A stretch of DNA of 64,000 nucleotides. Source: Candidatus Omnitrophota bacterium. Lineage in GTDB: Bacteria > Omnitrophota > Gorgyraeia > Ghiorseimicrobiales > Ghiorseimicrobiaceae. Positions 1 to 64,000 of this stretch are shown in pieces; position 1 is the first letter of the stretch, and the number at the start of each line of letters is the position of its first letter. The notes beneath the pieces are model-generated. The model saw nothing but the letters and a program-made list of their open reading frames with translations. It was not told the DNA's origin and did no database searches. The position numbers were made by a program, and so were the translations under genes. Where the stretch lies: the NCBI GenBank assembly GCA_030681595.1, contig JAUXSB010000056.1:10009-74008 (forward strand). The letters run 5' to 3'.

Positions 1-1108
1 CAATAATTACCTGGCCGTCTTTTACCACGTAATCCGTATCGCGGCTAAAAAATTCCTTGGCGCGCAGAGCCGCCATAATATGATGGCGGTATTCAATGGT
101 CTCTAAACTGTGTAAATCGTCTACGCCGAAAGAGGTGGCGACTTTACGCTCTCCCTCTTCGGATAAAGCGACGGTCCTAGCCTTCTCATCCGCCACATAA
201 TCAAAACCGGCGGATAAATCTTCTCCCCGGTATTTTGCCTCAATCTCGTCTTTTTGGGTGATGCGGCGGCCTTTTAGATTTTTAACAATCTTTTCGGCGG
301 TATAATATTTATCGGTAGATTCTTCGGCCGGGCCAGAAATTATTAAAGGCGTACGTGCCTCATCAATCAAAATAGAATCCACCTCATCCACAATCGCGTA
401 ATAAAACTGCTTGCCCGGATCTAATGATACGGGCCTCTGCACCATTTCAGATGAATGCACGACCATATTATCGCGCAGATAATCAAAACCAAACTCGTTA
501 TTGGTGCCATAGGTGATATCGCAGGCGTATTGCGCCCTTCTTAAGATAGGCGGTATATCGTGTTGGATAACGCCCACTGAAAGCCCTAAGAATTCATAAA
601 TCGGCCCCATCCATTCGCGGTCGCGCCGGGCAAGGTAATCATTAACCGTTATAATATGCACGCCTTTTCCTAAAAGGGCGTTTAAATAAGCCGATAGTGT
701 CGCGACTAAAGTTTTTCCTTCACCGGTGGACATCTCGGCAATTTTCCCCTGATGCAGGACCATACCGCCGATTAACTGCACGTCAAAATGGCGCATATTT
801 ATTGTGCGCCTGCCCACCTCGCGCACGACCGCAAACGCTTCGGGTAATATTTCATTTAGCGCATTTTGTTCTGTTTTCTTAATGGCCTTTTCTAATTCTT
901 CCTCTGTTAAACTATTATCATTTTTGATATTTAATATTTGATTTTTTATTTTTTCTCTAAACTCTTCTGTCTTTGCGCGTAATTGGGCATCAGAAAGCTT
1001 CTGCATAGCCGGCTCAAAGGCATTTATTTTAGAGACCAACGGCCTAAGCCGCTTAACCTGCCTTTCATTCTGCGTGCCGATTATTTTATTCGTAATGAAT
1101 TTAAGCAT
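1..1108 (-). CDS. secA: Preprotein translocase ATPase SecA, N-terminal part (continues beyond window start)
   Basis: Minus-strand translation gives [30 protein letters not shown] and later [31 protein letters not shown], which are SecA N-terminal and DEAD-motor signatures. ATG at 1108..1106. The track ORF 697..882(+) inside is spurious. Confidence 0.85.
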
Positions 1109-1143
1109 ATGACAATTCTACAAAAAGGAATCTCAAACTTAAA

Positions 1144-1764
1144 CTAACAAGGATTATTAGTGCAATTAGCGCCCCAGATTGGCCTTGTGTTCCAATTTAC
1201 AGTGGTTATGCCTTGCAGTTCACAACATACTATTGATTCAGGTATCCAGTCATTACCATCCGTAGTTCCTCCAACGTTGATATAGCCTTGTCGGCAGTAT
1301 CCGGTATGCGGGCCAGTTGGGCTTCCTATCTGCTTCTGATAACAAGTGCTGTAATCTAATACCCCGCCTTGGCTCGCCCATCTTGGAGGAACTGCGCCTC
1401 TCAACCACACATCATTAACATCAAGATTACCTGGCTGAGCGTTAGGCGCGGGGGAACGAGGGTTGGCCGTTCCGATACCGACACTGCCTTCCACCACTAA
1501 ATCCACATCTGGGCTTCCGGCGACTGTAGGAATAACAACTGAACCGAAAGGACAGGTTGCCGCGCTTCCCCAGCAGACATTAGTATCGTTAGAATAGGTT
1601 GCGCCGATTGCTTCACGATCACTTCTTAATTCGCCATAGACGCCAAACGGCGAAGGATAATAAGTAGTTATGGTGATGTCTTCGGTGGTTTGAGCGAAGG
1701 CTATGGCTGAATTTAATATAACCACGGTAAAAGCAATGAAAATTTTACTTTTCATGGTTGACAT
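1144..1764 (-). CDS. Secreted Cys-rich hypothetical protein (signal peptide)
   Basis: 206-aa ORF. N-terminal hydrophobic signal (KIFIAFTVVILNSAIAFAQT) and a Gly/Thr/Cys-rich mature part. No recognisable family. Overlaps the prfB stop by about 20 nt. Confidence 0.45.
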   Translation of the reverse strand: MSTMKSKIFIAFTVVILNSAIAFAQTTEDITITTYYPSPFGVYGELRSDREAIGATYSNDTNVCWGSAATCPFGSVVIPTVAGSPDVDLVVEGSVGIGTANPRSPAPNAQPGNLDVNDVWLRGAVPPRWASQGGVLDYSTCYQKQIGSPTGPHTGYCRQGYINVGGTTDGNDWIPESIVCCELQGITTVNWNTRPIWGANCTNNPC

Positions 1765-2846
1765 TCTGCTTTAAATACGCCTCGATAAATTCATCAATTT
1801 TACCGTCCATAACCGCCGCGACATTTCCCGTTTCGTGCTCGGTCCTGTGGTCTTTGACCATATTATAAGGATGCATCACGTATGAACGTATCTGGCTGCC
1901 CCATTCAATCTTTTTCTTTTCACCGTAATGTTTGCTCATTTTCTCTTCTTGCTCTTTTTGCATCTTTTCAAACAGGCGCGCCTTAAGTATATTCATCGCT
2001 ACATGCTTATTCTGGTACTGCGAACGCTCGTTCTGACACTGCACTACTATGCCGGTAGGCAAATGCGTAATGCGCACTGCCGAATCGGTGGTATTTACGC
2101 TTTGGCCTCCGGCGCCCTTAGAGCGGTAAACATCTATCCTTAGCTCTTCCGGTTTTATTTCAATATTTATCTCTTCGGAAATTGACGCGATGACACCTAT
2201 AGAAGCAAAAGAGGTATGCCTTCTTTTATTGGCATCAAAAGGGGAAATTCTCACTAACCTATGCACGCCGGATTCAGCGCGCAGCCAGCCATAGGCATAT
2301 TCGCCTTCAATTAAAACCGTAACATTCTTTATGCCGGCTTCTTCACCTTCTAATATATCTATTACGCTTGCCTTATAGCCGTTTATCTCTGCCCAACGCA
2401 AATACATCCTAAGAAGCATTGCGGCCCAGTCGCAAGCCTCGGTCCCGCCGGCTCCGGAATTAATACTTAAGATCGCGCTGTTTTTATCCAGCTCGCCTGA
2501 AAGAAGTGTCGCTAGCTCTAACTTTGCAACGCCCGCTTCAAGCCTCTCGAACTCCCCGGTTATTTCACTTAAGAACGCTGAATCAGCAGCATCTAAAGAA
2601 ACCAGTTCTTTTAGCTCTGCATACTTGGCTTCCAAGCTCTGCCAAGAATCTAGCGTATTTTTTAAATCTTTAAGTTTGGATACCTGTTTATTTGCCGCGC
2701 CGGAATCGCCCCAGAAGCCTTCCCTTGACATCTCAATCTGTAACTCTTCTATTCCCTTCTTTTTGTTTTCAACGTCAAAGATACCCCCGTAGGTTAGCAA
2801 GGCGTGCCTCTATTTCAAACAGCTTTCTTTTTAATTCTTCAATCAT
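1745..2846 (-). CDS. prfB: Peptide chain release factor 2, with programmed +1 frameshift at 2777
   Basis: Body matches RF2 (GGQ region GAGGQSVNTTDSAVRITHLPTGIVVQCQNERSQ). ATG at 2846..2844 with GAGG SD. Frame-0 reads MIEELKRKLFEIEARLANLRGYL then TGA at 2777..2775. The slip site CGG GGG TAT CTT TGA C is identical in form to the E. coli prfB recoding site. The +1 frame continues DVENKKKGIEEL, which is the track ORF 1745..2800. Confidence 0.9.
2775..2790 (-). promoter_or_regulatory. prfB: prfB +1 ribosomal frameshift site (internal SD-like GGGGG, CUU UGA C)
   Basis: Read on the minus strand: CGGGGG TAT CTT TGA C. The in-frame UGA follows 24 sense codons, and the downstream frame encodes the RF2 body. 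Confidence 0.85.
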
Positions 2847-2861
2847 ATTTACCTCATTAGA

Positions 2862-2887
2862 GACCAGCCCGACTTAAGTCTGGCGGG
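2862..2887 (+). repeat. REP-like imperfect palindrome GACCAGCCCGAC-ttaag-TCTGGCGGG (copy 1)
   Basis: Same 25-nt motif at 20230..20254, inverted at 2985..3013, and a degenerate copy at 4134..4157. All are intergenic or at gene 3' ends. Confidence 0.6.
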
Positions 2888-2984
2888 TAAGTCACCGTAG
2901 GTGACCATCTAAAAAATACAAAACTAAATATTATCACTGCTCCCCTATAAAATAATTACCGCTTAAAATACATCTCCTGTTATC

Positions 2985-3013
2985 CCCGCCAGAACAAGAT
3001 TGTCGGGCTGGTC
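2985..3013 (-). repeat. REP-like palindrome, inverted copy (CCCGCCAGA-acaagattgt-GTCGGGCTGGTC)
   Basis: Reverse complement of the 2862..2887 motif. The two copies bracket 2888..2984 like a BIME/MITE. Confidence 0.55.
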
Positions 3014-3022
3014 TAACGGGGT

Positions 3023-4096
3023 TCATTGCACCCTTTTAATACCTTTTAACTCTAATTCCAGCTCATCTTTAGAATCGGCAAATCCCAGCGCCTGCTCACG
3101 GTCAATCTTATCTGCCTTAATTAAATATGCCAGCGATTGTTTAAAGCTCTGCATACCAAAAAGAGAACCTTCCTCAATAAAGTGCAACAACTCCCATGTT
3201 TTTCCTTCACGGATAAGCCGGGCTATGGTCGGGGTTAAAATCATTGTTTCGTAAGCCGGGATTCTGCACGGGCCGTCTTTAGCCGGAATTAGCCTTAAGG
3301 AAATAATACCGCGCAATAACAGCGCTAATTGCGCCCTCACTTCATTATGCTGGTGTGGCGGAAAAAGATTGATTATCCTTTCCAGTGTCTGGTAAGCATT
3401 TACCGAATGAATAGTGCAGAATACCAATACTCCCATTTCAGCGGCAGTAATTGCCGCCTGCATAGTCTCTAAATCCCTTATTGTCGCTATATATAACACA
3501 TCTACGCTCTGTAGAGTTGCCTGCCTGAGAGCTACAACATATGATTTTACGTCTACGCCTAACTCCCGCTGGCTGATAATAGATTTGTTATCCCTGAATA
3601 TATATTCTATCGGATCCTCAATGCTAAGGATATGGCGGCTTACGTTATTATTTATATAGTCAATCATCGCGGCAATAGTAGTTGATTTTCCGCTTCCGGC
3701 TGTTCCGGTGACAAAAACTAACCCCCGCGATTCCCTGCATATTTTCTTTAATACTTCTACCGGAAGGTTTAATTCCTCAAAACTAGGGACGGATGGCTTT
3801 ATCCGCCGGATTACTATCATCGGCTCATTTTTTTGAAAGAAAATACTTACGCGGAATCTACCCAAATCATCAACACCGACGGCAAAATCCACATCAAAAT
3901 TATCATTAAGGATTTTCTTTACTCTTTGGTCAACTAACTCTGCCATAATATCCTCTAAGTCCCTGCGCGTAAGCCGCTCTTCAGATATAACTGCCAAACC
4001 GGAATATTGCCTTACGTATACCGGGATGCCCACTTTGAAAAATACATCCGAAGCATCCCTCTCCGCCATTATTTTTAAATAGTCTTTAATGTTCAT
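3023..4096 (-). CDS. pilT: Type IV pilus retraction ATPase PilT
   Basis: 357 aa. Walker A GTAGSGKST, and the PilT/PilU family layout (N-terminal PAS-like domain plus secretion ATPase). Confidence 0.8.
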   Translation of the reverse strand: MNIKDYLKIMAERDASDVFFKVGIPVYVRQYSGLAVISEERLTRRDLEDIMAELVDQRVKKILNDNFDVDFAVGVDDLGRFRVSIFFQKNEPMIVIRRIKPSVPSFEELNLPVEVLKKICRESRGLVFVTGTAGSGKSTTIAAMIDYINNNVSRHILSIEDPIEYIFRDNKSIISQRELGVDVKSYVVALRQATLQSVDVLYIATIRDLETMQAAITAAEMGVLVFCTIHSVNAYQTLERIINLFPPHQHNEVRAQLALLLRGIISLRLIPAKDGPCRIPAYETMILTPTIARLIREGKTWELLHFIEEGSLFGMQSFKQSLAYLIKADKIDREQALGFADSKDELELELKGIKRVQ

Positions 4097-4431
4097 CTTT
4101 TTCTCTTTAAAACATTTTTCATTTTAAATTTTGCCTGCCCGACGAAGTCAGGCGGGCATTTTGAATTTATAACATTATATATCTTTTTCTCTAAATTTAG
4201 TAGCCTTTTTTTGGCCATTACACCCCTAGAATATCCGCCGAGCTTTCCACCAGATGCTACCACACGATGACAAGGGATAATTATCGGATAAGGATTTTTG
4301 TTTAATGCCTGGCCAACCGCCCGGGACGCCTCAGGAAATCCGGCCTTTTCCGCCACCCATTTGTAGGTGCGTGTTTGGCCTAAGGGAATCTTAAGTACAG
4401 CTTTTAATACTCTGCGTTCGAATTCAGTCAT
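4093..4431 (-). CDS. ogt: Methylated-DNA-protein-cysteine methyltransferase (Ogt/MGMT DNA-binding domain protein)
   Basis: PCHRVV active-site motif and HTH region (RTYKWVAEKAGFPEASRAVGQA). The 4-nt overlap with the pilT start implies an operon. The C-terminal tail is encoded across a REP-like palindrome (4134..4157). Confidence 0.65.
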   Translation of the reverse strand: MTEFERRVLKAVLKIPLGQTRTYKWVAEKAGFPEASRAVGQALNKNPYPIIIPCHRVVASGGKLGGYSRGVMAKKRLLNLEKKIYNVINSKCPPDFVGQAKFKMKNVLKRKR

Positions 4432-4442
4432 CTTCTATTATT

Positions 4443-5708
4443 TTACCCTATCGCCTTCTTCTTTCTCAATAACCGATGATACGACACTGCAAACCTATGC
4501 GCTTCGTCGCGGATCCTGCGGATTAAAGTAAGCGCTTTAGAATCCATAGCTAATCTTAAAGGTTTGTCTTTTTGCGGAAGATAGATTTCTTCTTCTTTTT
4601 TAGCAAGAGAGATGATCGGTATCCTTAGCCTTAAATTATCAAGCTCTGACTTCGCCGCGCTAAGTTGGCCTTTACCCCCATCAATCAGGATTAAATCAGG
4701 GGAAGTTATCTCACCTAACAAAACCCGTTTATACCTACGCCTGACTACCTCGGCGATGCTCGCGCAGTCATCAAGCCTTTCTCCCTTAATACGGAACCTA
4801 CGGTAATTATTTTTATCAGGCCTACCGTCTAAAAAACCCACCATAGAACCCACAACAAATTCCTGTGAAATACAAGAAATATCAAATGCCTCAATACGCT
4901 TAGGGCTATCCTTTAGGCCCAAAACCCTGCGTAGTTCCCTGCTTTCTGCTTCGTAAATACTTGCCGCCCCACTCATACTGCTTAAAGCGGAAATCTTATC
5001 GCGTAATTCTTTTGCCTTCTCAAAATTACGTTCTTTACTAAAACCCGACATCTCTTTAGATAGCTTAGCGAATAACTCCTCATTTTTTCCTTCTAAAAAA
5101 AGGCGTATGTCTTCAATATTTTTAGCATATTCTTTTTTAGAAATTTCTCCGATGCAGGGTGCAGGACATAGCCCGATATCGTAATTAAGGCACGGCTTTT
5201 TTGGAAAAGGGCGGCAAGTACAATAGGGAAACACCCGCCTTAACACCTTAATCGCCTGCCGCAGTAATTTTGCATCGGTATATGGCCCAAAATAAACAGC
5301 GCCGTCATCTAATCTTCTTCTTACTACCAAGAGGCGCGGATAATCTTCTGATGTTATTTTAACCAAGGGATAATTTTTACCATCGCGAAGCGAAACATTA
5401 TACTGCGGCTTATTTTTTTTAATCAACGCCGACTCTAAAATCAACGCCTCTGCCTCATTTTCCGTTAAGATATAGTCAATATCGGCAATTTTCTCCACCA
5501 GCGCCATCTGCTTGGCAGAGCCGTATTGTTTACTAAAATACGACCCCACGCGCTTCTTTAGCGACGCGGCCTTCCCAATATAAATCACACGGCCTTCTGT
5601 ATCCTTCATCAAATATACCCCCGGCCTATCCGGTATAGATGCGATTTTTTGTTTGAGCTCTTGAATATTATTCATAGACATAACCATGTGCACCGCGGAG
5701 GTGCACAT
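4443..5708 (-). CDS. uvrC: UvrC-like excinuclease (GIY-YIG and RNase H-like endonuclease domains), short form lacking C-terminal (HhH)2
   Basis: GIY-YIG motif (GVYLMKDTEGRVIYIGKAASLKKRVGSYF) and the UvrC Cys cluster (FPYCTCRPFPKKPCLNYDIGLCPAPC). 421 aa versus about 600 for canonical UvrC. The real start is probably one of the internal Met codons around 5675 to 5687. Confidence 0.7.
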   Translation of the reverse strand: MCTSAVHMVMSMNNIQELKQKIASIPDRPGVYLMKDTEGRVIYIGKAASLKKRVGSYFSKQYGSAKQMALVEKIADIDYILTENEAEALILESALIKKNKPQYNVSLRDGKNYPLVKITSEDYPRLLVVRRRLDDGAVYFGPYTDAKLLRQAIKVLRRVFPYCTCRPFPKKPCLNYDIGLCPAPCIGEISKKEYAKNIEDIRLFLEGKNEELFAKLSKEMSGFSKERNFEKAKELRDKISALSSMSGAASIYEAESRELRRVLGLKDSPKRIEAFDISCISQEFVVGSMVGFLDGRPDKNNYRRFRIKGERLDDCASIAEVVRRRYKRVLLGEITSPDLILIDGGKGQLSAAKSELDNLRLRIPIISLAKKEEEIYLPQKDKPLRLAMDSKALTLIRRIRDEAHRFAVSYHRLLRKKKAIG

Positions 5709-6087
5709 AAGGTTTATTCGCGCTAATAGACATATTTATTATCGATGAATCTAACCATTTTCTTACTCAGGTGCGATTTTAGCCAAAGCATAATTTTTGC
5801 GGGTGGCAAGGCTTGTGCTTAACCATAAATAATCCGCATTGTTTGTTCCCCCGCTGGGAATTAAGCTGCTTAATAAATTTTGCTGTGGGATTTGGGAGCG
5901 TGCATTAGAAAGCTTTCGGCAAAAGTGCGCAAAGGATTACGGCGAGTGAATGACGGAACTGACCATAGGGAATTCCGTCAAATGAACGAGCCGTAAACCG
6001 TAGCGCACGGCGAAAGGTTTCAGCACGCGGACAAAACACACAGTAAAATACTAAAAATCCTCACTTAGAGCGAGAAGACTAATAGGT

Positions 6088-7641
6088 TCATTGAACCCGC
6101 CGCTCCCTCAACCACTTCCACAATTCCCTCATCTCGCTCACCTTAAAAACAAAACAAAAAATAATATAAGAAATAAGGCCGAAAAGAATGGAAAGCGATA
6201 GGTTGAGCAACTTATCCACCGTATGCGTGCCTAAGAAGATTTTTTGCGAGACGATAAACGAAACTAAACCCATTGCAATACTTGCCAAAAGGGTACGCGC
6301 AAAAGAGTTAAATATTGGTTCGGACTTAAAATCTCCCAAGCGTTTCTTCAAAATAAAAAAGAGGATACAAAAAGTGGTTATTCCGGAGATAGAAGTGGCT
6401 AAGGCAAGGCCGGCAATTTTTAGCGGAAACATCAGAATGGAATTTAAAACGATGCCGATAAGCAAAGCCAGTCCGGCTATTTTTGCGGGTGTGCGCGTGT
6501 CTTTTAACGCGAAAAAACATGACTGTACAATCCTTGTCCCGCCATAGGCAAATAAACCGATACTATAAAAAAATAAGGCGTTGGCAGTCGCGTTCACCGA
6601 ATAAAGATCAAATTTTCTTCCGCCGAAAAGTGTCCCAATTATCGGCTTGGACAAAACCATTAAACCGACACAGGCAGGCAGCATCACAAAAAAAGTGGCG
6701 CGTAGGCCGAAAGCAAGCGTATGCTTTAACTTTTCGTGATTTTCTTCCAACGCCTGTGTTGAAAACGCCGGTAAAATCGCCTGCGCAAGGGCGTTACTGA
6801 ATATACCTAAGGGAAATTGAATAAGCCGGTAAGAAAAATATAATATGGCGACTCCCCCCTCGCCCACAATCCAAGCTAAAGACCCAAATATGGAATCAAC
6901 AAAGTTATTCAATTGGTAGATGCTTGAACTTAGCAGGCGCGGGACCATAAGCTTGCCGATAGTTTTCGCCGCGGGGTGTTTAAACTGCTTGAATAACTGC
7001 AGCCTAAAACCCTTTCTATACAAAACCGGTATCTGCACTGCCAACTGCAACACCCCGCCCACTAAAACGCCCGAAGCTAAACCAACTATTTCCTCGCCAA
7101 AAGCTAAAGCGCAGACAATTACGGAAATATTCAACAGGCATGGCGCAAAGGCAGGCACAGAAAAATGCCTCAATGAATTCAAGACGCCCATTGAGTAAGC
7201 GGCGAGGCTAATCAATAAAACATAAGGAAAAATAATCCGGCTTAGTTTAATAGTCGCGGCTAATTTTTCTGGGTCGGATACAAATCCGGGAGCAATAGCC
7301 CTGACAATAAGGGGTGAAAACATTACCCCTAATATGGTTATAGCCGAAAGCATAACTAATAAAAAGTTAAGCACAACATTTACCAACTCCCAAAATGCCT
7401 GTTTATTATCCTTTACGGTGTATTCGCTAAATACCGGTACTAAGACAGCGTTGACCGCGCCCTCGCCTACTAAATCGCGTAAAAGATTAGGAATGCGGAA
7501 GGCGATAACAAACGCCTGAGCGTAAATATAGACGCCGAAAAGCCGGGCAATAACGATATCGCGGATAAACCCTAAGATGCGTGAGCAAAGGGTAGCAACA
7601 CCGATTATGGTAGCGGATTTAGCGATTATTTTATTTGACAT
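6088..7641 (-). CDS. murJ: Lipid II flippase MurJ (MviN)
   Basis: 517-aa polytopic membrane protein. N-terminal segment IGVATLCSRILGFIRDIVIARLFG is typical of MurJ. Confidence 0.85.
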   Translation of the reverse strand: MSNKIIAKSATIIGVATLCSRILGFIRDIVIARLFGVYIYAQAFVIAFRIPNLLRDLVGEGAVNAVLVPVFSEYTVKDNKQAFWELVNVVLNFLLVMLSAITILGVMFSPLIVRAIAPGFVSDPEKLAATIKLSRIIFPYVLLISLAAYSMGVLNSLRHFSVPAFAPCLLNISVIVCALAFGEEIVGLASGVLVGGVLQLAVQIPVLYRKGFRLQLFKQFKHPAAKTIGKLMVPRLLSSSIYQLNNFVDSIFGSLAWIVGEGGVAILYFSYRLIQFPLGIFSNALAQAILPAFSTQALEENHEKLKHTLAFGLRATFFVMLPACVGLMVLSKPIIGTLFGGRKFDLYSVNATANALFFYSIGLFAYGGTRIVQSCFFALKDTRTPAKIAGLALLIGIVLNSILMFPLKIAGLALATSISGITTFCILFFILKKRLGDFKSEPIFNSFARTLLASIAMGLVSFIVSQKIFLGTHTVDKLLNLSLSILFGLISYIIFCFVFKVSEMRELWKWLRERRVQ

Positions 7642-7695
7642 ATATATAATTCTGTGCTATATTTTTGCTTCACGTTTAAGAAAGGGGTATCTACT

Positions 7696-7956
7696 ATGCC
7701 ACAAAGAAAAACATCTATAAAAAGCATGAAATTAGACCGCGTCCGCCGCCTGCACAACCGTGTTATCAAAACGGATCTTAAAAAAACTATAAAAAAATAT
7801 ACTGAATTGGTTTCTGCGAAAAAAATAGACGAAGCCAAACAACAGTTAAAAGAAGTAATGTCTAAATTAGACCGAGCGGCAAAAAAGCATCTTATACATA
7901 AGAACAATGCCTCCCACCAGAAATCCCGCTATAGCCTTCTATTAAAAAAGGCATAA
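7696..7956 (+). CDS. rpsT: 30S ribosomal protein S20
   Basis: MPQRKTSIKSMKLDRVRRLHNRVIKTDLKK ... HLIHKNNASHQKSRY matches S20. Start placed at the internal Met with AAGGGG SD, not the track start 7654. It is the only clear plus-strand host gene in the first 52 kb. Confidence 0.85.
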   Translation: MPQRKTSIKSMKLDRVRRLHNRVIKTDLKKTIKKYTELVSAKKIDEAKQQLKEVMSKLDRAAKKHLIHKNNASHQKSRYSLLLKKA

Positions 7957-8586
7957 CTTTACCACCAGCAATTCCAAAGCGATATTTGGTTTTAGGCGGC
8001 TTAACTTAATATTTAAATCCGCTTCCAATAAAACCTCAAAGCCTTCTTTTATCTTTTCCGGCGAAAGACGCCGTTTGGTATTTTCCCAATGCCAGATTAA
8101 CCCCCCCATTATCTTCTGGGGCCTTTCCCCTCTTACCATTAAATCTGAGAGGATGCCTAACGCTAACGCCTGATTTTTATTATCTATTGCCCTGCCTAAA
8201 GCAAAAACATCAGGCGGCCTTACCTTGCTGAAACGGAAAATTTGCGCACACGCAGCAACCTGCCCTGCTTCTTTATCCGTTATATCACCTTCTAAAACCA
8301 GCGTAATCCACGGATGTGGTTTATTTACATAAGCAATGATTTTCTGCCGGCAGTCTTTAGATAAATCTTCTAAATTACGTAAAATCAACATCCGCCTATC
8401 GGTTTTTATGGGCAGGCGTAACAACGCCTCTTCAAGAGTTTTAAGGTTAAGCTCTTCGGCAAACAAAATCTCAAGGTTAAATTCATTGGCTGTGCCGGAG
8501 AGGATTTCTTTTTTTAAGCTTTCAATCTTATTTAACTTGAGGATTTCGTTGTCGCCGATAATAAGATAAACATTGGCTTTAGGCAT
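7942..8586 (-). CDS. holA: DNA polymerase III delta subunit-like (short HolA, N-terminal domains only)
   Basis: N-terminus (NVYLIIGDNEILKLNKIESLKKEIL) resembles HolA, and the gene sits directly downstream of an lptE-like gene as in the conserved lptE-holA arrangement. Only 214 aa. The convergent rpsT overlaps its 3' end by 15 nt, so no longer form is possible. Confidence 0.45.
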   Translation of the reverse strand: MPKANVYLIIGDNEILKLNKIESLKKEILSGTANEFNLEILFAEELNLKTLEEALLRLPIKTDRRMLILRNLEDLSKDCRQKIIAYVNKPHPWITLVLEGDITDKEAGQVAACAQIFRFSKVRPPDVFALGRAIDNKNQALALGILSDLMVRGERPQKIMGGLIWHWENTKRRLSPEKIKEGFEVLLEADLNIKLSRLKPNIALELLVVKLCLF

Positions 8587-8632
8587 AGCAATCTAATGAA
8601 AACTCAAAAGAGGATGCAAATAAAGGAGGGGA

Positions 8633-9217
8633 CTACCATTCTTCTATTGTCAAGGCCACAATTCTTCTGGCTAAATCTTTTACCGCATCAGATAAAGCCG
8701 TTTCTTCGCTTTTAGCGGAACTGCCTGAGATAAAATAAGTCGTATCGCCGACGAAATTATTCTGTTCCCATAGGGTTTTATTTTCGTTACGGTCGATAAG
8801 AGAGACGTTCACTCTGAGGCTTAAACGATATTCCTCAACTGTTGAATTATCGCTGGTGTTATATCTTAAGGCATCCTTTGCATAATCAAGTAACTCACCT
8901 TTTAAAACGACATCAGCGGTTTCGGGCTTTCCGATACGCAAATTCCCGTCAAATACAAACCTGTCTACCACCGCGCGGGTAATTTTTGCTTCCAAAAGAG
9001 GAAAGTAGGTTTTATATTTTTTGTTTTCCGATAACTCGCTGGTTATATCAATTTTGTTCAGAAATGGCTCAATGTAAATAGTCTTAATGCTAGGGGCAAT
9101 AAATGAACGCGTTGTGTAACCGCAGCCCAATAGAGTAGCAAGTAGCAAGTAGCAAGTAGCAAGTAAAAAAAATCTGTGTAATCTTGATTTTTTATCGGCG
9201 TAATCAGTGTTAATCAT
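8633..9217 (-). CDS. lptE: LptE-like LPS-assembly lipoprotein (RlpB family)
   Basis: Lipobox LLGCGY followed by a layout parallel to E. coli LptE. Position between a BamD-like gene and holA. The signal-peptide coding region contains (TTGCTAC)x4 plus T8. Confidence 0.5.
   Translation of the reverse strand: MINTDYADKKSRLHRFFLLATCYLLLATLLGCGYTTRSFIAPSIKTIYIEPFLNKIDITSELSENKKYKTYFPLLEAKITRAVVDRFVFDGNLRIGKPETADVVLKGELLDYAKDALRYNTSDNSTVEEYRLSLRVNVSLIDRNENKTLWEQNNFVGDTTYFISGSSAKSEETALSDAVKDLARRIVALTIEEW
9145..9182 (-). repeat. Heptanucleotide SSR (TTGCTAC)x4 followed by T8 within the lptE-like signal-peptide codons
   Basis: Top strand GTAGCAA x4 (9145..9172), then gta and A8 (9175..9182). Encodes LLATCYLLLATLL. 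Confidence 0.8.
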
Positions 9218-10197
9218 TTTCCCCTCTCTAGCACCTGATACCGTTCAAATGCCTTTGCTGCCCAAGTAGTCTTAGGGAAATTAGTAAATACATATTCGTA
9301 ATAAATTTTTGCGCTCTCATATTTTTTCTGTTTTTCATAAAACGCTGCCGCGGTAAAATTACTTTCCGCCTCTTTTTCTTTTAAGGCACTCACCTCTGCC
9401 TCAGCCTCTTTACTCAATTCCGCTTCCGGATGAGCTTTCACAAACTCTTCAAACTTCTCCTTTGCTTCTTGAGTAGTCATTTGGTCATAGTTAGCCTCTA
9501 AAGATGTTTCCTTGGTACAAATGGCAATCTGAAACTTTGCCGGCTCCGCCCATTCGCTTTCAGGGTAATTAGAAACAACTTTCTCAAACTCATCCTTTGC
9601 CTCGGAAAATTTGCCTAAGCTCTTAAGGACGAGGCCAATCTTATATTGTGACAACGCGGCATATTTTCCATACGGAGAATTTTTTATCACCGCGTCAAAA
9701 ACATCCACCGCGTATTTTGAAGTAGGAATGTCCAGCCCTAAAAACCTGTTTTTACCCTGCATAAAGGTTTCGGCAATATTGTACTGCTTCTCAATAGCTT
9801 CTTCAATTCTTTCGCTAAAAGGGTATTTTTCAATTAGCTTCTGGTGGGCAAGGTAGGCATCGTAGAGCTTATTTAGTGCTTCTAAAGACAGGCCGATATG
9901 GTATTGCGCCTCCGCTGATTCTTTTGCCTTGGGATAACGCCGGATAAGCTTCTCAAATTCAGGCAATGCCTTCTTATAATCCTTGACATCAAAAAATGAT
10001 TTGGCATAGGCGAGCTGTTCGCTGGGGCTATCTTTGGCCGCGTATTTTGGGTTAGTCCAACGCTTACTTTCCGGCGTCCAAATCCAGAAAGCCGGCGCCG
10101 AATTGACAGCGCAAAAACTAAAGAAAAGTAAAAAAAGAATGAGCCTCTTTATTTGCATAATGAGGCTCATCTTATCATAAGTAATTTGTATTGTCAA
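9214..10197 (-). CDS. TPR-repeat lipoprotein, BamD/YbgF-like
   Basis: Signal peptide (LILFLLFFSFCAV), then multiple TPR-like helices (YAKSFFDVKDYKKALPEFEKLIRRYP; YKIGLVLKSLGKFSEAKDEFEKVVSNYP). 4-nt overlap with the lptE-like start. Confidence 0.45.
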   Translation of the reverse strand: MTIQITYDKMSLIMQIKRLILFLLFFSFCAVNSAPAFWIWTPESKRWTNPKYAAKDSPSEQLAYAKSFFDVKDYKKALPEFEKLIRRYPKAKESAEAQYHIGLSLEALNKLYDAYLAHQKLIEKYPFSERIEEAIEKQYNIAETFMQGKNRFLGLDIPTSKYAVDVFDAVIKNSPYGKYAALSQYKIGLVLKSLGKFSEAKDEFEKVVSNYPESEWAEPAKFQIAICTKETSLEANYDQMTTQEAKEKFEEFVKAHPEAELSKEAEAEVSALKEKEAESNFTAAAFYEKQKKYESAKIYYEYVFTNFPKTTWAAKAFERYQVLERGK

Positions 10198-10235
10198 CCT
10201 AGGAGCTTTTAACTCTTTTTACAATTTACCCCACG

Positions 10236-12635
10236 CTAAAACCCGCTAAAATTCAGATAGACAGTAAAGTTGTTATTCGTTTCCGCTGCCTCGGCTATCT
10301 GATTGCCGGCGTCTATCTTAAGTTCTAACTTTGCATTTTGAGGCAGAACTGATATTGGGACAGTAACATATTTAATCTGAAAAGCGTCTAGGCTTATGTT
10401 GCTTAACTGGTTAACTAACTGGCCGCTGAATAAAAGGTTATTCTTAAACCCCGCGGCAGGGACATAGTTATATTCCCTAAAGGCATAGGTGACGTTAAAA
10501 ATCAGCCTGCCGTCTGCGGACCTCCCGTTAATATCGAGAGGGGTCAAGGTAATAGCCTGATTCCAGATAACCTGTTTCTGATATTTACCGATCTTTAAGA
10601 AACCATAGGCGCCTAAATCCGGCAGGGCTTTTTCAACGTTAACCGCCACAACCTGCCAAAGCGACAAATTACCCGCCTTATCTTTAGCCCTTACCCACAG
10701 CCGGCAAAGGTAGCCGGAACTAATCTGCGTATAAGAAACAGGAAATACCCATGCCTTGGTTGTGGAATTATAGCTCGCCAAGGCGTTATTTACCGTATAC
10801 CCCCTCCTTGCGTCATAAACATATACCCTTACCTCGGCTATGCCTGAAATATCATCGGCCGTGCCGCTAAAACTAAAGCCCTTACGGGAAACAATACTAT
10901 TTACCTGAGGCGTTGTTATTGTTACAACAGGCGGATTAATATCGGTTACAGTCAAAGAATAAAATATCGTAGCTACGTCGATGGTTTTTGACCCCAAAAT
11001 CTGCTGTAATTTATAAGAGCCCTGGTATAAACCCAGCGGCAAATTATTGTTGGCGTAAGCGCGGATAATAATAGATTGCTTAGCGCCCAATCCCCCGCTT
11101 GATTCGTAAAAACCAAAACCCTGCACAAGGATAGGGCTAGGTACTGTGCCACCTTTAGGCGTAAACCTACCGTCTTGATTATTGTATAATTGCCATCCGA
11201 TAGCAAGATTACTGTTATTGGCAATTGTAAAGGCTCCGGCGAAGGTTAATCCCGATGGAGAAGCCTGTTTATTAAGCGTAACTTTTACATCTGTATTAGA
11301 AGGGCTTAAGAAAATATCTGCTAATTTAAAACTGCGCTGTATTTCATAAAACACGGTTTTGGGATTCCGGCCGGCATCTACAACACCGAAATATTCTTCA
11401 TTAGCGACATTATCGGGATGGCCGCCGGGTAAAACAAATCCTTCGCTATTATATTCATCGTAGCTGGTATCAACGGCGTAATCTACCAAACCGCCTAAGC
11501 CTGAATTATAATTACCTACCTTCCATAGCTCATCATTAAATTCATGCACTAAACCACCGAGGCATAAGCCATCGCTATATAATACAGGAAGCTGCTTGGC
11601 TATCTCGTCCCAGAGATACATAAAAGTAGTTTTTTGTTCATCCTGGCTCTCTGAACCATTATCTATTTTGGCTAAATTACTGCATTGGGTTAGTGGATGA
11701 TATGCCGATGTGTAGAAAGAATCCGTGCCAAATTCACTGATATAAAACGGTTTGGGCGAATTTAGCTGGTTTGCCCCTTTCCATTGGCTAAAAAGGTTGC
11801 CGAATGACTTTCCGCGATATATATTTATACCCCAGATATCCACATTGGGAGAATTATTTACTATCCACGGAATATCGCTGTGCAACTCAGGCGGCGCGCT
11901 ACAAGGATTACCGGGATCATAGAATAAGTCGAACTTATCTCCTAAGCAGGAACTTACCGGATGGTTCGGGTCAAGCTGCTTGATTTGCGCCGCGGCTAAA
12001 TTGGTACTGGATATCAAATAATCCATGGATTTTCCATAATCATAATATTTGTTAAAGTTCCATTCATTACCTAACGACCACATCAATATCGCCGGATGGT
12101 CTTTGTACAATTGCACAACTTGAAGGTATCTACCGCAATCTAAATCATCTATAGATATCGCGACTGTCAAAATAACCATAATATCGTTACGATAAAATTC
12201 ATCTAAAATTTTATTGTAAACCAAGGGGTCTGTGCCAAAATCCGTATATACGCGCACAGTGTTTATGTTCGCCTGTTTCATTAAAGCTATATCGGCTGCA
12301 TGATACTGCGTCAGCTCATTTTTTATCCAATAAGTAAGTATGTCATGCCCCTGCGGATTACGCCCCGGCCAATCAAAGAAAAATCCATAGTCGGTTAATA
12401 CGCCGGGGTTCAATGGATCCGGACCCTTAGCAGGCGCGCGCGTTGCCGGAGAGTATGTAACTCCTTTAATTATGTACGGGACAGCTTGGTTTAATGATCC
12501 GTTTGCATTACGCTTCTCTACTATTAATTGATTATTTAAAACAGATACTTTAGAAGGTGCGGCAGAAACATCCTGACTAAAAACCGACATACTTATAAAC
12601 AATACCGTGCTAAAGAAAACTGTTAGCCTTTTCAT
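10236..12635 (-). CDS. Secreted multidomain glycoside hydrolase (TIM-barrel GH with LGNEWN motif) with Ig-like and C-terminal CARDB-like domains
   Basis: 799 aa, signal peptide. MWSLGNEWN resembles the GH5/GH2-type acid/base NE(P) motif. Ig-like segment GTADDISGIAEVRVYVYD. C-terminal ETNNNFTV is CARDB-like. Confidence 0.5.
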   Translation of the reverse strand: MKRLTVFFSTVLFISMSVFSQDVSAAPSKVSVLNNQLIVEKRNANGSLNQAVPYIIKGVTYSPATRAPAKGPDPLNPGVLTDYGFFFDWPGRNPQGHDILTYWIKNELTQYHAADIALMKQANINTVRVYTDFGTDPLVYNKILDEFYRNDIMVILTVAISIDDLDCGRYLQVVQLYKDHPAILMWSLGNEWNFNKYYDYGKSMDYLISSTNLAAAQIKQLDPNHPVSSCLGDKFDLFYDPGNPCSAPPELHSDIPWIVNNSPNVDIWGINIYRGKSFGNLFSQWKGANQLNSPKPFYISEFGTDSFYTSAYHPLTQCSNLAKIDNGSESQDEQKTTFMYLWDEIAKQLPVLYSDGLCLGGLVHEFNDELWKVGNYNSGLGGLVDYAVDTSYDEYNSEGFVLPGGHPDNVANEEYFGVVDAGRNPKTVFYEIQRSFKLADIFLSPSNTDVKVTLNKQASPSGLTFAGAFTIANNSNLAIGWQLYNNQDGRFTPKGGTVPSPILVQGFGFYESSGGLGAKQSIIIRAYANNNLPLGLYQGSYKLQQILGSKTIDVATIFYSLTVTDINPPVVTITTPQVNSIVSRKGFSFSGTADDISGIAEVRVYVYDARRGYTVNNALASYNSTTKAWVFPVSYTQISSGYLCRLWVRAKDKAGNLSLWQVVAVNVEKALPDLGAYGFLKIGKYQKQVIWNQAITLTPLDINGRSADGRLIFNVTYAFREYNYVPAAGFKNNLLFSGQLVNQLSNISLDAFQIKYVTVPISVLPQNAKLELKIDAGNQIAEAAETNNNFTVYLNFSGF

Positions 12636-12885
12636 TTTTCCTCCTTATAATCCGTTGGTTACACTCCCACCGGCATTGTCCCGTATAACCTTACCGCCTC
12701 AAGGAAACTCAGGTGCTTCTTAAGATGCTTTTTATGTTTCTTGTTTATTTTAGAATGAATGCGTTTCATCTTGTCAGTCAGACAACACTCGCGCGCTACC
12801 GCTTAGCGCGAGGTGTCAGCCTCCGGATTAGTAGAATTTTCTTGTTTAAACAGTTTTATTAGACTGATAGCTTTAATACGTTAAA

Positions 12886-15800
12886 TTAAAAAACCACGAC
12901 TTTTTCCAATGTATTATTATTCTCATTGCTCTCAATAACTTGATTTAACGGGTCAATGACTGCTCGTATTTTATGACTCCCCGAAAGCACCTGCGGCTGA
13001 ACTACGGTTACGCCTGCCGGCAGGCGGAATGACTGGTTAGCCAGCGTACTTAGGCCGTAGGTCCAGATAAGGGCTCCGTCTATATAGATATACAACTGCC
13101 CTTGTCCCTGAGGAGACTCTAGCTTACCGATATTGCCTATTTTTATTGATAGCTTGCCGGCATCGCTGTATATATCAAATATGGTAAGGTCGGGATTGGC
13201 GACAGTTATCCCACCCGAATAGCCAACCGCGCTCATTAAGCCAGCATAATTCTTGGCTTTAACGGAAAAATAATATGTTTTGCCTTGGACCAGACTCAAT
13301 CCCCCGGCAGTAATATCTTTGGCTGTTCCTACTAATGTCCAATTACGAATAATCGTTGTACTGGTAGGCGAGCCTTGAGTAATTTTATATTGGTATTCGG
13401 CAATACCTGATTCAGGATCCGAAGAAGACCAAGATGCAGACAACTGGTCTACGCGCCCACTATAGATTCCCGCCGTAACGGTAGGAACTAAAGGTACGGT
13501 AGTATCGGGAAGTTCTGTAAGGTAAATATCTTCTTGGCCATTACGCCAGTCTATCCAGACAATCTTATTGCCGGAGATAAATGGAAAACATTGCTCATCC
13601 GTATTAGTAGTAATCCGCGTCTTCTGGTTTGCTATAATATCATACATATAGATATCGGCGTTGCCGTTGCGGTAGTCCTCCCAGACAATCTTGTTGCCGG
13701 AGATGACCGGCCAATATTGATCCGCGATATTACTGGTAATCTGCTGGGTTGTGCCGGTTACTAAATCACGCATATAGATATCAGTGTTGTTATCGCCGTT
13801 ACGGTAATCCTCCCAGACAATCTTGTTGCCGGAGATAATCGGGGAGTATTGATCCTTGGCATTGGTGACAATCGCCTTCTCCTGATTTACGGCTAAGTCA
13901 TACATATAGATATCGTAATTACCGTTACGGTAATCATCCCAGACAATTCTATTGCCGGAGATAACCGGGCCATATTGCCCGGAGATATTGTTGGTAATCC
14001 GCTTTTCTTGTTTTATGCCCAGGTCATACATGTATATATCGGCATTGCCATTACGGTAATCCTCCCAGACAATTCTATTGCCGGAGATAAATGGAAAATA
14101 TTGATCAGCCGAATTAGTAGTAATCCGCGTCTCCTGGTTTGCTATAAGATCATATATATAGATATCGAGGCTGCCGTTACGGTAATCATCCCAGACAATC
14201 TTGTCTCCGAAAATTATAGGGATAACCTGGACAAGATAACTATTTTTATCAGTAATTCTGCGGCTGCCAAAGGTAACGGAAAAATTTAAAACCTGGACAA
14301 CGCCGTCCGCATTAATCGTCAATATAAAAGGAATCTCCTTTTCGTATTCAAAAACTCCGGCCTTTACAATAAAAGGATTAACAGAATTATCTTTAATTTC
14401 TCCGCTATTTATGCTCCCGAAGTTAAATATGGGATTAATAATGGAAGAAATATATGCGCTTGTAGTAGATAAAGTAGCGGTAACTGAAATGGCAGACTTC
14501 CAGATATTTTCTATATTAACGGCCAGCTTTATTTTTTCGTTGGCTCCCAATATCTTATCGCCATCGCCCTCTGATTCTTCAGCATAGACTTTAAGAATAT
14601 AAAAATATGGCATATTATTGCCAGCAAGCGCCCTATAGGCATTAATTCTTCCTGTGCCCATTAAGCCATTATAATCTATCGCTAAAGGATCGGCGCTTGC
14701 CATGATCCGGCCTCTAATCGCGGTATTAGTTTCACTAGGATATTTACTAAGCAACAATGCCGCCACTCCCGAAACATGTGGACAGGCCATACTGGTTCCA
14801 GACATTAAGGTATATCCGTTATTAAGATAAGTAGAATATATACCAACCCCTGGAGCAGTGACATCTATTTTTGATCCGTAATTAGAAAAATCGGCTTTAA
14901 TATCATTTTTATCAGAGGCGGCAACAGCAATAACATTAGCAATATTTGCAGGCATAAAAAACGCTACATCGCTATAGCTATTCCCGGCCGCAGCTACAAC
15001 AACGCATCCCTTAGCATAGGCATAGCTAACCGCGAGTTCCACGGTTAAAGAAGCACCCTCCCCTCCCCAAGAATTACTAATTACATCCGCGCCCATATCT
15101 GCCGCATATCTTATACAATCAGCCAAATCAAAATCATTCCCTGAGCCGACATCATCCAATCCTTTCACCGCCATTATCTTTGCTTTGGGAGCTACTCCTA
15201 TGACGCCCTTAAGGTTATTGCCAACTGCCGCGATAGTGCCGGAACAATGCGTTCCGTGGCCATTGCCATCCATGGGATCATTATCGCCATAAGCAAAATC
15301 CCATCCCCTTATGTCATCTATAAAGCCATTCCTATCATCATCTATTCTGTTACCGGCAATTTCACCGGCATTATTCCACATATTATCTACTATATCTCCA
15401 TGATTGTAGTTTGTACCTGTATCCACAACAGCCACAATGGTTCCTGCGCCCTGTGAAATATCCCATGCTTTATCTGCTTGAATCTTTTGTAACCCCCATA
15501 ACTTCCCGGATGCATAGTCAGGATCATTGGGTACCATTTGAACCTTTCTGATATAATTTGGTTCAGCATATTCCACCGCAGGATTACTTGAATATTCGGA
15601 AGCCATAGCCAAAATATTTGTATCTCCTGCTGCGTTTAACATATACACATTATCTAGTTTAGGCACAGGCATCCCTTCCGGTGCGCGATTTTGCCTTTCT
15701 TCAAGCTTAGTAACGAGCGCTTCCTGGGCTTCTATTTGGGCTTTCAGTTCTTGTTTTTCTTTTTCTATTTTTGCAGCATAGTCCTTATATTCCTGGGAAT

Positions 15801-16227
15801 CTTTGTCTAACTGCCAGTACCAGCCTTGATGTTCTTTTGAGTCAAGCCCAGCAAACTTGTCTTTGAGCTGTTGGAGAGTTGCTTTGGGATTTGGGGTATC
15901 TTGGAAAACCTTATCTGTCGTAGTAACGTTGTATTTGACGTTGAGCTCGCTTAAGGTTTCTAGAGTTTCGCCTTCTTTAAGCTTTACAATCAGCTGACCA
16001 GGAACGTATTCAGGTTGTTGTTTGGTTGCGTCTTTCTCAGACTTAGTGCCGCGATCTTTATGCGAATTAGGCAATGGCGGAGTTAAACTTGGTTCTTCTT
16101 GTAAATCAGGAAGACTTATTACCTCGCTATCCCCTTCTTCTTCTGCGCAGAGAAACGATGGAGAGATAAAGGTAAACATTGCGATTAAAGCAATAACTGC
16201 GACAGATTGAATTGTTTTGGTTTTCAT
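12886..16227 (-). CDS. Secreted subtilisin-like serine protease (S8) with six PD40-type beta-propeller repeats and C-terminal CARDB/Ig-like domains
   Basis: Catalytic triad motifs VAVVDTGTNYNHGD, GHGTHCSGTIAAVG and GTSMACPHVSGVAALL. Six tandem repeats of about 41 aa (ISGNxIVWEDYRNGNxDIYMYDL) resembling TolB PD40 repeats. Confidence 0.8.
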   Translation of the reverse strand: MKTKTIQSVAVIALIAMFTFISPSFLCAEEEGDSEVISLPDLQEEPSLTPPLPNSHKDRGTKSEKDATKQQPEYVPGQLIVKLKEGETLETLSELNVKYNVTTTDKVFQDTPNPKATLQQLKDKFAGLDSKEHQGWYWQLDKDSQEYKDYAAKIEKEKQELKAQIEAQEALVTKLEERQNRAPEGMPVPKLDNVYMLNAAGDTNILAMASEYSSNPAVEYAEPNYIRKVQMVPNDPDYASGKLWGLQKIQADKAWDISQGAGTIVAVVDTGTNYNHGDIVDNMWNNAGEIAGNRIDDDRNGFIDDIRGWDFAYGDNDPMDGNGHGTHCSGTIAAVGNNLKGVIGVAPKAKIMAVKGLDDVGSGNDFDLADCIRYAADMGADVISNSWGGEGASLTVELAVSYAYAKGCVVVAAAGNSYSDVAFFMPANIANVIAVAASDKNDIKADFSNYGSKIDVTAPGVGIYSTYLNNGYTLMSGTSMACPHVSGVAALLLSKYPSETNTAIRGRIMASADPLAIDYNGLMGTGRINAYRALAGNNMPYFYILKVYAEESEGDGDKILGANEKIKLAVNIENIWKSAISVTATLSTTSAYISSIINPIFNFGSINSGEIKDNSVNPFIVKAGVFEYEKEIPFILTINADGVVQVLNFSVTFGSRRITDKNSYLVQVIPIIFGDKIVWDDYRNGSLDIYIYDLIANQETRITTNSADQYFPFISGNRIVWEDYRNGNADIYMYDLGIKQEKRITNNISGQYGPVISGNRIVWDDYRNGNYDIYMYDLAVNQEKAIVTNAKDQYSPIISGNKIVWEDYRNGDNNTDIYMRDLVTGTTQQITSNIADQYWPVISGNKIVWEDYRNGNADIYMYDIIANQKTRITTNTDEQCFPFISGNKIVWIDWRNGQEDIYLTELPDTTVPLVPTVTAGIYSGRVDQLSASWSSSDPESGIAEYQYKITQGSPTSTTIIRNWTLVGTAKDITAGGLSLVQGKTYYFSVKAKNYAGLMSAVGYSGGITVANPDLTIFDIYSDAGKLSIKIGNIGKLESPQGQGQLYIYIDGALIWTYGLSTLANQSFRLPAGVTVVQPQVLSGSHKIRAVIDPLNQVIESNENNNTLEKVVVF
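13400..14200 (-). repeat. About 123-bp tandem coding repeats (x6) encoding PD40-like units inside the S8 protease gene
   Basis: Recurring atcttgttgccggagat / tccgtattagtagtaatccgcgt blocks. They explain the spurious plus-strand ORFs 13534..13764 and 13975..14289. Confidence 0.7.
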
Positions 16228-16228
16228 C

Positions 16229-16465
16229 TTATGCCTCCGGTTTATTTTGGCTATCTTGTTTAAACAGTTTTATTAGTTCTTGCTCAAGAGCTTGCCTGTC
16301 TTTGGTTTCTTTATATCTGAATGCCTGGATGATTTCTTCGATCAGTTTGGCGCGGGGGATTTTGATGCCATGGCCAAAATAGAGATCTTTGGCTACAGAA
16401 TCCACAAAATCCAATTCCTCGCGGTTTAGGAAGGTTACTACTTTATATTTACCTTGTTTGTCCAT
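16229..16465 (-). CDS. Small hypothetical protein (78 aa)
   Basis: ORF only. An intrinsic terminator ends 12 nt upstream of its ATG with a weak RBS, so expression is doubtful. Confidence 0.25.
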   Translation of the reverse strand: MDKQGKYKVVTFLNREELDFVDSVAKDLYFGHGIKIPRAKLIEEIIQAFRYKETKDRQALEQELIKLFKQDSQNKPEA

Positions 16466-16476
16466 AGCTTATGCCT

Positions 16477-16515
16477 AAAAATAAAAACCCTAAGGTGAAA
16501 AAGGCTGCCTTAGGG
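16477..16515 (-). terminator. Rho-independent terminator (minus strand) after the 16749..17480 gene
   Basis: Minus-strand read: GCCCTAAGG-cagcctttttca-CCTTAGGG followed by TTTTTATTTTT. Confidence 0.6.
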
Positions 16516-16748
16516 CTTTAAATTCTCTTTCTTCGCTTTGGCAGCCCTGCTACCCGCCATAATACTTTGGCGGACCAGAAGCTTTGCGCCCTAAGGTTAC
16601 CCTTAGTTTGCCTTTTTCAAAGGAAATCTAAATTGTCAATTAACAAAAGGGCAAAAATGCCTTTTTGCCCGCTCTATCAAATATACTATATTAAATGGGG
16701 GGGTTCAAGGTCGAAAGGGGATATTCTTGAAAACGTTTTCAGCGGGGA

Positions 16749-17480
16749 TTAAAAATCGTTGCGCATATCCGAGGCGTTGATAGTGGTGGTAACGCTGTCA
16801 ACGGTTATACCGAACTGTGTGCCGGATTGCGGAGGGGTAAAAAACATTATTTCGTTAAGGCCGCCTAAATTAATGTAGTTTATCGTGCCTTGCGTATCAA
16901 AATCAAAAAACATGCTTACGGTAGAACCGGCATTAACAGTTATAGGCGTAGTTAAATCATTGCTACGATAAATTTCCATATAATTATCGGCATCGCCGGC
17001 ATCCATGTCCATAGTTGCCGTAATCTCGCCTTTCTGCGCAAGGACCGCGGTATGGCTTTCGGTATTTTCAGTCATTGTGACGACTGTTGTTGGAGGAGCC
17101 GTTGGCCATGTAGCGGTGGAAGCAGCAGAAGCGGCTGTGCCTGTAACCGTTACCGCGCCCCCTGCCTTGGTATAGTTTACTCCATCAGAACCGGAGAATT
17201 TAATTATTTCAGATACCACAATCTTAAAATTCACGTAGGTCCCAACCGGAACCGAAACATCGCTTGCTAGTGAAGCCGCTATCGCCCCTGAATTTACCGA
17301 AGCAATATCTATCTCGCGATTAGGAGAAGCTATGGTAACCCAATTACCAGCGCTGGACTTAAGCTGGATGCTCTGAACGGTTATCTTATAGGTATCGGCG
17401 TTGCCGGCATAACTATAGGCGGCAAAAACCAAGGCTGTCGTTGCCGCGATTACAATTGCTTTTAATCTTCGCTTTATCAT
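16749..17480 (-). CDS. Secreted hypothetical protein (signal peptide, Thr/Ser/Ala-rich, C-terminal Phe)
   Basis: 243 aa with N-terminal signal AIVIAATTALVFAAYSYA. No recognised domain. Confidence 0.4.
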   Translation of the reverse strand: MIKRRLKAIVIAATTALVFAAYSYAGNADTYKITVQSIQLKSSAGNWVTIASPNREIDIASVNSGAIAASLASDVSVPVGTYVNFKIVVSEIIKFSGSDGVNYTKAGGAVTVTGTAASAASTATWPTAPPTTVVTMTENTESHTAVLAQKGEITATMDMDAGDADNYMEIYRSNDLTTPITVNAGSTVSMFFDFDTQGTINYINLGGLNEIMFFTPPQSGTQFGITVDSVTTTINASDMRNDF

Positions 17481-17490
17481 GTTATATTAA

Positions 17491-18411
17491 TTAGTCCCCT
17501 CTTTTTACTTCAATCGTTGCCGAAGCCGTCTCAGAGTATCTTTCTACTTCTATCTTATGCTGTCGCTCCACCCTATCCAATACCCTGTTGCTATGGTCTG
17601 TTTTATCAGGATATGCCTTATCAGAAATAGCGATATTACATTTAGTATCTTCTTTTGTGTAAGGTGCTCCAAACGGCAGGGTAACCCTGGCATCCACGCG
17701 GAACGCCGGATCCCCCTTATTATCGTCAAATACTATTAAATTCAGCGTGCTGTAATTAAACGGCTTTATCTCGTTTCTTAAACGCCAGCCCATTTTATTA
17801 TCAAATTTTTCGTAATTATACCAGTAACCGCCGCCGAACACCTTTATCCAGTTTAAATACGGCAGAGGTAAACCAAATTCTAAGTCAAAACCATCAACTG
17901 CCTTTTCGTATTCCCTAAGGGTACCAACTTCATTTACTAATCTGCGCGGAGAAAGGCCAATGTAACTATTGCCTCTTATTTCCACCTGATTTATAAATGC
18001 CTCTCCACCTAAGCCAACACGGTAATGTTGATGGTCATTTTCGTAATCAAAAAAGCTATTTAAGCCCAGCAAGACGCTGTTATCGCTTAACAGTTTTCTA
18101 TAACCCAAGCCTAAATTGACGGCGCTATTCTCGTCCTCTAAGGCATAGCGCAACTGCGTAAAATAAGTATCTTGCTTGTTTATATCTTGGGATATTGGTT
18201 GGACAGTCTCAAAATAGATGCGGGGCTTAGATTCGGTATCAACGTCAACGCCGAAATCAACGCGCTTTACCCATTCAGGGACATATTCGGCATCATCGGC
18301 ACCGGAAGAAAAATTGATAAGGAAAGAGAAAAACAGAACAAAAAAGATAATTATGGTTTTTTTGTTGAGCATCTTAAAAATAATTATAAATCCACCTTTA
18401 TTGTAAGTCAA
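17491..18411 (-). CDS. Secreted / outer-membrane hypothetical protein (possible beta-barrel)
   Basis: 306 aa, signal peptide (IIIFFVLFFSFLINFSSG), and alternating aromatic/Gly-rich segments typical of OM beta-strands. Family unknown. Confidence 0.4.
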   Translation of the reverse strand: MTYNKGGFIIIFKMLNKKTIIIFFVLFFSFLINFSSGADDAEYVPEWVKRVDFGVDVDTESKPRIYFETVQPISQDINKQDTYFTQLRYALEDENSAVNLGLGYRKLLSDNSVLLGLNSFFDYENDHQHYRVGLGGEAFINQVEIRGNSYIGLSPRRLVNEVGTLREYEKAVDGFDLEFGLPLPYLNWIKVFGGGYWYNYEKFDNKMGWRLRNEIKPFNYSTLNLIVFDDNKGDPAFRVDARVTLPFGAPYTKEDTKCNIAISDKAYPDKTDHSNRVLDRVERQHKIEVERYSETASATIEVKRGD

Positions 18412-18417
18412 GAGTTT

Positions 18418-19845
18418 TTATATAATCGGTAAATTGGATTTACCCATTAGGTAGGCATCTATATGGTGGGCCGAGGTGCGGCCTTCGCTGATTGCCCAGA
18501 CGATGAGGGATTGGCCGCGGTGCATGTCACCGCAGGAGAAGACGCCTTTTTGAGAAGTAGAGTAGTCTGGGCCGGTTTTGACATTACCGCGCTGGTCTAA
18601 TTCTAATTTTAAATCGTTAACTATTCCTTTATGTTCCGGATGCACAAAGCCGACCGCTAAAATCACTAAATCGGCTTCAATTTCAAATTTACTATTGGGG
18701 ATTTCAAACATCTCCCTACCCTTAAACTCCACACGCGCGCATTCTAACTTCTTTACTTTACCATTTTCGCCGATGAATTTCTTGGTAAGAATTGACCAAT
18801 GGCGTTCACCGCCTTCTTCATGCGAAGTAGAAGTCTTTAGAAGTAATGGGTATCTTGGCCACGGGCAGCTATTATCCCGGCATGCAGGCGGCTTGGGCAT
18901 TACCTCAATCTGCACCACACAGCTCGCTCCTTGGCGATGGGCTGTGCCTACGCAATCAGCTCCGGTATCACCGCCGCCAATCACCAAAACACGCCTACCT
19001 TTGGCAAAAATTTCCTTATCTTTAGGGATGTTTACACCTGCCACTCTTTTATTGTTCTGAATAAGATAATCCATAGCAAAATGTATGCCGGAAAGTTCCC
19101 TGCCTGGAATATTTAAGTCGCGCGGGATACGTGAGCCGCAGGCAAGAGCAATTGCGTCAAATTCTTTTAATAATTTTGTAGCAGAATACTCCACTCCAGC
19201 GTCAACGCCGGTTTTGAACTCAATCCCTTCCTTTTTTAAAATATTAATCCTGCGGTCAATGACTGTTTTATCTAATTTAAAATCGGGGATACCGTACCTT
19301 AAAATCCCGCCTACTTTATCATCGCGCTCAAAAATTACCACGCTATGTCCGGCGCGATTTAACTGGTCCGCACAAGCAAGGCCTGCAGGGCCGGAGCCAA
19401 CCACCGCTACTTTTTTACCCGTGCGTGTTTTCGGCGGATTCGGTTTAATTAATCCTACGCGAAACGCATGCTCAATAATGGAAAGTTCGTTTTCGCGTAT
19501 CGTTACCGCGTCGTCATTTAACCCCAAAACGCAGGAATATTCACAAAGTGCCGGACAAAGCCTACCGGTAAACTCGGGAAAATTATTGCAGGCATGCAAA
19601 AGTTCAAGTGCGCGCTCCCAATGCCCGCGAAAAGCCAAATCATTCCACTCCGGAATATAATTTCCCACCGGGCAAGCCCAATGGCAAAATGGCGTTCCGC
19701 AATCCATACAGCGCGAAGACTGCTCCTGCGAATGCTCATCGCGAGGGATAACCGCCACCTCCCCAAAATCCTTCACCCTCTCGCACACCGCCCGGTAATC
19801 GGATTTTTTACGCTTAATCTTCAAAAAACTTTTTACATCTTTCAT
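18418..19845 (-). CDS. gltD: Glutamate synthase (NADPH) small subunit GltD
   Basis: N-terminal Fe-S Cys cluster ([25 protein letters not shown]), FAD/NAD-binding [10 protein letters not shown] and the GltD fold. Confidence 0.85.
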
Positions 19846-20229
19846 AAGATAAGTATTGGGTATTTAGGTATAGAGTATTGGGTTCCGCCAAAGGCGGATC
19901 TCATGCCGAAGGCAGATCAGCCTTCGGCTGAAGCTACGGCTGAAAAAATTCAAAACGAAAAAGTCAAAACCACAATTAAAAATTTAAAACTCTTCTTCCC
20001 GTAAATAAATTATTCGAAACGACACTCTTTGTTATACATATATATCAAGGATTTTTTAAAATTTATTCTTTTCTATATGCTCACCTATTTACACCCATAA
20101 GTGTAATATACTACACCTATACTATTAAGCTTTGAATTCGTTATTTGTCGAACGCCCGCCGCGCTGCTTATCGGGTAAAAATTGTGATTTTCCATTGGGA
20201 ATTTGACATTGGTAATTTATTGGATATTG

Positions 20230-20254
20230 CCAGCCCGACTTCAGTCTGGCGGGG
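20230..20254 (+). repeat. REP-like palindrome copy 3 (CCAGCCCGAC-ttcag-TCTGGCGGGG), 18 nt downstream of the gltB stop
   Basis: Direct sequence match to copy 1. Confidence 0.55.
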
Positions 20255-20271
20255 AAATTGGTCATTCCGTC

Positions 20272-23200
20272 CTATCCATCCGCCACTTCCGTAACACCCA
20301 ATTCCTTCTCCACCTTCACTTCTTCTAAAATGCGCTTATATTCTATGGGCATGACTTTGATGAATTTTTTTACTTCAGCGTTAAAATTATCTAAGATGCT
20401 GGCGGCTCTTGCACTCTGCGTATATTTTTTATGATTAGTAAGTAAGTTCGTTATGGTATTTCTATCCTCATCCGTTAAATTTTCCAACTCTACCATTCCC
20501 AGATTGCACCTGTCGCGGAATTTGCCGTCAACATCATAGACATAGGCAATGCCGCCGCTCATTCCTGCGCCAAAATTCCTGCCGGTTTTGCCCAATATTA
20601 CCACGCGGCCGCCGGTCATGTATTCGCAGCCGTGATCGCCTACACCTTCAACTACGGCGTTTAAACCGGAATTTCTGATACAAAAACGCTCGCCTGCGAC
20701 ACCATGGATATATGCTTCGCCGCAGATTGCGCCGTAAAAAGTGGTATTACCGATAAGGATATTTTCGCTGGGCTCATAATCTGCCTGTTTTGACGGATAA
20801 ACGATGATTTTTCCGCCCGATATACCTTTACCTATATAGTCATTGGCAAGGCCCTCTAATTCAAAGGTGATACCTTTAGCAAGCCATGCCCCAAAACTCT
20901 GGCCGGCTACACCTTTAAATTTACAATATATGGTATCATTGGTAAGGCCATCTTCGCCGTATCTTTTACAAACCTCGCCGCTTAACATAGCGCCGGTTGT
21001 CCGGTCTTTATTTTTAATTTCTAAATTTAAATTTACCGCCTTACCATGTTCCAATGCAGGCATGCTTAAGGTGATTAATTCCTTGTCTAACACTTTGTCT
21101 ATGCCATGATCTTGGGAAATCTTGCAATGTGTACCAATGCTATCAGTGACTTGGGGCCGGTAGAGAATCTTAGAAAAATCAATCCCTTTTGCCTTATCAG
21201 GAACAATATCTGAATTTACTTCCAATAAATCAGTCCTGCCGATTAAGTCATCAATTTTTCTTATACCAAGTTCGGCCATTATTTCACGCAGTTCACGCGC
21301 GATAAAATGCATATAGTTTACAACATGCTCGGGATTTCCGTGAAATCTTGCCTCTAAAAGATCGTCCTGTGTGGCTACACCCACTGAGCAATTATTTAGA
21401 TGGCAGTGCCTGAGCATTACACAGCCCAAAACAATCAAACAAGCCGTGCAGAAACCGTATTCTTCAGCGCCAAGCATTGCGGCAATCGCTACATCGCGGC
21501 CAGTGCGCATCTGGCCGTCAGCCTGTAACCTAACACGGCTTCTTAGGTCATTTAACACCAGCGTCTGATGCGTTTCAGAAAGCCCTAACTCCCAAGGCAA
21601 GCCGGCATGCTTTATTGAGCTTCGAGGTGAAGCCCCCGTACCGCCGTCTCCACCGGAAATTAAAATCATGTCCGCATGGCCCTTGACTACACCTGCGGCA
21701 ATCGTGCCTACGCCGATTTCGGAAACCAATTTTACGCTGATGCGAGCACCCGGATTGACATTCTTCAAATCAAAGATAAGTTGCGCCAAATCCTCAATTG
21801 AATAAATGTCATGGTGCGGGGGAGGCGAAATTAAAGTTACCCCGGGTGTAGTATAGCGGGTCTTGGCAATAGTAACGCTTACCTTATGCCCGGGGAGTTG
21901 CCCGCCTTCGCCGGGTTTTGCCCCTTGGGCAATTTTAATTTGCAGTTCATCGGCGTTGACTAAATAATTTGTGGTGACACCAAATCTGCCGCTTGCCACC
22001 TGCTTGATTGCGCTTCTTTTTGATGCACCGCTTGGTAAAGGAATAAATCTTGTTGGGTCTTCTCCGCCCTCACCGGTATTTGACTTACCGCCGATTTTAT
22101 TCATCGCAATGGCTAAGCTTTCATGGGCGCCGCGCGATATGGAACCAAAACTCATAGCTCCTGTAACAAAACGTTTAAATATCGTGTCAGCCGTCTCAAC
22201 CTCTTCAATCGAGATTGACTTGGCTTGCGCAAATTTTAAAAGCCCGCGCAACGTAGTGGGATTTTTAGATTGGTCATTTATAAGCAATGCAAATTCTTTG
22301 TACCGGGCGTAATCATTATTTTTGGCTGCATCTTGAAGCGCAGATATTGACTCCGGGTTCCACAAATGAAATTCTCCGTCTTTTTTCCACTGATAAACAC
22401 CACCCGATGATAAAAGTGGTGTTTGGGCGATTGATTCAGGGAATGCCTGTTCATGGCGGACAATTGCTTCGAAAGATATTTCCCTAAAGCCTACGCCGCC
22501 AACCCTGGATACAGTATGGGCAAAACACTTCTCAATTACCTCATCATTTATGCCTAATGCTTCAAAGATTTGCGCTCCACGATAACTCTGCAAGGTAGAG
22601 ATCCCCATCTTAGAAAGTATTTTTAAAAGGCCTTTATTCACCGCTTTGATATATTTTTCCTGCGCCTGGCTAAACTCTAAATCGATATCTCCCTCTTCTT
22701 TTAAATGCCTGATAGCTTCAAAGGCAAGGTAGGGATTAATACAACCTACGCCAAAGCCGAAAAGCAGGGCAAAGTGATGCACCTCGCGGGGTTCAGCTGT
22801 TTCTAAGACAAGCGCTATCTGCGAGCGGATAGCGCGTTTAACCAGATATTGATGCACATATCCTACGGCCAAGAGCGCCGGCAAAGCGGCGTAGTCTTTA
22901 TTTACGCCTCTATCGCTTAAAATAACAAAAGTGGCGCCATTATCAATGGCCTTCTCTGCCTGATAGGCAATCCTATCTAAGGAAACCATGAAATCATCAA
23001 AGCTGCCTGCTCTAAAAAGAATAGAAACAGTCTCTGATTTAAAATCTCCCTTTATGCGGCGTAATTTTTCCAACTCCTCATTAGTAAGGATCGGTTGTTT
23101 AAAGTGGATCTTGCGGCAGTGTTCGGCGGTTTCATCCAGGATGTTTTTGCGCGGGCCGGCAAAACATTCAAGGCTCATTACCAAATCTTCCCTGATCGGG

Positions 23201-24813
23201 TCAATTGCCGGATTCGTTACCTGGGCAAACAACTGCTTGAAATAATTATATAAAAGCTGCGGATGACTAGATAAAACCGCATGCGGCGTATCATTTCCCA
23301 TTGAGCCGGTTGGCTCTTCACCGGTCTCGGCCATTGGCTTAATGATGACCTTTAAATCTTCCCGGCTGTAACCAAATGCCTTTAACTGAGCTACTACATC
23401 ATCAACTTTTTGTTCTTTATATTTCGGGATAGGCAATTTTTCAAACTCAACTAAATTTTCATTAACCCATTTCTTATAAGGCTTGGACTTGGAAACACTT
23501 TCTTTAATCTCCTCATCATTTATAATACGGCCCTGTTTAGTATCTATGAAGAACATCTTGCCCGGGGTAAGCCTTCCGGAATAGGCGATATTTTTATCTT
23601 CGATATCAAGTACACCTACCTCGCTTGCCATAACCACAAATCCGTCTTTAGTTATAATGTAACGCGAAGGGCGCAGGCCGTTTCTGTCAAGGACCGCGCC
23701 AATGGATTCACCATCTGTAAAAGCAATACTTGCCGGCCCGTCCCACGGCTCCATCAGGCATGCCTGGTATTTATGAAAGGCACGCAGATCTTCGTCAATA
23801 AACTTACTGTTCTCCCATGCGGAAGGGATAAGCATCATCATGCTGTGAGGCAGGGATCTTCCGGATAAAATAAGCAGCTCAAGAGCGTTATCAATCGCCG
23901 CTGAATCGCTGCCGCCCGGCACAATTATAGGCTTTATCTTTTCGATATCATCGCCAAAGAGCTGGCTTTTCAACAGCCGTTCCTTAGCGCGCATCCAATT
24001 GATATTGCCGCGCAATGTGTTTATCTCGCCGTTATGGGCCAAGAATCTAAAAGGTTGTGCCAAATCCCAAGTGGGAAAAGTATTTGTGCTGTACCTTGAA
24101 TGCACCAGGCAAATCGTAGACTTGATTGCCTCATCATTTAAATCAATAAAGAAATTATCCACCTGCTCGGGCATTAAGAGGCCTTTAAAAGAAAATGTCC
24201 GGCTAGATAAATTAGTAATATAAAATTGGCTCTTCTGTTTTATATATGATTCTCTAATCGTATTTTCTATCTTTCTTCTTATAACATAAAGCTTTCTCTC
24301 GAAATCTAAATTCACCCCTTGCTCTTTGCTCTTTGCTCTTTGCTCTTCGCCGATAAACACCTGCTCAATCTGCGGCTGGGTATCTTTGGCTGTCTTTCCT
24401 ATATCGCTATTATCAACCGGAACAACCCTCCAGCCAAGGACAGCTTGCCCCTCTTCCTTTATAATCTTTTCGAATGCGTCTTTACAAAACTGATGTTCTT
24501 TTTTATCGATAGGTAAGAAAACAAGGCCGGTTCCGTAGTCACCTAAAGAAGGAAGCTTTATTTTTTGTTGATCCGCTGCTTTTAGGAAAAAATCATGCGG
24601 CATTTGTATGAGGATGCCGGCACCGTCTCCGGTTTTTGGATCAGCTCCGGTTGCCCCGCGATGGGAAAGCCGCCTCAACACCTCTAAACCCTGTTGGACT
24701 ATTTTGTGCGACTTTTTACCTTTTATATCGCAGACAAACCCAACACCGCAGGAATCATGCTCAAAGCGCGGATCATATAAACCGTATTGTTGTAAGTTTT
24801 GACGAATATCCAT
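20272..24813 (-). CDS. gltB: Glutamate synthase large subunit GltB
   Basis: 1513 aa. N-terminal amidotransferase Cys (FEHDSCGVGFVCD), FMN domain and C-terminal GXGXG-repeat domain. Contains an in-frame (GCTCTTT)x4 heptanucleotide repeat at 24321..24348. Confidence 0.9.
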   Translation of the reverse strand: MDIRQNLQQYGLYDPRFEHDSCGVGFVCDIKGKKSHKIVQQGLEVLRRLSHRGATGADPKTGDGAGILIQMPHDFFLKAADQQKIKLPSLGDYGTGLVFLPIDKKEHQFCKDAFEKIIKEEGQAVLGWRVVPVDNSDIGKTAKDTQPQIEQVFIGEEQRAKSKEQGVNLDFERKLYVIRRKIENTIRESYIKQKSQFYITNLSSRTFSFKGLLMPEQVDNFFIDLNDEAIKSTICLVHSRYSTNTFPTWDLAQPFRFLAHNGEINTLRGNINWMRAKERLLKSQLFGDDIEKIKPIIVPGGSDSAAIDNALELLILSGRSLPHSMMMLIPSAWENSKFIDEDLRAFHKYQACLMEPWDGPASIAFTDGESIGAVLDRNGLRPSRYIITKDGFVVMASEVGVLDIEDKNIAYSGRLTPGKMFFIDTKQGRIINDEEIKESVSKSKPYKKWVNENLVEFEKLPIPKYKEQKVDDVVAQLKAFGYSREDLKVIIKPMAETGEEPTGSMGNDTPHAVLSSHPQLLYNYFKQLFAQVTNPAIDPIREDLVMSLECFAGPRKNILDETAEHCRKIHFKQPILTNEELEKLRRIKGDFKSETVSILFRAGSFDDFMVSLDRIAYQAEKAIDNGATFVILSDRGVNKDYAALPALLAVGYVHQYLVKRAIRSQIALVLETAEPREVHHFALLFGFGVGCINPYLAFEAIRHLKEEGDIDLEFSQAQEKYIKAVNKGLLKILSKMGISTLQSYRGAQIFEALGINDEVIEKCFAHTVSRVGGVGFREISFEAIVRHEQAFPESIAQTPLLSSGGVYQWKKDGEFHLWNPESISALQDAAKNNDYARYKEFALLINDQSKNPTTLRGLLKFAQAKSISIEEVETADTIFKRFVTGAMSFGSISRGAHESLAIAMNKIGGKSNTGEGGEDPTRFIPLPSGASKRSAIKQVASGRFGVTTNYLVNADELQIKIAQGAKPGEGGQLPGHKVSVTIAKTRYTTPGVTLISPPPHHDIYSIEDLAQLIFDLKNVNPGARISVKLVSEIGVGTIAAGVVKGHADMILISGGDGGTGASPRSSIKHAGLPWELGLSETHQTLVLNDLRSRVRLQADGQMRTGRDVAIAAMLGAEEYGFCTACLIVLGCVMLRHCHLNNCSVGVATQDDLLEARFHGNPEHVVNYMHFIARELREIMAELGIRKIDDLIGRTDLLEVNSDIVPDKAKGIDFSKILYRPQVTDSIGTHCKISQDHGIDKVLDKELITLSMPALEHGKAVNLNLEIKNKDRTTGAMLSGEVCKRYGEDGLTNDTIYCKFKGVAGQSFGAWLAKGITFELEGLANDYIGKGISGGKIIVYPSKQADYEPSENILIGNTTFYGAICGEAYIHGVAGERFCIRNSGLNAVVEGVGDHGCEYMTGGRVVILGKTGRNFGAGMSGGIAYVYDVDGKFRDRCNLGMVELENLTDEDRNTITNLLTNHKKYTQSARAASILDNFNAEVKKFIKVMPIEYKRILEEVKVEKELGVTEVADG

Positions 24814-24874
24814 AATTTAAGTTATAAGTTATGAGTTATAAATAAAAATTCTAAAACTTATAATTTATAACTTC

Positions 24875-25114
24875 TCACCTATAACTTTTATATAATTGAG
24901 GATTAATCCCCAACTTTTTTATCTTTGCCCGCATTGTATTGCGGTTAATACCTAAAATACGCGCGGCTTTTAACTGGTTGCCTTCAGTATGCTCTAATAC
25001 ATTTTCAATCAAAGACTTTTCCACTTCAGTAATTACTTTTACATAAAGCTTACCCCTGTTCTCCTCCAATAAGCCTGCCCTTGCCTTCTTAATTATAACC
25101 GTAATATCATCCAT
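24875..25114 (-). CDS. Fis-family HTH DNA-binding protein
   Basis: 79 aa. C-terminal QLKAARILGINRNTMRAKIKKLGI is a Fis/NtrC-type HTH. Sits 61 bp upstream of gltB. Confidence 0.6.
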   Translation of the reverse strand: MDDITVIIKKARAGLLEENRGKLYVKVITEVEKSLIENVLEHTEGNQLKAARILGINRNTMRAKIKKLGINPQLYKSYR

Positions 25115-25171
25115 ATAACCCTGCTTATTATTATAACACTTTTTGCCTTAAAAATAGGCATCGAAGAACAC

Positions 25172-25211
25172 AAAAAAAACGAGGATGCTCTTTAAACAAG
25201 AACATCCTCGT
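25172..25211 (-). terminator. Rho-independent terminator (minus strand) after the GltS-domain gene
   Basis: Minus-strand read: CGAGGATG-ttcttgtttaaagag-CATCCTCG followed by TTTTTTTT. Confidence 0.6.
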
Positions 25212-25279
25212 TCTTATTGTTTCCTTGCTATTCTCTAGCCTTATAACTACAAGTAAAAAAGGCTTACTTTTGGTAACCC

Positions 25280-26908
25280 CTATTTTTTCCCATCCAGGAT
25301 TTTTTCCGCTTCTTTGCGGTAAGCATCCATTACATAGGGAATACCGCTGATTTTAGCCGCATCTTCAGTTAAGCTCATCAAATCCTTCCTTGAGACACTG
25401 CCTAAACTAAAATTGCGTGAACCAGCCATTAACTGCTGTAAGCCGACCTTAATCCTCTGGCTAAAGGTATAAATTCCTACAGCACCCAAAGGAATTTCCT
25501 TCATGTCGTCGCCGTATTTCTCGGCTAATTCCTCATAGCAGACAAAGATCTCTTCGGGTTTTACACCAAATTCAGAAATTGTCGGAGGAAGCTTGTTTTC
25601 GGCAATCCATTCGCCGATGTTTTTACCGACAAAACCGGGAATCATCAAAGCCCTTCCCATGCAGACTGCTTTTACATATGGGGCACCCATCGCAATTGCT
25701 TTAAACACATGGTCCTCTAAAGAAAACCCGCCGGCAATGGCGATATCAGGTATGCGCATTTTTTTCTTGGCTAACTTTTCGCAAAACTCATAAGTAAGCG
25801 CCTGTAAATAGAAAGTAGGAATACCCCATTCCTGCATCATTCTCCACGGGCTCATTCCGGTGCCACCGGGTGCTCCGTCAATAGTTAAGAGGTCAATCTT
25901 GGCAATAGAAGAAAATTTAATTGCCTGAGCAAGCTCAACCATTGAATAAGCGCCGGTCTTTAAGGTAATCCGCTTAAACCCTAAATCGCGCAGACGCTTT
26001 ATCTCTTTCATGAAACCTTCCTCTGAGACAAAACCTAAGCGAGAATGCCGCTCAAACTCTCTGATTGCGCCCGCCTTAAATGCTTCCTGACTGGCATGCA
26101 CAGTTGGGTCAGGGGTAACAATATAACCGCGTTTTTTAAGTTCTTTTGCGCGGTCTAAACTCTTTACCTTAATTTCACCGCCGATACATTTTGCGCCTTG
26201 CCCCCACTTAAGCTCAATGGTCTCAAGCTTATGTTTTTTGCGCACATACTCGGCAACACCTAAACGCGTATCTTCCACGTTCATCTGGACTAAGATTTCG
26301 CCGTAACCGTCATGAAACTTTTTGTAAACCTCAATGCGCCTGTCCATATCCGGAGCGCTGACAATCTTGCCCTTTGAATCTAGTTCTAATTTTGGATCAA
26401 TGCCGCAAACATTTTCGCCGCAGACAATTGTAACGCCTGATATTGCCGCGCCCACAGCAAAATGCTCCCAGTTCTTACGGGCGATTTCGGTTGAACCCAA
26501 AGCGCCGGTAAAAATCGGGGCTCTCATCTTTACTTTTTTATCCCAGCCATATTCAGTTTCTACGTTTACACCCGGGAAAGTTGCGGTGTCAGGAGTACCT
26601 TCAACGCCCTTAGGTAGGCCATTTGCGCCTTGGGCATAACCCTGGATATTTAAATGCGAATAATCTACCGGATAATCCTTATCCGCACCGGCAGTTACTT
26701 CACCAAAAGGCCCGGGATAAATAACTTCTCTACCCCTAAATGAAGATTTAAAAACTTCACAATTCCCCCTGCAGGACTCAAGACACCTTGAACATAACCC
26801 CGAACAAGGCACAACATTCTTTGAGCGGTTAAACGTACGCGTCGCGTCGTTTCCGCCCGGTGTGCGTAAATTCATAGCCTCTTGTCTCCTTTCTTGATTT
26901 TTGCCCAA
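25280..26908 (-). CDS. Glutamate synthase FMN-domain family protein (GltB domain-2 like; archaeal-type GltS)
   Basis: 542 aa. N-terminal Cys cluster (CSGLCSRCLESCRGNC) and a central FMN/Fe-S TIM-barrel region characteristic of stand-alone GltS-domain proteins. Confidence 0.65.
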   Translation of the reverse strand: MGKNQERRQEAMNLRTPGGNDATRTFNRSKNVVPCSGLCSRCLESCRGNCEVFKSSFRGREVIYPGPFGEVTAGADKDYPVDYSHLNIQGYAQGANGLPKGVEGTPDTATFPGVNVETEYGWDKKVKMRAPIFTGALGSTEIARKNWEHFAVGAAISGVTIVCGENVCGIDPKLELDSKGKIVSAPDMDRRIEVYKKFHDGYGEILVQMNVEDTRLGVAEYVRKKHKLETIELKWGQGAKCIGGEIKVKSLDRAKELKKRGYIVTPDPTVHASQEAFKAGAIREFERHSRLGFVSEEGFMKEIKRLRDLGFKRITLKTGAYSMVELAQAIKFSSIAKIDLLTIDGAPGGTGMSPWRMMQEWGIPTFYLQALTYEFCEKLAKKKMRIPDIAIAGGFSLEDHVFKAIAMGAPYVKAVCMGRALMIPGFVGKNIGEWIAENKLPPTISEFGVKPEEIFVCYEELAEKYGDDMKEIPLGAVGIYTFSQRIKVGLQQLMAGSRNFSLGSVSRKDLMSLTEDAAKISGIPYVMDAYRKEAEKILDGKK

Positions 26909-26974
26909 TCAGTAAGCGGAATTTTATGCCGCAAACTCAAGCATAAATTGCCTAAAAATTAAGCACTTATAACC

Positions 26975-27006
26975 AATAAAAAAGGCATCCGCTTTCTGCG
27001 GACGCC
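26975..27006 (-). terminator. Rho-independent terminator (minus strand) after the receiver gene
   Basis: Minus-strand read: GGCGTCCGC-agaaa-GCGGATGCC followed by TTTTTTATT. Confidence 0.65.
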
Positions 27007-27100
27007 TTTGTCGCAATTTCTATTCGATAAGTTTACTTTATATTATCCCGATCTTTATCTCAATATATGGTTTAAAATATACCACGCGGGCTAACTATTG

Positions 27101-27511
27101 TCAAGATTTTTTACGCCGCAGGACTTCTTCTATTTTATTTATTAAGTCATCTTTTTTTACCGGCTTTGCGATAAAATCATCGGCACCTGCCTCAGATGCT
27201 TTTTTCTTTTCTATATCTCTCGACATAGCCGAAAGCATAACTACAGGAATATCTCTTACGAACGGCTCTTTTTTTAAAGAAACACAAACCTCTATCCCGT
27301 CTGCATCCGGCATTATTATATCAAGTAGAATAATATCCGGTTTAAATTCGTTTATGCGCTTTATTAAATCTTTCGTGCTTATCAAAGTCGTGACTTCGTA
27401 TTCACCCGCCTTTTCCAGGAGCGGCTTAACAAGCTGCAAGAAAAACACTTCGTCATCAATTATCAGCACCTTTTTCTTTTTTATTTGTGAGGCTTGTCCT
27501 GCGGAATCCAT
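27101..27511 (-). CDS. Single-domain response regulator (CheY-like receiver)
   Basis: KKKVLIIDDE ... ILLDIIMPDADG ... MLSA contains the receiver Asp pocket and phospho-acceptor. There is no output domain and no histidine kinase in the window. Confidence 0.75.
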   Translation of the reverse strand: MDSAGQASQIKKKKVLIIDDEVFFLQLVKPLLEKAGEYEVTTLISTKDLIKRINEFKPDIILLDIIMPDADGIEVCVSLKKEPFVRDIPVVMLSAMSRDIEKKKASEAGADDFIAKPVKKDDLINKIEEVLRRKKS

Positions 27512-27689
27512 TGTCTATTTACCCTCCGATGTATTGTAGGCTAATTATTTCTGGCAAGCCTTTATTTCTTACACTTAGCGCAATAAGTATCGTGAATACA
27601 CTTAATAAAAACCCTGACAAAGGCAAAGATAATTATTAACAATACGATTTGCCCGAATAATCCCCAGCTCATGCTCACCTCCTTAATTC

Positions 27690-28445
27690 TTACTTCTTCT
27701 CCAGCGCCCTATTTAATTGCTCTCTAAAGTCCTGCGGGATTTTGTATCCTAGCGCCTCTGCCTTTTTTACATCTACTAAGCTTTTATCATATTCCTTAAG
27801 CAGGAAGTAAGCAGCCGCGCGGTTATAATAGGCCTTATCAAATTCGGGATAAAGCTCTATCGCCTTATCATAATCGGCTATCGCTTCTTTAGTATTGCCT
27901 AATTTCAACTGGGCATTGCCGCGGTTACAATAAGAAACCGCGTGATTAGGTTTAAGTTCTACCGCCTTAGTATAATCTAAAATTGCCTGCGCGTAATCGC
28001 TCTTTTTAAAATAAGCCCTGGCGCGGCTATAATAAAGTTCATAGTCGCCAGAGAAAAATTCCTCGGCCCTGGTAAAATCAGCGATGGCGTTATCGATATC
28101 GTTTTCATCAAAATAGGCCCTGGCGCGGTTATAATAAACGCCGGAAAAAATCGGGTCTATTTCCAGAGCTTTATTGTAATCGGCAATGGCTTCTTTAAAA
28201 TTTTTCTTTTTTAGATAAGCATTGCCGCGGTTAAAATAACCTTCGGCGGATTCCGGATTTAGGCTGATTGCTTGATTGTATTCCGCTATTGCTTTATCGT
28301 ATGCACTACCCTTAAAGTATTCATCCCCCTTTGCAAGATAATCCTCTGCTGTATTTGCGGCATGACAAGTTAGCGCAATTAAAAATAAGGGCATCGAAAT
28401 CAAAATATAATACCGCAACCTAAAAAATAACCCGTTATTTACCAT
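27690..28445 (-). CDS. Secreted TPR-repeat protein
   Basis: Signal peptide, then six or more canonical 34-aa TPR units (AxxxYxxAIxLxPxxAxAYxNRGxAY). Confidence 0.65.
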   Translation of the reverse strand: MVNNGLFFRLRYYILISMPLFLIALTCHAANTAEDYLAKGDEYFKGSAYDKAIAEYNQAISLNPESAEGYFNRGNAYLKKKNFKEAIADYNKALEIDPIFSGVYYNRARAYFDENDIDNAIADFTRAEEFFSGDYELYYSRARAYFKKSDYAQAILDYTKAVELKPNHAVSYCNRGNAQLKLGNTKEAIADYDKAIELYPEFDKAYYNRAAAYFLLKEYDKSLVDVKKAEALGYKIPQDFREQLNRALEKK

Positions 28446-28486
28446 CTTCTTTGCCCGCGTATTTGCAACCTAAGCCGCAAAACATT

Positions 28487-30160
28487 TTATCGGCTTTTGC
28501 GCATTTCTTTATACGTGTTGATCAGGCCATTGGTGGACGCGTCGTGGCTAGATATCCGCTTATCACCACTTAGTTCGCCAAGTATATTCTTTGCCAATTG
28601 CTTACCCAGCTCCACCCCCCACTGGTCAAAACTGAATATATTCCAGACTATCCCTTGCACAAAAATCTTATGCTCATACATAGCGATTAATGCACCCAAG
28701 CTGCGCGGAGTAATTTTTTTGACTAATATTGAATTGGTAGGTTTATTCCCCGGGAAAGCTTTAAAAGAAGCGAGTTTCTTAATTTCCGCGTCATTCTTCC
28801 CCTGTGCTTTTAATTCGTTAACCGCCTCTTCTTCGCTTTTGCCGCGCATTAAAGCCTCTGTCTGTGCAAAAAAGTTAGAAAGAAGTATATCGTGATGCTC
28901 GCCTATCGGATTATGCGAAACAGCGGGCGCAATGAAGTCGCAAGGCAGGAGTTTTGTCCCTTGATGGATTAGTTGATAAAAGGCGTGTTGTCCATTTGTG
29001 CCCGGCTCACCCCAGATAACCGGCCCGGTCTGATAATTAATTCTTTTCCCAAAACGGCTTGTAGATTTTCCGCTTGATTCCATGTCTGCCTGCTGAAAAT
29101 AGGCGGCAAACCTGTGCATATATTGGTCGTAGGGCAGAATCGCGTGAGTTTGAGCGCCGAAAAAATTGTTATACCAAACACCGACTAACGCCAAGATTAC
29201 CGGGATATTTTCTTCAAATGCCGCCTCTCTAAAATGCCTATCCATGGCGTGCGCCCCTGAAAGCAGCTCAACGAAGTTTTCAAAGCCGATAGTACAAGCA
29301 ATAGATAAGCCGATTGCCGACCAGAGCGAATATCTTCCGCCTACCCAGTCCCAAAACACAAACATGTTTTGCGGGTCTATCCCAAATTTCTCTACTTCTT
29401 TTTTATTGGTGGATATGGCTACAAAATGATTTTTTACGTAACTTGCGTTACCCGCTTTTTCTAAAAACCATTTTCTTGCAGTATATGCATTTGCCATAGT
29501 TTCTTGAGTAGTAAAGGTTTTAGAGGCGACCATAAAAAGTGTTGTCTCAGGATTTATTTTCTTTAAGGTTTCGCTAATATGTGTCGCGTCCACATTTGAG
29601 ACAAAATGCGCGCTTATATTCGGTTTTTTATAGGCTGTCAATGCTTCTGTCACCATGACAGGCCCAAGGTCAGAACCCCCGATACCGATATTAACAATAT
29701 CGCTTATCGGTTTCTGCGTATAGCCGCGCCAGTCGCCACGAATAACTTTACCCGCAAAAACCTCCATCTGTTTTAAAACTTTGTTTACATCGGGCATTAC
29801 GTCTTTTCCGTCTACATAAATCGGGGTGTTGGCACGGTTACGTAAGGCTATGTGTAAAACAGCCCTCTTCTCTGTCTCGTTGATTTTTTCACCGCTAAAC
29901 ATCGCCTGTATCGCCTCTTTTAACTTTACTTCTTTTACCAACGCAAGAAACAACTTTAGCGTATCTGTAGTGATAATATTCTTGGAATAATCAACAAGGA
30001 TATCTTCGAAGTTAAGAAAAAATTTAGAGAATCGCGCTGGGTCTTTATCAAACAAATCCCGCATATGCGCCTTGCGCATTATGCGGTAATGTAATTTAAG
30101 TTTCTTCCACGCCGCTGTTTTAGTTGGATTAATTCTTTTTAACATTTCTTGCCTCTCCAT
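28487..30160 (-). CDS. pgi: Glucose-6-phosphate isomerase
   Basis: PGI signatures [16 protein letters not shown] and [18 protein letters not shown]. Confidence 0.85.
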
Positions 30161-30204
30161 AAAATTAGGTATTGCTACTATTATAGCAAATTTAACCCAG
30201 TTTA

Positions 30205-30246
30205 AAATAAAAAAGAGCAGATATTATTAGTCTTAATATCTGCTCT
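30205..30246 (-). terminator. Rho-independent terminator (minus strand) after glnK
   Basis: Minus-strand read: AGAGCAGATATTA-agactaa-TAATATCTGCTCT followed by TTTTTATTT. Confidence 0.65.
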
Positions 30247-30297
30247 TTTAAAACAATAATTTAAAAGAGATGGCAATCCCTAATAAAATTCATGTTT

Positions 30298-30639
30298 TTA
30301 TCCTATAGCAACTGTTCCTCTTTCTTCGGTACGGATACGAATACACTCTTCTAGGCTTAAAATAAATATCTTTCCGTCGCCGGTCTCGCCCGTTTTAGCT
30401 CCCTTGGTGATTGCCTTTATAGTCGGCTCGACAAACTTATCATTTACCGCGATTTCAAGGCGTATCTTCCTTAAAAGATTCCCCGTCTCTTTATGGCCGC
30501 GGTAGACCTCGGTTACACCTTTTTGCCGGCCATGGCCAAGAACTTCGCTTACGGTAATTAAGTTTACTTCCGCCTTATAAAGCTCTTCTTTTACTTCTTC
30601 TAATTTGTACGGCTGGATTATCGCTATTATTAACTTCAT
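30298..30639 (-). CDS. glnK: Nitrogen regulatory protein P-II (GlnK type, amtB-linked)
   Basis: 113-aa PII fold with a T-loop carrying the Y51 equivalent ([14 protein letters not shown]). Immediately downstream of amtB. Confidence 0.85.
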
Positions 30640-30731
30640 ACATCCTCCTTCTGATTACGCAAGACGATTGACGAGAGACGATGGACGATTTTTCGTTTTT
30701 CATCCTTCGTCCTTCATCCATCTTATTTTAA

Positions 30732-31961
30732 TTATTCTAAAATAGTGTATGCCCTTTCCCTATGCTGGGTCAGGTCAAGGCCGATGAGTTCCTCTTTTTC
30801 CTCAACACGCGCGCCAACAAATAAATCCACCAACTTATAGATAATCAGCGTAACTATAAATGCGTATCCGATAGTAACTAAAACCGCCAAAAGTTGTATT
30901 AAAAACTGCTTCGGGTTACCGAAAAATAAACCGTCCGCACCCGCGGGGTTTACTGCTTTTGAAGCAAATAATCCGGTGGCTAAAGCTCCCCAGATACCGC
31001 CTACACAATGAATCCCAAAAGCGTCTAATGAATCGTCGTAGCCTAATTTCGGCTTTATTACGCTTACCGCGGTAAAACAAAATACGCTTACTAATAAACC
31101 GATAATTATGGCTGGAATTACGCTTACAAAACCTGCCGCCGGAGTAATGGCTACCAAACCCGCCACAACGCCGGAAGCCGTGCCGAACATCGTAGGTTTA
31201 CCGTTGCGCATCCATTCTATTAATGCCCAGCTAAGCCCCGCGGCGGCGGCGGCTGTGTTAGTCACCACAAAGGCATTAACAGCCAAACCGTTAGCAGCAA
31301 GGGCGCTTCCGGCATTAAACCCGAACCAACCAAACCATAAGAGGCCCGTGCCTAAAACTACAAACGGAAGGTTATGCGGAGCAGGAGCATTATGATCCAA
31401 ATTTTTTCTCCTGCCGATTACCAACGCCATAACCAAAGCGGCAATCCCGGCATTAATATGCACGACAGTGCCTCCGGCAAAATCTAATGCGCCTAAATTT
31501 CGTATCCATCCACCGATACCCCAGACCCAGTGGCAAACCGGATCATAAACAAAAGTCGCCCAGAGAAGCGTAAAGACCAAAAACGCGGAAAATTTCATCC
31601 TTTCGGCAAAAGCGCCGATGATTAAGGCAGGCGTGATTATAGCAAACATCGCCTGAAAAATCATAAATGCCTGATGAGGAATAGTCGCGGCGTAATCCGC
31701 ATACGGCTCTAATCCCACCCCATTAAGCCCAAACCAGCTTAAACCTCCCCAAAAACCCTTACCCGGCGCAAAAGATAAACTATACCCAAACAATACCCAC
31801 TGGATACTTAAGACGCATAAAATTATAAAGCATTGCATTAATACGCCCAAAATATTTTTGCGCCTGACCATGCCGCCGTAAAAAAACGCCAGCCCCGGCG
31901 TCATTAACATTACCAACGCCGATGAAATCAAAACCCATGCCGTATCGCCCGCATTAATCAT
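30732..31961 (-). CDS. amtB: Ammonium transporter AmtB
   Basis: 409 aa, 11-TM Amt family (DFAGGTVVHINAGIAALV, twin-His region). Confidence 0.9.
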   Translation of the reverse strand: MINAGDTAWVLISSALVMLMTPGLAFFYGGMVRRKNILGVLMQCFIILCVLSIQWVLFGYSLSFAPGKGFWGGLSWFGLNGVGLEPYADYAATIPHQAFMIFQAMFAIITPALIIGAFAERMKFSAFLVFTLLWATFVYDPVCHWVWGIGGWIRNLGALDFAGGTVVHINAGIAALVMALVIGRRKNLDHNAPAPHNLPFVVLGTGLLWFGWFGFNAGSALAANGLAVNAFVVTNTAAAAAGLSWALIEWMRNGKPTMFGTASGVVAGLVAITPAAGFVSVIPAIIIGLLVSVFCFTAVSVIKPKLGYDDSLDAFGIHCVGGIWGALATGLFASKAVNPAGADGLFFGNPKQFLIQLLAVLVTIGYAFIVTLIIYKLVDLFVGARVEEKEELIGLDLTQHRERAYTILE

Positions 31962-32026
31962 ATTTTATCCCTCCCATTCTTTACCATCCGTGTAATCATT
32001 TTTTGAAAATCTGTGTAATCTATATA

Positions 32027-32770
32027 TTAAAAATCTATATCCACCTGCACCGTATAGGTATCGGCTAAATCACGGTCGTTATAAATATCGTAACCAAAAA
32101 TAACCGACGTATTATCGCTGAATTTATAAGAAAACCCGAGGTTCCAAGCGCCATATGAGGAACGTGAACCCTGATAATCCACTGCCACCCAAAGCTTATC
32201 GCTTATTTCCGATAGCGTTCTTTCCCAACAAGCAAGCAACCCCTCATTATCTTTTTTCCCGCCATGTAAGAGTAAGTCACTATCTCCCCTAAAAAACCCA
32301 AGAGAAAATGTACCCAAGGAAAAATCTCCCAAGAATATTGTCTTGCCTGCCTTGCCGTAAATAACGTTGTAACCAACCTTTTCATTTGTGCCGATATCAT
32401 ATATACCCACTGCTAATTTAGGAGAAAATTCTCCGAAGCTGCCTTCGGGAATACCTAGCTTAGTATTAAAATAAAATGGGTAATCATCCAAAGCGCCGTA
32501 GCCGGACTTATGGTCAAAGCCGACCTCGGCATTTACTTTTTTAAAAGGTAGAACTCCGACAGTTAAACCAAAGTTAGTAATCGTGGCCGGCCGGTTCCCC
32601 GCGGCATCGCTTTCAGCCGGTACATAAAAATCGCTTGTTAAATGCCACTTTTTGTACGGCTGAATGTCCGCTGAAGGCGCCCAGATATGGGTTGTTGCAG
32701 TAGCATAACAGGAAGAAACCAGAAACCAGTGACCAGCGACCAGGAAAAACAATATTTTTAATTTTCGCAT
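32027..32770 (-). CDS. Putative outer-membrane beta-barrel protein (porin-like), upstream of amtB-glnK
   Basis: Signal peptide, Gly/aromatic-rich alternating segments, and a C-terminal Phe (VQVDIDF) typical of OMP sorting signals. Confidence 0.4.
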   Translation of the reverse strand: MRKLKILFFLVAGHWFLVSSCYATATTHIWAPSADIQPYKKWHLTSDFYVPAESDAAGNRPATITNFGLTVGVLPFKKVNAEVGFDHKSGYGALDDYPFYFNTKLGIPEGSFGEFSPKLAVGIYDIGTNEKVGYNVIYGKAGKTIFLGDFSLGTFSLGFFRGDSDLLLHGGKKDNEGLLACWERTLSEISDKLWVAVDYQGSRSSYGAWNLGFSYKFSDNTSVIFGYDIYNDRDLADTYTVQVDIDF

Positions 32771-33090
32771 CTTTTGTCCTCCTCAATTAGCTCAAAATCA
32801 AGTAAAAATTAACCTAAAAAACAAAAAACGCCTTAACCCACTCTGGATTAAGACGCCTGCGTCTTTAAAATTCCGCCGTAATTCTTAGCGGATTCGACAT
32901 ATTTTGTGGCGAAAAAAAACGCTCTCTTTTTCAGAGAACGCCTTTGTTTATATGCACTTCAATGTGCTTTACCCCGTTAGAAATAATCTGCCGAAGGCAG
33001 ATGTCATTTATAATGGGGCCTACATTACTATAAGTAAAAAAATCTCAATTTTGGTAACCCTCAATAGTCCCGCCTCACCCCCCTATCTAT

Positions 33091-34110
33091 TTATCTATTT
33101 AAAAGAAAATTAATGTACATGCCTATGAGAAAAATTATAAGCAAACCTATGGCATAAGCGCTTATTCCCAGCTTTGTCTTTTTCTTAGGCTTCAATATCA
33201 GAGCCGAACAAATTATTATAGTCATAAAAATAACGATGAAAGCGGTAAAGATATGCTGCTGTGATAATACACTAAAAATAGACGCTTTTCTATAGAAGAC
33301 GTCGTTTATAAAGATTATGGCCATGTTAAACATATTTGACCCTACCATATTTGCGACTGCCAATTCTTTGGCTCCCAAACGAAGGGCGGTAATTGAAACT
33401 GTTATCTCTGGTAAAGTGGTGGCAAAACCAAGGAACAGACTGCCTACAAAACTCTGCCCTAAATCTAAATACTTAGCCAAATCATCGCCAAGATACGCAA
33501 GCCAAATCCCTGCGCCCGCTATCACAACTGCAAATAGTGCGTAACGGATATAAGCTATTCGCAGAGAAATAGTTTCATATTTGAGGATAAGTTTTTCTTC
33601 TTTATGCATCTCATTGACTATTTGATGTCTCTTTTCGTATCTAAATATTATTCTTGTCGAAACCAAATACGAAATAAAAATTAGTATGCTATATGCGCTG
33701 ATATTTACAAAAGTAATCTGGGGAAATTGCCGGCTTAAAAATATTCCAACCGCAGTAAACGATAAGGGAATAAGGCTTAAAATCGCCGTTAATAGTTGAC
33801 CGCTAGAAACTAAACTCAATAATGGCGCGCCTTTATTTATACAATCGAGTATTGCAATATTCGCAAGGTTATACGTATTGGCTCCCAAGAGATTACCTAC
33901 GGTAAGGTCGGGAGCATTAACGAAAATCATGCTGCCAATGCCTGTAAATAATTCAGGCAGGCTGGTAGCAATTGATACTAATATAATACCGACCCACAGC
34001 CCGCTCAAACCAGTTTTCTCCGCTACAACATCCGCGTACCTGGCTAGGCGTTTTCCGCTAAAAAAGATTAAAGTAACGCAAACAAAAAATTTTAACCAAA
34101 AGATAAACAT
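33091..34110 (-). CDS. CaCA-family cation/Ca2+ exchanger (YrbG-like)
   Basis: Two alpha-repeat signatures (ATSLPELFTGIGSM and ATTLPEITVSITAL) in a 10-TM protein. Confidence 0.65.
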   Translation of the reverse strand: MFIFWLKFFVCVTLIFFSGKRLARYADVVAEKTGLSGLWVGIILVSIATSLPELFTGIGSMIFVNAPDLTVGNLLGANTYNLANIAILDCINKGAPLLSLVSSGQLLTAILSLIPLSFTAVGIFLSRQFPQITFVNISAYSILIFISYLVSTRIIFRYEKRHQIVNEMHKEEKLILKYETISLRIAYIRYALFAVVIAGAGIWLAYLGDDLAKYLDLGQSFVGSLFLGFATTLPEITVSITALRLGAKELAVANMVGSNMFNMAIIFINDVFYRKASIFSVLSQQHIFTAFIVIFMTIIICSALILKPKKKTKLGISAYAIGLLIIFLIGMYINFLLNR

Positions 34111-34287
34111 CTTAATACTTTTTTATTTTTTAAGTTCTTTTTTATTCTCCTCAATTCCGTCTTTTTTATCAGGCATGTTTCCTTTGATGATTACATAAAT
34201 AACGAAAGCGAGAAACCCTCCCAATAGGATAAATGCCGGAAAATCTTGCGCTAATCTACTATACATAGCAAAAGCCTCCTCTATTTA

Positions 34288-35499
34288 TCATAGATAAACT
34301 ACGTCTTTAGAATAATATAACGAAAGAAACAATAATATATAATCTTTAAGGTGGCGTGTAAGCAGAAAATTATTCCTAATATTCTCACGGCCATTTTCAC
34401 CCAACCTCTTGGCGTATTCCGGGCTGTTTAAAAACTGCTTTATCGCAAAAGCTGCCCCCTCTGCTGAATGACAAAGCAGGCCAGAATATTTATGTTTTAT
34501 CTGCAATGGGATACCGCCTGTGTTTGTGGCTACTACCGGCTTTGCCTTCCAAAGTGCCTCGGCTACAGTCAACCCGAAACCCTCCCTAAGAGATTTCTGC
34601 ACGATTACCGAAGATGCCCTTTGCAAGGCGTTAATTTCTATATCGTTCTGGCTCAATAAAAGTATATGAATATCTTTATCAGTTTTTGCTTTTTCCCTTA
34701 CTTCTTCGTAAACCTTTACCCCTTCGGGATCGTCCGTAGCGCCTCCGCCGGCTAAAACTAAACGGCAGTCATTATATTTTTTAACCTGCAGATACGCCTC
34801 AATTACACCCAGAGGATCCTTTAGGCGGTCAAAACGGGAAATCTGGGTGACAATCGGCTTATCTTTTGGAATCTCATATTTTCTTAAAACCGCATCGATT
34901 ACCTCCTGCGGCAGTTCTTTATTTTTATCGCTTAAAGGATCAATAGACGGCGAAATCAAAGCCTGCCTTATCGGCAATTTTTGCGAAAAACCCGGAGCAG
35001 AAAAAACCGCCGCATCATATTTAATTACAAATTCTCTTAAAAAAGTCCAGACTTTCTGATTTGGCTCTGATATATCAATATGACAGCGCCAAAGCCATTT
35101 ATTTTCTTTTCTTTTGTTTATTAAGGTAATCGGTTGGGGATCATGCACAAATACGATGTCGGCATTAGTGTTAAGCTCCGCGATATTGCGCGCGCCTGTT
35201 TCCAAGAATATATCGAAATCGGCCTTATTTATTTCGGCAGGCCTTCCGTGCAAGGCATTATGAAATTTCTTGGTTACTTCGAAAAACTGCTCTCCTCCCT
35301 TTATCACATCCCAACGGGTATCTATGCCTAATTCCTGTAACAACGGAACCATGCGGTTCAATATCTCTGCTACGCCGCCGCCCACAGCCGTAGAATTAAT
35401 ATGCTGAACTGCCTTACCTTTCAACCGCTCAGCAATTAATTTTAAATCATCAATAACCGACTCTCCAACAATGGGAATATAATCTTCGATTTTAACCAT
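34288..35499 (-). CDS. GT4-family glycosyltransferase, TreT-like (trehalose glycosyltransferring synthase candidate)
   Basis: GT-B/GT4 C-terminal motif (EGFGLTVAEALWKAKPVVATNTGGIP). Size of about 400 aa and its position in an otsA-otsB cluster suggest TreT. It could instead be a sucrose or other NDP-sugar synthase. Confidence 0.45.
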   Translation of the reverse strand: MVKIEDYIPIVGESVIDDLKLIAERLKGKAVQHINSTAVGGGVAEILNRMVPLLQELGIDTRWDVIKGGEQFFEVTKKFHNALHGRPAEINKADFDIFLETGARNIAELNTNADIVFVHDPQPITLINKRKENKWLWRCHIDISEPNQKVWTFLREFVIKYDAAVFSAPGFSQKLPIRQALISPSIDPLSDKNKELPQEVIDAVLRKYEIPKDKPIVTQISRFDRLKDPLGVIEAYLQVKKYNDCRLVLAGGGATDDPEGVKVYEEVREKAKTDKDIHILLLSQNDIEINALQRASSVIVQKSLREGFGLTVAEALWKAKPVVATNTGGIPLQIKHKYSGLLCHSAEGAAFAIKQFLNSPEYAKRLGENGRENIRNNFLLTRHLKDYILLFLSLYYSKDVVYL

Positions 35500-35500
35500 A

Positions 35501-36172
35501 TTATACTGAAATTTCCTTATCTATTACTTGAATAAGCGTTTTTCTCAAATCGTCAAGAGTACGGGTATAAGGATCCATCTGGGTAATTTTGTCAGCTAAT
35601 CTTTTATTCCCTAAAGAATTTTCAATCCAATTAGAAAAATCGTTGGTTCTTTTTTCTAATCTCAGGCGCGCCTCAAAGATATGGAAATAAATAGAGTCTA
35701 TGGCAATCTTTCTTAAAACCTCTGAGAATTCCTTTAAATCGCAAGCAGTATATTTAGTCGGTAGAATAAAACTTACGGACTTAATAAAATGAAATTCATC
35801 ACCCTCGCGAGCAAACCTTAAACTTGCCGTGGGATTTTCTTTCAGATAAATCTCTATGGTTTGAATTATCTTATCGCGTAACGAATTGATATCAAAAAAC
35901 TGCATTGTGTCGATACTTGCAAGCAGCTCTCCTAATTCGTCTTCGCCTAATATCTGGCTTACCCAATAAGCAAAATCATTCGGCGGCTCAGGTGAAAGAT
36001 ATTGATGCTGTTGCAAAAAACGATGGGTATGATGGTAAATAGAAGCAATCGGCAACTCTCCGATAATGCCTAATAACTGGCCGAGATTTGCCGCCCTTAA
36101 ACCGGTTAATTCAGAAAGGCTCAGCCGCGTATAAAATTTAAACGGTTCTTTTGCCTTGATTAAATCCGCCAT
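35501..36172 (-). CDS. Hypothetical protein encoded in the trehalose cluster
   Basis: 223 aa, no recognised motifs. Its start overlaps otsB by 35 nt, suggesting translational coupling. Confidence 0.4.
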   Translation of the reverse strand: MADLIKAKEPFKFYTRLSLSELTGLRAANLGQLLGIIGELPIASIYHHTHRFLQQHQYLSPEPPNDFAYWVSQILGEDELGELLASIDTMQFFDINSLRDKIIQTIEIYLKENPTASLRFAREGDEFHFIKSVSFILPTKYTACDLKEFSEVLRKIAIDSIYFHIFEARLRLEKRTNDFSNWIENSLGNKRLADKITQMDPYTRTLDDLRKTLIQVIDKEISV

Positions 36173-36971
36173 TTTTATCTTTCTGTAAATCCAGAAGTTT
36201 TCTTAAAAAACAGCTGGCTTCTTTTGTGTCCTTCAAATAATATTGCGCCGAAGAATTTTCCGCAATACCCACAAAAATAGTTACTCCTTTATTTTTTAAC
36301 GCCCTAAACGCATCTTCATCGGTTGTATCATCCCCGATATAAATAGGCACAATATCTCTGTCTTTTAACATAAACTTCCATCGCGCAAGAAGCCATAAAA
36401 CCACCTTACCCTTATCCCAATCAAGCGCCGGCCTGACCTCTAAAACCATCTTTCCCGTTGTGGTCTTTATGATATTTTTTACTGCGGGGACAATCGTGGT
36501 TTCATAAAAAATTGTTCTAATAAGATTGGTGTCTTTTTTACTTGCCAAGCGGTAATGAAGTGATAACGTCAGTCCTTTATCTTCAAGCCGCACTCCTTTT
36601 ATGCTGAACGTTTTTTCTTTTAACTCTTTTTTAATTTTGTCTACTATAGCACGGTATTTTTGCGCCGCAAATATTGTATACCGGATTTTCGGCCCCTCGA
36701 TTTCTAAACCGTGGTTTCCGACATAGATTATGCCGGAAATTCCGAGTATTCTTTTTATATCGGATAGCGCCCTGCCGCTGATTACCGCCAATCTAAAACT
36801 ACCATTCTTGGAAATTTTATTTAATGACTCTTTTGTATGAGGAGAAATTATAACTTTTTCCGGAGTATCCGCTATCGGGGCAAGAGTTCCGTCAAAATCC
36901 AAAAATAAAGCGACAGCTTTGCTATCCACTTTTTTCTTAATCTTATTCCAACAATCAAACAGATATCTCAT
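36138..36971 (-). CDS. otsB: Trehalose-6-phosphate phosphatase (HAD family)
   Basis: HAD motif I (LFLDFDGTLAPI), motif III and IV (IYIGDDTTDEDAF). Confidence 0.7.
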   Translation of the reverse strand: MRYLFDCWNKIKKKVDSKAVALFLDFDGTLAPIADTPEKVIISPHTKESLNKISKNGSFRLAVISGRALSDIKRILGISGIIYVGNHGLEIEGPKIRYTIFAAQKYRAIVDKIKKELKEKTFSIKGVRLEDKGLTLSLHYRLASKKDTNLIRTIFYETTIVPAVKNIIKTTTGKMVLEVRPALDWDKGKVVLWLLARWKFMLKDRDIVPIYIGDDTTDEDAFRALKNKGVTIFVGIAENSSAQYYLKDTKEASCFLRKLLDLQKDKNGGFNQGKRTV

Positions 36972-36985
36972 CCCTTTACGTAGCG

Positions 36986-39223
36986 TTAAATTTTCTTAAG
37001 CGCTGTCAATTCCGTGATAATATTGGCCGCCCAGCGGTAGATATTATTTTCGCTGACAATCCGGCGCATATTCTCCATACGTTTCTTTTTTCCATCAAGC
37101 GGCATCTCAATAGCCAACCGTATACTGTCAGCAAAATCCTCTATGGAGTAAGGATTTATCAATATCGCATCGGTAAGCTCTCTGGCGGCTCCGGTAAACT
37201 GGCTTAAGATTAAAGCGCCAGATAAATCTTTCTTTGCCGAAACATATTCTTTGGCAACGAGGTTCATCCCGTCATGCAATGAGCTCACCACGCAAAAATC
37301 GGAAAGCTGATAAAACGGCTCTATTTCATCCGCGGAAAAGTGTTTTTTAAGATAGACGATCGGCTTCCATCCGCTATCCATATATTTCCAGTTTTTCTTC
37401 TCTATTAACTCGTCAATTTCTGCCATTAAGTCGTGATAGCGCTTTATATGCGTGCGGCTGGGCGCCCCCAGCTGGATAAAGACAAACTTTTTTTTGTATT
37501 GCGGGTATTTTTCCAGAAACCTATCTATGGCAAGGACTCTTTCAATAATACCCTTTGTATAATCAATCCTGTCTACGCCTACGCCAACAACTTTATCCTC
37601 TAAATCAAATTCCGTTCTTAATTTTTCTATTTCTTTAGCTATGCCTATTTTATCCGCAGCACTATTTAAGTGACCGTTAACGCTTATCGGGAAAGCCCGC
37701 ACATAAGTTTCTTTATTAAACCGGGTAATGCTGAATTTTTCCGTGTCCACCCTTGACTCAAGCAGGCGGTTTGCCGTATCTAAAAAATTATTGCAGTGGC
37801 TCTGCACGTGAAAACCAATAAGGTCGCATCCTAACATCCCGTCTAAGATTTCTTTATGATAGGGGCAGATTAAAAATGCCTCCGGCGTAGGCCAGGGGAT
37901 ATGCCAGAATAAGGCGACTGTTGCGTCAGGCCGCTTTTCCTTAATCATTTTAGCAAGTAATGTAAAATGGTAATCCTGGATAAATACAAAGGGATTTTTT
38001 GCCGGTAATTCTTCCAGGATATTGTCGGCAAATTTTTGGTTTACATTCTTATACATATCCCAATCCGACTCCCTGAAAATCGGACGGGTGTGCGTATTAT
38101 GGCAGAGCGGCCATAAGCCTTCGTTGGAAAAACCGTAATAATAACCATCCTCTTCTTCCTTGTTTAACCAGACTCTTTTTAAGATATAGCGGTTATCTTC
38201 CGGGGGCACACCCAGCTTATTTTTTGAATTTACAAATTTCTTATCGGCATTCCCGGCGCCGTGCGCAACCCATGTGCCTCCGCAGGCGCGCAGTATCGGG
38301 TCTATCGCGGTAACCACTCCACTGGCAGGACGTATACATTTAACTATTCCGCCTTCTTCATCAACAACATGCATAAAAGGCTCTCTGTTTGAAACAACCA
38401 AGAAAGCATTGCCGCCTAATTTCGTATGAATAAGGTCCCTTAATTTAGCTTCAGTCCATAATTCTTCTTTTTGTATTCGCGCGTGAGCCTCATCGGTAAC
38501 CACCTTTCTGGCTACCCGTAAGCCCAGAGCAACCTGCTCAACTTCGGTAATCAATTTTCCAAACTCCCCCTTTTCTTTAAAAGGCCGCAATTTGTCAATT
38601 TCTCCTCTCTGGAAATGCGTAAACCACTGGGTAAGCCGGCGCACCGGCAAGACAAAAATCTGCCGCTGGACCAAAAGAGCGACCAGCGCAATTAATATTA
38701 TCAAAATAATTGAGGTTATACTTATCCTCTTCCACAACGCCGTCATCATCGTAAACATATAAGAGGTATCATAAACAACTTCTACTAAACCCAATGCATT
38801 ATTCTCATCATCTAAAATAGGCAGGGTATAACTATAGGCAGAAAATTCTTTGAATTTCTCTAGCTTACCACGGGCGTTTTTTGCGGCTAAAACATTTGCC
38901 AGATAAGGTTTATCCTTTTTGCTCCAGTCGGAAATCCGTTCGGTAATTGTGATGATCTCGCCATCTTTATTATAAATAACACAGCCCTGCAGCCGCTCAC
39001 GGCGCTGAAAACTTTCCATCAAACGCTTGGCTGACCTTAAATCATTATTTACGATAATATATCTCGCGGATAATTCTATGCTTTCGGCGACTGCCTTGGC
39101 TTTACGCTGCAGGTCATCCATCAGCTTCTCTTCTTCAAAACGCGCCTGCATAACTCCGAACATAGTAAAAACGAGTGCAACAATTATAAGAATCGGTAAA
39201 ATAAATAAAAGTATTCTTCTCAC
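36986..39223 (-). CDS. otsA: Trehalose-6-phosphate synthase (GT20) fused to an N-terminal two-TM periplasmic sensor-like domain and a HAMP-like linker
   Basis: Residues about 260 to 745 are OtsA (FSNEGLWPLCH, FFLHIPFP-type region IFWHIPWPTPEAF). Residues 1 to 250 comprise TM1, an extracytoplasmic domain of about 140 aa, TM2, and an amphipathic linker. Confidence 0.75.
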   Translation of the reverse strand: MRRILLFILPILIIVALVFTMFGVMQARFEEEKLMDDLQRKAKAVAESIELSARYIIVNNDLRSAKRLMESFQRRERLQGCVIYNKDGEIITITERISDWSKKDKPYLANVLAAKNARGKLEKFKEFSAYSYTLPILDDENNALGLVEVVYDTSYMFTMMTALWKRISITSIILIILIALVALLVQRQIFVLPVRRLTQWFTHFQRGEIDKLRPFKEKGEFGKLITEVEQVALGLRVARKVVTDEAHARIQKEELWTEAKLRDLIHTKLGGNAFLVVSNREPFMHVVDEEGGIVKCIRPASGVVTAIDPILRACGGTWVAHGAGNADKKFVNSKNKLGVPPEDNRYILKRVWLNKEEEDGYYYGFSNEGLWPLCHNTHTRPIFRESDWDMYKNVNQKFADNILEELPAKNPFVFIQDYHFTLLAKMIKEKRPDATVALFWHIPWPTPEAFLICPYHKEILDGMLGCDLIGFHVQSHCNNFLDTANRLLESRVDTEKFSITRFNKETYVRAFPISVNGHLNSAADKIGIAKEIEKLRTEFDLEDKVVGVGVDRIDYTKGIIERVLAIDRFLEKYPQYKKKFVFIQLGAPSRTHIKRYHDLMAEIDELIEKKNWKYMDSGWKPIVYLKKHFSADEIEPFYQLSDFCVVSSLHDGMNLVAKEYVSAKKDLSGALILSQFTGAARELTDAILINPYSIEDFADSIRLAIEMPLDGKKKRMENMRRIVSENNIYRWAANIITELTALKKI

Positions 39224-39400
39224 TTTGCCTCCTCGCCCCTATAAAACAAAAAAAACCATCCTATCGCACTGACAGGATGGCGGCCCGACCATCTTATTCT
39301 CTCTAGGCATGTTTTAATTCCTAGACCCTAATAATTTTTGAAGTTGTTGATTTTGTGCTTATATATATTATAAGGTATTTGGTTAATAATGCAACTTTTT

Positions 39401-40186
39401 TTATCTATACGCCCGGATGTTGGCGCAGATAGCAGAGGGGTGGCCGGTGCGGGCGTTGCGGCATTTAGAGATGACTTCAATATTCTTAAAGCCAACTTTT
39501 TCCATAAGCGCTAAGAAATCTGCCTCAACTAACGCCCCACCGATACACCTAAACCAGTCATTAGCGTTTTTTCTCTCTTCTTCAGAAAGGGCATTTTTTA
39601 ATACAATCTCGCAGAAAACCGTTCTGCCACCGGTTTTTAGCACACGAAAAACCTCGCGCATTACCGCCTCTTTATCCGGCGAAAGATTATAGATACCATT
39701 TGAAGCAACCAGATCAAAAAAGTTATCCGCAAAAGGCAGGTTGTCAGAATGGCCTGCTTTTACCTCTACATTCTTAATACCGGTAAGCTCCATATTCTTT
39801 CTCGCCTTCTCAACCATTGCCTCCGAAATATCTAAGCCATAAACTTTGCCTTTTTCGCCTGCGGCTTTGGCTATATTGAAAGCCAAACCACTGCCCCTCT
39901 GGCTTGCGGCTTTAGCGTAAAAATACAGATCCAAGCCTGCGCCACAGCCCAAATCTAAAACTGCTTCCCCCTCTTTTAATTCCACAAACGGCTGCGGGTT
40001 ATTCGCGCCGGTAAAAGACTCATATAAAGACTGCGGCAGCTTATCAAGAGCTTCCTTGGGATAACCGACTTTTAGGGCAAAGGCGCGGCCCACAGGAAAA
40101 TTAAATACGGCGCAGGGGTTTTTTGCTACCTCGCCGTATTTATCCTTGACTAATTTTTTAATTTCTTCCGGAGTTAGATTTAACAT
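39401..40186 (-). CDS. ArsM-like SAM-dependent methyltransferase
   Basis: Collinear with arsenite methyltransferases (VKDKYGEVA; EAVLDLGCGAGLDL; GKVYGLDISEAMVEKARKN; REVFRVLKTGGR; RCIGGALVEADF). The Cys of the NCVINL motif is replaced (SNGIYNL). Confidence 0.6.
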   Translation of the reverse strand: MLNLTPEEIKKLVKDKYGEVAKNPCAVFNFPVGRAFALKVGYPKEALDKLPQSLYESFTGANNPQPFVELKEGEAVLDLGCGAGLDLYFYAKAASQRGSGLAFNIAKAAGEKGKVYGLDISEAMVEKARKNMELTGIKNVEVKAGHSDNLPFADNFFDLVASNGIYNLSPDKEAVMREVFRVLKTGGRTVFCEIVLKNALSEEERKNANDWFRCIGGALVEADFLALMEKVGFKNIEVISKCRNARTGHPSAICANIRAYR

Positions 40187-40198
40187 AATAACACCTCT

Positions 40199-40552
40199 TC
40201 AAAAAACGAGCGTCTGTTTACTTGACTTTATGGCGTTAGCCACGTCCATCAAACAGCATACTTGCGCACCGTCAATTACCTCTTCTTTCTTTACGCCTTT
40301 TGCCTCGCAACAACTGCCGCAAACTAAAACCTTTACCCCTAATTTAATTAAATCCGTTAACTTTTGCGCTAAATTTAAGCCCTTTAAATCCTCCGGCGGG
40401 TTCTGCCCTTTTTTGGCGCAGATAACCGCCTCATCAAACAAAACCACCTCTACCGCTAAATTTACATCCAACAGCCCACCGGCAAGGCGCAGGCCGTTCC
40501 AAGAACGCATCGTATTCGGTCCTTCATTAAGAATAACGGTAATCTTATCCAT
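40199..40552 (-). CDS. DsrE/DsrF-like (YchN-fold) protein
   Basis: 117 aa. The alternating beta-alpha layout and Cys-containing segment (VLVCGSCCEAKG) are typical of the DsrE/peroxiredoxin-like family. Confidence 0.5.
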   Translation of the reverse strand: MDKITVILNEGPNTMRSWNGLRLAGGLLDVNLAVEVVLFDEAVICAKKGQNPPEDLKGLNLAQKLTDLIKLGVKVLVCGSCCEAKGVKKEEVIDGAQVCCLMDVANAIKSSKQTLVF

Positions 40553-40566
40553 ATATACCCCCCCTA

Positions 40567-41226
40567 TTAAAATTTTAACGCTTTCTTAGGACAACTAACC
40601 ACACACATTTGGCATTTTAAACAATCTCCGTCTTTTATTGTCTCAATACCATCTTTTTTATAGCGATAAGCGCCGACTTGAATCGGGCAGACTTTATAAC
40701 AAAGCTTACATTCGGTACAAAGCTTTGAGTCTATCTTTAACGGGTATTTACCGCGGCCAACCCAATTACCCAATGAACCTATGGGACAAAAACAACACCA
40801 AGTACGCTGCTGAAAAATTAAAGCGAGTATTATTCCCAAAATCGTAGTTACAGTAAGCAAAACAACAAAGAACATCCCGATTTTGTAGGGATCGGGCCAG
40901 CGCTTGATAATCTGTATCGTCATCATCGCCATCAAAAAAGACAGAAATCCAATACGCAGTGGCAGGCCTTTAAAAAATTTCGGAATCTCTTTTTGGGGGC
41001 TTGCGGCTTTTAAAAACACATCGTTAAAGCCACCTCTGGGGCAATACCAGTCGCACCACTTCCTGCCGCGCCACAAACCCACACCGATACCCAAAAACAT
41101 GCAAAGCGGAATAAAATAACCCAAAAGCGGCCAAAACCATCCGCCGATAAGGATAGACAGAAAAAGAAGGCCCATGAAAAACTGTTTTATTTTCCTGTTT
41201 TTTTCGAAAGCCTTAAATTCTTCCAT
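40567..41226 (-). CDS. NapH/MauN-like membrane 4Fe-4S ferredoxin
   Basis: TM helices plus two CX3CP motifs (WCDWYCPRGG, TWCCFCPIGS) and two CxxCxxCxxxCP clusters (CTECKLCYKVCP, CLKCQMCVVSCP). Confidence 0.55.
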   Translation of the reverse strand: MEEFKAFEKNRKIKQFFMGLLFLSILIGGWFWPLLGYFIPLCMFLGIGVGLWRGRKWCDWYCPRGGFNDVFLKAASPQKEIPKFFKGLPLRIGFLSFLMAMMTIQIIKRWPDPYKIGMFFVVLLTVTTILGIILALIFQQRTWCCFCPIGSLGNWVGRGKYPLKIDSKLCTECKLCYKVCPIQVGAYRYKKDGIETIKDGDCLKCQMCVVSCPKKALKF

Positions 41227-41230
41227 AACA

Positions 41231-41569
41231 TTATACCTTTTTTGTTTTACGAATATCCTGCGAAAACTTCTCTGCCTGGGCTAATTTTTCCAAAAGCATT
41301 TCCCTGATCATATCAAATGCCTTGATAATTTTGGGGTTAGCCAACGAATAATAAATTGTTACCCCCGCCCTGCGAGTATTAACAATACCTTTTTCGCGCA
41401 TAATACCTAAATGCTGGGAAAGGTTTGCCTGGGGCAGATTAGCAAGTTTAGCAAGCGCCCCCACGGAAAGCTCTCCGCCCCTTAAAAGGTTTAAAATCTC
41501 CAAGCGTTTTGCCGAGGTAAATACTCCGCACATTGATGCATGTAATTCGTAGAGTTTTTCTTCCATCAT
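41231..41569 (-). CDS. arsR: ArsR/SmtB-family metalloregulator
   Basis: wHTH (LEILNLLRGGELSVGALAKLANLPQANLSQHLGIMREKGIV) and a Cys (ELHASMCGVF) positioned like the ArsR metal-binding site. First gene of a 4-gene minus-strand operon. Confidence 0.7.
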   Translation of the reverse strand: MMEEKLYELHASMCGVFTSAKRLEILNLLRGGELSVGALAKLANLPQANLSQHLGIMREKGIVNTRRAGVTIYYSLANPKIIKAFDMIREMLLEKLAQAEKFSQDIRKTKKV

Positions 41570-41710
41570 ATCCTCTTATATGTTTATATTCTAATATTAG
41601 CATATATTTATACAAATGTCAAACAAAATCCCGCCCGCTGGCAAAGGCTAGGTGTAGGGTAAAATTTTTCCAACTTGGCTTTTGTATTATTAAATACCGG
41701 GACGGGATTA

Positions 41711-42232
41711 TTATAGATCGCTATTTTTCAATTTAGCGCGGGTTTTGGCCCAGATATTTTTCTCTATCTTGACCACGCGCACGTGCGAAATACCTAACTT
41801 TCTGCCTATCTGGCGCGTGTTAAGCCCTAATAAAAAATATTCAAATACCTCTTTTTCTCGCGTGGTTAAACCGTCATTCCTGATCGCATCTATTAAAAAA
41901 TTTACCTCTATGCTATGATCGTCGTTTAAGCGCGCATCCGGGATAATTTCCTTTAAAGTCGCGCCTTCTTCATCTATTGGAACATCTAAGCTTACAGGTG
42001 TAACCGCATCCAACGACTTCCTTAAAAAATTCTTCATTTCAAAATAGCAGCCTTTCAGAATATAGCTTTTATTCTTATCTTTGAGACTGCCCGCTTTCCA
42101 TTTTAACCAAAGGGAAAGCAATGCCTCCTGCGCAAGGTCCTGCGCGTCAATAAATCCGCACTGCGGCCGATGCTTGCTGGCTATTGCCTTAATTCCTGAA
42201 TTAAATTGGCTGGCTAATTCGTTGAATTCCAT
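41711..42232 (-). CDS. Sigma-70 family RNA polymerase sigma factor (ECF-like, regions 2 and 4)
   Basis: Region 2-like DAQDLAQEALLSLW and region 4 HTH (LTTREKEVFEYFLLGLNTRQIGRKLGISHVRVVKIEKN). Confidence 0.55.
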   Translation of the reverse strand: MEFNELASQFNSGIKAIASKHRPQCGFIDAQDLAQEALLSLWLKWKAGSLKDKNKSYILKGCYFEMKNFLRKSLDAVTPVSLDVPIDEEGATLKEIIPDARLNDDHSIEVNFLIDAIRNDGLTTREKEVFEYFLLGLNTRQIGRKLGISHVRVVKIEKNIWAKTRAKLKNSDL

Positions 42233-42477
42233 AAAAATAAAAGACGCCCCGCGCGCATTAAAATAATGCGTCAGGACGCCTTAGTCCTTACAAACAAAAA
42301 TCCGCAAAATCATCTTTTGCGGACTACTTTGTCTAAAACACTCTCTTTGTGTTTCAATAAAAGTATACCATAAAAACCCGGGATGTCAAGCAAAAAATGC
42401 CGACTTGGCGTAAATTTTTTGCGCGATGCCCGCCACAAAACTTGTCGGACAATCCGCAAAGGCTTTTACGACGCAAG

Positions 42478-43146
42478 CTATTTTAGATAAAAATACGCGC
42501 CGGGAATTAAGGAAAAAATTTGCGCGGATTTAATGAGCAGAAAGACAATTACACCGGCGGTCAAACCAAAAATATGCGCAAGCGCCGGCAGAAAAAATAT
42601 ACTTAATATCAGGATAAACCCCGCTACGGTAAGCACGGTTACTAACGGCACGATGACTAAATTTGCTAAAATGGTTACGGGAGAAATAATCTTAAAATAG
42701 TAGATTATCAATAAAAATGTGCCTACCCACGCCGCCAGCGATACAGAAAAAGATTTAACTGCAAAATTCTTAAAACGCAGGATATTCTCTATCTTCGGTG
42801 AAAGATACACTATTGATAAAACGCTAATAAAAGATAGCTGGAATCCTATCTCTTCTAATTGCAATGGATTAAAGCTAAGAATAATCAAAGCGGCAAAAGA
42901 AAGAGAGTTATAGATATTTACTTCCCTCTCCAGCAATAACCCTATTAAAAGAACCGAACCCATAATCACCGCCCTTACCACTGACGGCTGTGCTCCGGTG
43001 ATAAAATTATAAAATATGAGCGCTATAAGTGCTAAAACATAACGCGGTTTTCTCGGGATACGTAGAATTTTTAAAAATACAAGCAAAATGAAAGCGGTTA
43101 TCGCGATATTCATACCGCTTATAGCTAAAATATGGGTCTTGCCGAG
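42478..43146 (-). pseudogene. comEC: ComEC/Rec2 competence-domain fragment, interrupted at its 5' side by the serine-recombinase element
   Basis: Competence-domain motifs (GAQPSVVRAVIMGSVLL). Upstream of the track Met the same frame reads LGKTHILAISG, matching the ComEC HILAISGLH motif, back to a stop at 43147..43149 inside the recombinase 3' end. The N-terminal region of about 200 aa is absent here. Confidence 0.6.
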
Positions 43147-44726
43147 TCAAAGTAGGATAAAAATTCCTGCTCTGAAGGTGAGGGAATCCGGGGAACGAAA
43201 CAGTCAATATCAATTATCCCGCTGACATTAACCTTTACTGAAGTATTCAAAAGTTTCAATGCCTGTTTCTTTGCCTCATAATTAAACTGCCTGAACTCTT
43301 TTTTTATTTTCTCAATAAAATCAACCGCATGCTTCACTTCAGCTTTCTTGTCGCTTTCATTCAGGCTTAATCTTAAATCCTGCCTTGTCCTTTCAAGATT
43401 TTCTCTTGTTTTTCTCAATGAATCAATCTGCTCTTTCAACTGCTCAATTGTAATGATGCTCTGCCTGTAAGCCTCAAGTATTCTCTGCTCTTCTTTTGTC
43501 AGGCTTTCCTGCATTAAAGAAATCCTCGCAATCTCTTTCTGAGCTGTCTCCCTGCTCATTGACTTGACTTCTTCCCTGTTCTTAATCGCATGCTCTATAA
43601 GGTAAGGATTCTGGAATATTTTCTCAACTTGATTCCAGACTGCATCTTCAAGTTTTCCTGCCTGAACGTACTTTAACCTGCATTTAACAAGCTTCTCAAA
43701 TTTATTTTTGACAAAATGAGTGCACCTGTAATACATCTTGAAATAAGGCCCGTATTTCCTGCCGTTCTTTTCCTGAAACTGCTTGTCAGCTGTTCCTGCT
43801 ATTGTATTGCCGCAGTCCCCGCATTTAACTAATCCCTGCAAAAGATAATGATATTTTGCATTTCTTTCAGAATAATTTCTTCTGTTGTTAAGATATTCCT
43901 GCGCTTTCAAAAAAGCTTCCTCTGAAATCATTTGAGGCACCTTTACCTCAATCCATTCTTCAACAGGTTTCAAACCGCCTGTTTTTGAATCATGCTTGTT
44001 CGCATGCCACTTTCCTATATATATGGTATCTTTCAAAATATCATGGACAACATCTTCCCTCATCAAATGCCCTTCTTTTGTCTTGTAACCCAAAGTACGC
44101 AATTTTCTTGTTACCTTTATAAGAGAAGAATCCGGCTGATTGTAAAGCTCATAGATCAACTTAACAACTTCTGCCTCTTTCTCATTTATCTTAATCTCTT
44201 TTGTTTCCTTGTGATAGATATAGCCGAATCTTGTTGGAGAGGATCCGGAATAATACCCTTCTCTCGCCCTTCTCAGCCTCCCATCCCTTGAACGCTGCAA
44301 AAATGTATTTCTCTCAAGCTCTGCAATCGACCCAAATAATGAAAGCACAAATTTGCCTAAATAATTGGAAGTGTCAAAGGGCTCTGTTATTGAACGGATG
44401 CTTACGCCGAATCTCTGAAGTTCATCAACGGTATTAAGCAAGTTCTTGTTGTTCCTGAAAAATCTGTCAACCCTGTAAACAAGAATCAGCTGCAACTTAT
44501 CCTGCCTTGCGTCTTCCATCAGCCTTTGAAACTGAGGCCTTTCAAAACTCGTTCCGGAATAGCCGTCATCAACGTATTCATCATGAACAATGTATTTATT
44601 ATCAAAGGCATGCTTTCTCAGCAATTCAAGCTGTGAGGCAAGGGAAAAATTCTCCTTCTGCTCTTCTGTTGAGACTCTTGCATACAAGGCAACCTTTATT
44701 ATCTTATTGCCGTTATTATTGTTCAT
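43125..44726 (-). mobile_element. Large serine recombinase (integrase) of an integrative element
   Basis: N-terminal resolvase domain with the catalytic Ser (VALYARVSTEEQ), recombinase domain, Cys-rich zinc ribbon (CGDCGNT ... YYRCTH) and a long coiled coil. 533 aa. Confidence 0.85.
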
Positions 44727-44730
44727 AACG

Positions 44731-45582
44731 CTATCCCTTTTTGGATAATTCCTTCAGCCATTCTTCCCTGTATTTATACTCCCTGTTTAATGCCTCTTTT
44801 CTTCTAATAACAATGGATTCGGCTATTTTTACTGCCTTATCAATTGCGGAGACGAAAGAACTTGGCTCATAAAAAACTCTTTTTACAAAAGAAAAGTCTA
44901 TGGGATAACAAGCCTGCAACCATGTTGCGCCACCTTTTATATTCTTTTGCTGAAGAATAATCGTAACGAGCCTGTTTCTTGTGCAAATGTTTAATTCATC
45001 TATATGCCCCGAAGGGTAGGAATTTTCACAGACAACGAATTTAGCAAGGTTTCCTAATAAATTCATCTTCTCCTCAATAGACTGTTCCTCAATGTCTTGG
45101 TAATCTTTCAACAGAATTCCCTCATAGCCAAATAGTCTCAAGCGCCCTTTTATAATATAAAGTGCATCTAATTTTTTCTTATAATCCCCTATAATCAATA
45201 CACATTTACGCTTTGATTGTCTTATCATCATATAAAGATGTGAAAAATCTTTCAAATAACAAACCAAATTGTCAACTTTTCTAAGAAAATCTGATCCAAG
45301 CACGAGTGGTTGTTTTAACCCTGCATAGGTGGCAAAATCAGAATTAAATTTTTTCCTTTTTGAAATGACTTTAATAGTTGCAATGTATGCCAAACTTATT
45401 CTCTCCGGCTCGATTCTCGAGACACGGTGTAAATCTTCTTTTCTGTATCCTAATAACTTAAGAAGACTGAAGCTTATGGTTCCAACTTTAATGTTTGTAT
45501 CTACTGGCGCAGTGATATTAAGGCTTTTTGAGGGACCCATTAATTTTATATTGTACTTTAAAGGATAATTTTCTCTGTCCAT
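44731..45582 (-). CDS. Hypothetical protein (element)
   Basis: 283-aa ORF tightly packed (4-nt gap) with the recombinase. No family recognised. Confidence 0.4.
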   Translation of the reverse strand: MDRENYPLKYNIKLMGPSKSLNITAPVDTNIKVGTISFSLLKLLGYRKEDLHRVSRIEPERISLAYIATIKVISKRKKFNSDFATYAGLKQPLVLGSDFLRKVDNLVCYLKDFSHLYMMIRQSKRKCVLIIGDYKKKLDALYIIKGRLRLFGYEGILLKDYQDIEEQSIEEKMNLLGNLAKFVVCENSYPSGHIDELNICTRNRLVTIILQQKNIKGGATWLQACYPIDFSFVKRVFYEPSSFVSAIDKAVKIAESIVIRRKEALNREYKYREEWLKELSKKG

Positions 45583-45616
45583 ATACTTTTTCCTTCGTTA
45601 AACCCCACCAAAGAAT

Positions 45617-45988
45617 TCAGAATTTTTTCCTATTATAAATATGAACATTACATCTATTTACATTCAAATTAAGTATATTATACCAACTTCTTTCATCATA
45701 ATCTTTTCTCAAAGGTATTTTCATCTCTACGGAAAGTTTCTCTAGGGCTTTCTTGTTTCGCGTCAATATCTCAAAAACCGGCTTACCATCAAAGTTAACA
45801 TTTCTATCATAAGTCATCTCTACAATGTCGATATTATGACTTGATAGAAATTTCTCCACTTCCTTGACTAAATCAGAGTCTTTTGCCATATCAGATAAAA
45901 AAGCCTGATCTCTTATAAATTTTTCCATTATATTCATCACTGCCTGCCTGTTATTTTTTTCAGCTTCCTTAAATCCTCTTCTGTCCAA
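45617..45988 (-). CDS. Hypothetical protein (element)
   Basis: 123-aa ORF. Confidence 0.35.
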   Translation of the reverse strand: MDRRGFKEAEKNNRQAVMNIMEKFIRDQAFLSDMAKDSDLVKEVEKFLSSHNIDIVEMTYDRNVNFDGKPVFEILTRNKKALEKLSVEMKIPLRKDYDERSWYNILNLNVNRCNVHIYNRKKF

Positions 45989-46200
45989 TACCTGTATTTG
46001 CTCATGAGATCTCTTTTAGCCTTAGGCACCTTGCCAAGCTTCTCCCAATTATAATAAGTCCTTCTTGTAATGCCCAATTCTTTTTCAATATCTTCAATCA
46101 GGTATCTCTTTTTCATATTCAATACTTTATCATAGTTTTCCTTTATTGTCAAGATTATTCTTATCGTTCTCTTCATTCTTCTCAGCAAGCTCAATCGCAT
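45937..46200 (-). CDS. Excisionase/MerR-like HTH protein (candidate recombination directionality factor)
   Basis: YLIEDIEKELGITRRTYYNWEKLGKVP is an HTH_17/Xis-AlpA type helix-turn-helix. Likely start at the internal Met near 46116. Confidence 0.45.
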   Translation of the reverse strand: MRLSLLRRMKRTIRIILTIKENYDKVLNMKKRYLIEDIEKELGITRRTYYNWEKLGKVPKAKRDLMSKYRYWTEEDLRKLKKITGRQ

Positions 46201-46486
46201 GAATAATCAAATTAATTATATCCCTTAACGCAATAGGATCGTCTTTAAGATGAATTTTTAATCTGGGAATAAGAATCTGATTCTTTTTAGGGGATAATTC
46301 AACAAATTCTTTAAAAATAAACTCTTTGTCCTCCTCAGAAAAATCCTTGCTCTCAGCCCATTCCTCAAACAGAGAAAGAAAATCCCTGCCATGGAACTTT
46401 CCTGCCCTTATCAGAAATTTCTCCGCCTGTTCTCTGTGAAAGTTTTTCTTATCCATGAATGGTATAAAGTTTTCGGGGAAAGTCAT
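46130..46486 (-). CDS. Hypothetical protein (element)
   Basis: 118-aa ORF. Confidence 0.3.
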   Translation of the reverse strand: MTFPENFIPFMDKKNFHREQAEKFLIRAGKFHGRDFLSLFEEWAESKDFSEEDKEFIFKEFVELSPKKNQILIPRLKIHLKDDPIALRDIINLIIHAIELAEKNEENDKNNLDNKGKL

Positions 46487-46667
46487 CCGTCAGCCTGATC
46501 CTGTAGCCCATTTTTTCCGCATACTTTACTGCAACATATGCCTCTGGCTCTGACACCATGGCAAAAAGGCACAAATCCCGGAAAGCAATGGCTTTCTTGG
46601 GAGAACTGGCCTGCATCAACAGGGCAGCCGCGGTCTCAATCTTTTCCTGTCTCTCATTTCTTTTCAT
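46449..46667 (-). CDS. Hypothetical small protein (element)
   Basis: 72-aa ORF. Confidence 0.3.
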   Translation of the reverse strand: MKRNERQEKIETAAALLMQASSPKKAIAFRDLCLFAMVSEPEAYVAVKYAEKMGYRIRLTDDFPRKLYTIHG

Positions 46668-46985
46668 TTATCTTTCCCTGCGGTTCCGCCCTCTGAAGAT
46701 TTTGTTATCCCAATGATCATGCAGTTCATGCTCTGTCAATTTCGTGAGAAACGGATGAATCTCCCCGGCACCAAAACAATCCTCGCAGGACTTCCTGGGG
46801 TTAAACCCTGGAAATGTCCTTTTGATTATCCCCAAATCATCTTTATCATAACGAAGGAGATGAAAATAACTTTTTCCTGTGCCTTCGCAGCATTCGCACT
46901 TTTCCGGATTAAACATATCATTAAACATCTTGATCCTCCTCCTTTTCCGGCTTGCCTTTATCTTCTTTTGGCTTTCCAAATTCAT
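46668..46985 (-). CDS. Small protein with two DnaJ-type CxxCxGxG zinc-finger motifs
   Basis: CECCEGTGKS and CEDCFGAGEI, with a very basic C-terminus. Confidence 0.4.
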   Translation of the reverse strand: MNLESQKKIKASRKRRRIKMFNDMFNPEKCECCEGTGKSYFHLLRYDKDDLGIIKRTFPGFNPRKSCEDCFGAGEIHPFLTKLTEHELHDHWDNKIFRGRNRRER

Positions 46986-47526
46986 AAGCTGTCATTGCTA
47001 CAAACAAGATAAACTCAACTGCGTAAACATAGCAGAACTGCGCGATTCTCCCTGAAGCCGCAGCATGCGTTGCAGTTATTATCAAATTGAAGGTAACTAG
47101 AACACAGCACGCAATAAAAATCCCCAGTCTTGCCCTGTAATTTAAATTCCCATGCCTTAAAGTGATAAACAGCATCTTTGAGGCAAAAACCGCAATTAAA
47201 ATCAAGGCCTGGCCTGCCCTGAACTCATTGAAAGGCAGAAGGCAGAACAGCGAGTTAAAAAAGCTGAATTTCCATGACACAAGGGCTATTGGCAGAGAGA
47301 ACAGCCACAAGGCAGTCATCAATAGCAAAGAAACAGGCCATCCGGCAAAGCTGTGAAAAAAGAAATTCATGCCCTTGAAAATTATGCTTAAGGAGACAGC
47401 CGAAGAGAAAACCGCAAGAGGCATAATAAAATATGGCAGCAGGGTATCAAACACAAAAAGCAATAAAGGATTCCTCTTCGGCTTAAAGTTTTCATCCAGC
47501 TCAATATCCTCAATGGCTTCGTCCAT
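46921..47526 (-). CDS. Integral membrane hypothetical protein (element)
   Basis: 201 aa with 4 to 5 hydrophobic helices. Confidence 0.4.
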   Translation of the reverse strand: MDEAIEDIELDENFKPKRNPLLLFVFDTLLPYFIMPLAVFSSAVSLSIIFKGMNFFFHSFAGWPVSLLLMTALWLFSLPIALVSWKFSFFNSLFCLLPFNEFRAGQALILIAVFASKMLFITLRHGNLNYRARLGIFIACCVLVTFNLIITATHAAASGRIAQFCYVYAVEFILFVAMTAYEFGKPKEDKGKPEKEEDQDV

Positions 47527-47538
47527 GATTCTGCCTTT

Positions 47539-48168
47539 CTATTCCCATCTTCCAAACTCAACATACAGATTATTGAACTGCACAACTAATGCAGGATCAT
47601 TGATGGCTGCATCCATAATGCCTGCCACGATTGTAAATGGCAGCGCAAATATGCATCCTGCAAATGCAATAGCATTCTCTGACATCGCCTTCATCTCGCT
47701 GTCAATTATCTCCCGGGCATGGCTTTCCATGGGAAAGGCAATCCAGATGCCATCATACTTAACCCTATGCTGCTTTAACACCGCGAGCTTCCTGAACATT
47801 TCTGAGGGAATTTTATCCTGTTCTGAATAATCAGCAATTCTCACGAGAGCCCATTTGAAATCACTGCCCTTAACAACAAACAGATTTTCATTCTCCCTTA
47901 ATACATGAAAGCAAAACGGTTTTGCCTCGAGCCCGGTTTTCTCTAACCCTTTGATTATCTCCCTTCCTGCCTTAAGATGATTCTCTGAACTGCTTAATAT
48001 CCTTGGCTGTCTTGAATCACTCTTAATAAAACTGATTCTTTTTGTTCTGCGTATCCTGCCCGGAATTTCCCCTCTCTGGATTTTTTCCGGCAGAAGAATT
48101 CTCCCTGAAAGTAAATTCTCAATTCCATCCCTTTTTAACAACCTTTCATTCACAATCAGATTTTCCAT
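47539..48168 (-). CDS. Hypothetical protein (element)
   Basis: 209-aa ORF, 2 nt from the ATPase gene. Confidence 0.35.
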   Translation of the reverse strand: MENLIVNERLLKRDGIENLLSGRILLPEKIQRGEIPGRIRRTKRISFIKSDSRQPRILSSSENHLKAGREIIKGLEKTGLEAKPFCFHVLRENENLFVVKGSDFKWALVRIADYSEQDKIPSEMFRKLAVLKQHRVKYDGIWIAFPMESHAREIIDSEMKAMSENAIAFAGCIFALPFTIVAGIMDAAINDPALVVQFNNLYVEFGRWE

Positions 48169-48169
48169 T

Positions 48170-50122
48170 TCATTCCTCCTGGTTTTTGTTCCGGTTAATC
48201 AAATCCCGCAAATCTTTTTTCAAAATCTCAGAAAGCAGCAGCACTGTTGTTCTGTTTCTCATTTCTTCTGGAATTTCCGTAATAATCTGCATCACCTCCT
48301 CTTTGACTTTTTTATCCCTACATGCAATAATAATAAAATCAGCCCTTGCAATACCTATGTCCTTCTCAATGTTTGCCTTTTCATGCAGAGAACTCATCGC
48401 AACCTCTATTGCTATAAGCATGCTTTCATGCTCAACTGCAACGTCAATAAACTTGCCAAACTTGTTAAGCTCAATCTCAGGCTTGTATTCCTTGAAATGC
48501 TCTACAACTAAATGCTGCCATACAAGATGCTCATAGCCTGCACCCTTTCCATAAAATTTCTTTTCCTCAATGCTTAACAGCTTGTAAGCCTGCTCAAGCA
48601 GAACGGGAAACTTGCTTACGCCCTTTCCCTTAACAATTTCAATGATTTTTATCATCTCCGCGCCTTCAAGCTTTTTTGCTGTTTTCGTTCCCCTGCAAGC
48701 TGAGAATCCTGCAATATCATGAATCTCTGTAAGTGTTTTTCTGTACTGGTTGAGGTAAACAGCCATGAGAAATTCCTTCTCATCATTGCTGATTAAAGGC
48801 TTTTCTTCCTTAATGTCCTCCCTGATTCTTGGCACAGGCGCGGAGAAATCCTTTATTATTCCCTCATTGTTTTCTGCCAGCTCTTCTTTGCTCATCGGCT
48901 CTGGAAAATCTGCCTCATAAATAAATGCCACGAATGGCCTTGCAATTCCTCCAAGCTCCACTATGGCTTCATGCTTTTCCCTGTTAAGGTTGCATAAATG
49001 CTGTTTCTGCTCTTTCTCTGTCAGGCCCATATGCTTCTCCATTGCATTCCTGTCAATGCCGGAAAAGGACAACATCATAATCTTGTTTGCCATGTTTGAA
49101 AGAACCGCAGGGCTTAATTCTGCAGGCGACTGCGAGCATAAAATCATATGTATAACCCCTTTTCTTATATTTGCAATAATGTCTGATATAAGCGTTAATT
49201 CCATGCTTTTCTGCAATAACAAATTTGCATCATCAAGGACAACAACCCGCATCCTGTCTGTCTCGCTTGAATAAAGGTGCAGAAGCAATGAATTGACAAT
49301 GAATTTCTGCTCTGAGAGCGTTAATTCCGAGATTTTAAAAATCGCGCTGCTTTTTACGATGTCATCCTCATGCCCTTTCACGCAGTCAAACGTCTTTCCA
49401 AGAGAACTATTAATCAGGCCTCCAAGCCGGTTCAATATACTTTCCTGGTATCTTGCAGTCCTGCTTAATCCCGGATGTTTTCTTGCCCTGATAAAATAAT
49501 ACAAATCATAAAGATTGGGCTCAGGATTCTTTCTTTTCAGCTCTCTTATTGCCTCAAGAAGATATGCCTCACTGCCCTCATATAAAACAAAGGAATCATT
49601 AAAAACAGAGACAAAAACTTCTGGCTTCAGGAAATGCAGCGGATTTATCTGCATCTTCCCGTTGAAATCATCATAAAAAATGTCAGGAAAAACTTTCATC
49701 ATGCTTGTTACCTCATCGGATTTTGCGAAAATCCATGCCTTATGGCCCTGCTCCAATGCTCCCCTGCACAGAATCATATAGGTAAATGTCTTGCCTGTGT
49801 TGGACGAGCCTATGATAAAGGTATGCGGGCTTAATATGGGCCATCCCACATCTTTGCCGGCTTCTGTCAAAGCAAACCTTATCAGGCTGTCAACGTCATC
49901 CGGAACATTAAAAGGCGAGCATGTCAGCTGCATCCTGATTATTTCAGGTGCAAGCTCGTCCAGGCATTCCTTGAACAATCTCTGGTTGCCCGGCTCTGAA
50001 AGTGAATCAAGGCACATTGCCATTCTCTTCCTGTCAAGCATGCCTTTCTTCTTCAGGAGCTCGAAAAGCTCTAAAGGATTCCTGGGAAGAATTCCTTCTA
50101 TTCCCTTCATTGATTCTTCCAT
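48170..50122 (-). CDS. FtsK/HerA-superfamily P-loop ATPase fused to a C-terminal winged-helix plus Hjc-like nuclease module
   Basis: Walker A IIGSSNTGKTF and Walker B VVVLDDANLL about 190 aa apart (FtsK/HerA/TraB-like spacing). C-terminal 170 aa: wHTH, then GYEHLVWQHLVVEHF ... FIDVAV ... IAIEVA, following the E / hhD / (I/V)E(V) pattern of Hjc-type PD-(D/E)xK nucleases with the Lys replaced. The real start may be the Met at about 50041. Confidence 0.6.
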   Translation of the reverse strand: MEESMKGIEGILPRNPLELFELLKKKGMLDRKRMAMCLDSLSEPGNQRLFKECLDELAPEIIRMQLTCSPFNVPDDVDSLIRFALTEAGKDVGWPILSPHTFIIGSSNTGKTFTYMILCRGALEQGHKAWIFAKSDEVTSMMKVFPDIFYDDFNGKMQINPLHFLKPEVFVSVFNDSFVLYEGSEAYLLEAIRELKRKNPEPNLYDLYYFIRARKHPGLSRTARYQESILNRLGGLINSSLGKTFDCVKGHEDDIVKSSAIFKISELTLSEQKFIVNSLLLHLYSSETDRMRVVVLDDANLLLQKSMELTLISDIIANIRKGVIHMILCSQSPAELSPAVLSNMANKIMMLSFSGIDRNAMEKHMGLTEKEQKQHLCNLNREKHEAIVELGGIARPFVAFIYEADFPEPMSKEELAENNEGIIKDFSAPVPRIREDIKEEKPLISNDEKEFLMAVYLNQYRKTLTEIHDIAGFSACRGTKTAKKLEGAEMIKIIEIVKGKGVSKFPVLLEQAYKLLSIEEKKFYGKGAGYEHLVWQHLVVEHFKEYKPEIELNKFGKFIDVAVEHESMLIAIEVAMSSLHEKANIEKDIGIARADFIIIACRDKKVKEEVMQIITEIPEEMRNRTTVLLLSEILKKDLRDLINRNKNQEE

Positions 50123-50624
50123 TACTTACCCTTTCATGAATTTGCAGATTGTACCCCTTGTTATTTGCAAGCGTCATAAGCCATGTATCTGTTCTATCTC
50201 TACCTGTAAACACTGTTCTCGCTGAAATCAGCAGCAGCATGGGCAAATGATGGCTCCTGCATGCATAAGCGCTGTTTACTGCCCTTGCGCAATCCCTGCA
50301 TCCGGGAACAGTGCAAAGTTTCCTGAAACACCCGGGATAAATACAGACAAGAATGTATCTCTGCGCGCATTGCAGGCATATCAGATGCCCTGAATTGCAG
50401 ACATGCCCTATGCCAAGGCTTGCAGAATGGCCGCAGGGCAGGACAATCTCCTTTTCATTGTGAACCATAATTATGCCCTGTTCAGGCACGTAGATTTTGC
50501 CTTTCTCCACCTCTGAGATTATCCCCTTGCCCGGGTCAAATTTTGAGATGCTCTTGTGAATCCTTACTGTCTTTATTCCGCTCGGTCCGTCAATTATAAT
50601 CTTGTTAATGCTTTCTTCGTTCAT
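50034..50624 (-). CDS. Cys/His-rich hypothetical protein (putative zinc-binding)
   Basis: LPCGHSASLGIGHVCNSGHLICLQCAQRYILVCIYPGCFRKLCTVPGCRDCARAVNSAYACRSHH carries about 14 Cys and 6 His within 70 aa. Confidence 0.35.
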   Translation of the reverse strand: MNEESINKIIIDGPSGIKTVRIHKSISKFDPGKGIISEVEKGKIYVPEQGIIMVHNEKEIVLPCGHSASLGIGHVCNSGHLICLQCAQRYILVCIYPGCFRKLCTVPGCRDCARAVNSAYACRSHHLPMLLLISARTVFTGRDRTDTWLMTLANNKGYNLQIHERVSNGRINEGNRRNSSQESFRAFRAPEEERHA

Positions 50625-50636
50625 TTCTCACCTCTC

Positions 50637-51128
50637 TTAAAATTCCCCATCAAAATCCATTCCTGAATCTGCATTAAAATCATCCCCATCTGAAGAATCA
50701 TAATCCTTAACTGCATCTTCTTCTGCCCATTTTGCAGGGCAATCTTCTCTCGTGATAAAACTTCTCTTTTCTACTGTGGCTTTAGGCTCATCAGCTGCAT
50801 TTTCATCTTCCCTGTCATCCTTATGCCTGAACTCATAATCCTCAATCATCCTCTCTTCTGCCTCAAACTTTTCCTGTTCCTTTCTTTCTGCAAGCTCTTC
50901 TGCCCTGGCGCGCCAGAATTCCATGCCTGGATCCTTATCAGGCTCATAAATCTCATAATCCTCAATATCCCGGGCAGGTTCATCCTTGGGAATTCTCGGT
51001 CTTAACTTTTTCCCTCGAAAGGTGTCAAAAAGTGCTTTCAGAAAGCCTATAAAATTAGGTGGATATCTCATCCTGGCTCCTTTCAGTTCAAATTTTTCTT
51101 TTAACTTGAAATTCCGGTTGAACTTCAA
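50637..51128 (-). CDS. Highly acidic hypothetical protein
   Basis: 163 aa. The C-terminal half is about 40% Asp/Glu (EDYEFRHKDDREDENAADEP ... DYDSSDGDDFNADSGMDFDGEF). Confidence 0.35.
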   Translation of the reverse strand: MKFNRNFKLKEKFELKGARMRYPPNFIGFLKALFDTFRGKKLRPRIPKDEPARDIEDYEIYEPDKDPGMEFWRARAEELAERKEQEKFEAEERMIEDYEFRHKDDREDENAADEPKATVEKRSFITREDCPAKWAEEDAVKDYDSSDGDDFNADSGMDFDGEF

Positions 51129-51139
51129 ATCAGAAAAAG

Positions 51140-51529
51140 TTAATTCAGGCTATAGCTGCCAGAACCCCTTGACTCATTCCCGCAGCTCGGGCATTTCTTT
51201 TTGTATAGCCTGCGCGCCTCATCCAGCGGATCAGGAAGCCTTCCATAAGGCACAGGAAACAGGGTTACAGGTCCATACAAACTTTGCCTTATTGAATATC
51301 CCTTCATTTTTATGCCTGCATTTGCATAACCTCTTGGTGTTATGGAAGAATATCCCATCCTTGACGAGTCATTTATTCTGTTCGTTAAGCTATACCCTTT
51401 ACTAGAGCCTGCTAAGCTGTATCCACCACCCGAACCCACTAGAGAATATCTTGAACCACCTCCGGCACTGCCCAGGCTGTAACCTGTTCCGCCAATGCTC
51501 ATGCTTATCCCGCCGCCTTTCTTGCTCAT
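51140..51529 (-). CDS. Gly/Ser-rich GYSL-repeat protein with C-terminal CPSCG motif
   Basis: Repeats GYSLGSAGGGSRYSLVGSGGGYSLAGSSKGYSL, then KKKCPSCGNESRGSGSYSLN. Confidence 0.35.
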   Translation of the reverse strand: MSKKGGGISMSIGGTGYSLGSAGGGSRYSLVGSGGGYSLAGSSKGYSLTNRINDSSRMGYSSITPRGYANAGIKMKGYSIRQSLYGPVTLFPVPYGRLPDPLDEARRLYKKKCPSCGNESRGSGSYSLN

Positions 51530-51623
51530 GAAACCATGAACAGCTGCAATTATTTAAAGTTTTCCCTGTCTTGACTCTCATTGCGGGGCTCTATCAAAGA
51601 GCCCCGCGCTGCCAACTGCGTTT

Positions 51624-52004
51624 TTAGAAACCCTTCATTACAAAGCTGGCATTTGAGCCGAGAGAGCGGATCTTGCCATCAACAAATATATTGTTTATCT
51701 TGGGAATCAGTTCGAAGATCGCTGAATCAGGTGTATGCCCGCGCTCTTTTATCATGAAATTTATGACATCACTGCTAGATGGTCTGGCCTCGGGGTTAAA
51801 CTTGTTCCCCTTAATCAAATCCCTGTAATCAAAAGACTTGATTGGATGCAGCTTGATGTCTGACAAAGGCTCGATGCTTAATTTCCAGGGCTTGATTTCC
51901 GGCACTGTAATCTTAGTGTGCCAGAACTCCAAAGGCAGATTTGTCTCATTAGACATGAACTTGGCAAAGTCGGATTTTATTTCTGAACCGCGAAAGTCTT
52001 TCAT
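51624..52004 (-). CDS. Hypothetical protein (element), strong SD AAAGGAGG
   Basis: 126-aa ORF with a canonical RBS. Confidence 0.4.
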   Translation of the reverse strand: MKDFRGSEIKSDFAKFMSNETNLPLEFWHTKITVPEIKPWKLSIEPLSDIKLHPIKSFDYRDLIKGNKFNPEARPSSSDVINFMIKERGHTPDSAIFELIPKINNIFVDGKIRSLGSNASFVMKGF

Positions 52005-52034
52005 TTCTTCCTCCTTTTTGAATTTCTTTCTGTT

Positions 52035-52163
52035 TTAGTAAGAAATAGCCAATCTCATTCCCTCCTTCACAAACTTTAAGCCCTTCCGGGCCCTGTCCAG
52101 GACTGAAATAGCACGCCTTGACTTACTGAGAATCCTCATCACTTTACGCTTTAGCTTTTTCAT
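52035..52163 (-). CDS. Unannotated 42-aa basic small protein (MKKLKRKVMRILSKSRRAISVLDRARKGLKFVKEGMRLAISY)
   Basis: ATG at 52163 preceded by AGGAGGTG at optimal spacing. Stop at 52035..52037. Below the track size cutoff. Confidence 0.4.
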   Translation of the reverse strand: MKKLKRKVMRILSKSRRAISVLDRARKGLKFVKEGMRLAISY

Positions 52164-52292
52164 CTAGGATCACCTCCTTTCGATTCGCTTCTAGGGTAAG
52201 TTTACAATATCTTTCGTGCGAGATAAAACCACTTGTCTGCCACGTTTGTGCCACGAGTTTAAGGAAAAATTTAAAAGGACGGGGAGCTCAGG

Positions 52293-52709
52293 ATGACTAT
52301 GAGCATACTTGATTATTTGGATAGAAAAGCACTCAAAAGGAGAATATTTAGTAACGGCGGGAAGATTAACTTAAATGCTACTATAAAGGATTTTGTAACT
52401 TATGCCGGATATAGAAAAAGAGGAAATGAGGAGGGTCTTAGTTTTAGTGCTTATTTACAACTTCGCAGATTTAATGATATAACAATAAGGGATTTGGAAA
52501 GAATCAGGCCATATGGGTTAAAAAGACTTATGATAGTTGGTATTGGAGAAAAAAAGGCAGAGGATTTAAACAATGCCTTATCTAGCTACGGTGTTAAATC
52601 TATACCCTGGACAACAAAGAAATACAAGGCATGGGAATTGAGAAAAGAATTGCAAAAGAAGCATGGTAAATACACTGAAACAGTGGGAGATCTTTTAAGG
52701 AAAGATTAA
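52293..52709 (+). CDS. Hypothetical protein (element, plus strand)
   Basis: 138-aa ORF, convergent with the 486-aa gene and overlapping it by 4 nt. Confidence 0.35.
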   Translation: MTMSILDYLDRKALKRRIFSNGGKINLNATIKDFVTYAGYRKRGNEEGLSFSAYLQLRRFNDITIRDLERIRPYGLKRLMIVGIGEKKAEDLNNALSSYGVKSIPWTTKKYKAWELRKELQKKHGKYTETVGDLLRKD

Positions 52710-54166
52710 ATTTTTTCTATTAAGCAATAATTAGGCATTGGGATAAGCTCATATTCATCCATCTCGTTTGCCTTAAGTTTTGCATTTAATTTTTTAAAAA
52801 ATAAATTGTTCAGGTCCTCAATCCTTCTTCTTAGCTTTTTTGAAATATCTTCAACCTTATCCTTAAACAGTTCTTCTGCTGCTTGCCTTTTTGCTCTGTC
52901 GAGATCTGGTTGTATTTTTATCGCTTTAACTAATTCTCTTACATCTTTAAAATCAATGGCATACCTAACATCAAAAACATGCTGAGCCATATTCCACGCA
53001 GTTCCTCCGGATCCTTTGTGCTTAAGAATATAAGACAATACCCGGTATGTGAGCTTACCAGAAGGTGCCCTAACCTTTTTACCGTTAATAAAAGCTTGTG
53101 TGCGAGTTTCCTCTCTAGAGATAAACAGAGCATACTTTCCTAGATTCGCAATTATGTCTTCTTTTTGTTTTGTATCTGCCGACTTGCCTTTAGGTTCGGA
53201 ATCGTTAAACCAAACTCCATATTCCGCCTTTTCCGCTTCTGGCTTCACTCTCTTATCAACTCTAATTCTCTTTGTTAAACTATCGCCTAATCTCTGCATT
53301 TGTTTCTTAATTTCTCCTCCAACAGATTCTGTAATGTCTTCCTTGAACATTTCCCTGCTTTGTTTTTCCGCCATAAAACAAGATAAATCGTTGCTCAAAT
53401 CACTGGCAACCCTGAGCCGGCTCATAAGCCTATGTCCATCATCTTTTGATATTTGGTTAATGCTTTTATGGTGTTTGGACCTAACTAACTCTTCAAAATC
53501 AAGAACAAAATTTTCTATGGCATCTATGCTTTCTTTGCCTTTTTTATATCTGATATTCCTTAAAATCTTTTTTGCTTCATCAAGCGTATTAAAATCAACT
53601 GCTTTAAAATTGAGGCAATCATGTAATGCATAAATAGTTTTAATCTTCACGCCCATAGCCAAAAAAGGATTCTCGGGACGCAATTCTTCGCGTTTTTCCC
53701 AATGTTTTTTTACCCTCTTAAAATTTTTATCCGCATCAGGATTAAAAAATGCTTTAATCCATTTCTTTTGCTTTAAGGTAGTAACGAGATCCCTGAGATA
53801 TCCCGCCATTAAGACTAACGAATCTGCGTTAAAGACCTCTTTATATTTCTTATCAACAGGCATGATTTCATTTACAAGGAAAGGTAATGTTTCTACGATG
53901 TTACCTTTAACTTCAAATATTGCAAATGCTTTAATTGCTTTCAAAAAATACTTTTCTGCCTCGTCTACATTACCTTCCCTGAACGCATACAGCCCCTCAT
54001 TATAAAAAAGGTTTGGGATAAAAAGATTGGGATAATCTTCTGCAAGGGATATAAATTCTCTTTCTACGTCCTTATGATCTCCCTCAAGCAAATGGGTCAA
54101 GCCTTTTATATAATCTTCGAAAATGCCTTCAATCTCTTTCTCAAATGTAAACTTTTTCAAATTCAT
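52706..54166 (-). CDS. Large hypothetical protein (486 aa) with TPR-like N-terminus
   Basis: ORF only. N-terminal TPR-like helices (EAEKYFLKAIKAFAIFE). No catalytic motif seen. Confidence 0.4.
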   Translation of the reverse strand: MNLKKFTFEKEIEGIFEDYIKGLTHLLEGDHKDVEREFISLAEDYPNLFIPNLFYNEGLYAFREGNVDEAEKYFLKAIKAFAIFEVKGNIVETLPFLVNEIMPVDKKYKEVFNADSLVLMAGYLRDLVTTLKQKKWIKAFFNPDADKNFKRVKKHWEKREELRPENPFLAMGVKIKTIYALHDCLNFKAVDFNTLDEAKKILRNIRYKKGKESIDAIENFVLDFEELVRSKHHKSINQISKDDGHRLMSRLRVASDLSNDLSCFMAEKQSREMFKEDITESVGGEIKKQMQRLGDSLTKRIRVDKRVKPEAEKAEYGVWFNDSEPKGKSADTKQKEDIIANLGKYALFISREETRTQAFINGKKVRAPSGKLTYRVLSYILKHKGSGGTAWNMAQHVFDVRYAIDFKDVRELVKAIKIQPDLDRAKRQAAEELFKDKVEDISKKLRRRIEDLNNLFFKKLNAKLKANEMDEYELIPMPNYCLIEKI

Positions 54167-54247
54167 ATAATGACCTCTCTTTCAATTGCCTTGATTATAC
54201 CACTTCCCAAGCAAGCCTGAAAGCACAAAAGAAACCCTGAACAGCTT

Positions 54248-54748
54248 CTAAGCGGACTCTTCCGTCATTATCGGAATCTTCGATATAGAGAAGATGTTTT
54301 CTGCGGGAATGATTGTATCTTCGCTGAATATCGATTGGGATGAATATTCAAAGGTGTTCATCGGCCTGTTGTTAAAGAGGTAATCCCCGAGCATAAATGA
54401 CTTTCCGTCATAGCCAAGGAGCTCGCCGTGATGATAGCCGTCCTTGGTATGAATTACAACCTCCTCGCCATATAACCTATTTAAGAGATTATCCGCATTG
54501 GGATTTCCTGACTGCCTGATCCTTCCCAGCATCTTCGCGAGCCTTGCCTTTGCCTCTGAGTATTTAGGATTCTCATATTCAACAGTTCTCGTGCCATTGA
54601 GGGTTTCAGTATGGCTGTGATAACTCAATGGTATGCCTCCCTTTTTCTCGCACTCCTTAAAAAAATCATCAAGCGTCATAGACATTCTAAAAAGGCTGGA
54701 ATATAAATATTTTTCCCTGCGAGACAAACCTAAAGACAACCCTTGCAA
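54248..54748 (-). CDS. Hypothetical protein (element)
   Basis: 166-aa ORF. Confidence 0.35.
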   Translation of the reverse strand: MQGLSLGLSRREKYLYSSLFRMSMTLDDFFKECEKKGGIPLSYHSHTETLNGTRTVEYENPKYSEAKARLAKMLGRIRQSGNPNADNLLNRLYGEEVVIHTKDGYHHGELLGYDGKSFMLGDYLFNNRPMNTFEYSSQSIFSEDTIIPAENIFSISKIPIMTEESA

Positions 54749-55129
54749 AGCAAGAGTTTTCTTAAGTTTTTTCTCGTGCTCTTTTCCTATCTTTCCCGCG
54801 TTTAGCTTTTCGTGTAAAAGCCCAATGGCTCATGGCATTTCCTCAAAACCCGAAGGGATTAACAACGAACAATTGCTTACCTTCAAACAGAGGAAGCTTC
54901 GCTAACTTCGCTTCACTCTCGATTGAAGGCAAAAGTTTTAAGGGATTTGCCTTCCTGCTTTGCATTCCATCCTTCTTAAAACATTTTGGCTTGAATTTCA
55001 TTCAAGCTTTCTTATATCTTATCCCTTCTCCATGAGGGCTGACTACTCCCTCTTCCCTTTTTGCCCCCAGATCATTAAGGGGGCAAAAAAGATTTCCCCC
55101 GTTAAATGGTTGAAAGGAGGTAAGGGAAA

Positions 55130-55426
55130 ATGAAAACAACACAGGAAATTAAATCTGATTTTGAGCAGATTTTAAGTGAAGTAAGCAAAATTTTAGGAGT
55201 AACACCGGATACAGCAGTTCAGGTTTCAACAGTGATTTTGCAAGAATCTGGGAAATTCCAGAGGACAGAGATAATGCACAATGGCAGAAACAACAGCAAC
55301 GGCGACAAGCCTGCAACGCCAAAGCAGATAAAGTTTTTGCAGGACTTGGGCATTCCAACTGAATCAGGGATAACAAGCAGGAAGGCAAGTGAACTCATTG
55401 AAGCGAACAAGGGAAAGGGCAGGTAA
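55130..55426 (+). CDS. Small protein with DUF3072-like C-terminal motif
   Basis: PATPKQIKFLQDLGIPTESGITSRKASELIEA resembles the PAT..Q..YL..L ... K.EAS..I motif. Strong SD AAAGGAGG. Confidence 0.35.
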   Translation: MKTTQEIKSDFEQILSEVSKILGVTPDTAVQVSTVILQESGKFQRTEIMHNGRNNSNGDKPATPKQIKFLQDLGIPTESGITSRKASELIEANKGKGR

Positions 55427-55541
55427 CTGCCCCTTCCTTCTCTTTCAAGTAAAATGACAGAATACATTATTGACTTTGCGAGTGTTATCCTTGAGGCTTC
55501 CAGCAAAGAAGAAGCTTACAAGATGGCAGCGGAGTTAATCA

Positions 55542-55898
55542 GTGAAGGCGAAATTGGGGTTGATCAGATTGAGCCAAATTAAAATGACGGATGACTTTTG
55601 GAAGGATGCGGAGATAATCGATGTTTACACAGATGGGCAGGCTGTTGATGACGGGGTTTTAATTCCAGTGAAATTTGAAAACATCACAAGGATAACAAGG
55701 GCTGTATTTGATGGCTTTGACAAGAGGGGCTTTGACGCACCGGGATTTTACAAGTTCATGACTGAGGCGTCTAAAGAGCTTGAAAGCCAGCAGCGTATAA
55801 AATACGACTGGTTTTATTCTGTTTTAATTGAAGGCAGAAGATACTACCTTGTTGACAATGGCAATGGATTTACTCTGATGAAACCTGAAGATTACTGA
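55542..55898 (+). CDS. Hypothetical protein (plus strand)
   Basis: 118-aa ORF. The real start is probably the internal Met (MTDDFW). Confidence 0.3.
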   Translation: MKAKLGLIRLSQIKMTDDFWKDAEIIDVYTDGQAVDDGVLIPVKFENITRITRAVFDGFDKRGFDAPGFYKFMTEASKELESQQRIKYDWFYSVLIEGRRYYLVDNGNGFTLMKPEDY

Positions 55899-55899
55899 A

Positions 55900-56640
55900 A
55901 GCGGGCTTATTTGATTTTTTACTTATTCTTTATTTTTTATACATCTTGTGGCAAGATTTATATTGATTGATGGATATACTAATTTAAGGATAAACCCTTT
56001 GAATTATATAGAAACCCATAAAAGGGGATTTCGCTAACGGCTAAATGCTCAACCCCAATTTAAGGCTTTCTATCTTATTTATATTAACGACGACGCTGTG
56101 TGCCCCAGCTCTGATTGCCGAGGGCTGATGCCATCTCTGGCAATCGAGGGGGCACTTCGTGCCTCCCTACTACGGCTTAACGTACTACCTTTTTATGCTA
56201 CTTTATTTAGATGCTACTCTCTACTGCTCTGCTAATACTACTCTGCCCCCGTTTTTTACTCACTACTGCTTCTACCTCTAGTACCGCTACATTCACGTAC
56301 CGCTACCTCTTATTCTACCTTTACTATCTCTGACGCTTCTTTTTTATGTTGCTAACGCTACTACTCCACTTACACTTGGACTATTTCTTCTACTTTTATT
56401 TGTTTACTTTACGTAACCTTTTGTCTTACTTTGACTTATTTTTCTTTGACTTGTTCTTGGAGCTTTGACTTGTTCTTGGAGATTTGACTTGTTCTTTTTG
56501 TTTCTATTGGTTTTATTTGTTTCTTTGATTTTACTTATTGATTTATAGTGTGTTGGATTTATTTCTATATATGGGATGGGGATAATAGAAGCGAAGAAAC
56601 AGAAACAAAAGCAAAAGCACGTTCATAAGTCCGGCTTTTT
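55900..56640. repeat. 740-bp gene-free, strongly strand-skewed region (pyrimidine-rich top strand; about 20 GTAG/AGTAG/GGTAG motifs on the bottom strand) with a 54-nt imperfect palindrome (56101..56154) and 19-nt tandem repeats (56427..56500)
   Basis: No ORF of 60 aa or more on either strand. The top strand has almost no G between about 56160 and 56540. CTTTGACTTGTTCTTGGAG occurs about 3.5 times in tandem. Lies immediately 3' of the tyrosine integrase gene. Confidence 0.7.
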
Positions 56641-57832
56641 ATCTGGGATGAGAAATCTTATCCTTTGGTTTAATCAACTTGGATGCCTCATAGGATTTTC
56701 TCCTGAACATGGCGGCTAACTGGTTGAGCTGGTTCCATATTTTTTTCTCGCCCTGCGATAGCCTGTCTATCTCTTTCTCCAGCCTTGATTTATCCGCTTC
56801 AACTAGCAAATCTTCTTTTCTTATATCGCCCGTCAGGCCCAAAAACTCGGTGTAGTAGTTCAGCATGGTAAAATCTGTCCAGCCACCTCTCTGCCTTAGC
56901 GCATCAAGGCTTATTTTCCCGGATTTCTGGGCTATTTGCCTCAGATGGCAGGCCCCTGAGTGCCTGAAATCATAAAGAGTCATCTTTGAATAAAGCTCAC
57001 CTCTCGGATGCGATAATTTATCCCCGAATATCTGCTTGGCCACCTTCTGCAATTTATCTGTAAAGACAGGATAGCTGAATGAGAAAATGTAATCATTGGA
57101 TTCCAGGCCTTTTCTTTTGATATACTTTAATACGGCTTCCCCGCAATAGAGAAAATTGCCTGTTCTCCCTATTGTCTTGCTTATCTCCTGGGAAATATTG
57201 AAATATACCTCCCCCTCCTTTACAAAGATGTCTTTTGCCTTCATGTTCATCAATTCAGTAGGGGCTCTGATTAAGGTGTCAAAGATGAATAGCAATACAA
57301 CCTGCTCATCCTCGCTAAAGTAAGGAAGCATGGAATCTAACTGATCTTTGGTTATATAGACAAACTTTGGCTTTTCTCTTGATGTGTCCAGGTCTTCTGT
57401 AATGTCCGGAATTTGTATCCCTTTTTTTCTGTTTACAGTCATATGCCAATGCCAAAAGGCCTTAAAGATTTTGACATAATCAGCAACGGATTTATAGGCC
57501 TCTCCAACATTGGTTTTGATCTTTCCCGTTCTCATGTCATTAAAAAGGCAGACTAGATCCTTTTCATCCACTTTTGTTATGTCTTTTGCGTCTCTTTTTT
57601 CAAGCATTCCCATTATAAAGGCAATCCTGTATCTCAGGCTATTGAGCCTCTGATAGCTCCTAGCGCCTTTCTTTGCGCCTCTTGGAATGTTTACGCCTTG
57701 TTCCATATCAAAGACATATGCTGTTAAAATCTCAGAGTTTTTGTTGCTCAATCCATCTATTCCTGATTTAGAGATCTCTTCCTTCCAGTCTTTATATCTG
57801 TCTGCGTGATGGTAAATATCCAATTTAACCAT
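56639..57832 (-). mobile_element. Tyrosine recombinase / phage-type integrase
   Basis: C-terminal catalytic region with R..H..R..Y spacing (LYDFRHSGACHLRQ ... LRQRGGWTDFTMLNYY). Confidence 0.8.
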
Positions 57833-58062
57833 GCAGAAAGATAAGCGCAGCTACTTTATAAGGATTTCGATGCTCCCTCCAGTCCCGTCGGGAGCATTGA
57901 GAGAGCATCGAATAAGTTAACTATAGACAAACCGAAAGTTGACGGTGTGTAGGGAATCATCTTTTACGCGATTCCTACTTTGCTCTATAAATAAGCAAAT
58001 CAAATAACTTGATACAAGAATAAATATCTTTCAATATGTTCTCCTTCTCCTCTAAGCTGAAC

Positions 58063-58293
58063 TCAGTTTTGTAAGCCAAAGGAGTCGAGGCTTCCGGCTG
58101 ATACTGTTCTATTGTCTGCTCTTTCACGTTCTTCTCGTAATGTGTTTCCATCTCCCTCAGCCTCATGGAGAAACTCATCTCTCCAAACACAATTAGGACA
58201 AATCCAATATTGCTCAACCCTGCCATTAACCAGCCGGCTGGTTAAAATGAGCCTGGATTCGTCCTGTTGATGACATAGCTTGCATTCTTTCAT
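58063..58293 (-). CDS. Small zinc-ribbon protein (CxxC ... CxxC)
   Basis: MKECKLCHQQ ... WICPNCVWRDEF. It overlaps the alternative ORF 57975..58226; which frame is used cannot be decided. Confidence 0.3.
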   Translation of the reverse strand: MKECKLCHQQDESRLILTSRLVNGRVEQYWICPNCVWRDEFLHEAEGDGNTLREERERADNRTVSAGSLDSFGLQN

Positions 58294-58505
58294 AAAGGCA
58301 GCATCAAAGATGCCTTTATTGCCTTTTTCAGCAAACTATATTAATGGCCCTAAAAGTCAATCCCCGTAATCAATGCCTTTTGGCATGGTGTGATAGTCAA
58401 ACTTGTATTCAATTACATGAGTCAGCTTCATGCCCAAGTCTTTCAACATCTTCTCTATGTTCAAAACCGCCTTCATTGCCTTTGTTTCAAGATTCTCCAT
58501 CATCT

Positions 58506-58904
58506 TCAGCCCTTTATCTGCTCTGCATTGAAAGCCGTACTTGCCTGCCTTTGCCTGGCAGATTCGATAACCTTCTCAAAGTATGCCACTGCCTTGAAGA
58601 AGGGCCTTTCGAATCCCGGCACTCTCACGATGATGCTCCTGCCATCTCTTGTGATGCCTATCTTCAGCTCATCTCTTTTTTCGCCCTGATACTGGTTTAG
58701 GTTTTCTTCCATTTTTGGTTTACCTCCTGTATTAATTACAGAGAGGTAACGCTTATATAGGTTTTCAGCAAAGAATATTAACGGGGGATTTTGGCTGAGG
58801 GATAGGGGATTTAAACTTTGTAAGCAAAGTGTGGCATGAAGTTTATTTGTTAGATAAAATAGATTTTGCAACTCTGAATAAAAATGCGATTGCGCGGGAA
58901 ACAT
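58506..58904 (-). CDS. Hypothetical protein
   Basis: ORF only. The real start may be the internal MEENLNQYQ. Confidence 0.3.
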   Translation of the reverse strand: MFPAQSHFYSELQNLFYLTNKLHATLCLQSLNPLSLSQNPPLIFFAENLYKRYLSVINTGGKPKMEENLNQYQGEKRDELKIGITRDGRSIIVRVPGFERPFFKAVAYFEKVIESARQRQASTAFNAEQIKG

Positions 58905-58940
58905 TAATATGATATTATTAATAAGTATTAAGGAGTCGAA

Positions 58941-59915
58941 ATGTCATGGTCAGAGAATTTATTTCTAAATGTACTTAAAGCTGCCGCTCCCACTGCATTT
59001 ATCTACGAAAAAGATTTTTCTCCCTTCGTAAAGGATATCACTTCTCTTTGTGAACAAAACAAAATCCCGTTAGATTGTATTCTAGTTGATTTTGATGGCA
59101 TAACTCTTTCTCCCAAAATAGCTGAAGTATTACTCAACGATAAACATAAAATTATTCTGTTTGGTCTGAAAGAAAATGTTTGGCATTTCCCTGAGCGACA
59201 GCAAGCCAAAAGTAAACTCAAAAAAAAGCTGATTTCTCTAGCATGTTATTACGACCGCATCACTGAAGAAGGAGATTATGATAATAGTATTATTAAAGCA
59301 TTGGCGAATGACTTAGCCTTAGCACGTCTATTCGAGAAAGGGAAAAAGGTAACCATAGCTAGTCCTAGCGGAACTAAAATTAAAGCGGAGATAGGGGAGA
59401 GGAGTTTTTTTGAAAACGGTGACTATAGCAAATGTGGGAGTGGCGGTGATTTCCCATCGGGAGAAGTCGGATTTGGGCCGAAAGAAAATAGCGTAAATGG
59501 TCTTATTGTCTTTGACCTGAAAATTCAACATATAGGCACAGTATCGAACTTAAAAGTAGAAGTTGAACAAGATAAGATAGTTACGATAGAAGGTGAAAAA
59601 AAGGAGGCCTACGAAAAGTTATTAAAGAAGCACGACATATTAAATCTTATTAGTGAAATATCAATCGGGATTAATCCTTTTATCAGAATCAAAAATGAAC
59701 CTTCAGTATTGGAAGAAAAGAAATTAGGAACGGTTCATTTCGGACATGGAGCTAATTTGTCTTATGGTAAAAGAAAAGGGTTGCACTTCGATGCGGTTAT
59801 AAGGGATCCTACCTTCACAATAGAAGATAAAATAATCCTTAAGAGGGGAGGAATCAACAAAATCATTCTTTCGGAAGAGACAAAATCGCTCCTAGAAAAG
59901 GTTGACGAAAGTTGA
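58941..59915 (+). CDS. Hypothetical protein, possibly metallopeptidase-like (M29 aminopeptidase-like His/Asp cluster)
   Basis: LGTVHFGHGANLSYGKRKGLHFDAVIRD. Weak similarity only. Confidence 0.3.
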   Translation: MSWSENLFLNVLKAAAPTAFIYEKDFSPFVKDITSLCEQNKIPLDCILVDFDGITLSPKIAEVLLNDKHKIILFGLKENVWHFPERQQAKSKLKKKLISLACYYDRITEEGDYDNSIIKALANDLALARLFEKGKKVTIASPSGTKIKAEIGERSFFENGDYSKCGSGGDFPSGEVGFGPKENSVNGLIVFDLKIQHIGTVSNLKVEVEQDKIVTIEGEKKEAYEKLLKKHDILNLISEISIGINPFIRIKNEPSVLEEKKLGTVHFGHGANLSYGKRKGLHFDAVIRDPTFTIEDKIILKRGGINKIILSEETKSLLEKVDES

Positions 59916-59951
59916 AATATATGCTATACTTATAATCTATCATTAGATAAC

Positions 59952-60731
59952 ATGGAAAATCCAATCAAATTCAAGAATAATAGCAACTTGATCCTTGCAG
60001 GCATACTGAATAGTCCTGTTGAATCTAGTAACGCAGGCATCATATTGTTGCATGGTTTTGCAGGAAACAAAGAGGAGAATGGGTTATTCCCATATGCTGC
60101 AAATATCCTCAGTGCCAATGGTTATCATACATTAAGATTTGACTTTGCTGGGGTAGGTGAAAGCCAAGGCGATTATTCAAAAAGCACTTTAAATAGTCAA
60201 AAAGAAGACTTTATTTCTTCTCTGGATTTTTTTGTTAAAAAGTGTCATTTAAGCAGAGTTGGAGTAGTTGGTTTTAGTCTTGGAGCAACAATCGCCTTGC
60301 TTGGTTATGAGAAAAAAATAAAAGCAATGGCGTTATGGAGCCCCGCTTTGTTTCCCAAGAAAGATATGTTCCCTCGCTATCAGACAAATGAATTCAAAAG
60401 ACATCTAAAAGGATATGGCTATATAAATAAAGGGGGGCTAAAAGTTGGGAGTGAAATAATAGATGATTTGGGTAAATGCGATCTGATTCCTTTTATAAGA
60501 AGAGTGGAGTGCGAAGTATTATTGATACACGGAGATAGAGACGAAAGAATAAATTATAAGAGTACCTTAAGAGCAGAAAGAAAATTTCTTAAAGCACAGA
60601 CTTATATAATAAAAAATTCTGGACATTCATACAAAGAAAGTTATCTTGTGAAAGAAGAAGTTTTAAATAAGACTATAGAACTTTTCAATAGAAATATTCT
60701 GCATAAAGTACCTGCCAAGAATTTGGTATAA
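59952..60731 (+). CDS. Alpha/beta hydrolase (dienelactone hydrolase/esterase type)
   Basis: Nucleophile elbow VVGFSLGATIAL (G-x-S-x-G), an N-terminal ILLHGFAG oxyanion region, and a C-terminal HGDRDERI with the His of the triad. Confidence 0.65.
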   Translation: MENPIKFKNNSNLILAGILNSPVESSNAGIILLHGFAGNKEENGLFPYAANILSANGYHTLRFDFAGVGESQGDYSKSTLNSQKEDFISSLDFFVKKCHLSRVGVVGFSLGATIALLGYEKKIKAMALWSPALFPKKDMFPRYQTNEFKRHLKGYGYINKGGLKVGSEIIDDLGKCDLIPFIRRVECEVLLIHGDRDERINYKSTLRAERKFLKAQTYIIKNSGHSYKESYLVKEEVLNKTIELFNRNILHKVPAKNLV

Positions 60732-60918
60732 CTCCTTTTAATCTAATTAGTTAAAATAAAAGAGGGCAGTTTTAAGTCATGCCCGGGACTTTTTAGTGGT
60801 AGTGTTAGCATTAGCTTTTCCCCGCTGATGTCCTTATCCATTCATAGACAAGTGAGAAGGTGTTTTCATCCTTCGTAGGGTCTGGTTTTAAGTCCAGCAA
60901 CTTCTTTCCTCCTTTCTG

Positions 60919-61161
60919 TTAAACCTGATATACCTCAAGCACAATGCTTTGTAGCTCGCTTTGCATTGACTTGTCCACCAATGTAACGGTCGGATACCAC
61001 TTGCTGTCCTTGCCTTGTGATTTTGGCATCGTTACAAATAATCCATTGGTGCCCTCAATTATTCTCACTCCTTTCACAAGAACTTGGTTTATCACAACAT
61101 CGGCAAACGCCTTCAATGACGAGCCGTTTTCAACCCGATGCAACCTCGCAACCTCTATCAT
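60919..61161 (-). CDS. spoVG: SpoVG-family protein
   Basis: IEVARLHRVENGSSLKAFADVVINQVLVKGVRIIEGTNGLFVTMPKSQ is collinear with B. subtilis SpoVG ([49 protein letters not shown]). Confidence 0.75.
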   Translation of the reverse strand: MIEVARLHRVENGSSLKAFADVVINQVLVKGVRIIEGTNGLFVTMPKSQGKDSKWYPTVTLVDKSMQSELQSIVLEVYQV

Positions 61162-61501
61162 TTTTTACCTCCTCTCCCCATCTCTGCGCTTCCCTGATTT
61201 TCTTAACTTCGCTTGCTTTACAAGGATTCCAATGCAAATCCCTGTCAACCTCAACAAAGCTCACCTTGAGACTGCTTAACTCTTCAAGGCTGAAATAGCC
61301 CCACTCTGCCATTTCAAGATCATTATTGAGTATCGCGAACCCAAAGAAACATTTTTCCTCAGGTGAATACTCGCAGGCATACCAGTCACAGCCACCGATG
61401 AAAAAATGCATGTGAATCATCTTTTTCTTGAGATGCACTTCCTCACTTGAATAAAAAGCCGGCAGCTTTGCCATCTCTTCTTTTGTAGGCATGTTCCACA
61501 T
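61130..61501 (-). CDS. DUF2958-family protein (typical ICE/plasmid cargo)
   Basis: GGCDWYACEYSPEEKCFFGFAIL ... AEWGYFSLEEL matches the DUF2958 core pattern. Confidence 0.5.
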   Translation of the reverse strand: MWNMPTKEEMAKLPAFYSSEEVHLKKKMIHMHFFIGGCDWYACEYSPEEKCFFGFAILNNDLEMAEWGYFSLEELSSLKVSFVEVDRDLHWNPCKASEVKKIREAQRWGEEVKNDRGCEVASG

Positions 61502-61532
61502 GATTCAGCTCCTTTCTCTTTAACCTGTCTTT

Positions 61533-61778
61533 TTATTCGAGAATCAGATTTTTCCCTGCAATAAGAATCTCTCCCGGGCTCTTGAGCTTCCCGAGGATTT
61601 CCTTATTAACAAGCACTGCCAGCGGCTCGGTAACGTAATCCCCTTGCGTGCCGTTCAGGGCAGCAATAACCGCTGTATCTATACCCCCTAATTCCGTTGC
61701 AAGCAGCACAAAATTGCTGAACTGACCGCTTATTATGTGCCTGTATTTCTTTGTCTCTTCAGGGGTAATATCCCTCAT
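61533..61778 (-). CDS. Hypothetical small protein
   Basis: 81-aa ORF. Confidence 0.3.
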   Translation of the reverse strand: MRDITPEETKKYRHIISGQFSNFVLLATELGGIDTAVIAALNGTQGDYVTEPLAVLVNKEILGKLKSPGEILIAGKNLILE

Positions 61779-61791
61779 CCGTCATCTCCTT

Positions 61792-62034
61792 TCATTTTTC
61801 ATCGTTAATGTAGCAACCCTTACAGTCATCATTTTTGTCAGCAAGGCAGGCCTCGCAGATAATATCTCCTGCTACTGCCTTTAATGACTGCTTAATCAAT
61901 GATTCTGCAATCTCTGTCATTGGCTTTTTGTAAACCCTTTTCAGCCTGTAGATTGTTCTTACTGCCTTTTCACTCAATACTGGACTGTACAACTTTCTCC
62001 TCCTTTCCGCTGCAGAAGCTGCATTCGCACGCAC
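61792..62034 (-). CDS. Small Cys-rich protein (C-terminal CxxC ... CxGC)
   Basis: ICEACLADKNDDCKGCYINDEK. Likely start at the internal Met (MTEIAESL). Confidence 0.3.
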   Translation of the reverse strand: MRANAASAAERRRKLYSPVLSEKAVRTIYRLKRVYKKPMTEIAESLIKQSLKAVAGDIICEACLADKNDDCKGCYINDEK

Positions 62035-62111
62035 TCCAGCCGCAGCACGCGCACATCATGCAACCCCCAGCATGAATAATCTGAGAGCCACAATCCGGGC
62101 AAAATTCCATG
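61974..62111 (-). CDS. Unannotated 45-aa Cys-rich peptide MEFCPDCGSQIIHAGGCMMCACCGWSACECSFCSGKEEKVVQSSIE
   Basis: ATG at 62111..62109, TGA at 61976..61974. Nine Cys in 45 aa. Different frame from the track ORF 61974..62156, and below the track cutoff. Confidence 0.35.
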   Translation of the reverse strand, partial: HGILPGLWLSDYSCWGLHDVRVLRLECVRMQLLQRKGGESCTVQY

Positions 62112-62196
62112 ACAATCACCCCCTTCCTGAAAAATAAAAAGAGAGGGCAAAAACATCCCGTTAAAACCTTCGCGAGTAAAAACAGGAATGCCCCCT

Positions 62197-62820
62197 CTAT
62201 CTGCTTTTGTATTCAGAATAAAGAATTCCGTATCTTAATTCATTGTGCCATTTTCCATATCTGAATCTCGGCTCTCTTATTTTTCCTTCGAGCTTGAAGC
62301 CCGATTTTTCCAAAACTCTTCTTGAGGCAATATTTTCCTCAAATAAACCTGCGTAAATCTTATGGAGCTTGAGCCTTCTGAAACCAAACTCTATGAGCAA
62401 TTTGGCTGCCTCTGTCATAAACCCCTGTTCCCAATATCTCTTTCCCAGCCAATAGCCGATTTCTGCATTTCTGTTTTTGTAATCCAGCTTGAGCAGTGTT
62501 ATGACGCCTATGACTTTATTCTCTTTTTTCAGCATTATGCCAAAGGCGTATGCTTTCTTTTTTCTTGCATCGTAATGCGTTTTTCTTATAAATCTGGTGG
62601 CGCTATCTTTGAAGTACGGATGCGGAATGTTCAAAGTCCACCTGATAATCTCTCTATCCTTTACATTTTGATAAATGTCCTCGCTATCAGAAAATCTTAA
62701 TTTCCTAAGTGTTATTCTTTCCCCCGATATTTCTGATGTTGCCTTAATGTCATTACTTAAACTCATGCCCCCTCCTTTCCTTAACTGTTTAGAAATAAAA
62801 AAGAGCAACGCTATAAGCAA
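62197..62820 (-). CDS. GNAT-family N-acetyltransferase (RimJ/RimL-like)
   Basis: ITLRKLRFSDSEDIYQ ... RYWEQGFMTEAAKLLIEFGF ... HKIYAGLFEENIASRRVLEKSGF is the RimJ-type Acetyltransf_3 pattern. Confidence 0.7.
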   Translation of the reverse strand: MLIALLFFISKQLRKGGGMSLSNDIKATSEISGERITLRKLRFSDSEDIYQNVKDREIIRWTLNIPHPYFKDSATRFIRKTHYDARKKKAYAFGIMLKKENKVIGVITLLKLDYKNRNAEIGYWLGKRYWEQGFMTEAAKLLIEFGFRRLKLHKIYAGLFEENIASRRVLEKSGFKLEGKIREPRFRYGKWHNELRYGILYSEYKSR

Positions 62821-62977
62821 TTGCTCTTTCGCTAAAAGGCATAAAGATGCCTTATAAATAACTCCCCATCAAGAGAAGTTATTATTTTGTGTTAAAAATA
62901 CCTGGAATTTAAGTGGCGGGGTTTTAAATACCTTTTCAGCAAAGTATATTAATGGAAGATTTGGGGCTAATAAAGAA

Positions 62978-63919
62978 TTAATCTATTTCAAAATTCAAGA
63001 CAGAGGTTATCTTTATCTTGGCATTAATCAGTTTATTTTCAGCCAGGCATTGCCGGATTTTTTCTTCTGCTTCTTTGCTTGTCGCAACGCAGACAGTATT
63101 GTCAAACGCCTTTAAATCCCTTGCAATATTCCTGATGAAATCAGAGCTGCCTGTTTCTATCTCAATGGCTGTCTGCCTGCTTTTATTGAGGATGATAATA
63201 TCGGGCCTGCCGTTAATGTGCTCTTCAACGAGAATTTCAAACCCTTTATTTTTGTAATACTCGGCTATCCTGAATTTCCAGAATTTATGCTCTATGCCTT
63301 CTTTGTCATCCTTGACTTCATAACCCAAATCCCTCAGCAGGCCTTTTCCTTTTGGAGTTAATTCAAACAATGTTATCCAGCCTGAGTTAGTAATAATCCT
63401 TACCGGCTTGATAAAGCCATTTTCAATCAATGAGCTCCTGTGCCGGTTTCCTGTGCCCGGGCTTATGTTCATTCTCCTGTATCTCTGGGTTATCCCGGAA
63501 AGCTGATTTGTAAAAACGTCTATAAGAAGCCTTTCGGGAGGGGTATTCGCATATTCGCATCTTTCTCTAACCTTACTATTATCCCCCTGCGAATACCCCC
63601 TGTTTTCATCGCTTTTACCGTCGCTGGCAGGCTTGGAATACCCCCTCCCGTGCTCTTTAAGCCAATCATCAGTTATCTTGCCCTTTTCAACAGGCACGTA
63701 GAGGAACTGGGTAAGGCATGGATTTATTCTCTCCATTATTTTGACTATTCCCTGGCCTGTTTTGAGCATGTTCAAATATGCCTCATCATCTCTTGGCAGA
63801 AACATCGCCTTTCTTGCCGACTCTATGTCCTCCTGGTGCTGCAATGCAAGAAATATCAGGGTATGGGAATTACCAAGAACGTAAATCGGCAGAAGCGAGG
63901 GATGCTGCGTAATGCTCAC
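62978..63919 (-). CDS. Hypothetical protein whose C-terminal 170 aa is paralogous to the ATPase C-terminal wHTH plus Hjc-like nuclease module
   Basis: GIEHKFWKFRIAEYYK ... GRPDIIIL ... TAIEIETGSSDF aligns position-for-position with the ATPase C-terminus GYEHLVWQHLVVEHFK ... GKFIDVAV ... IAIEVAMSSLH. The preceding segment (GFIKPVRIITNSGWITLFELTPKGKGLL) aligns with the ATPase wHTH. The N-terminus may extend beyond 63919. Confidence 0.5.
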   Translation of the reverse strand: MSITQHPSLLPIYVLGNSHTLIFLALQHQEDIESARKAMFLPRDDEAYLNMLKTGQGIVKIMERINPCLTQFLYVPVEKGKITDDWLKEHGRGYSKPASDGKSDENRGYSQGDNSKVRERCEYANTPPERLLIDVFTNQLSGITQRYRRMNISPGTGNRHRSSLIENGFIKPVRIITNSGWITLFELTPKGKGLLRDLGYEVKDDKEGIEHKFWKFRIAEYYKNKGFEILVEEHINGRPDIIILNKSRQTAIEIETGSSDFIRNIARDLKAFDNTVCVATSKEAEEKIRQCLAENKLINAKIKITSVLNFEID

Positions 63920-64000
63920 GATTCCCTGCCCGAAGCTTCTTATCTCACGATAAACATTCTCAAGGCTGTCTATCCTGTCCTTCTCATATTTTATCTTCTG

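Follow-up and report, generated by a model that had tools for sequence, protein, structure and literature searches.

How a gene for a large serine recombinase (LSR) comes to abut a truncated comEC gene in Candidatus Omnitrophota is the question raised by the 64-kb stretch of DNA analysed here (the window), which we compared with other assemblies and contigs, designated by L-numbers. A first-pass annotation had placed the LSR stop codon 11 nt from the ATG of a 211-aa competence-domain ORF and had proposed that comEC is split at this point by an LSR-bearing integrative element; the spacing was confirmed (ORF at 42478..43113, minus strand), and the proposal was borne out by junctions in other assemblies, by attB and attP forms of the site and by comparison with contig L031. 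We conclude that the window very probably contains the attR end of a serine-recombinase integrative mobile element, 20.9 kb or more in length, inserted in the comEC coding sequence. Housekeeping chromosome (gltB, pgi, amt and bamD-lptE-holA-rpsT-murJ) lies to the left of the junction, and to the right is an orphan-rich region without phage structural matches in PHROGs. The earlier size estimate of at least 21 kb stands as a lower bound that we infer, because neither a comEC 5' half nor P'-arm-like sequence was found anywhere in the 64-kb window; the far junction is beyond view, with approximately 13.3 kb of the 77,358-nt source contig lying outside the window, and in no genome compared were both comEC halves seen on one contig.

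The comEC fragment (42478..43134, minus strand) runs as an uninterrupted ORF from CAT (43132-43134), the His codon in the motif GT(A/V)HILAISG, to its stop. This 222-aa stretch aligned with positions 21-245 of the 270 positions of Pfam Competence (PF03772; E 1e-50, 173 bits), and is 64% identical to its closest uninterrupted relative (L024/P0002). Upstream of the ATG of the 211-aa ORF the comEC frame reads LGKTHILAISGM, beginning behind a TGA (43147-43149) inside the LSR 3' end, just as had been described. Full-length Omnitrophota ComEC proteins aligned in the window only from 43143 downward, and these tblastn searches found the 5' part of comEC nowhere in the 64 kb. A ComEC/Rec2 protein combines a DUF4131 OB-fold N-terminal region with the Competence transmembrane domain; no DUF4131 part is present in the window, and the fragment is half of a comEC gene and not a complete gene. 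The first-pass annotation had described an N-terminal third as missing, which was correct as to the absence and too low as to its extent, since full-length relatives of 420-465 aa are broken at residue ~190-250 and the missing part is thus roughly the N-terminal half.

The LSR gene (43125..44726, minus strand) is intact and encodes a 533-aa protein identical to MDP1854201.1 and an exact match to P0156. Its resolvase catalytic domain (PF00239, residues 12-158, E 5.9e-36) is followed by a Recombinase domain (PF07508, residues 182-281, E 2e-14) and Zn_ribbon_recom (PF13408, residues 295-367, E 2.5e-12), the order of an N-terminal catalytic domain and a recombinase plus zinc-ribbon DNA-binding region that defines large serine recombinases. 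Orthologues in other elements are 54-92% identical to the window LSR. Among 69 LSR clusters at least 44% identical to the L007 LSR, 56 have lengths of 520-580 aa, and the tails are mostly a +1-frame reading of HIL(A/V)xSG, such as RPIF and RPISW, each directly followed by the stop, or ICWRSAGSISR. Identities of LSR and ComEC were discordant, at 73% versus 42% for L004 and 57% versus 65% for L002.

Alignment of the window with L031 located the crossover. The two sequences are 92-100% identical as far as CAT and diverge at the third base beyond it, each following its host comEC, with DNA identity of 0.88-1.0 (about 0.94) on the element side and 0.5-0.6 (0.58) on the comEC side. This drop coincides exactly with the His codon and puts the crossover at about 43130..43134, in agreement with the att-site comparison, so that the earlier position of about 43125..43160 was both upheld and narrowed; the core reads CATAT on the minus strand, and the central dinucleotide lies within it. 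The P arm of the attachment site (43135..43165, minus strand) falls inside the last LSR codons (..FLSYFDSARP) and mimics comEC, which explains why LGKT is read in the comEC frame. Within this arm TTTGACTCGGCAAGACCCAT is kept in the window, L004, L005, L006, L007, L030 and L031, at a place where uninterrupted comEC carries ACNGGNACNGYNCAT. Because the arm of the element lies within the last LSR codons, the integrated gene ends on comEC sequence, the +1 frame of which supplies its last two codons and the stop.

The same junction was found elsewhere. In nine other assemblies an orthologous LSR stands against a comEC half that is interrupted at the identical His codon in GT(A/V)HIL; an LSR beside the broken 3' half was seen in L002, L004, L005, L006, L031, L044 and L056, and the mirror junction, in which a comEC 5' half ending in ..GT(A/V)H is followed by element DNA, in L010, L025-L028 and L029. 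Close relatives carry an uninterrupted attB (L024, L021, L003), and L007 and L030 are unintegrated attP forms. When attB (L021, L024), attP (L007, L030), attL (L025) and attR (L006, the window, L031) were compared, only CAT plus 2-7 nt was common to all, or CAT plus 5-7 nt in the set L006/L007/L025/L021, the four types being drawn from different genomes and samples and not from one population. The attL site consists of the B arm and the P' arm of L007, and attR of the P arm and B'; these are short, non-identical sites with arms that recombine as expected for a serine integrase.

The proposed mechanism begins with recognition by the LSR, evident from the sequence comparison, of a short site that has the His codon of the ComEC motif GT(A/V)HIL(A/V)xSG at its centre; this motif provides a conserved attB in many hosts. 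Strand exchange at the central dinucleotide within CATAT would then part the comEC 5' half, which should lie beyond 64 kb and next to comEA, from the 3' half, and this should abolish the DNA-uptake channel; the integrated LSR terminates on the comEC +1-frame stop. A MerR/Xis-like HTH gene and the LSR constitute the conserved module, with all else as exchangeable cargo. Precise LSR-mediated excision would rejoin the comEC halves in frame, as judged in silico: 5' halves end in ..GGN ACN GYN CAT and 3' halves begin with CAT ATT YTN, in the frame of the uninterrupted genes. Our default reading, which follows published hypotheses, is a probably selfish insertion into a conserved dispensable gene that may also block removal of the element by transformation. 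We know of no demonstration of competence in Omnitrophota, so the fitness argument is one that we infer entirely.

All six of the comEC 3' halves and all of the 5' halves seen are uninterrupted ORFs, as would befit an intervening element that the host excises in a regulated manner, possibly upon transcription of the com operon, to rebuild comEC, with re-integration perhaps to follow; intact halves are, however, equally expected after recent insertion. The joining of attL and attR restores the frame and both integrated and attP forms occur in nature, yet the cargo is completely variable, unlike that of domesticated intervening elements, and comEC is uninterrupted in many relatives. A double ribbon-helix-helix (RHH) ORF that directly follows the comEC 5' half on its 3' side, reading in the same direction, also fits such a switch: in L030 and L029 the first RHH motif lacks a credible upstream start codon of its own, so that com-operon read-through could reach it. 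SPbeta and skin are precedents for regulated excision of gene-splitting elements. Active lysogeny at comK is another (PMC7397523). Against this, the LSR module of the window is 92% DNA-identical to that of L031, whereas the housekeeping genes of the two hosts are only 63-70% identical; such similarity across hosts that differ by 30-37% argues for recent spread and not for long co-adaptation, and we regard a host-operated switch as rather unlikely.

Lower still is the probability that the locus is a dead remnant, that is, an old insertion that has lost the 5' half or far att site and in which the comEC fragment and the LSR are decaying relics. The LSR is full length, retains its three domains and differs by only ~8% in DNA from the copy in a different host, and the comEC 3' half reads through 222 codons without frameshift or stop and matches Competence strongly; both observations speak against decay. 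In its favour, the far end lies beyond the window, an extra 1.2-kb insertion occurs within the HTH-LSR module of the window, and two other contigs can be cited: L029, where a comEC 5' half and RHH are followed by housekeeping-like genes and which could be such a remnant, and L049, which has an attP-like site without an LSR. The insertion within the module comprises two ORFs of 283 and 123 aa, both orphans (44731..45988, minus strand), which lie between the HTH gene and the LSR and are absent from the near-identical L031 module, as evidenced by a blastn alignment that breaks at 44717 and resumes at 45931; neither ORF had a Pfam, PHROG or PADLOC match.

The small MerR/excisionase-like HTH gene (45937..46200, minus strand; probable start Met29 at 46116; MerR_1 E 1.5e-4) is 52-73% identical to the gene directly upstream of the LSR in L002, L005, L006, L007, L009 and L010 and is, besides the LSR, the only gene kept in all related elements, the cargo otherwise differing. 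Regulator or directionality factor are its candidate roles, and the double-RHH module is a second candidate for the latter. A 118-aa orphan ORF (46130..46486, minus strand) is common only to the closest elements, L005 (51%, tblastn) and L031 (86% nucleotide identity over 45931-46456). The remaining cargo (46487..64000) runs off the window and consists mostly of orphans, with DUF2958, SpoVG, GNAT, alpha/beta hydrolase and M29-like genes; the right-hand region had been described as entirely minus-strand, which does not hold, as plus-strand genes occur at 52293-52709, 55130-55898 and 58941-60731. A 397-aa tyrosine recombinase (56639..57832, minus strand; Phage_integrase E 3e-6, phrog_1 integrase 4e-14) is either cargo or part of a nested second element, and its location at 56.6 kb means that part of the 21 kb could belong to the latter.

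The first-pass annotation had likened the element to a prophage, and a temperate phage of the A118 or Phi1207.3 type would account for an LSR with a small HTH module at the end of a dense, orphan-rich region, the more so as the streptococcal comEC elements are prophages (PMC4260502). The scans lent this no support: 20 element ORFs searched against PHROGs yielded no capsid, portal, tail or lysis genes, only the integrase and weak regulator or ATPase matches, and no LSR relative was found among IMG/VR viral contigs. A 650-aa P-loop ATPase (48170..50122, minus strand) weakly matches terminase-large-subunit-like PHROG families (E 7e-6), but scores better as a HerA/DUF87-type protein (PADLOC mad8 6.6e-18, HerA 2.6e-5). 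It also weakly matches a DUF87 protein of L002 (E 9e-5), and divergent DUF87-type ATPases recur in relatives, with DUF87 genes in L025 and L031, that of L025 being a DUF87/TrwB-like ATPase. Where phage genes might have been expected, relatives carry DUF87 and restriction-modification genes, and the excised forms L007 and L030 encode Replic_Relax, L030 together with a TraG/TrwB-like gene. In the window itself the transfer-type genes are limited to the HerA/DUF87-like ATPase and DUF2958, and Pfam, PHROGs and PADLOC scans of the window element detected no recognisable relaxase, replication or coupling protein. The lack of phage genes among the ORFs scanned and the gene content of the relatives make an integrating plasmid-like or mobilisable element the most likely type, and a prophage very improbable. 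An assembly or binning chimera, in which unrelated contigs were joined via a short common sequence, merits practically no credence, for although metagenome assemblies often break at or close to this point (L003 begins, L009 stops and L004 is truncated within ~1 kb of it), an independent Logan assembly from SRR13727519 (L001) is identical over 16.6 kb spanning the junction, and junctions of the same type recur in seven or more other assemblies that come from different studies.

The splitting of comEC by a serine-recombinase element is a kind of event already known from streptococci (Phi1207.3/Tn1207.3; PMC4260502), and insertion of mobile elements in competence genes has further precedents (PMC12378983, PMC4774983). 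In Phi1207.3/Tn1207.3, Phi10394.4 (S. pyogenes) and Tn1207.1/mega (S. pneumoniae celB), as in Omnitrophota, a serine-family recombinase inserts site-specifically in comEC with crossover at a defined dinucleotide, and the DNA-uptake channel is lost (PMC4260502, PMC12378983), an outcome that is predicted for the Omnitrophota hosts. The hosts differ, being Bacillota in the one case and Omnitrophota in the other; and whereas the elements of streptococci, either prophages or defective transposons, have three resolvase-type genes, carry antibiotic-resistance cargo and use a GA target, the Omnitrophota element has a single 533-aa LSR directed at the His codon of GT(A/V)HIL, no phage genes found and interchangeable cargo within a large family. 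An LSR gene at one end of a gene-splitting element, as here, is also found in B. subtilis skin (SpoIVCA, sigK) and SPbeta (SprA/SprB, spsM), in the Listeria A118-like comK prophage and in the Anabaena fdxN element (XisF), where precise excision restores the reading frame, as it does in silico for Omnitrophota. For those systems excision has been shown experimentally and is linked to sporulation, to heterocyst formation or to escape from the phagosome; the present element, unlike the domesticated skin, looks recently mobile with variable cargo. The gene split in Listeria is likewise a competence gene (PMC7397523). Islands in comM and prophages in comFA, comGA and comK similarly target a conserved dispensable competence gene, and such insertions are predicted to benefit the element by stopping DNA uptake and blocking 'chromosomal curing' (PMC4774983, PMC12637031, PMC12378983).

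The comparison extends the theme of mobile elements that shut down DNA uptake to Omnitrophota, and it defines a large, previously undescribed serine integrase family in an uncultivated phylum: its proteins form at least 60 clusters at 90% identity, and dozens of related elements share as their target a single codon in a conserved membrane-protein motif. Natural attB, attP, attL and attR examples are available, and site pairs defined in this way serve as starting material for integrase-based genome engineering.

We tentatively consider it possible that the LSR gene straddles attP, such that the protein made would depend on the integration state and report it; recombination direction could be set in this way, or excision coupled to the induction of competence. 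From the excised circle an LSR of ~675 aa would be made, extended at its C-terminus by a double-RHH module. Integration into comEC would trim this protein to ~533 aa with the borrowed comEC stop, and the RHH, now promoterless and for the most part lacking a start codon, would lie directly behind the comEC 5' half, within reach of com-operon transcription only. The evidence comes from other contigs, the far end of the window element being out of view: the LSR ORF runs on through attP into a double RHH in two excised-form contigs (L007, 677 aa; L030/P0139), the RHH frame stays open over 132-144 codons in two attL contigs (L025, L029), and the linker has a dN/dS of ~0.22 in the LSR-RHH frame versus 0.7-1.1 in the other two frames, with small substitution counts. 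Distant LSRs carry native C-terminal RHH domains; against this arrangement, the RHH protein of L049 has its own Shine-Dalgarno and ATG. An attP inside the integrase gene is familiar from SSV1-type fuselloviruses, in which an archaeal tyrosine integrase loses an essential part of the enzyme upon splitting; the Omnitrophota LSR, in contrast, would keep its three core domains and detach only the C-terminal double-RHH extension. If true, this would give a serine integrase a new means of sensing its own state and controlling direction.

Reading of the ORFs and their Pfam domains bore out how the first-pass annotation had described the junction. The 533-aa large serine recombinase (LSR; 43125..44726, minus strand) carries all three LSR domains (Resolvase, Recombinase and Zn_ribbon_recom), and 11 nt past its stop codon begins a 211-aa ORF (42478..43113, minus strand) that matches the Pfam Competence domain of ComEC, the comEC fragment covering profile positions 21-245 of 270. 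Upstream of this ORF the comEC frame continues without a stop and keeps its homology (LGKTHILAISG) until a TGA at 43147-43149 within the LSR gene, and in tblastn searches with eight relatives as queries all ComEC alignments to the window begin at 43143. Full-length Omnitrophota ComEC proteins measure 420-465 aa and the break falls at residue ~190-250, so an N-terminal region does precede the fragment in intact relatives; the annotation was right that this part is missing here, but the loss amounts to about half of the protein and not to a third. No comEC 5' part was found within the 64-kb window by tblastn with the eight ComEC proteins, and a database look-up of the window's final ORF (62978..63919) gave no match. 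The sole return of an LSR look-up was a 16.6-kb Logan contig contained in the window. A chimeric assembly at the junction was excluded because an independent Logan assembly (L001) reproduces it exactly.

The nearest ComEC fragments in public data belong to Candidatus Omnitrophota. Loci L002 (same contig as L008), L004 (same contig as L011), L005, L006 and L031 came from looking up gene context and from a single scan of species-representative genomes; in each of them an orthologous LSR (54-92% identity) is followed directly by the comEC 3' half at the same break. A profile search based on the N-terminal regions of ComEC turned up the complementary comEC 5' halves, which break off after ..GT(A/V)H and give way to foreign DNA (proteins P0127 in L025-L028, P0130, P0136 in L029 and P0121 in L010); in L025 the 5' half is preceded by a comEA-like gene, matching the expectation for a com operon. 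No contig among the genomes compared carries both halves. One of the 5'-half loci, L029 (10001-20846), continues from ..RTGTAQ into VLPTAS and a ribbon-helix-helix (RHH) ORF, and then into housekeeping-like ahpC, rrf2, Fe-S assembly, sulfite reductase and bolA genes; this locus either carries a very large load of metabolic genes as cargo or is a remnant that has lost the comEC 3' half together with the remainder of the element.

All four types of attachment site were recovered for the L006/L007 lineage, each from a different population. Across the crossover, the uninterrupted gene (attB, L021) reads ..GGGACTGTACAT and then ATTTTGGTAGTCAGCGG, the unintegrated element (attP, L007) reads ..CGCCAAGACCCAT and then GTCCTACCAGCTCAGTAAACG, and the hybrid junctions left by integration read ..CGCCAAGACCCAT and then ATCCTGGTAGTCAGCGG (attR, L006) and ..GGTACCGTGCAT and then GTCCTACCAGCTCAGTAAACG (attL, L025). 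In these sites attL is made of the B arm and P' and attR of the P arm and B', an arrangement that reads as the signature of serine-integrase integration. A core of CAT alone was dropped, since a second attP contig (L030) has CATATCCTGG in common with attB, and the core can generally be narrowed no further than CAT and 5-7 nt more (a stretch of ~5-10 nt). Among relatives whose site is uninterrupted, the nearest is L024, with 64% ComEC identity. For the window lineage, a narrower placement comes only from comparison with L031, a near-identical element in another host: the LSR module DNA is 92% identical while the host genes share only 63-70%, in 50-nt bins aligned without gaps, identity stays at 0.88-1.0 as far as CAT and drops to 0.5-0.6 beyond it, and the two sequences diverge from the third base past CAT, each matching the comEC codons of its own host. 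This switch in identity places the window crossover within CATAT (43130..43134), inside the span of about 43125..43160 that had been proposed for it. The P arm (TTTGACTCGGCAAGACCCAT) sits in the final codons of the LSR gene and imitates comEC imperfectly, which is why the comEC frame reads GKTH and not GT(A/V)H; an L007-type P' arm had no match in the window in a search allowing 3 mismatches. A degenerate P-arm pattern gave 37 matches in metagenome contigs, three of which were related by their flanks, namely two further LSR/comEC 3'-half junctions (attR; L044 and L056) and an attP-like site (L049), and the remainder look like chance. In the L009/L010 sub-lineage (LSR 54-56% identity) the same His codon is used in the opposite orientation, implying an inverted core in its attP, and the LSR converges on a comEC 5' half ending ..VRTGTAH before SLTAH (L010 9989-12359; 3' end of L009). 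Judged from the loci compared, the junction is site-specific, its att sites are hybrid and the target codon is conserved; the shared junction, the complementary 5' halves and the hybrid sites together uphold the proposal that an LSR-bearing integrative element splits comEC.

Since the P arm is itself coding sequence, every integrated copy draws its LSR stop from comEC, and near-identical LSRs consequently end differently by host, with IF before the stop in the window and IYWWSAVLMWA in L031. On both attP contigs (L007, 677 aa; L030, protein P0139) the LSR ORF runs on for 133 codons through two RHH motifs, and in the corresponding frame of attL contigs L025 and L029 there is no stop for 132-144 codons from the crossover; neither in L030 nor in L029 is the first RHH motif preceded by a credible start codon. 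Over the 26 linker codons upstream of that motif, L007 and L030 give a dN/dS of ~0.22 on small counts (8 synonymous and 7 non-synonymous differences), against 0.7-1.1 for the other two frames, and native C-terminal RHH domains occur in more distant LSRs (28-35% identity). These relatives, from which the idea is drawn as the window ends before the element's far end, suggest a recombinase gene that straddles attP and sheds an RHH extension upon integration, and a functional version of this arrangement is possible but on balance doubtful. Against straddling, the RHH ORF of L049 has its own AAGGAG and ATG (codon 29) and no LSR upstream; there, ~40 nt of P arm, the core and the P' arm are followed by the double-RHH ORF (reverse complement, ~440-990). 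A thermonuclease-like ORF takes the place of the LSR upstream of this site, and L049 could have arisen by rearrangement, as a remnant, or be a satellite that lacks an LSR and depends on an integrase supplied in trans. The peculiarity of a possibly attP-straddling LSR merits experiment.

The elements are also mobile. LSR identity is 73% against 42% for ComEC in L004, and 57% against 65% in L002; this discordance, with the near-identical module of the window and L031 in clearly different hosts, shows, by these identities, that the elements travel between host lineages. With the L007 LSR as query, a protein search recovered 69 clusters at >=44% identity (56 of them 520-580 aa), and most of the C-terminal tails are HIL(A/V)xSG read in the +1 frame (e.g. 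RPIF, RPISW and RPIYWWSAVLMWA, each before a stop, and ..ICWRSAGSISR), so those LSRs have also integrated in comEC. A full-text search found no literature joining Omnitrophota with serine recombinases.

Skin and SPbeta are classic examples of gene-splitting LSR elements, excision of which makes the target gene whole again. The Listeria comK phage likewise splits its target gene and restores it on excision (PMC7397523), and streptococci carry serine-recombinase elements inside comEC itself (Phi1207.3/Tn1207.3 and Phi10394.4), with Tn1207.1/mega in celB (PMC4260502, PMC12378983). The Omnitrophota element resembles the streptococcal ones in being a serine-recombinase insertion inside comEC, and is one of a large new family within this known kind, with one architectural peculiarity. 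In the working that we propose, the LSR would have integrated a circular element into comEC, integration would inactivate the DNA-uptake channel, and, given a directionality factor, the obvious candidate being the element's helix-turn-helix (HTH) protein, precise excision by the LSR could follow and restore the comEC frame. It has been proposed that elements target competence genes and thereby escape deletion by transformation (PMC4774983, PMC12637031, PMC12378983), and variable cargo and recent spread fit this idea better than a domesticated, regulated switch in which the element is excised to rebuild comEC. Such a switch seems improbable: the comEC halves match in frame and none of those seen is interrupted, yet recent insertion accounts equally well for the lack of interruptions.

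When all ORFs of the element were searched by tblastn against related loci, only a ~60-aa MerR/excisionase-like HTH gene and the LSR proved conserved across the elements, one additional ORF neighbouring them being common to the window element and its closest relatives. Compared with L031, the window element has an insertion that separates the LSR from the HTH gene (44731-45988); it holds orphan ORFs of 283 aa and 123 aa, neither with a match in Pfam, PHROGs or PADLOC. The window's 650-aa ATPase is HerA/DUF87-like, with weak similarity to a DUF87 protein of L002 and no significant similarity to that of L025, and a PADLOC defence scan of the window returned nothing beyond HerA/mad8-like matches to it. 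Related elements also carry DUF87 ATPases, ThiF, restriction-modification and other defence-type genes, with Replic_Relax in L007 and L030 and a TraG/TrwB-like gene in L030. A prophage was not adopted, as PHROGs detected no virion or lysis genes in the 20 window-element ORFs and a scan of IMG/VR with the window LSR found no relative; from these results and from the Replic_Relax, TraG/TrwB-like and DUF87 genes of relatives, we infer an integrative, plasmid-like or mobilisable element. Cargo in L007 (12086-21427) and L025 (2199-11686) includes Dcm-/N6-type methylases, Vsr-like and HNH proteins, a GHKL ATPase and a KAP NTPase, and the comEC site may be a defence-island entry point in Omnitrophota.

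The element side right of the junction is orphan-rich and includes a tyrosine recombinase at 56.6 kb (56639..57832), which may be the sign of a nested element; no tRNA genes, as targets for it, were found in the window. Just 3' of its gene lie three tandem 19-nt units (CTTTGACTTGTTCTTGGAG; 56444-56500), which may be binding sites or iterons of a nested element. A 42-nt direct repeat (81% identical; 58753-58794 and 62924-62965, with a third 23-nt copy at 58325-58347) flanks ~4.2 kb containing M29-like, hydrolase, SpoVG and DUF2958 genes, and could mark operator sites or sub-module ends.

Left of the junction lies ordinary chromosome (gltB, pgi, amt, trehalose synthesis and bamD-lptE-holA-rpsT-murJ), and a second island at 10-42 kb was rejected on its housekeeping metabolic content. 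The bamD-lptE-holA-rpsT-murJ cluster (10152..6094, minus strand) lies 32 kb from the comEC 3' half (42478..43134, minus strand) in the window and follows comEC within 0.06-6 kb in L004, L031, L003, L024 and L002; this is a synteny difference, because the intervening 32 kb holds glutamate synthase, pgi, amt and trehalose synthesis. On its host side, the comEC fragment is directly followed (3') by a small sigma-70/GerE-like gene (173 aa; 41711-42232), and a Sigma70_r4 gene is present in the cargo of the L031 element.

What the first reader, a model, noticed from the sequence alone, without database searches (positions are those of the whole stretch)
48170..50122. FtsK/HerA-type ATPase fused to a wHTH plus Hjc-like nuclease module, which is duplicated in a second element protein
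The 650-aa protein has Walker A and Walker B about 190 residues apart, as in FtsK/HerA/TraB DNA translocases. Its C-terminus of about 170 aa is a winged helix followed by a PD-(D/E)xK-like core (GxEHxxW ... hhDhhh ... hAIEV) that resembles archaeal Hjc resolvase but with the catalytic Lys replaced. The same wHTH plus nuclease-like module recurs, residue-by-residue alignable, in the 313-aa protein at 62978..63919, about 13 kb away in the same element. A translocase carrying a sequence-reading and DNA-cutting module, with a free-standing copy of that module elsewhere, is not a described conjugation, packaging or defence architecture. Candidate roles are Streptomyces TraB-like dsDNA transfer with clt recognition, an element-encoded defence ATPase-nuclease, or a novel packaging or resolution system.
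Basis: partly seen in the sequence, partly recalled or inferred. Interest (0 to 1): 0.75.

Follow-up and report, generated by a model that had tools for sequence, protein, structure and literature searches.

The report
HerA-type motor fused to targeting nuclease
The gene encodes a ring-forming DNA motor (HerA type) fused to a DNA-reading domain and a restriction-enzyme-like cutting domain; this uncharacterised but widespread protein type sits in small integrating mobile elements, and the supposed free-standing second copy is really the tail of a second such motor cut off by the window end.

Summary

The canonical Lys is absent. H532, E551, D560, E573 and N584 are kept in 144-146 of 146 diverse relatives, with Glu (109) or Ala (32) at the Lys position, so a working BamHI/TraX-style "ExE" site is likely.

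The "313-aa free-standing copy" is wrong. That frame is open to base 64000 and is the C-terminal half of a second, ~20%-identical DUF87/HerA ATPase carrying the same module.

The two genes lie in two adjacent element modules, each ending in its own recombinase: a Tyr integrase at 56639-57832 and a large Ser recombinase at 43125-44726 beside a split comEC. The same pairing recurs in three other loci.

The module is not rare: 3,637 cluster representatives match it. It has no Pfam family, no solved relative and no description I could find.

Best reading, at moderate confidence: a site-directed nick-and-pump enzyme for the element's own DNA, relaxase/initiator-like. The main rival is an element-borne defence nuclease-motor. 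New variant of a known kind.

The parts
48170..50122 (-). ATPase-A: 650-aa HerA-clade ATPase with C-terminal wHTH + PD-(D/E)xK module (family 1). The N-terminal extension is conserved (K24 invariant), so the start lies upstream of the M34 used by a gene caller for the identical database protein P0001.
48833..49837 (-). P-loop ATPase core, residues ~96-430. Walker A is at 49787-49810, Walker B at 49223-49246, with the R320/Q331 C-lobe motifs.
48563..48784 (-). MarR-type winged helix-turn-helix, residues ~447-520.
48203..48562 (-). PD-(D/E)xK-fold domain, residues ~521-640. Key residues are H532 (alpha1), E551 (beta1), D560 (beta2), E573-V-A575 (beta3) and N584 (alpha2).
50034..50624 (-). Small Cys-rich (Zn-ribbon/treble-clef-like) partner gene immediately upstream of ATPase-A and overlapping it. 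Homologues hold the same position in 9 other family-1 loci.
62978..64000 (-). ATPase-B: C-terminal 340 aa of a second DUF87/HerA ATPase (family 2), cut by the window end. The ATPase C-lobe is ~63700-64000, the wHTH ~63317-63538 and the PD-(D/E)xK domain ~62981-63316, with an H...E...D...E-I-E...N motif.
56639..57832 (-). Tyrosine integrase closing the B-type module. It is 61% identical to the integrase at the same position in L024.
58506..62034 (-). B-type backbone genes colinear with L024/L030/L032: c6 61792-62034, c14 61533-61778, DUF2958 61130-61501, SpoVG-like 60919-61161 and c15 58506-58904. An inserted abhydrolase and M29-like gene pair lies on the + strand at 58941-60731.
43125..44726 (-). 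Large serine recombinase closing the A-type module, next to the comEC fragment at 42478-43113.
56429..56500 (.). Four tandem copies of CTTTGACTT(G/A)TT(C/T)TT in the non-coding stretch between the Tyr integrase and the A-type genes. They are a candidate binding site, but the role is untested and they are not conserved in related loci.

Best explanation
ATPase-A, and its paralogue ATPase-B, is the DNA-processing enzyme of a family of small integrating mobile elements.

Shown:
- It is a soluble HerA-clade P-loop ATPase.
- Its C-terminus carries a MarR-type winged helix followed by a restriction-endonuclease-fold domain.
- The putative active-site residues of that domain (H, E, D, E-x-E/A, N) are almost invariant across the family.
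- The gene sits, with a small partner gene, a few kb from the element's recombinase.

Inferred mechanism:
1. After excision, the winged helix docks the protein on a specific site of the element's DNA.
2. The nuclease domain nicks or cuts there, without the canonical Lys, in a BamHI/TraX-like 'ExE' manner.
3. The ATPase ring loads at the break.
4. The ring unwinds or pumps the DNA.

This would be a relaxase/initiator and a motor in one chain, serving replication and/or transfer of the element. The two diverged paralogues would each read their own module's site.
For: - HerA-clade ATPase.
- wHTH.
- Active-site-position residues are kept in 144-146 of 146 representatives, with Glu in 109 and Ala in 32 at the Lys position.
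- Element context of family 1: L001, L002, L004-6, L012 and L016 carry Tyr integrases; L015, L017 and the window carry Ser recombinases.
- Family-2 backbone is colinear across loci. The partner c1 is present in 33 of 41 loci. An integrase of one cluster lies within 10 kb downstream in 9 of the 24 loci with at least 8 kb of downstream flank, and upstream in 4 further loci.
- No other recognisable relaxase, Rep or primase is present in element A.
- The same domain order and size (wHTH then PD-(D/E)xK) is found in MOBC relaxases such as pAD1 TraX. TraX binds direct repeats in oriT and forms no covalent intermediate (PMC12857230).
- The TraX family invariants are H102, E129, D152 and E170-x-E172, the same residue pattern.
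- DUF2958 and a ThiF/JAB cassette occur in these elements. From my own knowledge these are typical of conjugative-element leading regions.
- HerA-like helicases are a top family in archaeal integrated 'dark matter' islands (PMC4158269).
Against: - No profile similarity to the TraX family beyond a weak wHTH match: hhalign probability 0.6%, E 0.09. No PF13814 hit.
- No conjugation genes or type IV secretion genes were detected in the element.
- Some related elements carry their own Orc1/Cdc6-like initiator, so the protein is not needed as the initiator there.
- The tandem repeats near the gene are not conserved in relatives.
- All loci were found by searching with the ATPase itself, so its apparent 'core' status is partly ascertainment.
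- A compact two-gene cassette near integrases and toxin-antitoxin/Abi genes is also how defence genes look.
- No biochemical data exist.
Confidence: 0.4

Rival explanations
1. It is an element-borne defence or exclusion system. A HerA-type motor with a built-in nuclease effector, plus a small partner, attacks incoming phage or rival mobile-element DNA. It would be analogous to HerA-DUF4297, Sir2-HerA or an ATP-driven type IV restriction enzyme (wHTH + REase as in Mrr, motor + PD-(D/E)xK as in McrBC).
For: - The closest solved relatives include the DUF87 protein 8yho and several HerA chains; three of these entries (8wiv, 8j4u, 8wet) I recall, from my own knowledge, as defence-system components, while 4d2i is the archaeal repair HerA.
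- PADLOC mad8 scores 6.6e-18, with weak HerA models as well.
- It forms a compact two-gene module (partner + ATPase, overlapping genes) seen in varying surroundings.
- Neighbours include HEPN AbiU2, AbiEi/AbiEii and MazE/ParE.
- E1/E2/JAB genes lie adjacent in L001, L010, L015 and L024. Such genes occur in CBASS/Bil-type defence.
- HerA-nuclease defence complexes are documented (PMC11291478).
Against: - The mad8 model was built from generic PDB homologues, and no other mad genes or methyltransferase are nearby.
- PADLOC HerA hits cover only residues 320-413.
- The gene keeps a fixed place in a colinear element backbone next to the recombinase across diverged elements, unlike typical variable cargo.
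- A sequence-reading MarR-type wHTH that has diverged to ~20% identity between co-resident paralogues fits self-site recognition better than generic foreign-DNA attack.
Confidence: 0.3
2. It is a TraB/FtsK-like double-stranded DNA conjugation translocase or a viral genome-packaging ATPase, with the wHTH reading a clt/pac-like site.
For: - It belongs to the FtsK-HerA superfamily, and a C-terminal wHTH recalls the FtsK gamma domain and TraB (own knowledge).
- It gives weak PHROG hits, including a family annotated as terminase large subunit: E 6.8e-6 over residues 290-425.
- It lies in a small integrating element with few other enzymes.
Against: - FtsK is a weaker match than HerA.
- It has no transmembrane segment: maximum Kyte-Doolittle 19-residue window 1.33.
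- Neither family is in IMG/VR, and there is one marginal hit in 50,697 phage genomes.
- No capsid or portal families are present.
- At 650 aa it is far larger than PRD1-type packaging ATPases (own knowledge).
Confidence: 0.08
3. The nuclease-fold domain is catalytically dead and serves only as a DNA-binding or oligomerisation domain. The protein would then be a site-specific helicase or remodeller, for example a replicative helicase loaded at the element origin.
For: - The canonical Lys of (D/E)xK is absent in all 146 representatives.
- Some relatives keep the wHTH but lack the nuclease domain (L015 B-like copy).
- Closely related ~446-aa DUF87 ATPases lack the whole module.
- Orc1/Cdc6-like genes sit next to B-like copies in L010 and L015.
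Against: - Near-invariance of H, E, D, E and N at the positions of a PD-(D/E)xK metal site is hard to explain without catalysis.
- ExE and ExQ variants are active in BamHI and BglII (own knowledge), and the TraX family has ExE.
Confidence: 0.12

Closest known systems
HerA-nuclease machines (HerA-NurA; HerA-DUF4297 and Sir2-HerA defence complexes)
   Same: A HerA-clade hexameric ATPase is coupled to a DNA-degrading effector. DUF4297 is also PD-(D/E)xK-type. The closest solved sequences are DUF87/HerA chains (PMC11291478, PMC3326311).
   Different: Here the nuclease is fused in cis behind a sequence-reading wHTH. There is no NurA, Sir2 or DUF4297 partner. The partner is a small Zn-ribbon protein (family 1) or a coiled-coil protein (family 2). 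The gene sits in the backbone of an integrating element.
MOBC relaxases (pAD1 TraX, CloDF13 MobC; Pfam PF13814 Replic_Relax)
   Same: An N-terminal winged helix is followed by a PD-(D/E)xK catalytic domain, ~200-260 aa in all. The invariant pattern is H...E...D...ExE. TraX acts on a mobile element's own DNA and binds direct repeats (PMC12857230).
   Different: There is no significant sequence or profile similarity. The module here is fused to a motor ATPase. No type IV secretion or coupling-protein genes are nearby.
FtsK gamma domain / Streptomyces TraB
   Same: A motor of the same superfamily carries a C-terminal winged helix that reads short DNA motifs (own knowledge).
   Different: It belongs to a different clade, being closer to HerA than to FtsK. 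It has no membrane anchor. It has an extra nuclease domain.
arCOG00280 HerA-like helicases of archaeal integrated elements
   Same: [quoted passage not shown] L010 has an archaeal-type context with a Cdc6 winged-helix protein.
   Different: Whether arCOG00280 members carry the wHTH-nuclease module was not tested. The window is bacterial and probably from Omnitrophota.
VirB4 / CedB-CedD pairs of DNA-transfer systems
   Same: The best NCBIfam hit is CedD (E 2.7e-12), followed by VirB4 (5e-8). Two paralogous ATPases co-occur in one locus, as CedB and CedD or VirB4 and VirD4 do (10.1101/2024.09.27.615246; PMC6563490).
   Different: The scores are far below the family cut-offs: 46 against 600 bits and 32 against 643 bits. 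No VirB6, VirB3 or pilin genes were detected. The VirB4 and Ced ATPases have no wHTH-nuclease tail.

Membership tests
FtsK-HerA superfamily of P-loop ATPases | Walker A, Walker B (hhhhDD/E) and conserved C-lobe Arg/Gln motifs in an ASCE core | tested here: met
   GSSNTGKT is at 105-112 and VVVLDDAN at 293-300. R320, Q331, P333 and N343 are invariant. Profile hits go to HerA, DUF87, FtsK, VirB4 and CedD.
HerA clade (Pfam DUF87 PF01935 / HerA_C PF05872) | A match to the family models at the curated threshold | tested here: inconclusive
   ATPase-A itself gives only HerA_C at E 0.11, below cut-off. Its relatives P0007 and P0010 carry PF01935. The best PDB profile hits are DUF87 8yho at 1.4e-7 and HerA 4d2i at 1e-5. 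Relatives of ATPase-B carry PF01935 and PF05872, and 10 of 10 long module-bearing proteins hit DUF87.
FtsK/SpoIIIE/TraB translocases | PF01580 motor as the best match, together with an N-terminal membrane anchor | tested here: not met
   FtsK scores E 7e-3, weaker than HerA. No hydrophobic segment is present: maximum Kyte-Doolittle 19-residue window 1.33.
VirB4 / CedD | A score above the NCBIfam cut-off | tested here: not met
   CedD scores 46.1 bits against a cut-off of 600. VirB4_CagE scores 31.6 bits against 643.
PD-(D/E)xK (restriction-endonuclease-like) fold | An alpha-beta-beta-beta-alpha-beta core | tested here: met
PD-(D/E)xK (restriction-endonuclease-like) fold | The canonical catalytic motif: D on beta2 and (D/E)xK on beta3 | tested here: not met
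   D560 and E573 are present. The Lys position is Ala in family 1 and Glu in family 2, and is never Lys in 146 representatives. It is therefore a variant ExE/ExA site.
Archaeal Hjc Holliday-junction resolvase | A specific structural or sequence match to Hjc | tested here: not met
MarR-type winged helix | A three-helix bundle plus a beta-hairpin wing matching MarR-family structures | tested here: met
MOBC relaxases (PF13814, TraX) | The domain order wHTH then PD-(D/E)xK | tested here: met
   PMC12857230.
MOBC relaxases (PF13814, TraX) | Detectable sequence or profile homology to the family | tested here: not met
   hhalign of A2 against a 15-sequence TraX-family alignment gives probability 0.6% and E 0.09, in the wHTH only. 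No PF13814 hit appears among the 19 members. No C-module hit was found in 72,556 plasmids.
MOBC relaxases (PF13814, TraX) | Site-specific nicking at an oriT and dependence on a conjugation apparatus | not testable with these tools
   This needs biochemistry and mating assays.
MADS defence system (mad8) | Membership of the 8-gene mad operon with its methyltransferase and kinase | tested here: not met
   The PADLOC mad8 hit scores 6.6e-18. However, the neighbours have no such domains, and the model derives from generic PDB homologues.

The most novel reading that the evidence does not exclude
These proteins define a new class of mobile-element DNA-processing enzyme: a HerA motor fused to a MOBC-like (wHTH + ExE nuclease) relaxase/initiator. 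It would be the hallmark gene of a previously unrecognised, widespread family of small integrating elements in uncultivated bacteria (Omnitrophota, Desulfobacterota, Nitrospirota, Desantisbacteria, Elusimicrobia) and archaea. The recurrent A-type/B-type pair would work together as VirB4/VirD4 or CedB/CedD pairs do, giving a minimal transfer or replication system independent of classical relaxases and Rep proteins.
Probability: 0.2. Interest if true: 0.8.

Novelty: new variant of a known kind. Interest (0 to 1): 0.55.

Why it matters
If the nick-and-pump reading is right, it would explain how a large set of small integrating elements moves or replicates. These elements occur in uncultivated phyla and lack any recognisable relaxase, Rep or capsid. 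It would also add a motor-fused, Lys-less PD-(D/E)xK enzyme to the short list of non-HUH relaxase/initiator types.

If the defence reading is right, it adds a single-chain HerA-nuclease to the defence repertoire.

Either way, the module deserves its own family definition. It has 3,637 cluster representatives and five near-invariant residues, yet no Pfam family and no structure.

Tried and rejected
- **Free-standing second copy:** rejected. The frame is open to the window end and the upstream part is an ATPase C-lobe.
- **Single element:** not supported as stated. Region 56639-64000 is colinear with independent B-type elements that end in the Tyr integrase. Because the pairing recurs, a composite element is not excluded.
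- **MOBC membership by homology:** rejected. The CloDF13 record was too poorly annotated or frameshifted to yield MobC.
- **Viral packaging ATPase:** no support.
- **STAND NTPase:** the Pfam nSTAND3 hit (20 bits against a 27.2 cut-off) covers only the P-loop region.
- **MADS:** generic hit only.
- **Conserved iterons or clt-like repeats:** the 19-nt repeats are not shared with L002/L036 or any other locus.
- **Split wHTH-nuclease gene next to short DUF87 ATPases:** none found in L101.
- **Structured RNA in 43000-64000:** no Rfam match.
- **Extending the window past 64000:** the exact 60-mer was not found in GTDB genomes or JGI metagenomes.
- **AFDB Foldseek:** library unavailable.
- **The 2004 FtsK-HerA survey by Iyer et al.:** could not be read. 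An earlier mention of this fusion there cannot be excluded.
Full report
**1. What is at the coordinates**

ORF 48170..50122 on the minus strand encodes 650 aa. An identical database protein (P0001) was called from Met34. The N-terminal extension is nevertheless conserved in relatives (K24 invariant), so the true start lies upstream of M34.

Walker A (GSSNTGKT) is at residues 105-112 and Walker B (VVVLDDAN) at 293-300, so K111 and D297 are 186 residues apart. No 19-residue window is hydrophobic enough for a membrane helix.

**2. The ATPase**

Pfam gives nothing above threshold. The other libraries give the following.

- NCBIfam: CedD at 2.7e-12 and VirB4 at 5e-8, both far below their cut-offs, plus weak HerA models.
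- PADLOC: mad8 at 6.6e-18 and weak HerA models. The mad8 model was built from generic PDB homologues.
- A seven-sequence profile against PDB sequences ranks a DUF87 protein (8yho, 1.4e-7) and Sulfolobus HerA (4d2i, 1e-5) first. FtsK follows at 7e-3, and TrwB and VirB4 are above 0.1.

It is therefore a soluble HerA-clade member of the FtsK-HerA superfamily. It is not a TraB/FtsK-type membrane translocase.

**3. The C-terminal module**

I aligned the last ~200 residues of 19 proteins from both families. H532, E551, D560, A571, E573 and N584 are invariant.

- The profile matches MarR-type repressors (ZitR/AdcR, 1.6e-4) over the first ~80 residues.
- Individual members give weak restriction-endonuclease-fold Pfam hits: CoiA_nuc in 9 of 19, AHJR-like in 5 of 19, plus MTES_1575 and DUF559.
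- AlphaFold2 models the module at pLDDT 91.4 as a winged helix followed by alpha-beta-beta-beta-alpha-beta.

The fold assignment is therefore solid, and 'Hjc-like' is too specific. Mapped on the model, H532 lies on alpha1, E551 on beta1, D560 on beta2, E573 and A575 on beta3, and N584 on alpha2.

Among 146 diverse representatives, H, E, D, E and N are kept in 144-146. The canonical Lys position is Glu in 109, Ala in 32 and never Lys. This argues for a functional, non-canonical 'ExE/ExA' site rather than a decayed one.

**4. The second copy**

The ORF listed as 313 aa (62978..63919) has no stop upstream. The frame is open to base 64000.

- The extra residues and its N-terminus align with the ATPase C-lobe and hit the CedD and HerA models.
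- Its 107 database relatives are DUF87/HerA_C proteins. The first ~100 residues are 55-63% identical to ~446-aa DUF87 ATPases that lack the module.
- Full-length relatives are ~666 aa. L009 shows the gene split into DUF87 and HerA_C halves.
- Homology of the two modules is robust. Cross-family leave-one-out HMMs give 1.1e-11 each way, and hhalign gives 97.7%.

The window therefore holds two whole motor-nuclease paralogues (about 20% identity), not a motor plus a free-standing module.

Free-standing versions may exist elsewhere. Of the top 146 representatives, 23 are 200-261-aa proteins that start with Met and consist of little more than the module. Their completeness was not checked.

**5. Abundance**

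A profile of the module finds 3,637 representatives (50%-identity clusters) at E<=1e-3, 1,665 at <=1e-10 and 301 at <=1e-30.

Of the 146 examined, 42 are at least 600 aa with the module at the C-terminus, and 36 of those have a GxxGxGK[ST] P-loop. All 10 long ones I scanned hit DUF87.

One representative (P0149) carries DHH-DHHA1 domains after the module. Family 1 itself is rare, with 13 hits in 5.8 billion sequences.

**6. Genomic setting**

The window is bacterial, with a sigma-70-type factor and comEC. It is probably from Omnitrophota. L007 is 100% identical to window 39884-56473.

*Region 56639-64000 (B-type module).* This region is colinear, at 63-85% nucleotide identity, with B-type elements in L024, L030, L032 and others. 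The shared order is:

- a wHTH regulator (c3);
- a coiled-coil partner (c1) overlapping the ATPase start, present in 33 of 41 loci;
- ATPase-B;
- two small genes (c6, c14);
- DUF2958;
- a cassette of a 76-aa protein, a 195-aa protein, ThiF and Prok-JAB, which is absent from the window;
- SpoVG, then c15;
- a Tyr integrase, which in the window is 56639-57832 and is 61% identical to that of L024.

*Region ~43125-56630 (A-type module).* This region holds TPR and small unknown proteins, a Cys-rich partner, ATPase-A, small genes including an Xis-like HTH, and a large serine recombinase abutting a truncated comEC.

- The Cys-rich partner occupies the same place in 9 other family-1 loci.
- Family-1 genes elsewhere are followed by Tyr integrases (L001, L004-6, L012, L016) or accompanied by Ser recombinases (L015, L017).

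*Pairing of the two types.* The B-then-A order recurs in three other places.

- The merged contig L036+L002, which overlap at 99.9%.
- L015 (Desantisbacteria). There the B-like copy keeps the wHTH but lacks the nuclease and is followed by an Orc1/Cdc6-like gene.
- L010, which carries two ATPases, ThiF and a Cdc6 winged-helix protein.

Other loci have only one type within 10 kb. Whether the window holds two tandem elements or one composite cannot be settled.

**7. What it is not**

- Neither family occurs in IMG/VR.
- Phage genomes give one marginal hit.
- PHROGs give only weak ATPase-core hits and nothing for the neighbours.
- Plasmids in PLSDB match only the ATPase core, never the module.
- The remaining A-type proteins match no Pfam, PHROG or NCBIfam family.

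**8. Mechanism**

Known HerA machines pair the ring with an effector: NurA, DUF4297 or Sir2 (PMC3326311, PMC11291478).

The combination of a wHTH followed by a PD-(D/E)xK domain of ~200-260 aa is also the architecture of MOBC relaxases. pAD1 TraX has an N-terminal winged helix and a restriction-endonuclease-type active site. It binds direct repeats in oriT and forms no covalent intermediate (PMC12857230).

I retrieved the pTEF1 TraX homologue and its family. Its invariant residues are H102, E129, D152 and E170-x-E172, the same pattern as here. However, profile-profile comparison is not significant. This is a resemblance in design, not demonstrated homology.

These facts bear on the choice between readings:

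- the fixed position of the gene in element backbones;
- the absence of any other recognisable DNA-processing gene;
- the strong divergence of the wHTH between co-resident paralogues.

I therefore favour a site-directed nick-and-load motor acting on the element's own DNA (confidence 0.4).

The main rival is an element-borne defence or exclusion nuclease-motor (0.3). It is supported by the similarity to defence HerA proteins, the compact two-gene cassette, and the neighbouring Abi, toxin-antitoxin and E1/E2/JAB genes. Ascertainment bias also weakens the 'core gene' argument.

A TraB-like or packaging role is unlikely (0.08). A catalytically dead domain is possible but disfavoured by the residue conservation (0.12).

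**9. Novelty**

I found no Pfam family, solved structure, defence-database model or paper for this fusion. HerA-like helicases have been noted as one of the commonest families in archaeal integrated 'dark matter' islands, with unknown role (PMC4158269).

The 2004 survey of the superfamily could not be read. Both the parts and the motor-plus-nuclease logic are known.

I therefore rate it as a new variant of a known kind, with moderate interest.

Noticed in passing
window 42478-44726: A comEC ('Competence' domain) ORF begins at profile position 31, directly beside a large serine recombinase. This suggests the element inserted into comEC. The other half of comEC is not in the window.
   Followed up: partly
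window 54717-55459: A ~750-nt stretch is 80% nucleotide-identical to L002/L036 and 75% to L023 (a B-type locus). That is higher than the adjacent protein genes (72-76%). Short ORFs on both strands look conserved, and there is no Rfam match. It may be a conserved DNA site or an unknown RNA.
   Followed up: partly
window 56429-56500: Four tandem copies of CTTTGACTT(G/A)TT(C/T)TT lie between the Tyr integrase stop and the A-type genes. They are not conserved in any related locus.
   Followed up: yes
window 58753-58794 and 62924-62965: A 42-nt direct repeat (81% identity). One copy lies just downstream of the ATPase-B stop and the other inside the c15 ORF. Its role is unknown.
   Followed up: no
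window 58941-60731 and 62197-62820: Relative to L024/L030, the B-type module has gained an abhydrolase and M29-like peptidase pair (+ strand) and a GNAT acetyltransferase. It has lost the cassette of a 76-aa protein, a 195-aa protein, ThiF and Prok-JAB between DUF2958 and SpoVG.
   Followed up: yes
L001 7251-9988; L010 886-3424; L015 13123-15552; L024 12298-14987: ThiF (E1-like) genes, with E2-CBASS or Prok-JAB and small proteins, recur beside both ATPase families in bacteria and in an archaeal-type locus. This is a possible ubiquitin-like conjugation cassette linked to these elements.
   Followed up: partly
L015 684-1784; L010 11140-11871: Orc1/Cdc6-like genes (AAA+, Cdc6 lid and winged helix) sit just downstream of B-like ATPases, including in a bacterial (Desantisbacteria) contig.
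   Followed up: no
window 51140-51529 and 46668-46985: A 129-aa protein has Gly/Ser/Tyr 'GYSL' repeats and a C-terminal CxxC, and is conserved in L002. A 105-aa protein has two DnaJ-type CxxCxGxG motifs. Both are unannotated element genes.
   Followed up: no
P0149 (996 aa): One relative carries DHH and DHHA1 (RecJ-like) domains after the wHTH-nuclease module. This recalls the reported RecJ-HerA interaction in Deinococcus.
   Followed up: no

Follow-up and report, generated by a model that had tools for sequence, protein, structure and literature searches.

The window analysed here, a stretch of 64,000 nucleotides, was derived from a Candidatus Omnitrophota metagenome-assembled genome (MAG) and carries ordinary chromosomal genes from 1 to 42 kb, e.g., glutamate synthase, pgi, murJ and trehalose-phosphate synthase. 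Homologues of the window genes from 54248 to 63919 are arranged likewise in the loci L020/L021, L023 and L072 and, in part, in L159 and L160; these relatives were fetched as loci with an integrase identity of 50-72%. Within this block a gene-free stretch is enclosed by a rightward operon of small genes on one side and, on the other side, by a leftward operon containing a HerA/DUF87-like ATPase, for which the Pfam matches are faint, DUF2958, SpoVG, small genes and a tyrosine integrase. It was originally predicted that no ORF of 60 aa or more is present between the flanking genes and this was confirmed for both strands of 55899-56638, the longest ORF being 47 aa; also the neighbour was correctly recognised as a tyrosine integrase (PHROG integrase, 4e-14; Pfam, 27.4 bits with a cut-off of 27.1). 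The integrase stop codon (56639-56641) delimits the region on the right. From left to right, the region is composed of an AT-rich spacer, the two hairpins HP1 and HP2, a pyrimidine-rich CTAC stretch, a T/G-rich TTTGACTT stretch and, near the integrase, a T-rich block that terminates in GAAACAGAAACA and a purine tract. The individual features are as follows.

55584-55898, plus strand: left flank gene of 104 aa (ATG at 55584), the last gene of the rightward small-gene operon.
55899-56007, plus strand: AT-rich spacer (~70% A+T), assigned by composition, in which the stop codon is followed by T runs and weak sigma-70-like hexamers occur.
56008-56073, plus strand: HP1, a conserved imperfect hairpin, based on folding and on an alignment of the relatives.
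56100-56155, plus strand: HP2, a strong GC-rich hairpin (-37 kcal/mol, z = -3.7).
56164-56400, plus strand: pyrimidine-rich array with 15 CTAC words, mostly YRCTACY, in a single orientation and present only in this copy.
56407-56430, plus strand: first copy of an inverted-repeat motif, CGTAAC-N7-CTTAC with the palindrome TTACGTAA, found by eye.
56420-56500, plus strand: T/G-rich array of TTTGTCTT followed by four copies of TTTGACTT, with degenerate units from 56420.
56495-56612, plus strand: promoter-like and operator-like block, 70-79% identical to relatives over 80-117 nt.
56594-56618: purine tract, as predicted beside the integrase 3' end, ending 20 nt short of the stop codon.
56613-56638, no strand assigned: junction lacking a gene of 180-186 aa that the relatives possess, with the homology stopping just after GAAACAAAAGC.
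56639-57832, minus strand: full-length tyrosine integrase (397 aa), converging on the region and forming its conserved right flank.

The left flank gene, which can alternatively be listed as a 118-aa ORF starting at 55542, is 52-54% identical to its positional counterparts in L020, L023 and L072 and shows a weak match to DUF6573. An exact-protein look-up of the 104-aa protein, intended to confirm the CTAC stretch in a further assembly, returned no record. In the AT-rich spacer that follows, a promoter scan yielded one promoter-like match (55936-55964). The counterpart of this spacer is AT-rich in the relatives too, the TATA-like hexamers aligning poorly, and a promoter role of the spacer may be suggested.

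Several lines of evidence show that the region is non-coding. Codon-usage scores range from -0.15 to -1.4 in the six frames, while real genes score +0.04 to +0.23, and each minus-strand frame contains 10-13 stop codons, with TAA and TGA occurring as well as TAG. As stops of all three kinds are present, recoding of TAG opens no frame, and a recoded or low-complexity protein was rejected based on the negative codon usage together with these stops. A conserved coding frame was accordingly not found, codon usage being non-coding in six frames and no remnant of the relatives' genes being detected. Searches with Rfam 15 over 55000-57500 at E <= 10 returned nothing in the region; at the gathering score, a search of the whole window and of seven relatives gave no match in the region nor anywhere in the relatives, and a scan for tRNA and tmRNA found none. 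Blastn with the region against phages and plasmids gave no match either.

The region is embedded in a conserved element. The region together with both flanks is found in the same order in the window, in L072 (on a contig of 725 kb), L020, L023, L160 and L167, and in L023 and L167 the genes switch to chromosomal-looking ones beyond the small genes upstream of the integrase, i.e., on the side far from the region. The integrase family comprises 886 matches at E <= 1e-5 in MAGs labelled as Omnitrophota, CPR bacteria, DPANN archaea and others, while tblastn with the integrase against phage and plasmid collections revealed no match. A literature search on integrative elements of Omnitrophota yielded no description of this element family, which is uncharacterised and without a match in the phage, plasmid and viral-contig collections searched.

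HP1 has the sequence ATAGAAAC-CC-A-TAAA-A-GGGG, a variable tip and CCCC-AA-TTTA-A-GG-C-TTTCTAT, of which CC-A-TAAA-A-GG and CC-A(A)-TTTA-A-GG-CTTTC vary little or not at all across the relatives. The tip varies in length and sequence, yet it still pairs, as seen for CTCTGAC/GTCAGAG in L072 versus CTCAGGC/GCCTGAG in L163 and for GGGG/CCCC in the window versus GAGG/CCTC in L020. HP1 was found in at least nine distinct sequences, the window included, eight of the nine being retrieved by the covariance model R1 (60-73 bits) and one, L167, by eye. In an alignment of seven sequences 84.8% of the cells pair and four pairs show compensatory changes; the alignment statistic was equalled by only 3-5 of 500 shuffles, and RNAalifold, applied to an alignment that includes L167, independently predicted HP1. 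Over 98 loci the covariance model matched only its own source sequences, which means that HP1 is confined to this subfamily. In a scan of viral contigs the HP1 3' arm gave 54 matches, none of which had the HP1 5' half properly placed and none of which was relative-like.

The second hairpin, HP2, corresponds to the imperfect 54-nt palindrome noted in the original prediction. Its arms are near-identical in L069/L160, its closing stem changes in a compensating manner from GTGCCCC/GGGGGCAC in the window to GTGCTCC/GGGAGCAC in L167, and it is degenerate in L020 and L023. The 3' arm GGCAC (56151-56155) can alternatively pair with GTGCC at 56159-56163. For the folds of the hairpins G-U pairs occur on both strands. 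Of the suggestion that the region contains a structured RNA, the structural part is backed by two hairpins conserved with compensatory changes, while an assignment to an Rfam family was not obtained. Separately, HP2 was considered as an att-like repeat at the element ends and this was rejected, as the window contains a single copy of its 18-mer, which was otherwise seen in L069 alone.

The block at 56495-56612 matches by blastn the DNA directly upstream of a gene for a winged-helix-like protein in L020, L023, L069, L072 and L052. In the window it contains two GTTTC words (56500 and 56519), a second copy of the inverted-repeat motif (~56532-56549), a -35-like TTATTT (56559-56564) separated by 18 nt from a -10-like TAATAG (56583-56588), and two GAAACA words (56596-56607); these promoter hexamers were picked by eye and the promoter scan made no call there. 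The blocks of the relatives are built similarly, with the inverted-repeat motif, a -35-like TTGTTT, a distance of 16-18 nt, a -10-like TATAAT or TAATGG and two to three GAAACA words. The relatives furthermore carry 4-12 GTTTC words upstream, compared with ~1 expected, and 2-4 GAAAC words beside the gene start, while the window has only the two GTTTC words. No match to the GAAACA block was obtained in the scan of viral contigs. The first copy of the inverted-repeat motif (56407-56430) resembles the conserved GTAAGTTGTTRAYTTAC motif of the relatives and TTACGTAAC of L160, and it may represent an operator.

In the relatives, the winged-helix-like gene of 180-186 aa is placed between the promoter-like block and the integrase. 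It is present in 11 of the fetched loci as judged by tblastn and belongs to a family with 35 members in the protein database. In the window it was found nowhere by tblastn, even at E <= 0.1, and the junction is contiguous with the integrase also in a second assembly, L001. A decayed copy of this gene, or of genes of 54-89 aa present in relatives, was looked for and rejected, as tblastn returned only noise below 18 bits. The results place the region inside the element and show that it carries conserved hairpins together with the conserved upstream block of a gene lacking from this copy.

The encoded protein shows winged-helix matches in Pfam and PHROGs that are sub-threshold only. Its structural model has a mean pLDDT of 63, with a confident N-terminal domain consisting of a helix-turn-helix and a wing and with a pLDDT below 60 in the C-terminal half. 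Foldseek against the PDB gave no match at E <= 0.001, the nearest folds being MarR-type regulators, none of them significant, and no similarity to Rep proteins was detected in Pfam, PHROGs, the PDB sequence search or the fold search. With a mediocre model and no significant fold match the structure cannot separate a regulator from an initiator. From position and co-occurrence, GAAACA and GTTTC are predicted to be binding sites of the winged-helix-like protein; that only two GTTTC words are left where the gene is missing fits this assignment, without proving it.

The part of the region between HP2 and the promoter-like block is its variable part. This slot spans ~40-100 nt in L023, L072 and L159, while in L020 it harbours extra small genes or a ~260-nt duplication, and in the window it is 340 nt long and made of the CTAC and TTTGACTT arrays, which occupy the place taken by GTTTC arrays in the relatives. 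L163 carries a cargo insertion of 1.55 kb flanked by a 7-nt repeat just past the GAAACA words. Both arrays are absent from elements with integrases of 69-72% identity, and neither has a homologue in the relatives, phages, plasmids or viral contigs searched; at loci with an integrase identity of 57% or less, no GTAG/CTAC enrichment was observed downstream of the integrase. The CTAC stretch is known from one metagenome-assembled contig; L001, which independently assembles this sequence, ends within the TTTGACTT array at 56452.

All 15 CTAC words lie within 56167-56393 on the top strand, on which GTAG does not occur there, and nowhere in the window are they denser, the window mean being 0.54 per 250 nt. 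The predicted cluster in one orientation is therefore real, with 15 copies and not the ~20 that had been claimed. The words are irregularly spaced (3-43 nt) and the array consists of nested partial repeats. Compared with a mononucleotide expectation of 1.7 the excess is 8-fold, whereas dinucleotide-preserving shuffles yield 10.6 +/- 2.2, so that 15 lies ~2 sd above them; the excess is small in this comparison because 22 of the 45 A's fall in TAC. In the TTTGACTT array the 19-mer CTTTGACTTGTTCTTGGAG occurs three times at a spacing of 19 nt, with 2.8 copies at 56444-56496 and 97% matches, two copies being perfect and one degenerate. These tandem repeats, already seen in the original prediction, occur nowhere else in the window. 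The periodicity analysis that had been proposed gave an autocorrelation peak at lag 19 (z = 5.4) for this array and a weak signal at period 3, which fits trinucleotide-like repeat units such as CTA/TAC. Beyond the window, the 19-mer has two matches in viral contigs, both single copies within an ORF of high-GC phage contigs, the doubled GTACCGCTAC has none, and for the CTAC and TTTGACTT arrays no homologue was obtained.

The base composition is less exceptional than the repeats. G accounts for 23 of the 241 bases in 56160-56400 (9.5%) and C for 31%, and the strand becomes T/G-rich from ~56420; G depletion is hence confirmed, while it extends over ~240-260 nt and not over the ~400 nt that had been proposed. 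On the 200-nt scale no other part of the window has a GC skew as negative as the -0.544 found here, the margin being narrow as other places reach -0.52 and -0.50, and on a scale of 78 nt the value of C minus G, up to 23 in the region, is matched or exceeded opposite several minus-strand genes. Thus, the statement that nothing comparable occurs in the window holds for the repeats and does not hold for the skew. A broad scan for base-depleted windows was uninformative, since the AT-rich genomes of many relatives yield such windows everywhere. RNA read from the top strand of the CTAC stretch would be nearly unstructured, with -16.7 kcal/mol for 256 nt compared with a typical value of -51.6 +/- 10.4.

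With a probability of about one half, we regard the region as an internal intergenic control region of a mobile element integrated in the Candidatus Omnitrophota chromosome and not as a recombination site. In this model the block at 56495-56612 would act as promoter and operator of a regulator gene that was lost from this copy, and the winged-helix-like product would regulate its own gene by binding to GAAACA and GTTTC. The slot bounded by HP2 and the promoter block would evolve fast through local duplication and would have been filled in this copy by two unique arrays, i.e., the 15 CTAC words and the four to five TTTGACTT copies. Signs of recent local duplication are the two perfect 19-mers, the ~260-nt duplication in L020 and the second inverted-repeat copy in the window. 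As each array has a single orientation and the units of the first are devoid of G and those of the second almost devoid of A, the arrays themselves probably create the strand skew. If active, the orphaned promoter would now be directed at the 3' end of the integrase gene in antisense orientation.

Such a design has parallels in known systems. The omega repressor of pSM19035 binds arrays of heptad repeats, and MarR-type winged-helix repressors autoregulate. Similarly, words are repeated here upstream of a promoter, inverted copies are found at a small DNA-binding-like gene, and the copy number varies between relatives; in contrast to these operator arrays, the presumed regulator gene is absent in the window, the spacing is irregular and the repeats of the window, CTAC and TTTGACTT, differ from the family words GTTTC and GAAACA. 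Our preferred, though weakly held, view is that the CTAC and TTTGACTT arrays would represent protein-binding repeats of operator or centromere type that replace the GTTTC array in its role. Against it speaks that the CTAC core is short and its spacing irregular, in contrast to classical operators and iterons, that its excess is only ~2 sd over the dinucleotide-preserving shuffles, that no binding protein for CTAC or TTTGACTT was found, the element having no extra DNA-binding gene relative to the relatives, and that the array is found in no relative, leaving a comparison of conservation without a partner.

As an alternative that is judged rather unlikely, the arrays may be non-functional low-complexity DNA that arose by slippage or segmental duplication of G-free units after loss of the regulator, with the skew as a by-product. 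The nested partial repeats with several periods and irregular spacing would be explained in this way, as would the two perfect copies of the 19-mer, which indicate very recent slippage, and the period-3 autocorrelation, which fits a CTA/TAC-like seed. The disappearance of most of the CTAC excess under dinucleotide-preserving shuffles, the lack of an array homologue in any relative or collection searched and the loss of an otherwise conserved gene in this copy point in the same direction. However, useless DNA tends to be deleted from bacterial genomes, and given this tendency 340 nt is much to keep; moreover, the integrase and all neighbouring genes are intact, and the CTAC units have diverged from one another while the stretch has stayed G-poor.

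It is also conceivable, though unlikely, that the stretch acts as a zone of Rho-dependent termination or attenuation, in which ~250 nt of C-rich, G-poor and unstructured top-strand RNA following HP1 and HP2 could load Rho and stop transcripts before they collide with the integrase gene. Such transcripts would originate in the small-gene operon or at a start a short distance upstream of HP1. Rho loading sites are C-rich, G-poor and unstructured over ~80 nt or more, and an RNA of this kind and length is encoded here downstream of a transcription unit: the strand of the upstream operon is C-rich, G-poor and nearly unstructured over ~240 nt, as in rut regions, and the stretch follows an operon of the same strand and lies between converging genes. 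Shorter G-free C/T tracts follow a small ORF in L052 and L061. This composition is non-specific in this genome, however, since equal or greater C excess is seen opposite many ordinary genes of the window, i.e., it is common on antisense strands. Furthermore, the closest relatives have no such tract, which places it outside the conserved design, and as the tract is located upstream of the orphaned promoter, it cannot stop transcripts starting there.

An iteron-type origin, a partition locus or a transfer locus of the excised element is considered quite unlikely; in this case, an initiator, a centromere-binding protein or the HerA/DUF87-like ATPase would bind to the arrays, and unwinding or loading would take place at the hairpins and AT-rich parts. 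In iteron plasmids, repeat arrays lie upstream and inverted copies are found where a neighbouring gene for a small DNA-binding protein has its promoter, and the relatives show upstream arrays and inverted copies at the promoter of a small DNA-binding-like gene too. Iteron-type origins typically have at least three direct repeats of ~17-22 bp in regular spacing; here the 19-mer recurs three times every 19 nt, whereas the larger CTAC array is irregular. Likewise, direct repeats in one orientation including the 19-mer, present three times, the AT-rich flanks with the conserved hairpins and the ATPase encoded by the element are in line with it. The likeness to iteron-type origins (RepA/RepE/pi) thus consists of direct repeats near a small winged-helix-like gene, inverted partial repeats and AT-rich DNA. 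As for differences, the element is chromosomally integrated and no initiator gene beside the region was found in the window, the winged-helix-like protein of the relatives matching no initiator and being absent here, which speaks against the origin offered in the original prediction. Only a single DnaA-box match with one mismatch occurs in the region, where no cluster is seen, and the total in the window is at chance level. No relaxase was found among the ORFs scanned, and the CTAC core is too short and irregular for iterons or for the 8-bp repeats of translocases. A clt-like locus, which had been offered as well, is an analogy only. The clt loci of Streptomyces conjugative plasmids contain 8-bp repeats bound by the FtsK-like TraB, and the window shares with them an irregular short-word array in an element with a HerA/FtsK-superfamily-like ATPase, but the repeated core is just 4-6 nt long and nothing links the array to the ATPase.

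Also quite unlikely is the idea that HP1 and HP2 form a novel structured RNA or single-stranded-DNA element of the undescribed integrative-element family, with the CUAC/GUAG array as a possible multi-site loading or sponge platform for a nucleic-acid-binding protein encoded by the element. Candidates for the binder are the conserved SpoVG homologue (60919-61161) and the HerA-like ATPase. HP1 has invariant bases in its internal loop, and HP2, with its alternative pairing, is followed in this copy by a long unstructured tract rich in CUAC.

The very improbable reading as attP or arm-site cluster of the adjacent integrase draws on the location directly beyond the integrase 3' end, as for lambda attP with its core and arm-type sites, and on short words repeated in one orientation. 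It is contradicted by the structure of integrated copies: integration divides an attP into attL and attR, while here the region lies unsplit inside the element with both flanks in order in chromosomal contigs (the window and L072), the DNA turns chromosomal-looking beyond the integrase's small upstream genes in L023 and L167, and the repeats are not common to elements with ~70% identical integrases. Being intact in chromosomal copies, the region cannot have served as attP when the element integrated.

The internal control region, which is the preferred reading, is an ordinary kind of feature, though the variant seen here is unusual and has partly decayed. The region is neither an attachment site nor a gene nor a known RNA, and nothing here indicates a new kind of mechanism. 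The analysis removes the attP reading, which was appealing but wrong, and illustrates that a striking strand skew can arise as a plain by-product of short repeats running in the same direction. A small family of integrative elements, so far uncharacterised, thereby takes shape in Omnitrophota and in MAGs assigned to other ultra-small lineages; its control region carries a signature consisting of a conserved hairpin, word arrays, a promoter-like GAAACA block and a small winged-helix-like gene. This signature provides a handle for finding such elements and for testing their regulation, and the copy in the window, as a natural variant without the regulator gene, could be informative in this respect.

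The repeats of the region break short-read assemblies: L001, a contig of this sequence from an independent assembly, stops at window position 56452, inside the 19-mer array. The CTAC stretch, for its part, has the MAG contig as its sole support.

At the place where homology between the window and its relatives stops and the winged-helix-like gene is missing from the window, one relative (L163) carries a 1.55-kb insertion (within 2350-3950), which lies directly after the GAAACAGAAACAAA words, contains a 464-aa Laminin_G_3 gene and has a copy of the direct repeat AAACGCC (7 nt) on either side. This position may be a rearrangement-prone spot. In another relative, L165, a second, shorter integrase-family gene (1445-2092) lies across the winged-helix-like gene from the first and replaces the usual non-coding region.

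Two further features were recorded in the loci of the relatives:

L020 9776-11476, L023 9892-11775, L162 1-496 and L163 1-250: M48 peptidase gene
L072 7500-7660 and L164 2290-2400: GC-rich block (caggcaagttgcgcc...gcattagca...gccttgcc)

In the relatives, the small-gene module always has the M48 peptidase gene at its far end, whereas the window lacks this gene; it may be a component of the element or a marker of a preferred insertion neighbourhood. The GC-rich block is conserved in two relatives. L162 is identical to the L072 sequence, and there the block is called as a 75-aa ORF, but its appearance is closer to that of structured non-coding sequence.

Within the window, these genes were also recorded:

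43125-44726: large serine recombinase
48170-50122: STAND-like NTPase
52706-54166: TPR protein
58941-60731, plus strand: M29/NicX-like peptidase gene and alpha/beta hydrolase gene

For the first three, homologues were not found in the loci of the relatives, and window 43125-54166 appears to form an island, either separate or variable, that adjoins the conserved element. The peptidase and hydrolase genes lie within the integrase-side operon on the strand opposite to it, at a position where the relatives have small unknown genes instead, and they look like cargo peculiar to the window copy.

Elsewhere in the window, two RNA elements score above their gathering thresholds:

16536-16621, minus strand: c-di-GMP-I-GGC riboswitch aptamer (64.1 bits, gathering score 59), the upstream neighbour of an S8 subtilase/CARDB gene (1113 aa, 12886-16227)
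39275-39328, minus strand: nhaA-I RNA (38.7 bits, gathering score 37), immediately upstream of a family-20 glycosyltransferase gene of the trehalose-phosphate synthase type (745 aa, 36986-39223)

Loci L002-L019 and L025-L104 encode close homologues of the window integrase, with 40-57% identity over almost the whole length, and the MAGs that contain them are labelled as DPANN archaea, CPR bacteria, Omnitrophota, Binatia, Bacteroidetes, Lentisphaerota and Bacillota. This taxonomic range is unusually wide and could originate from true transfer or from binning errors.
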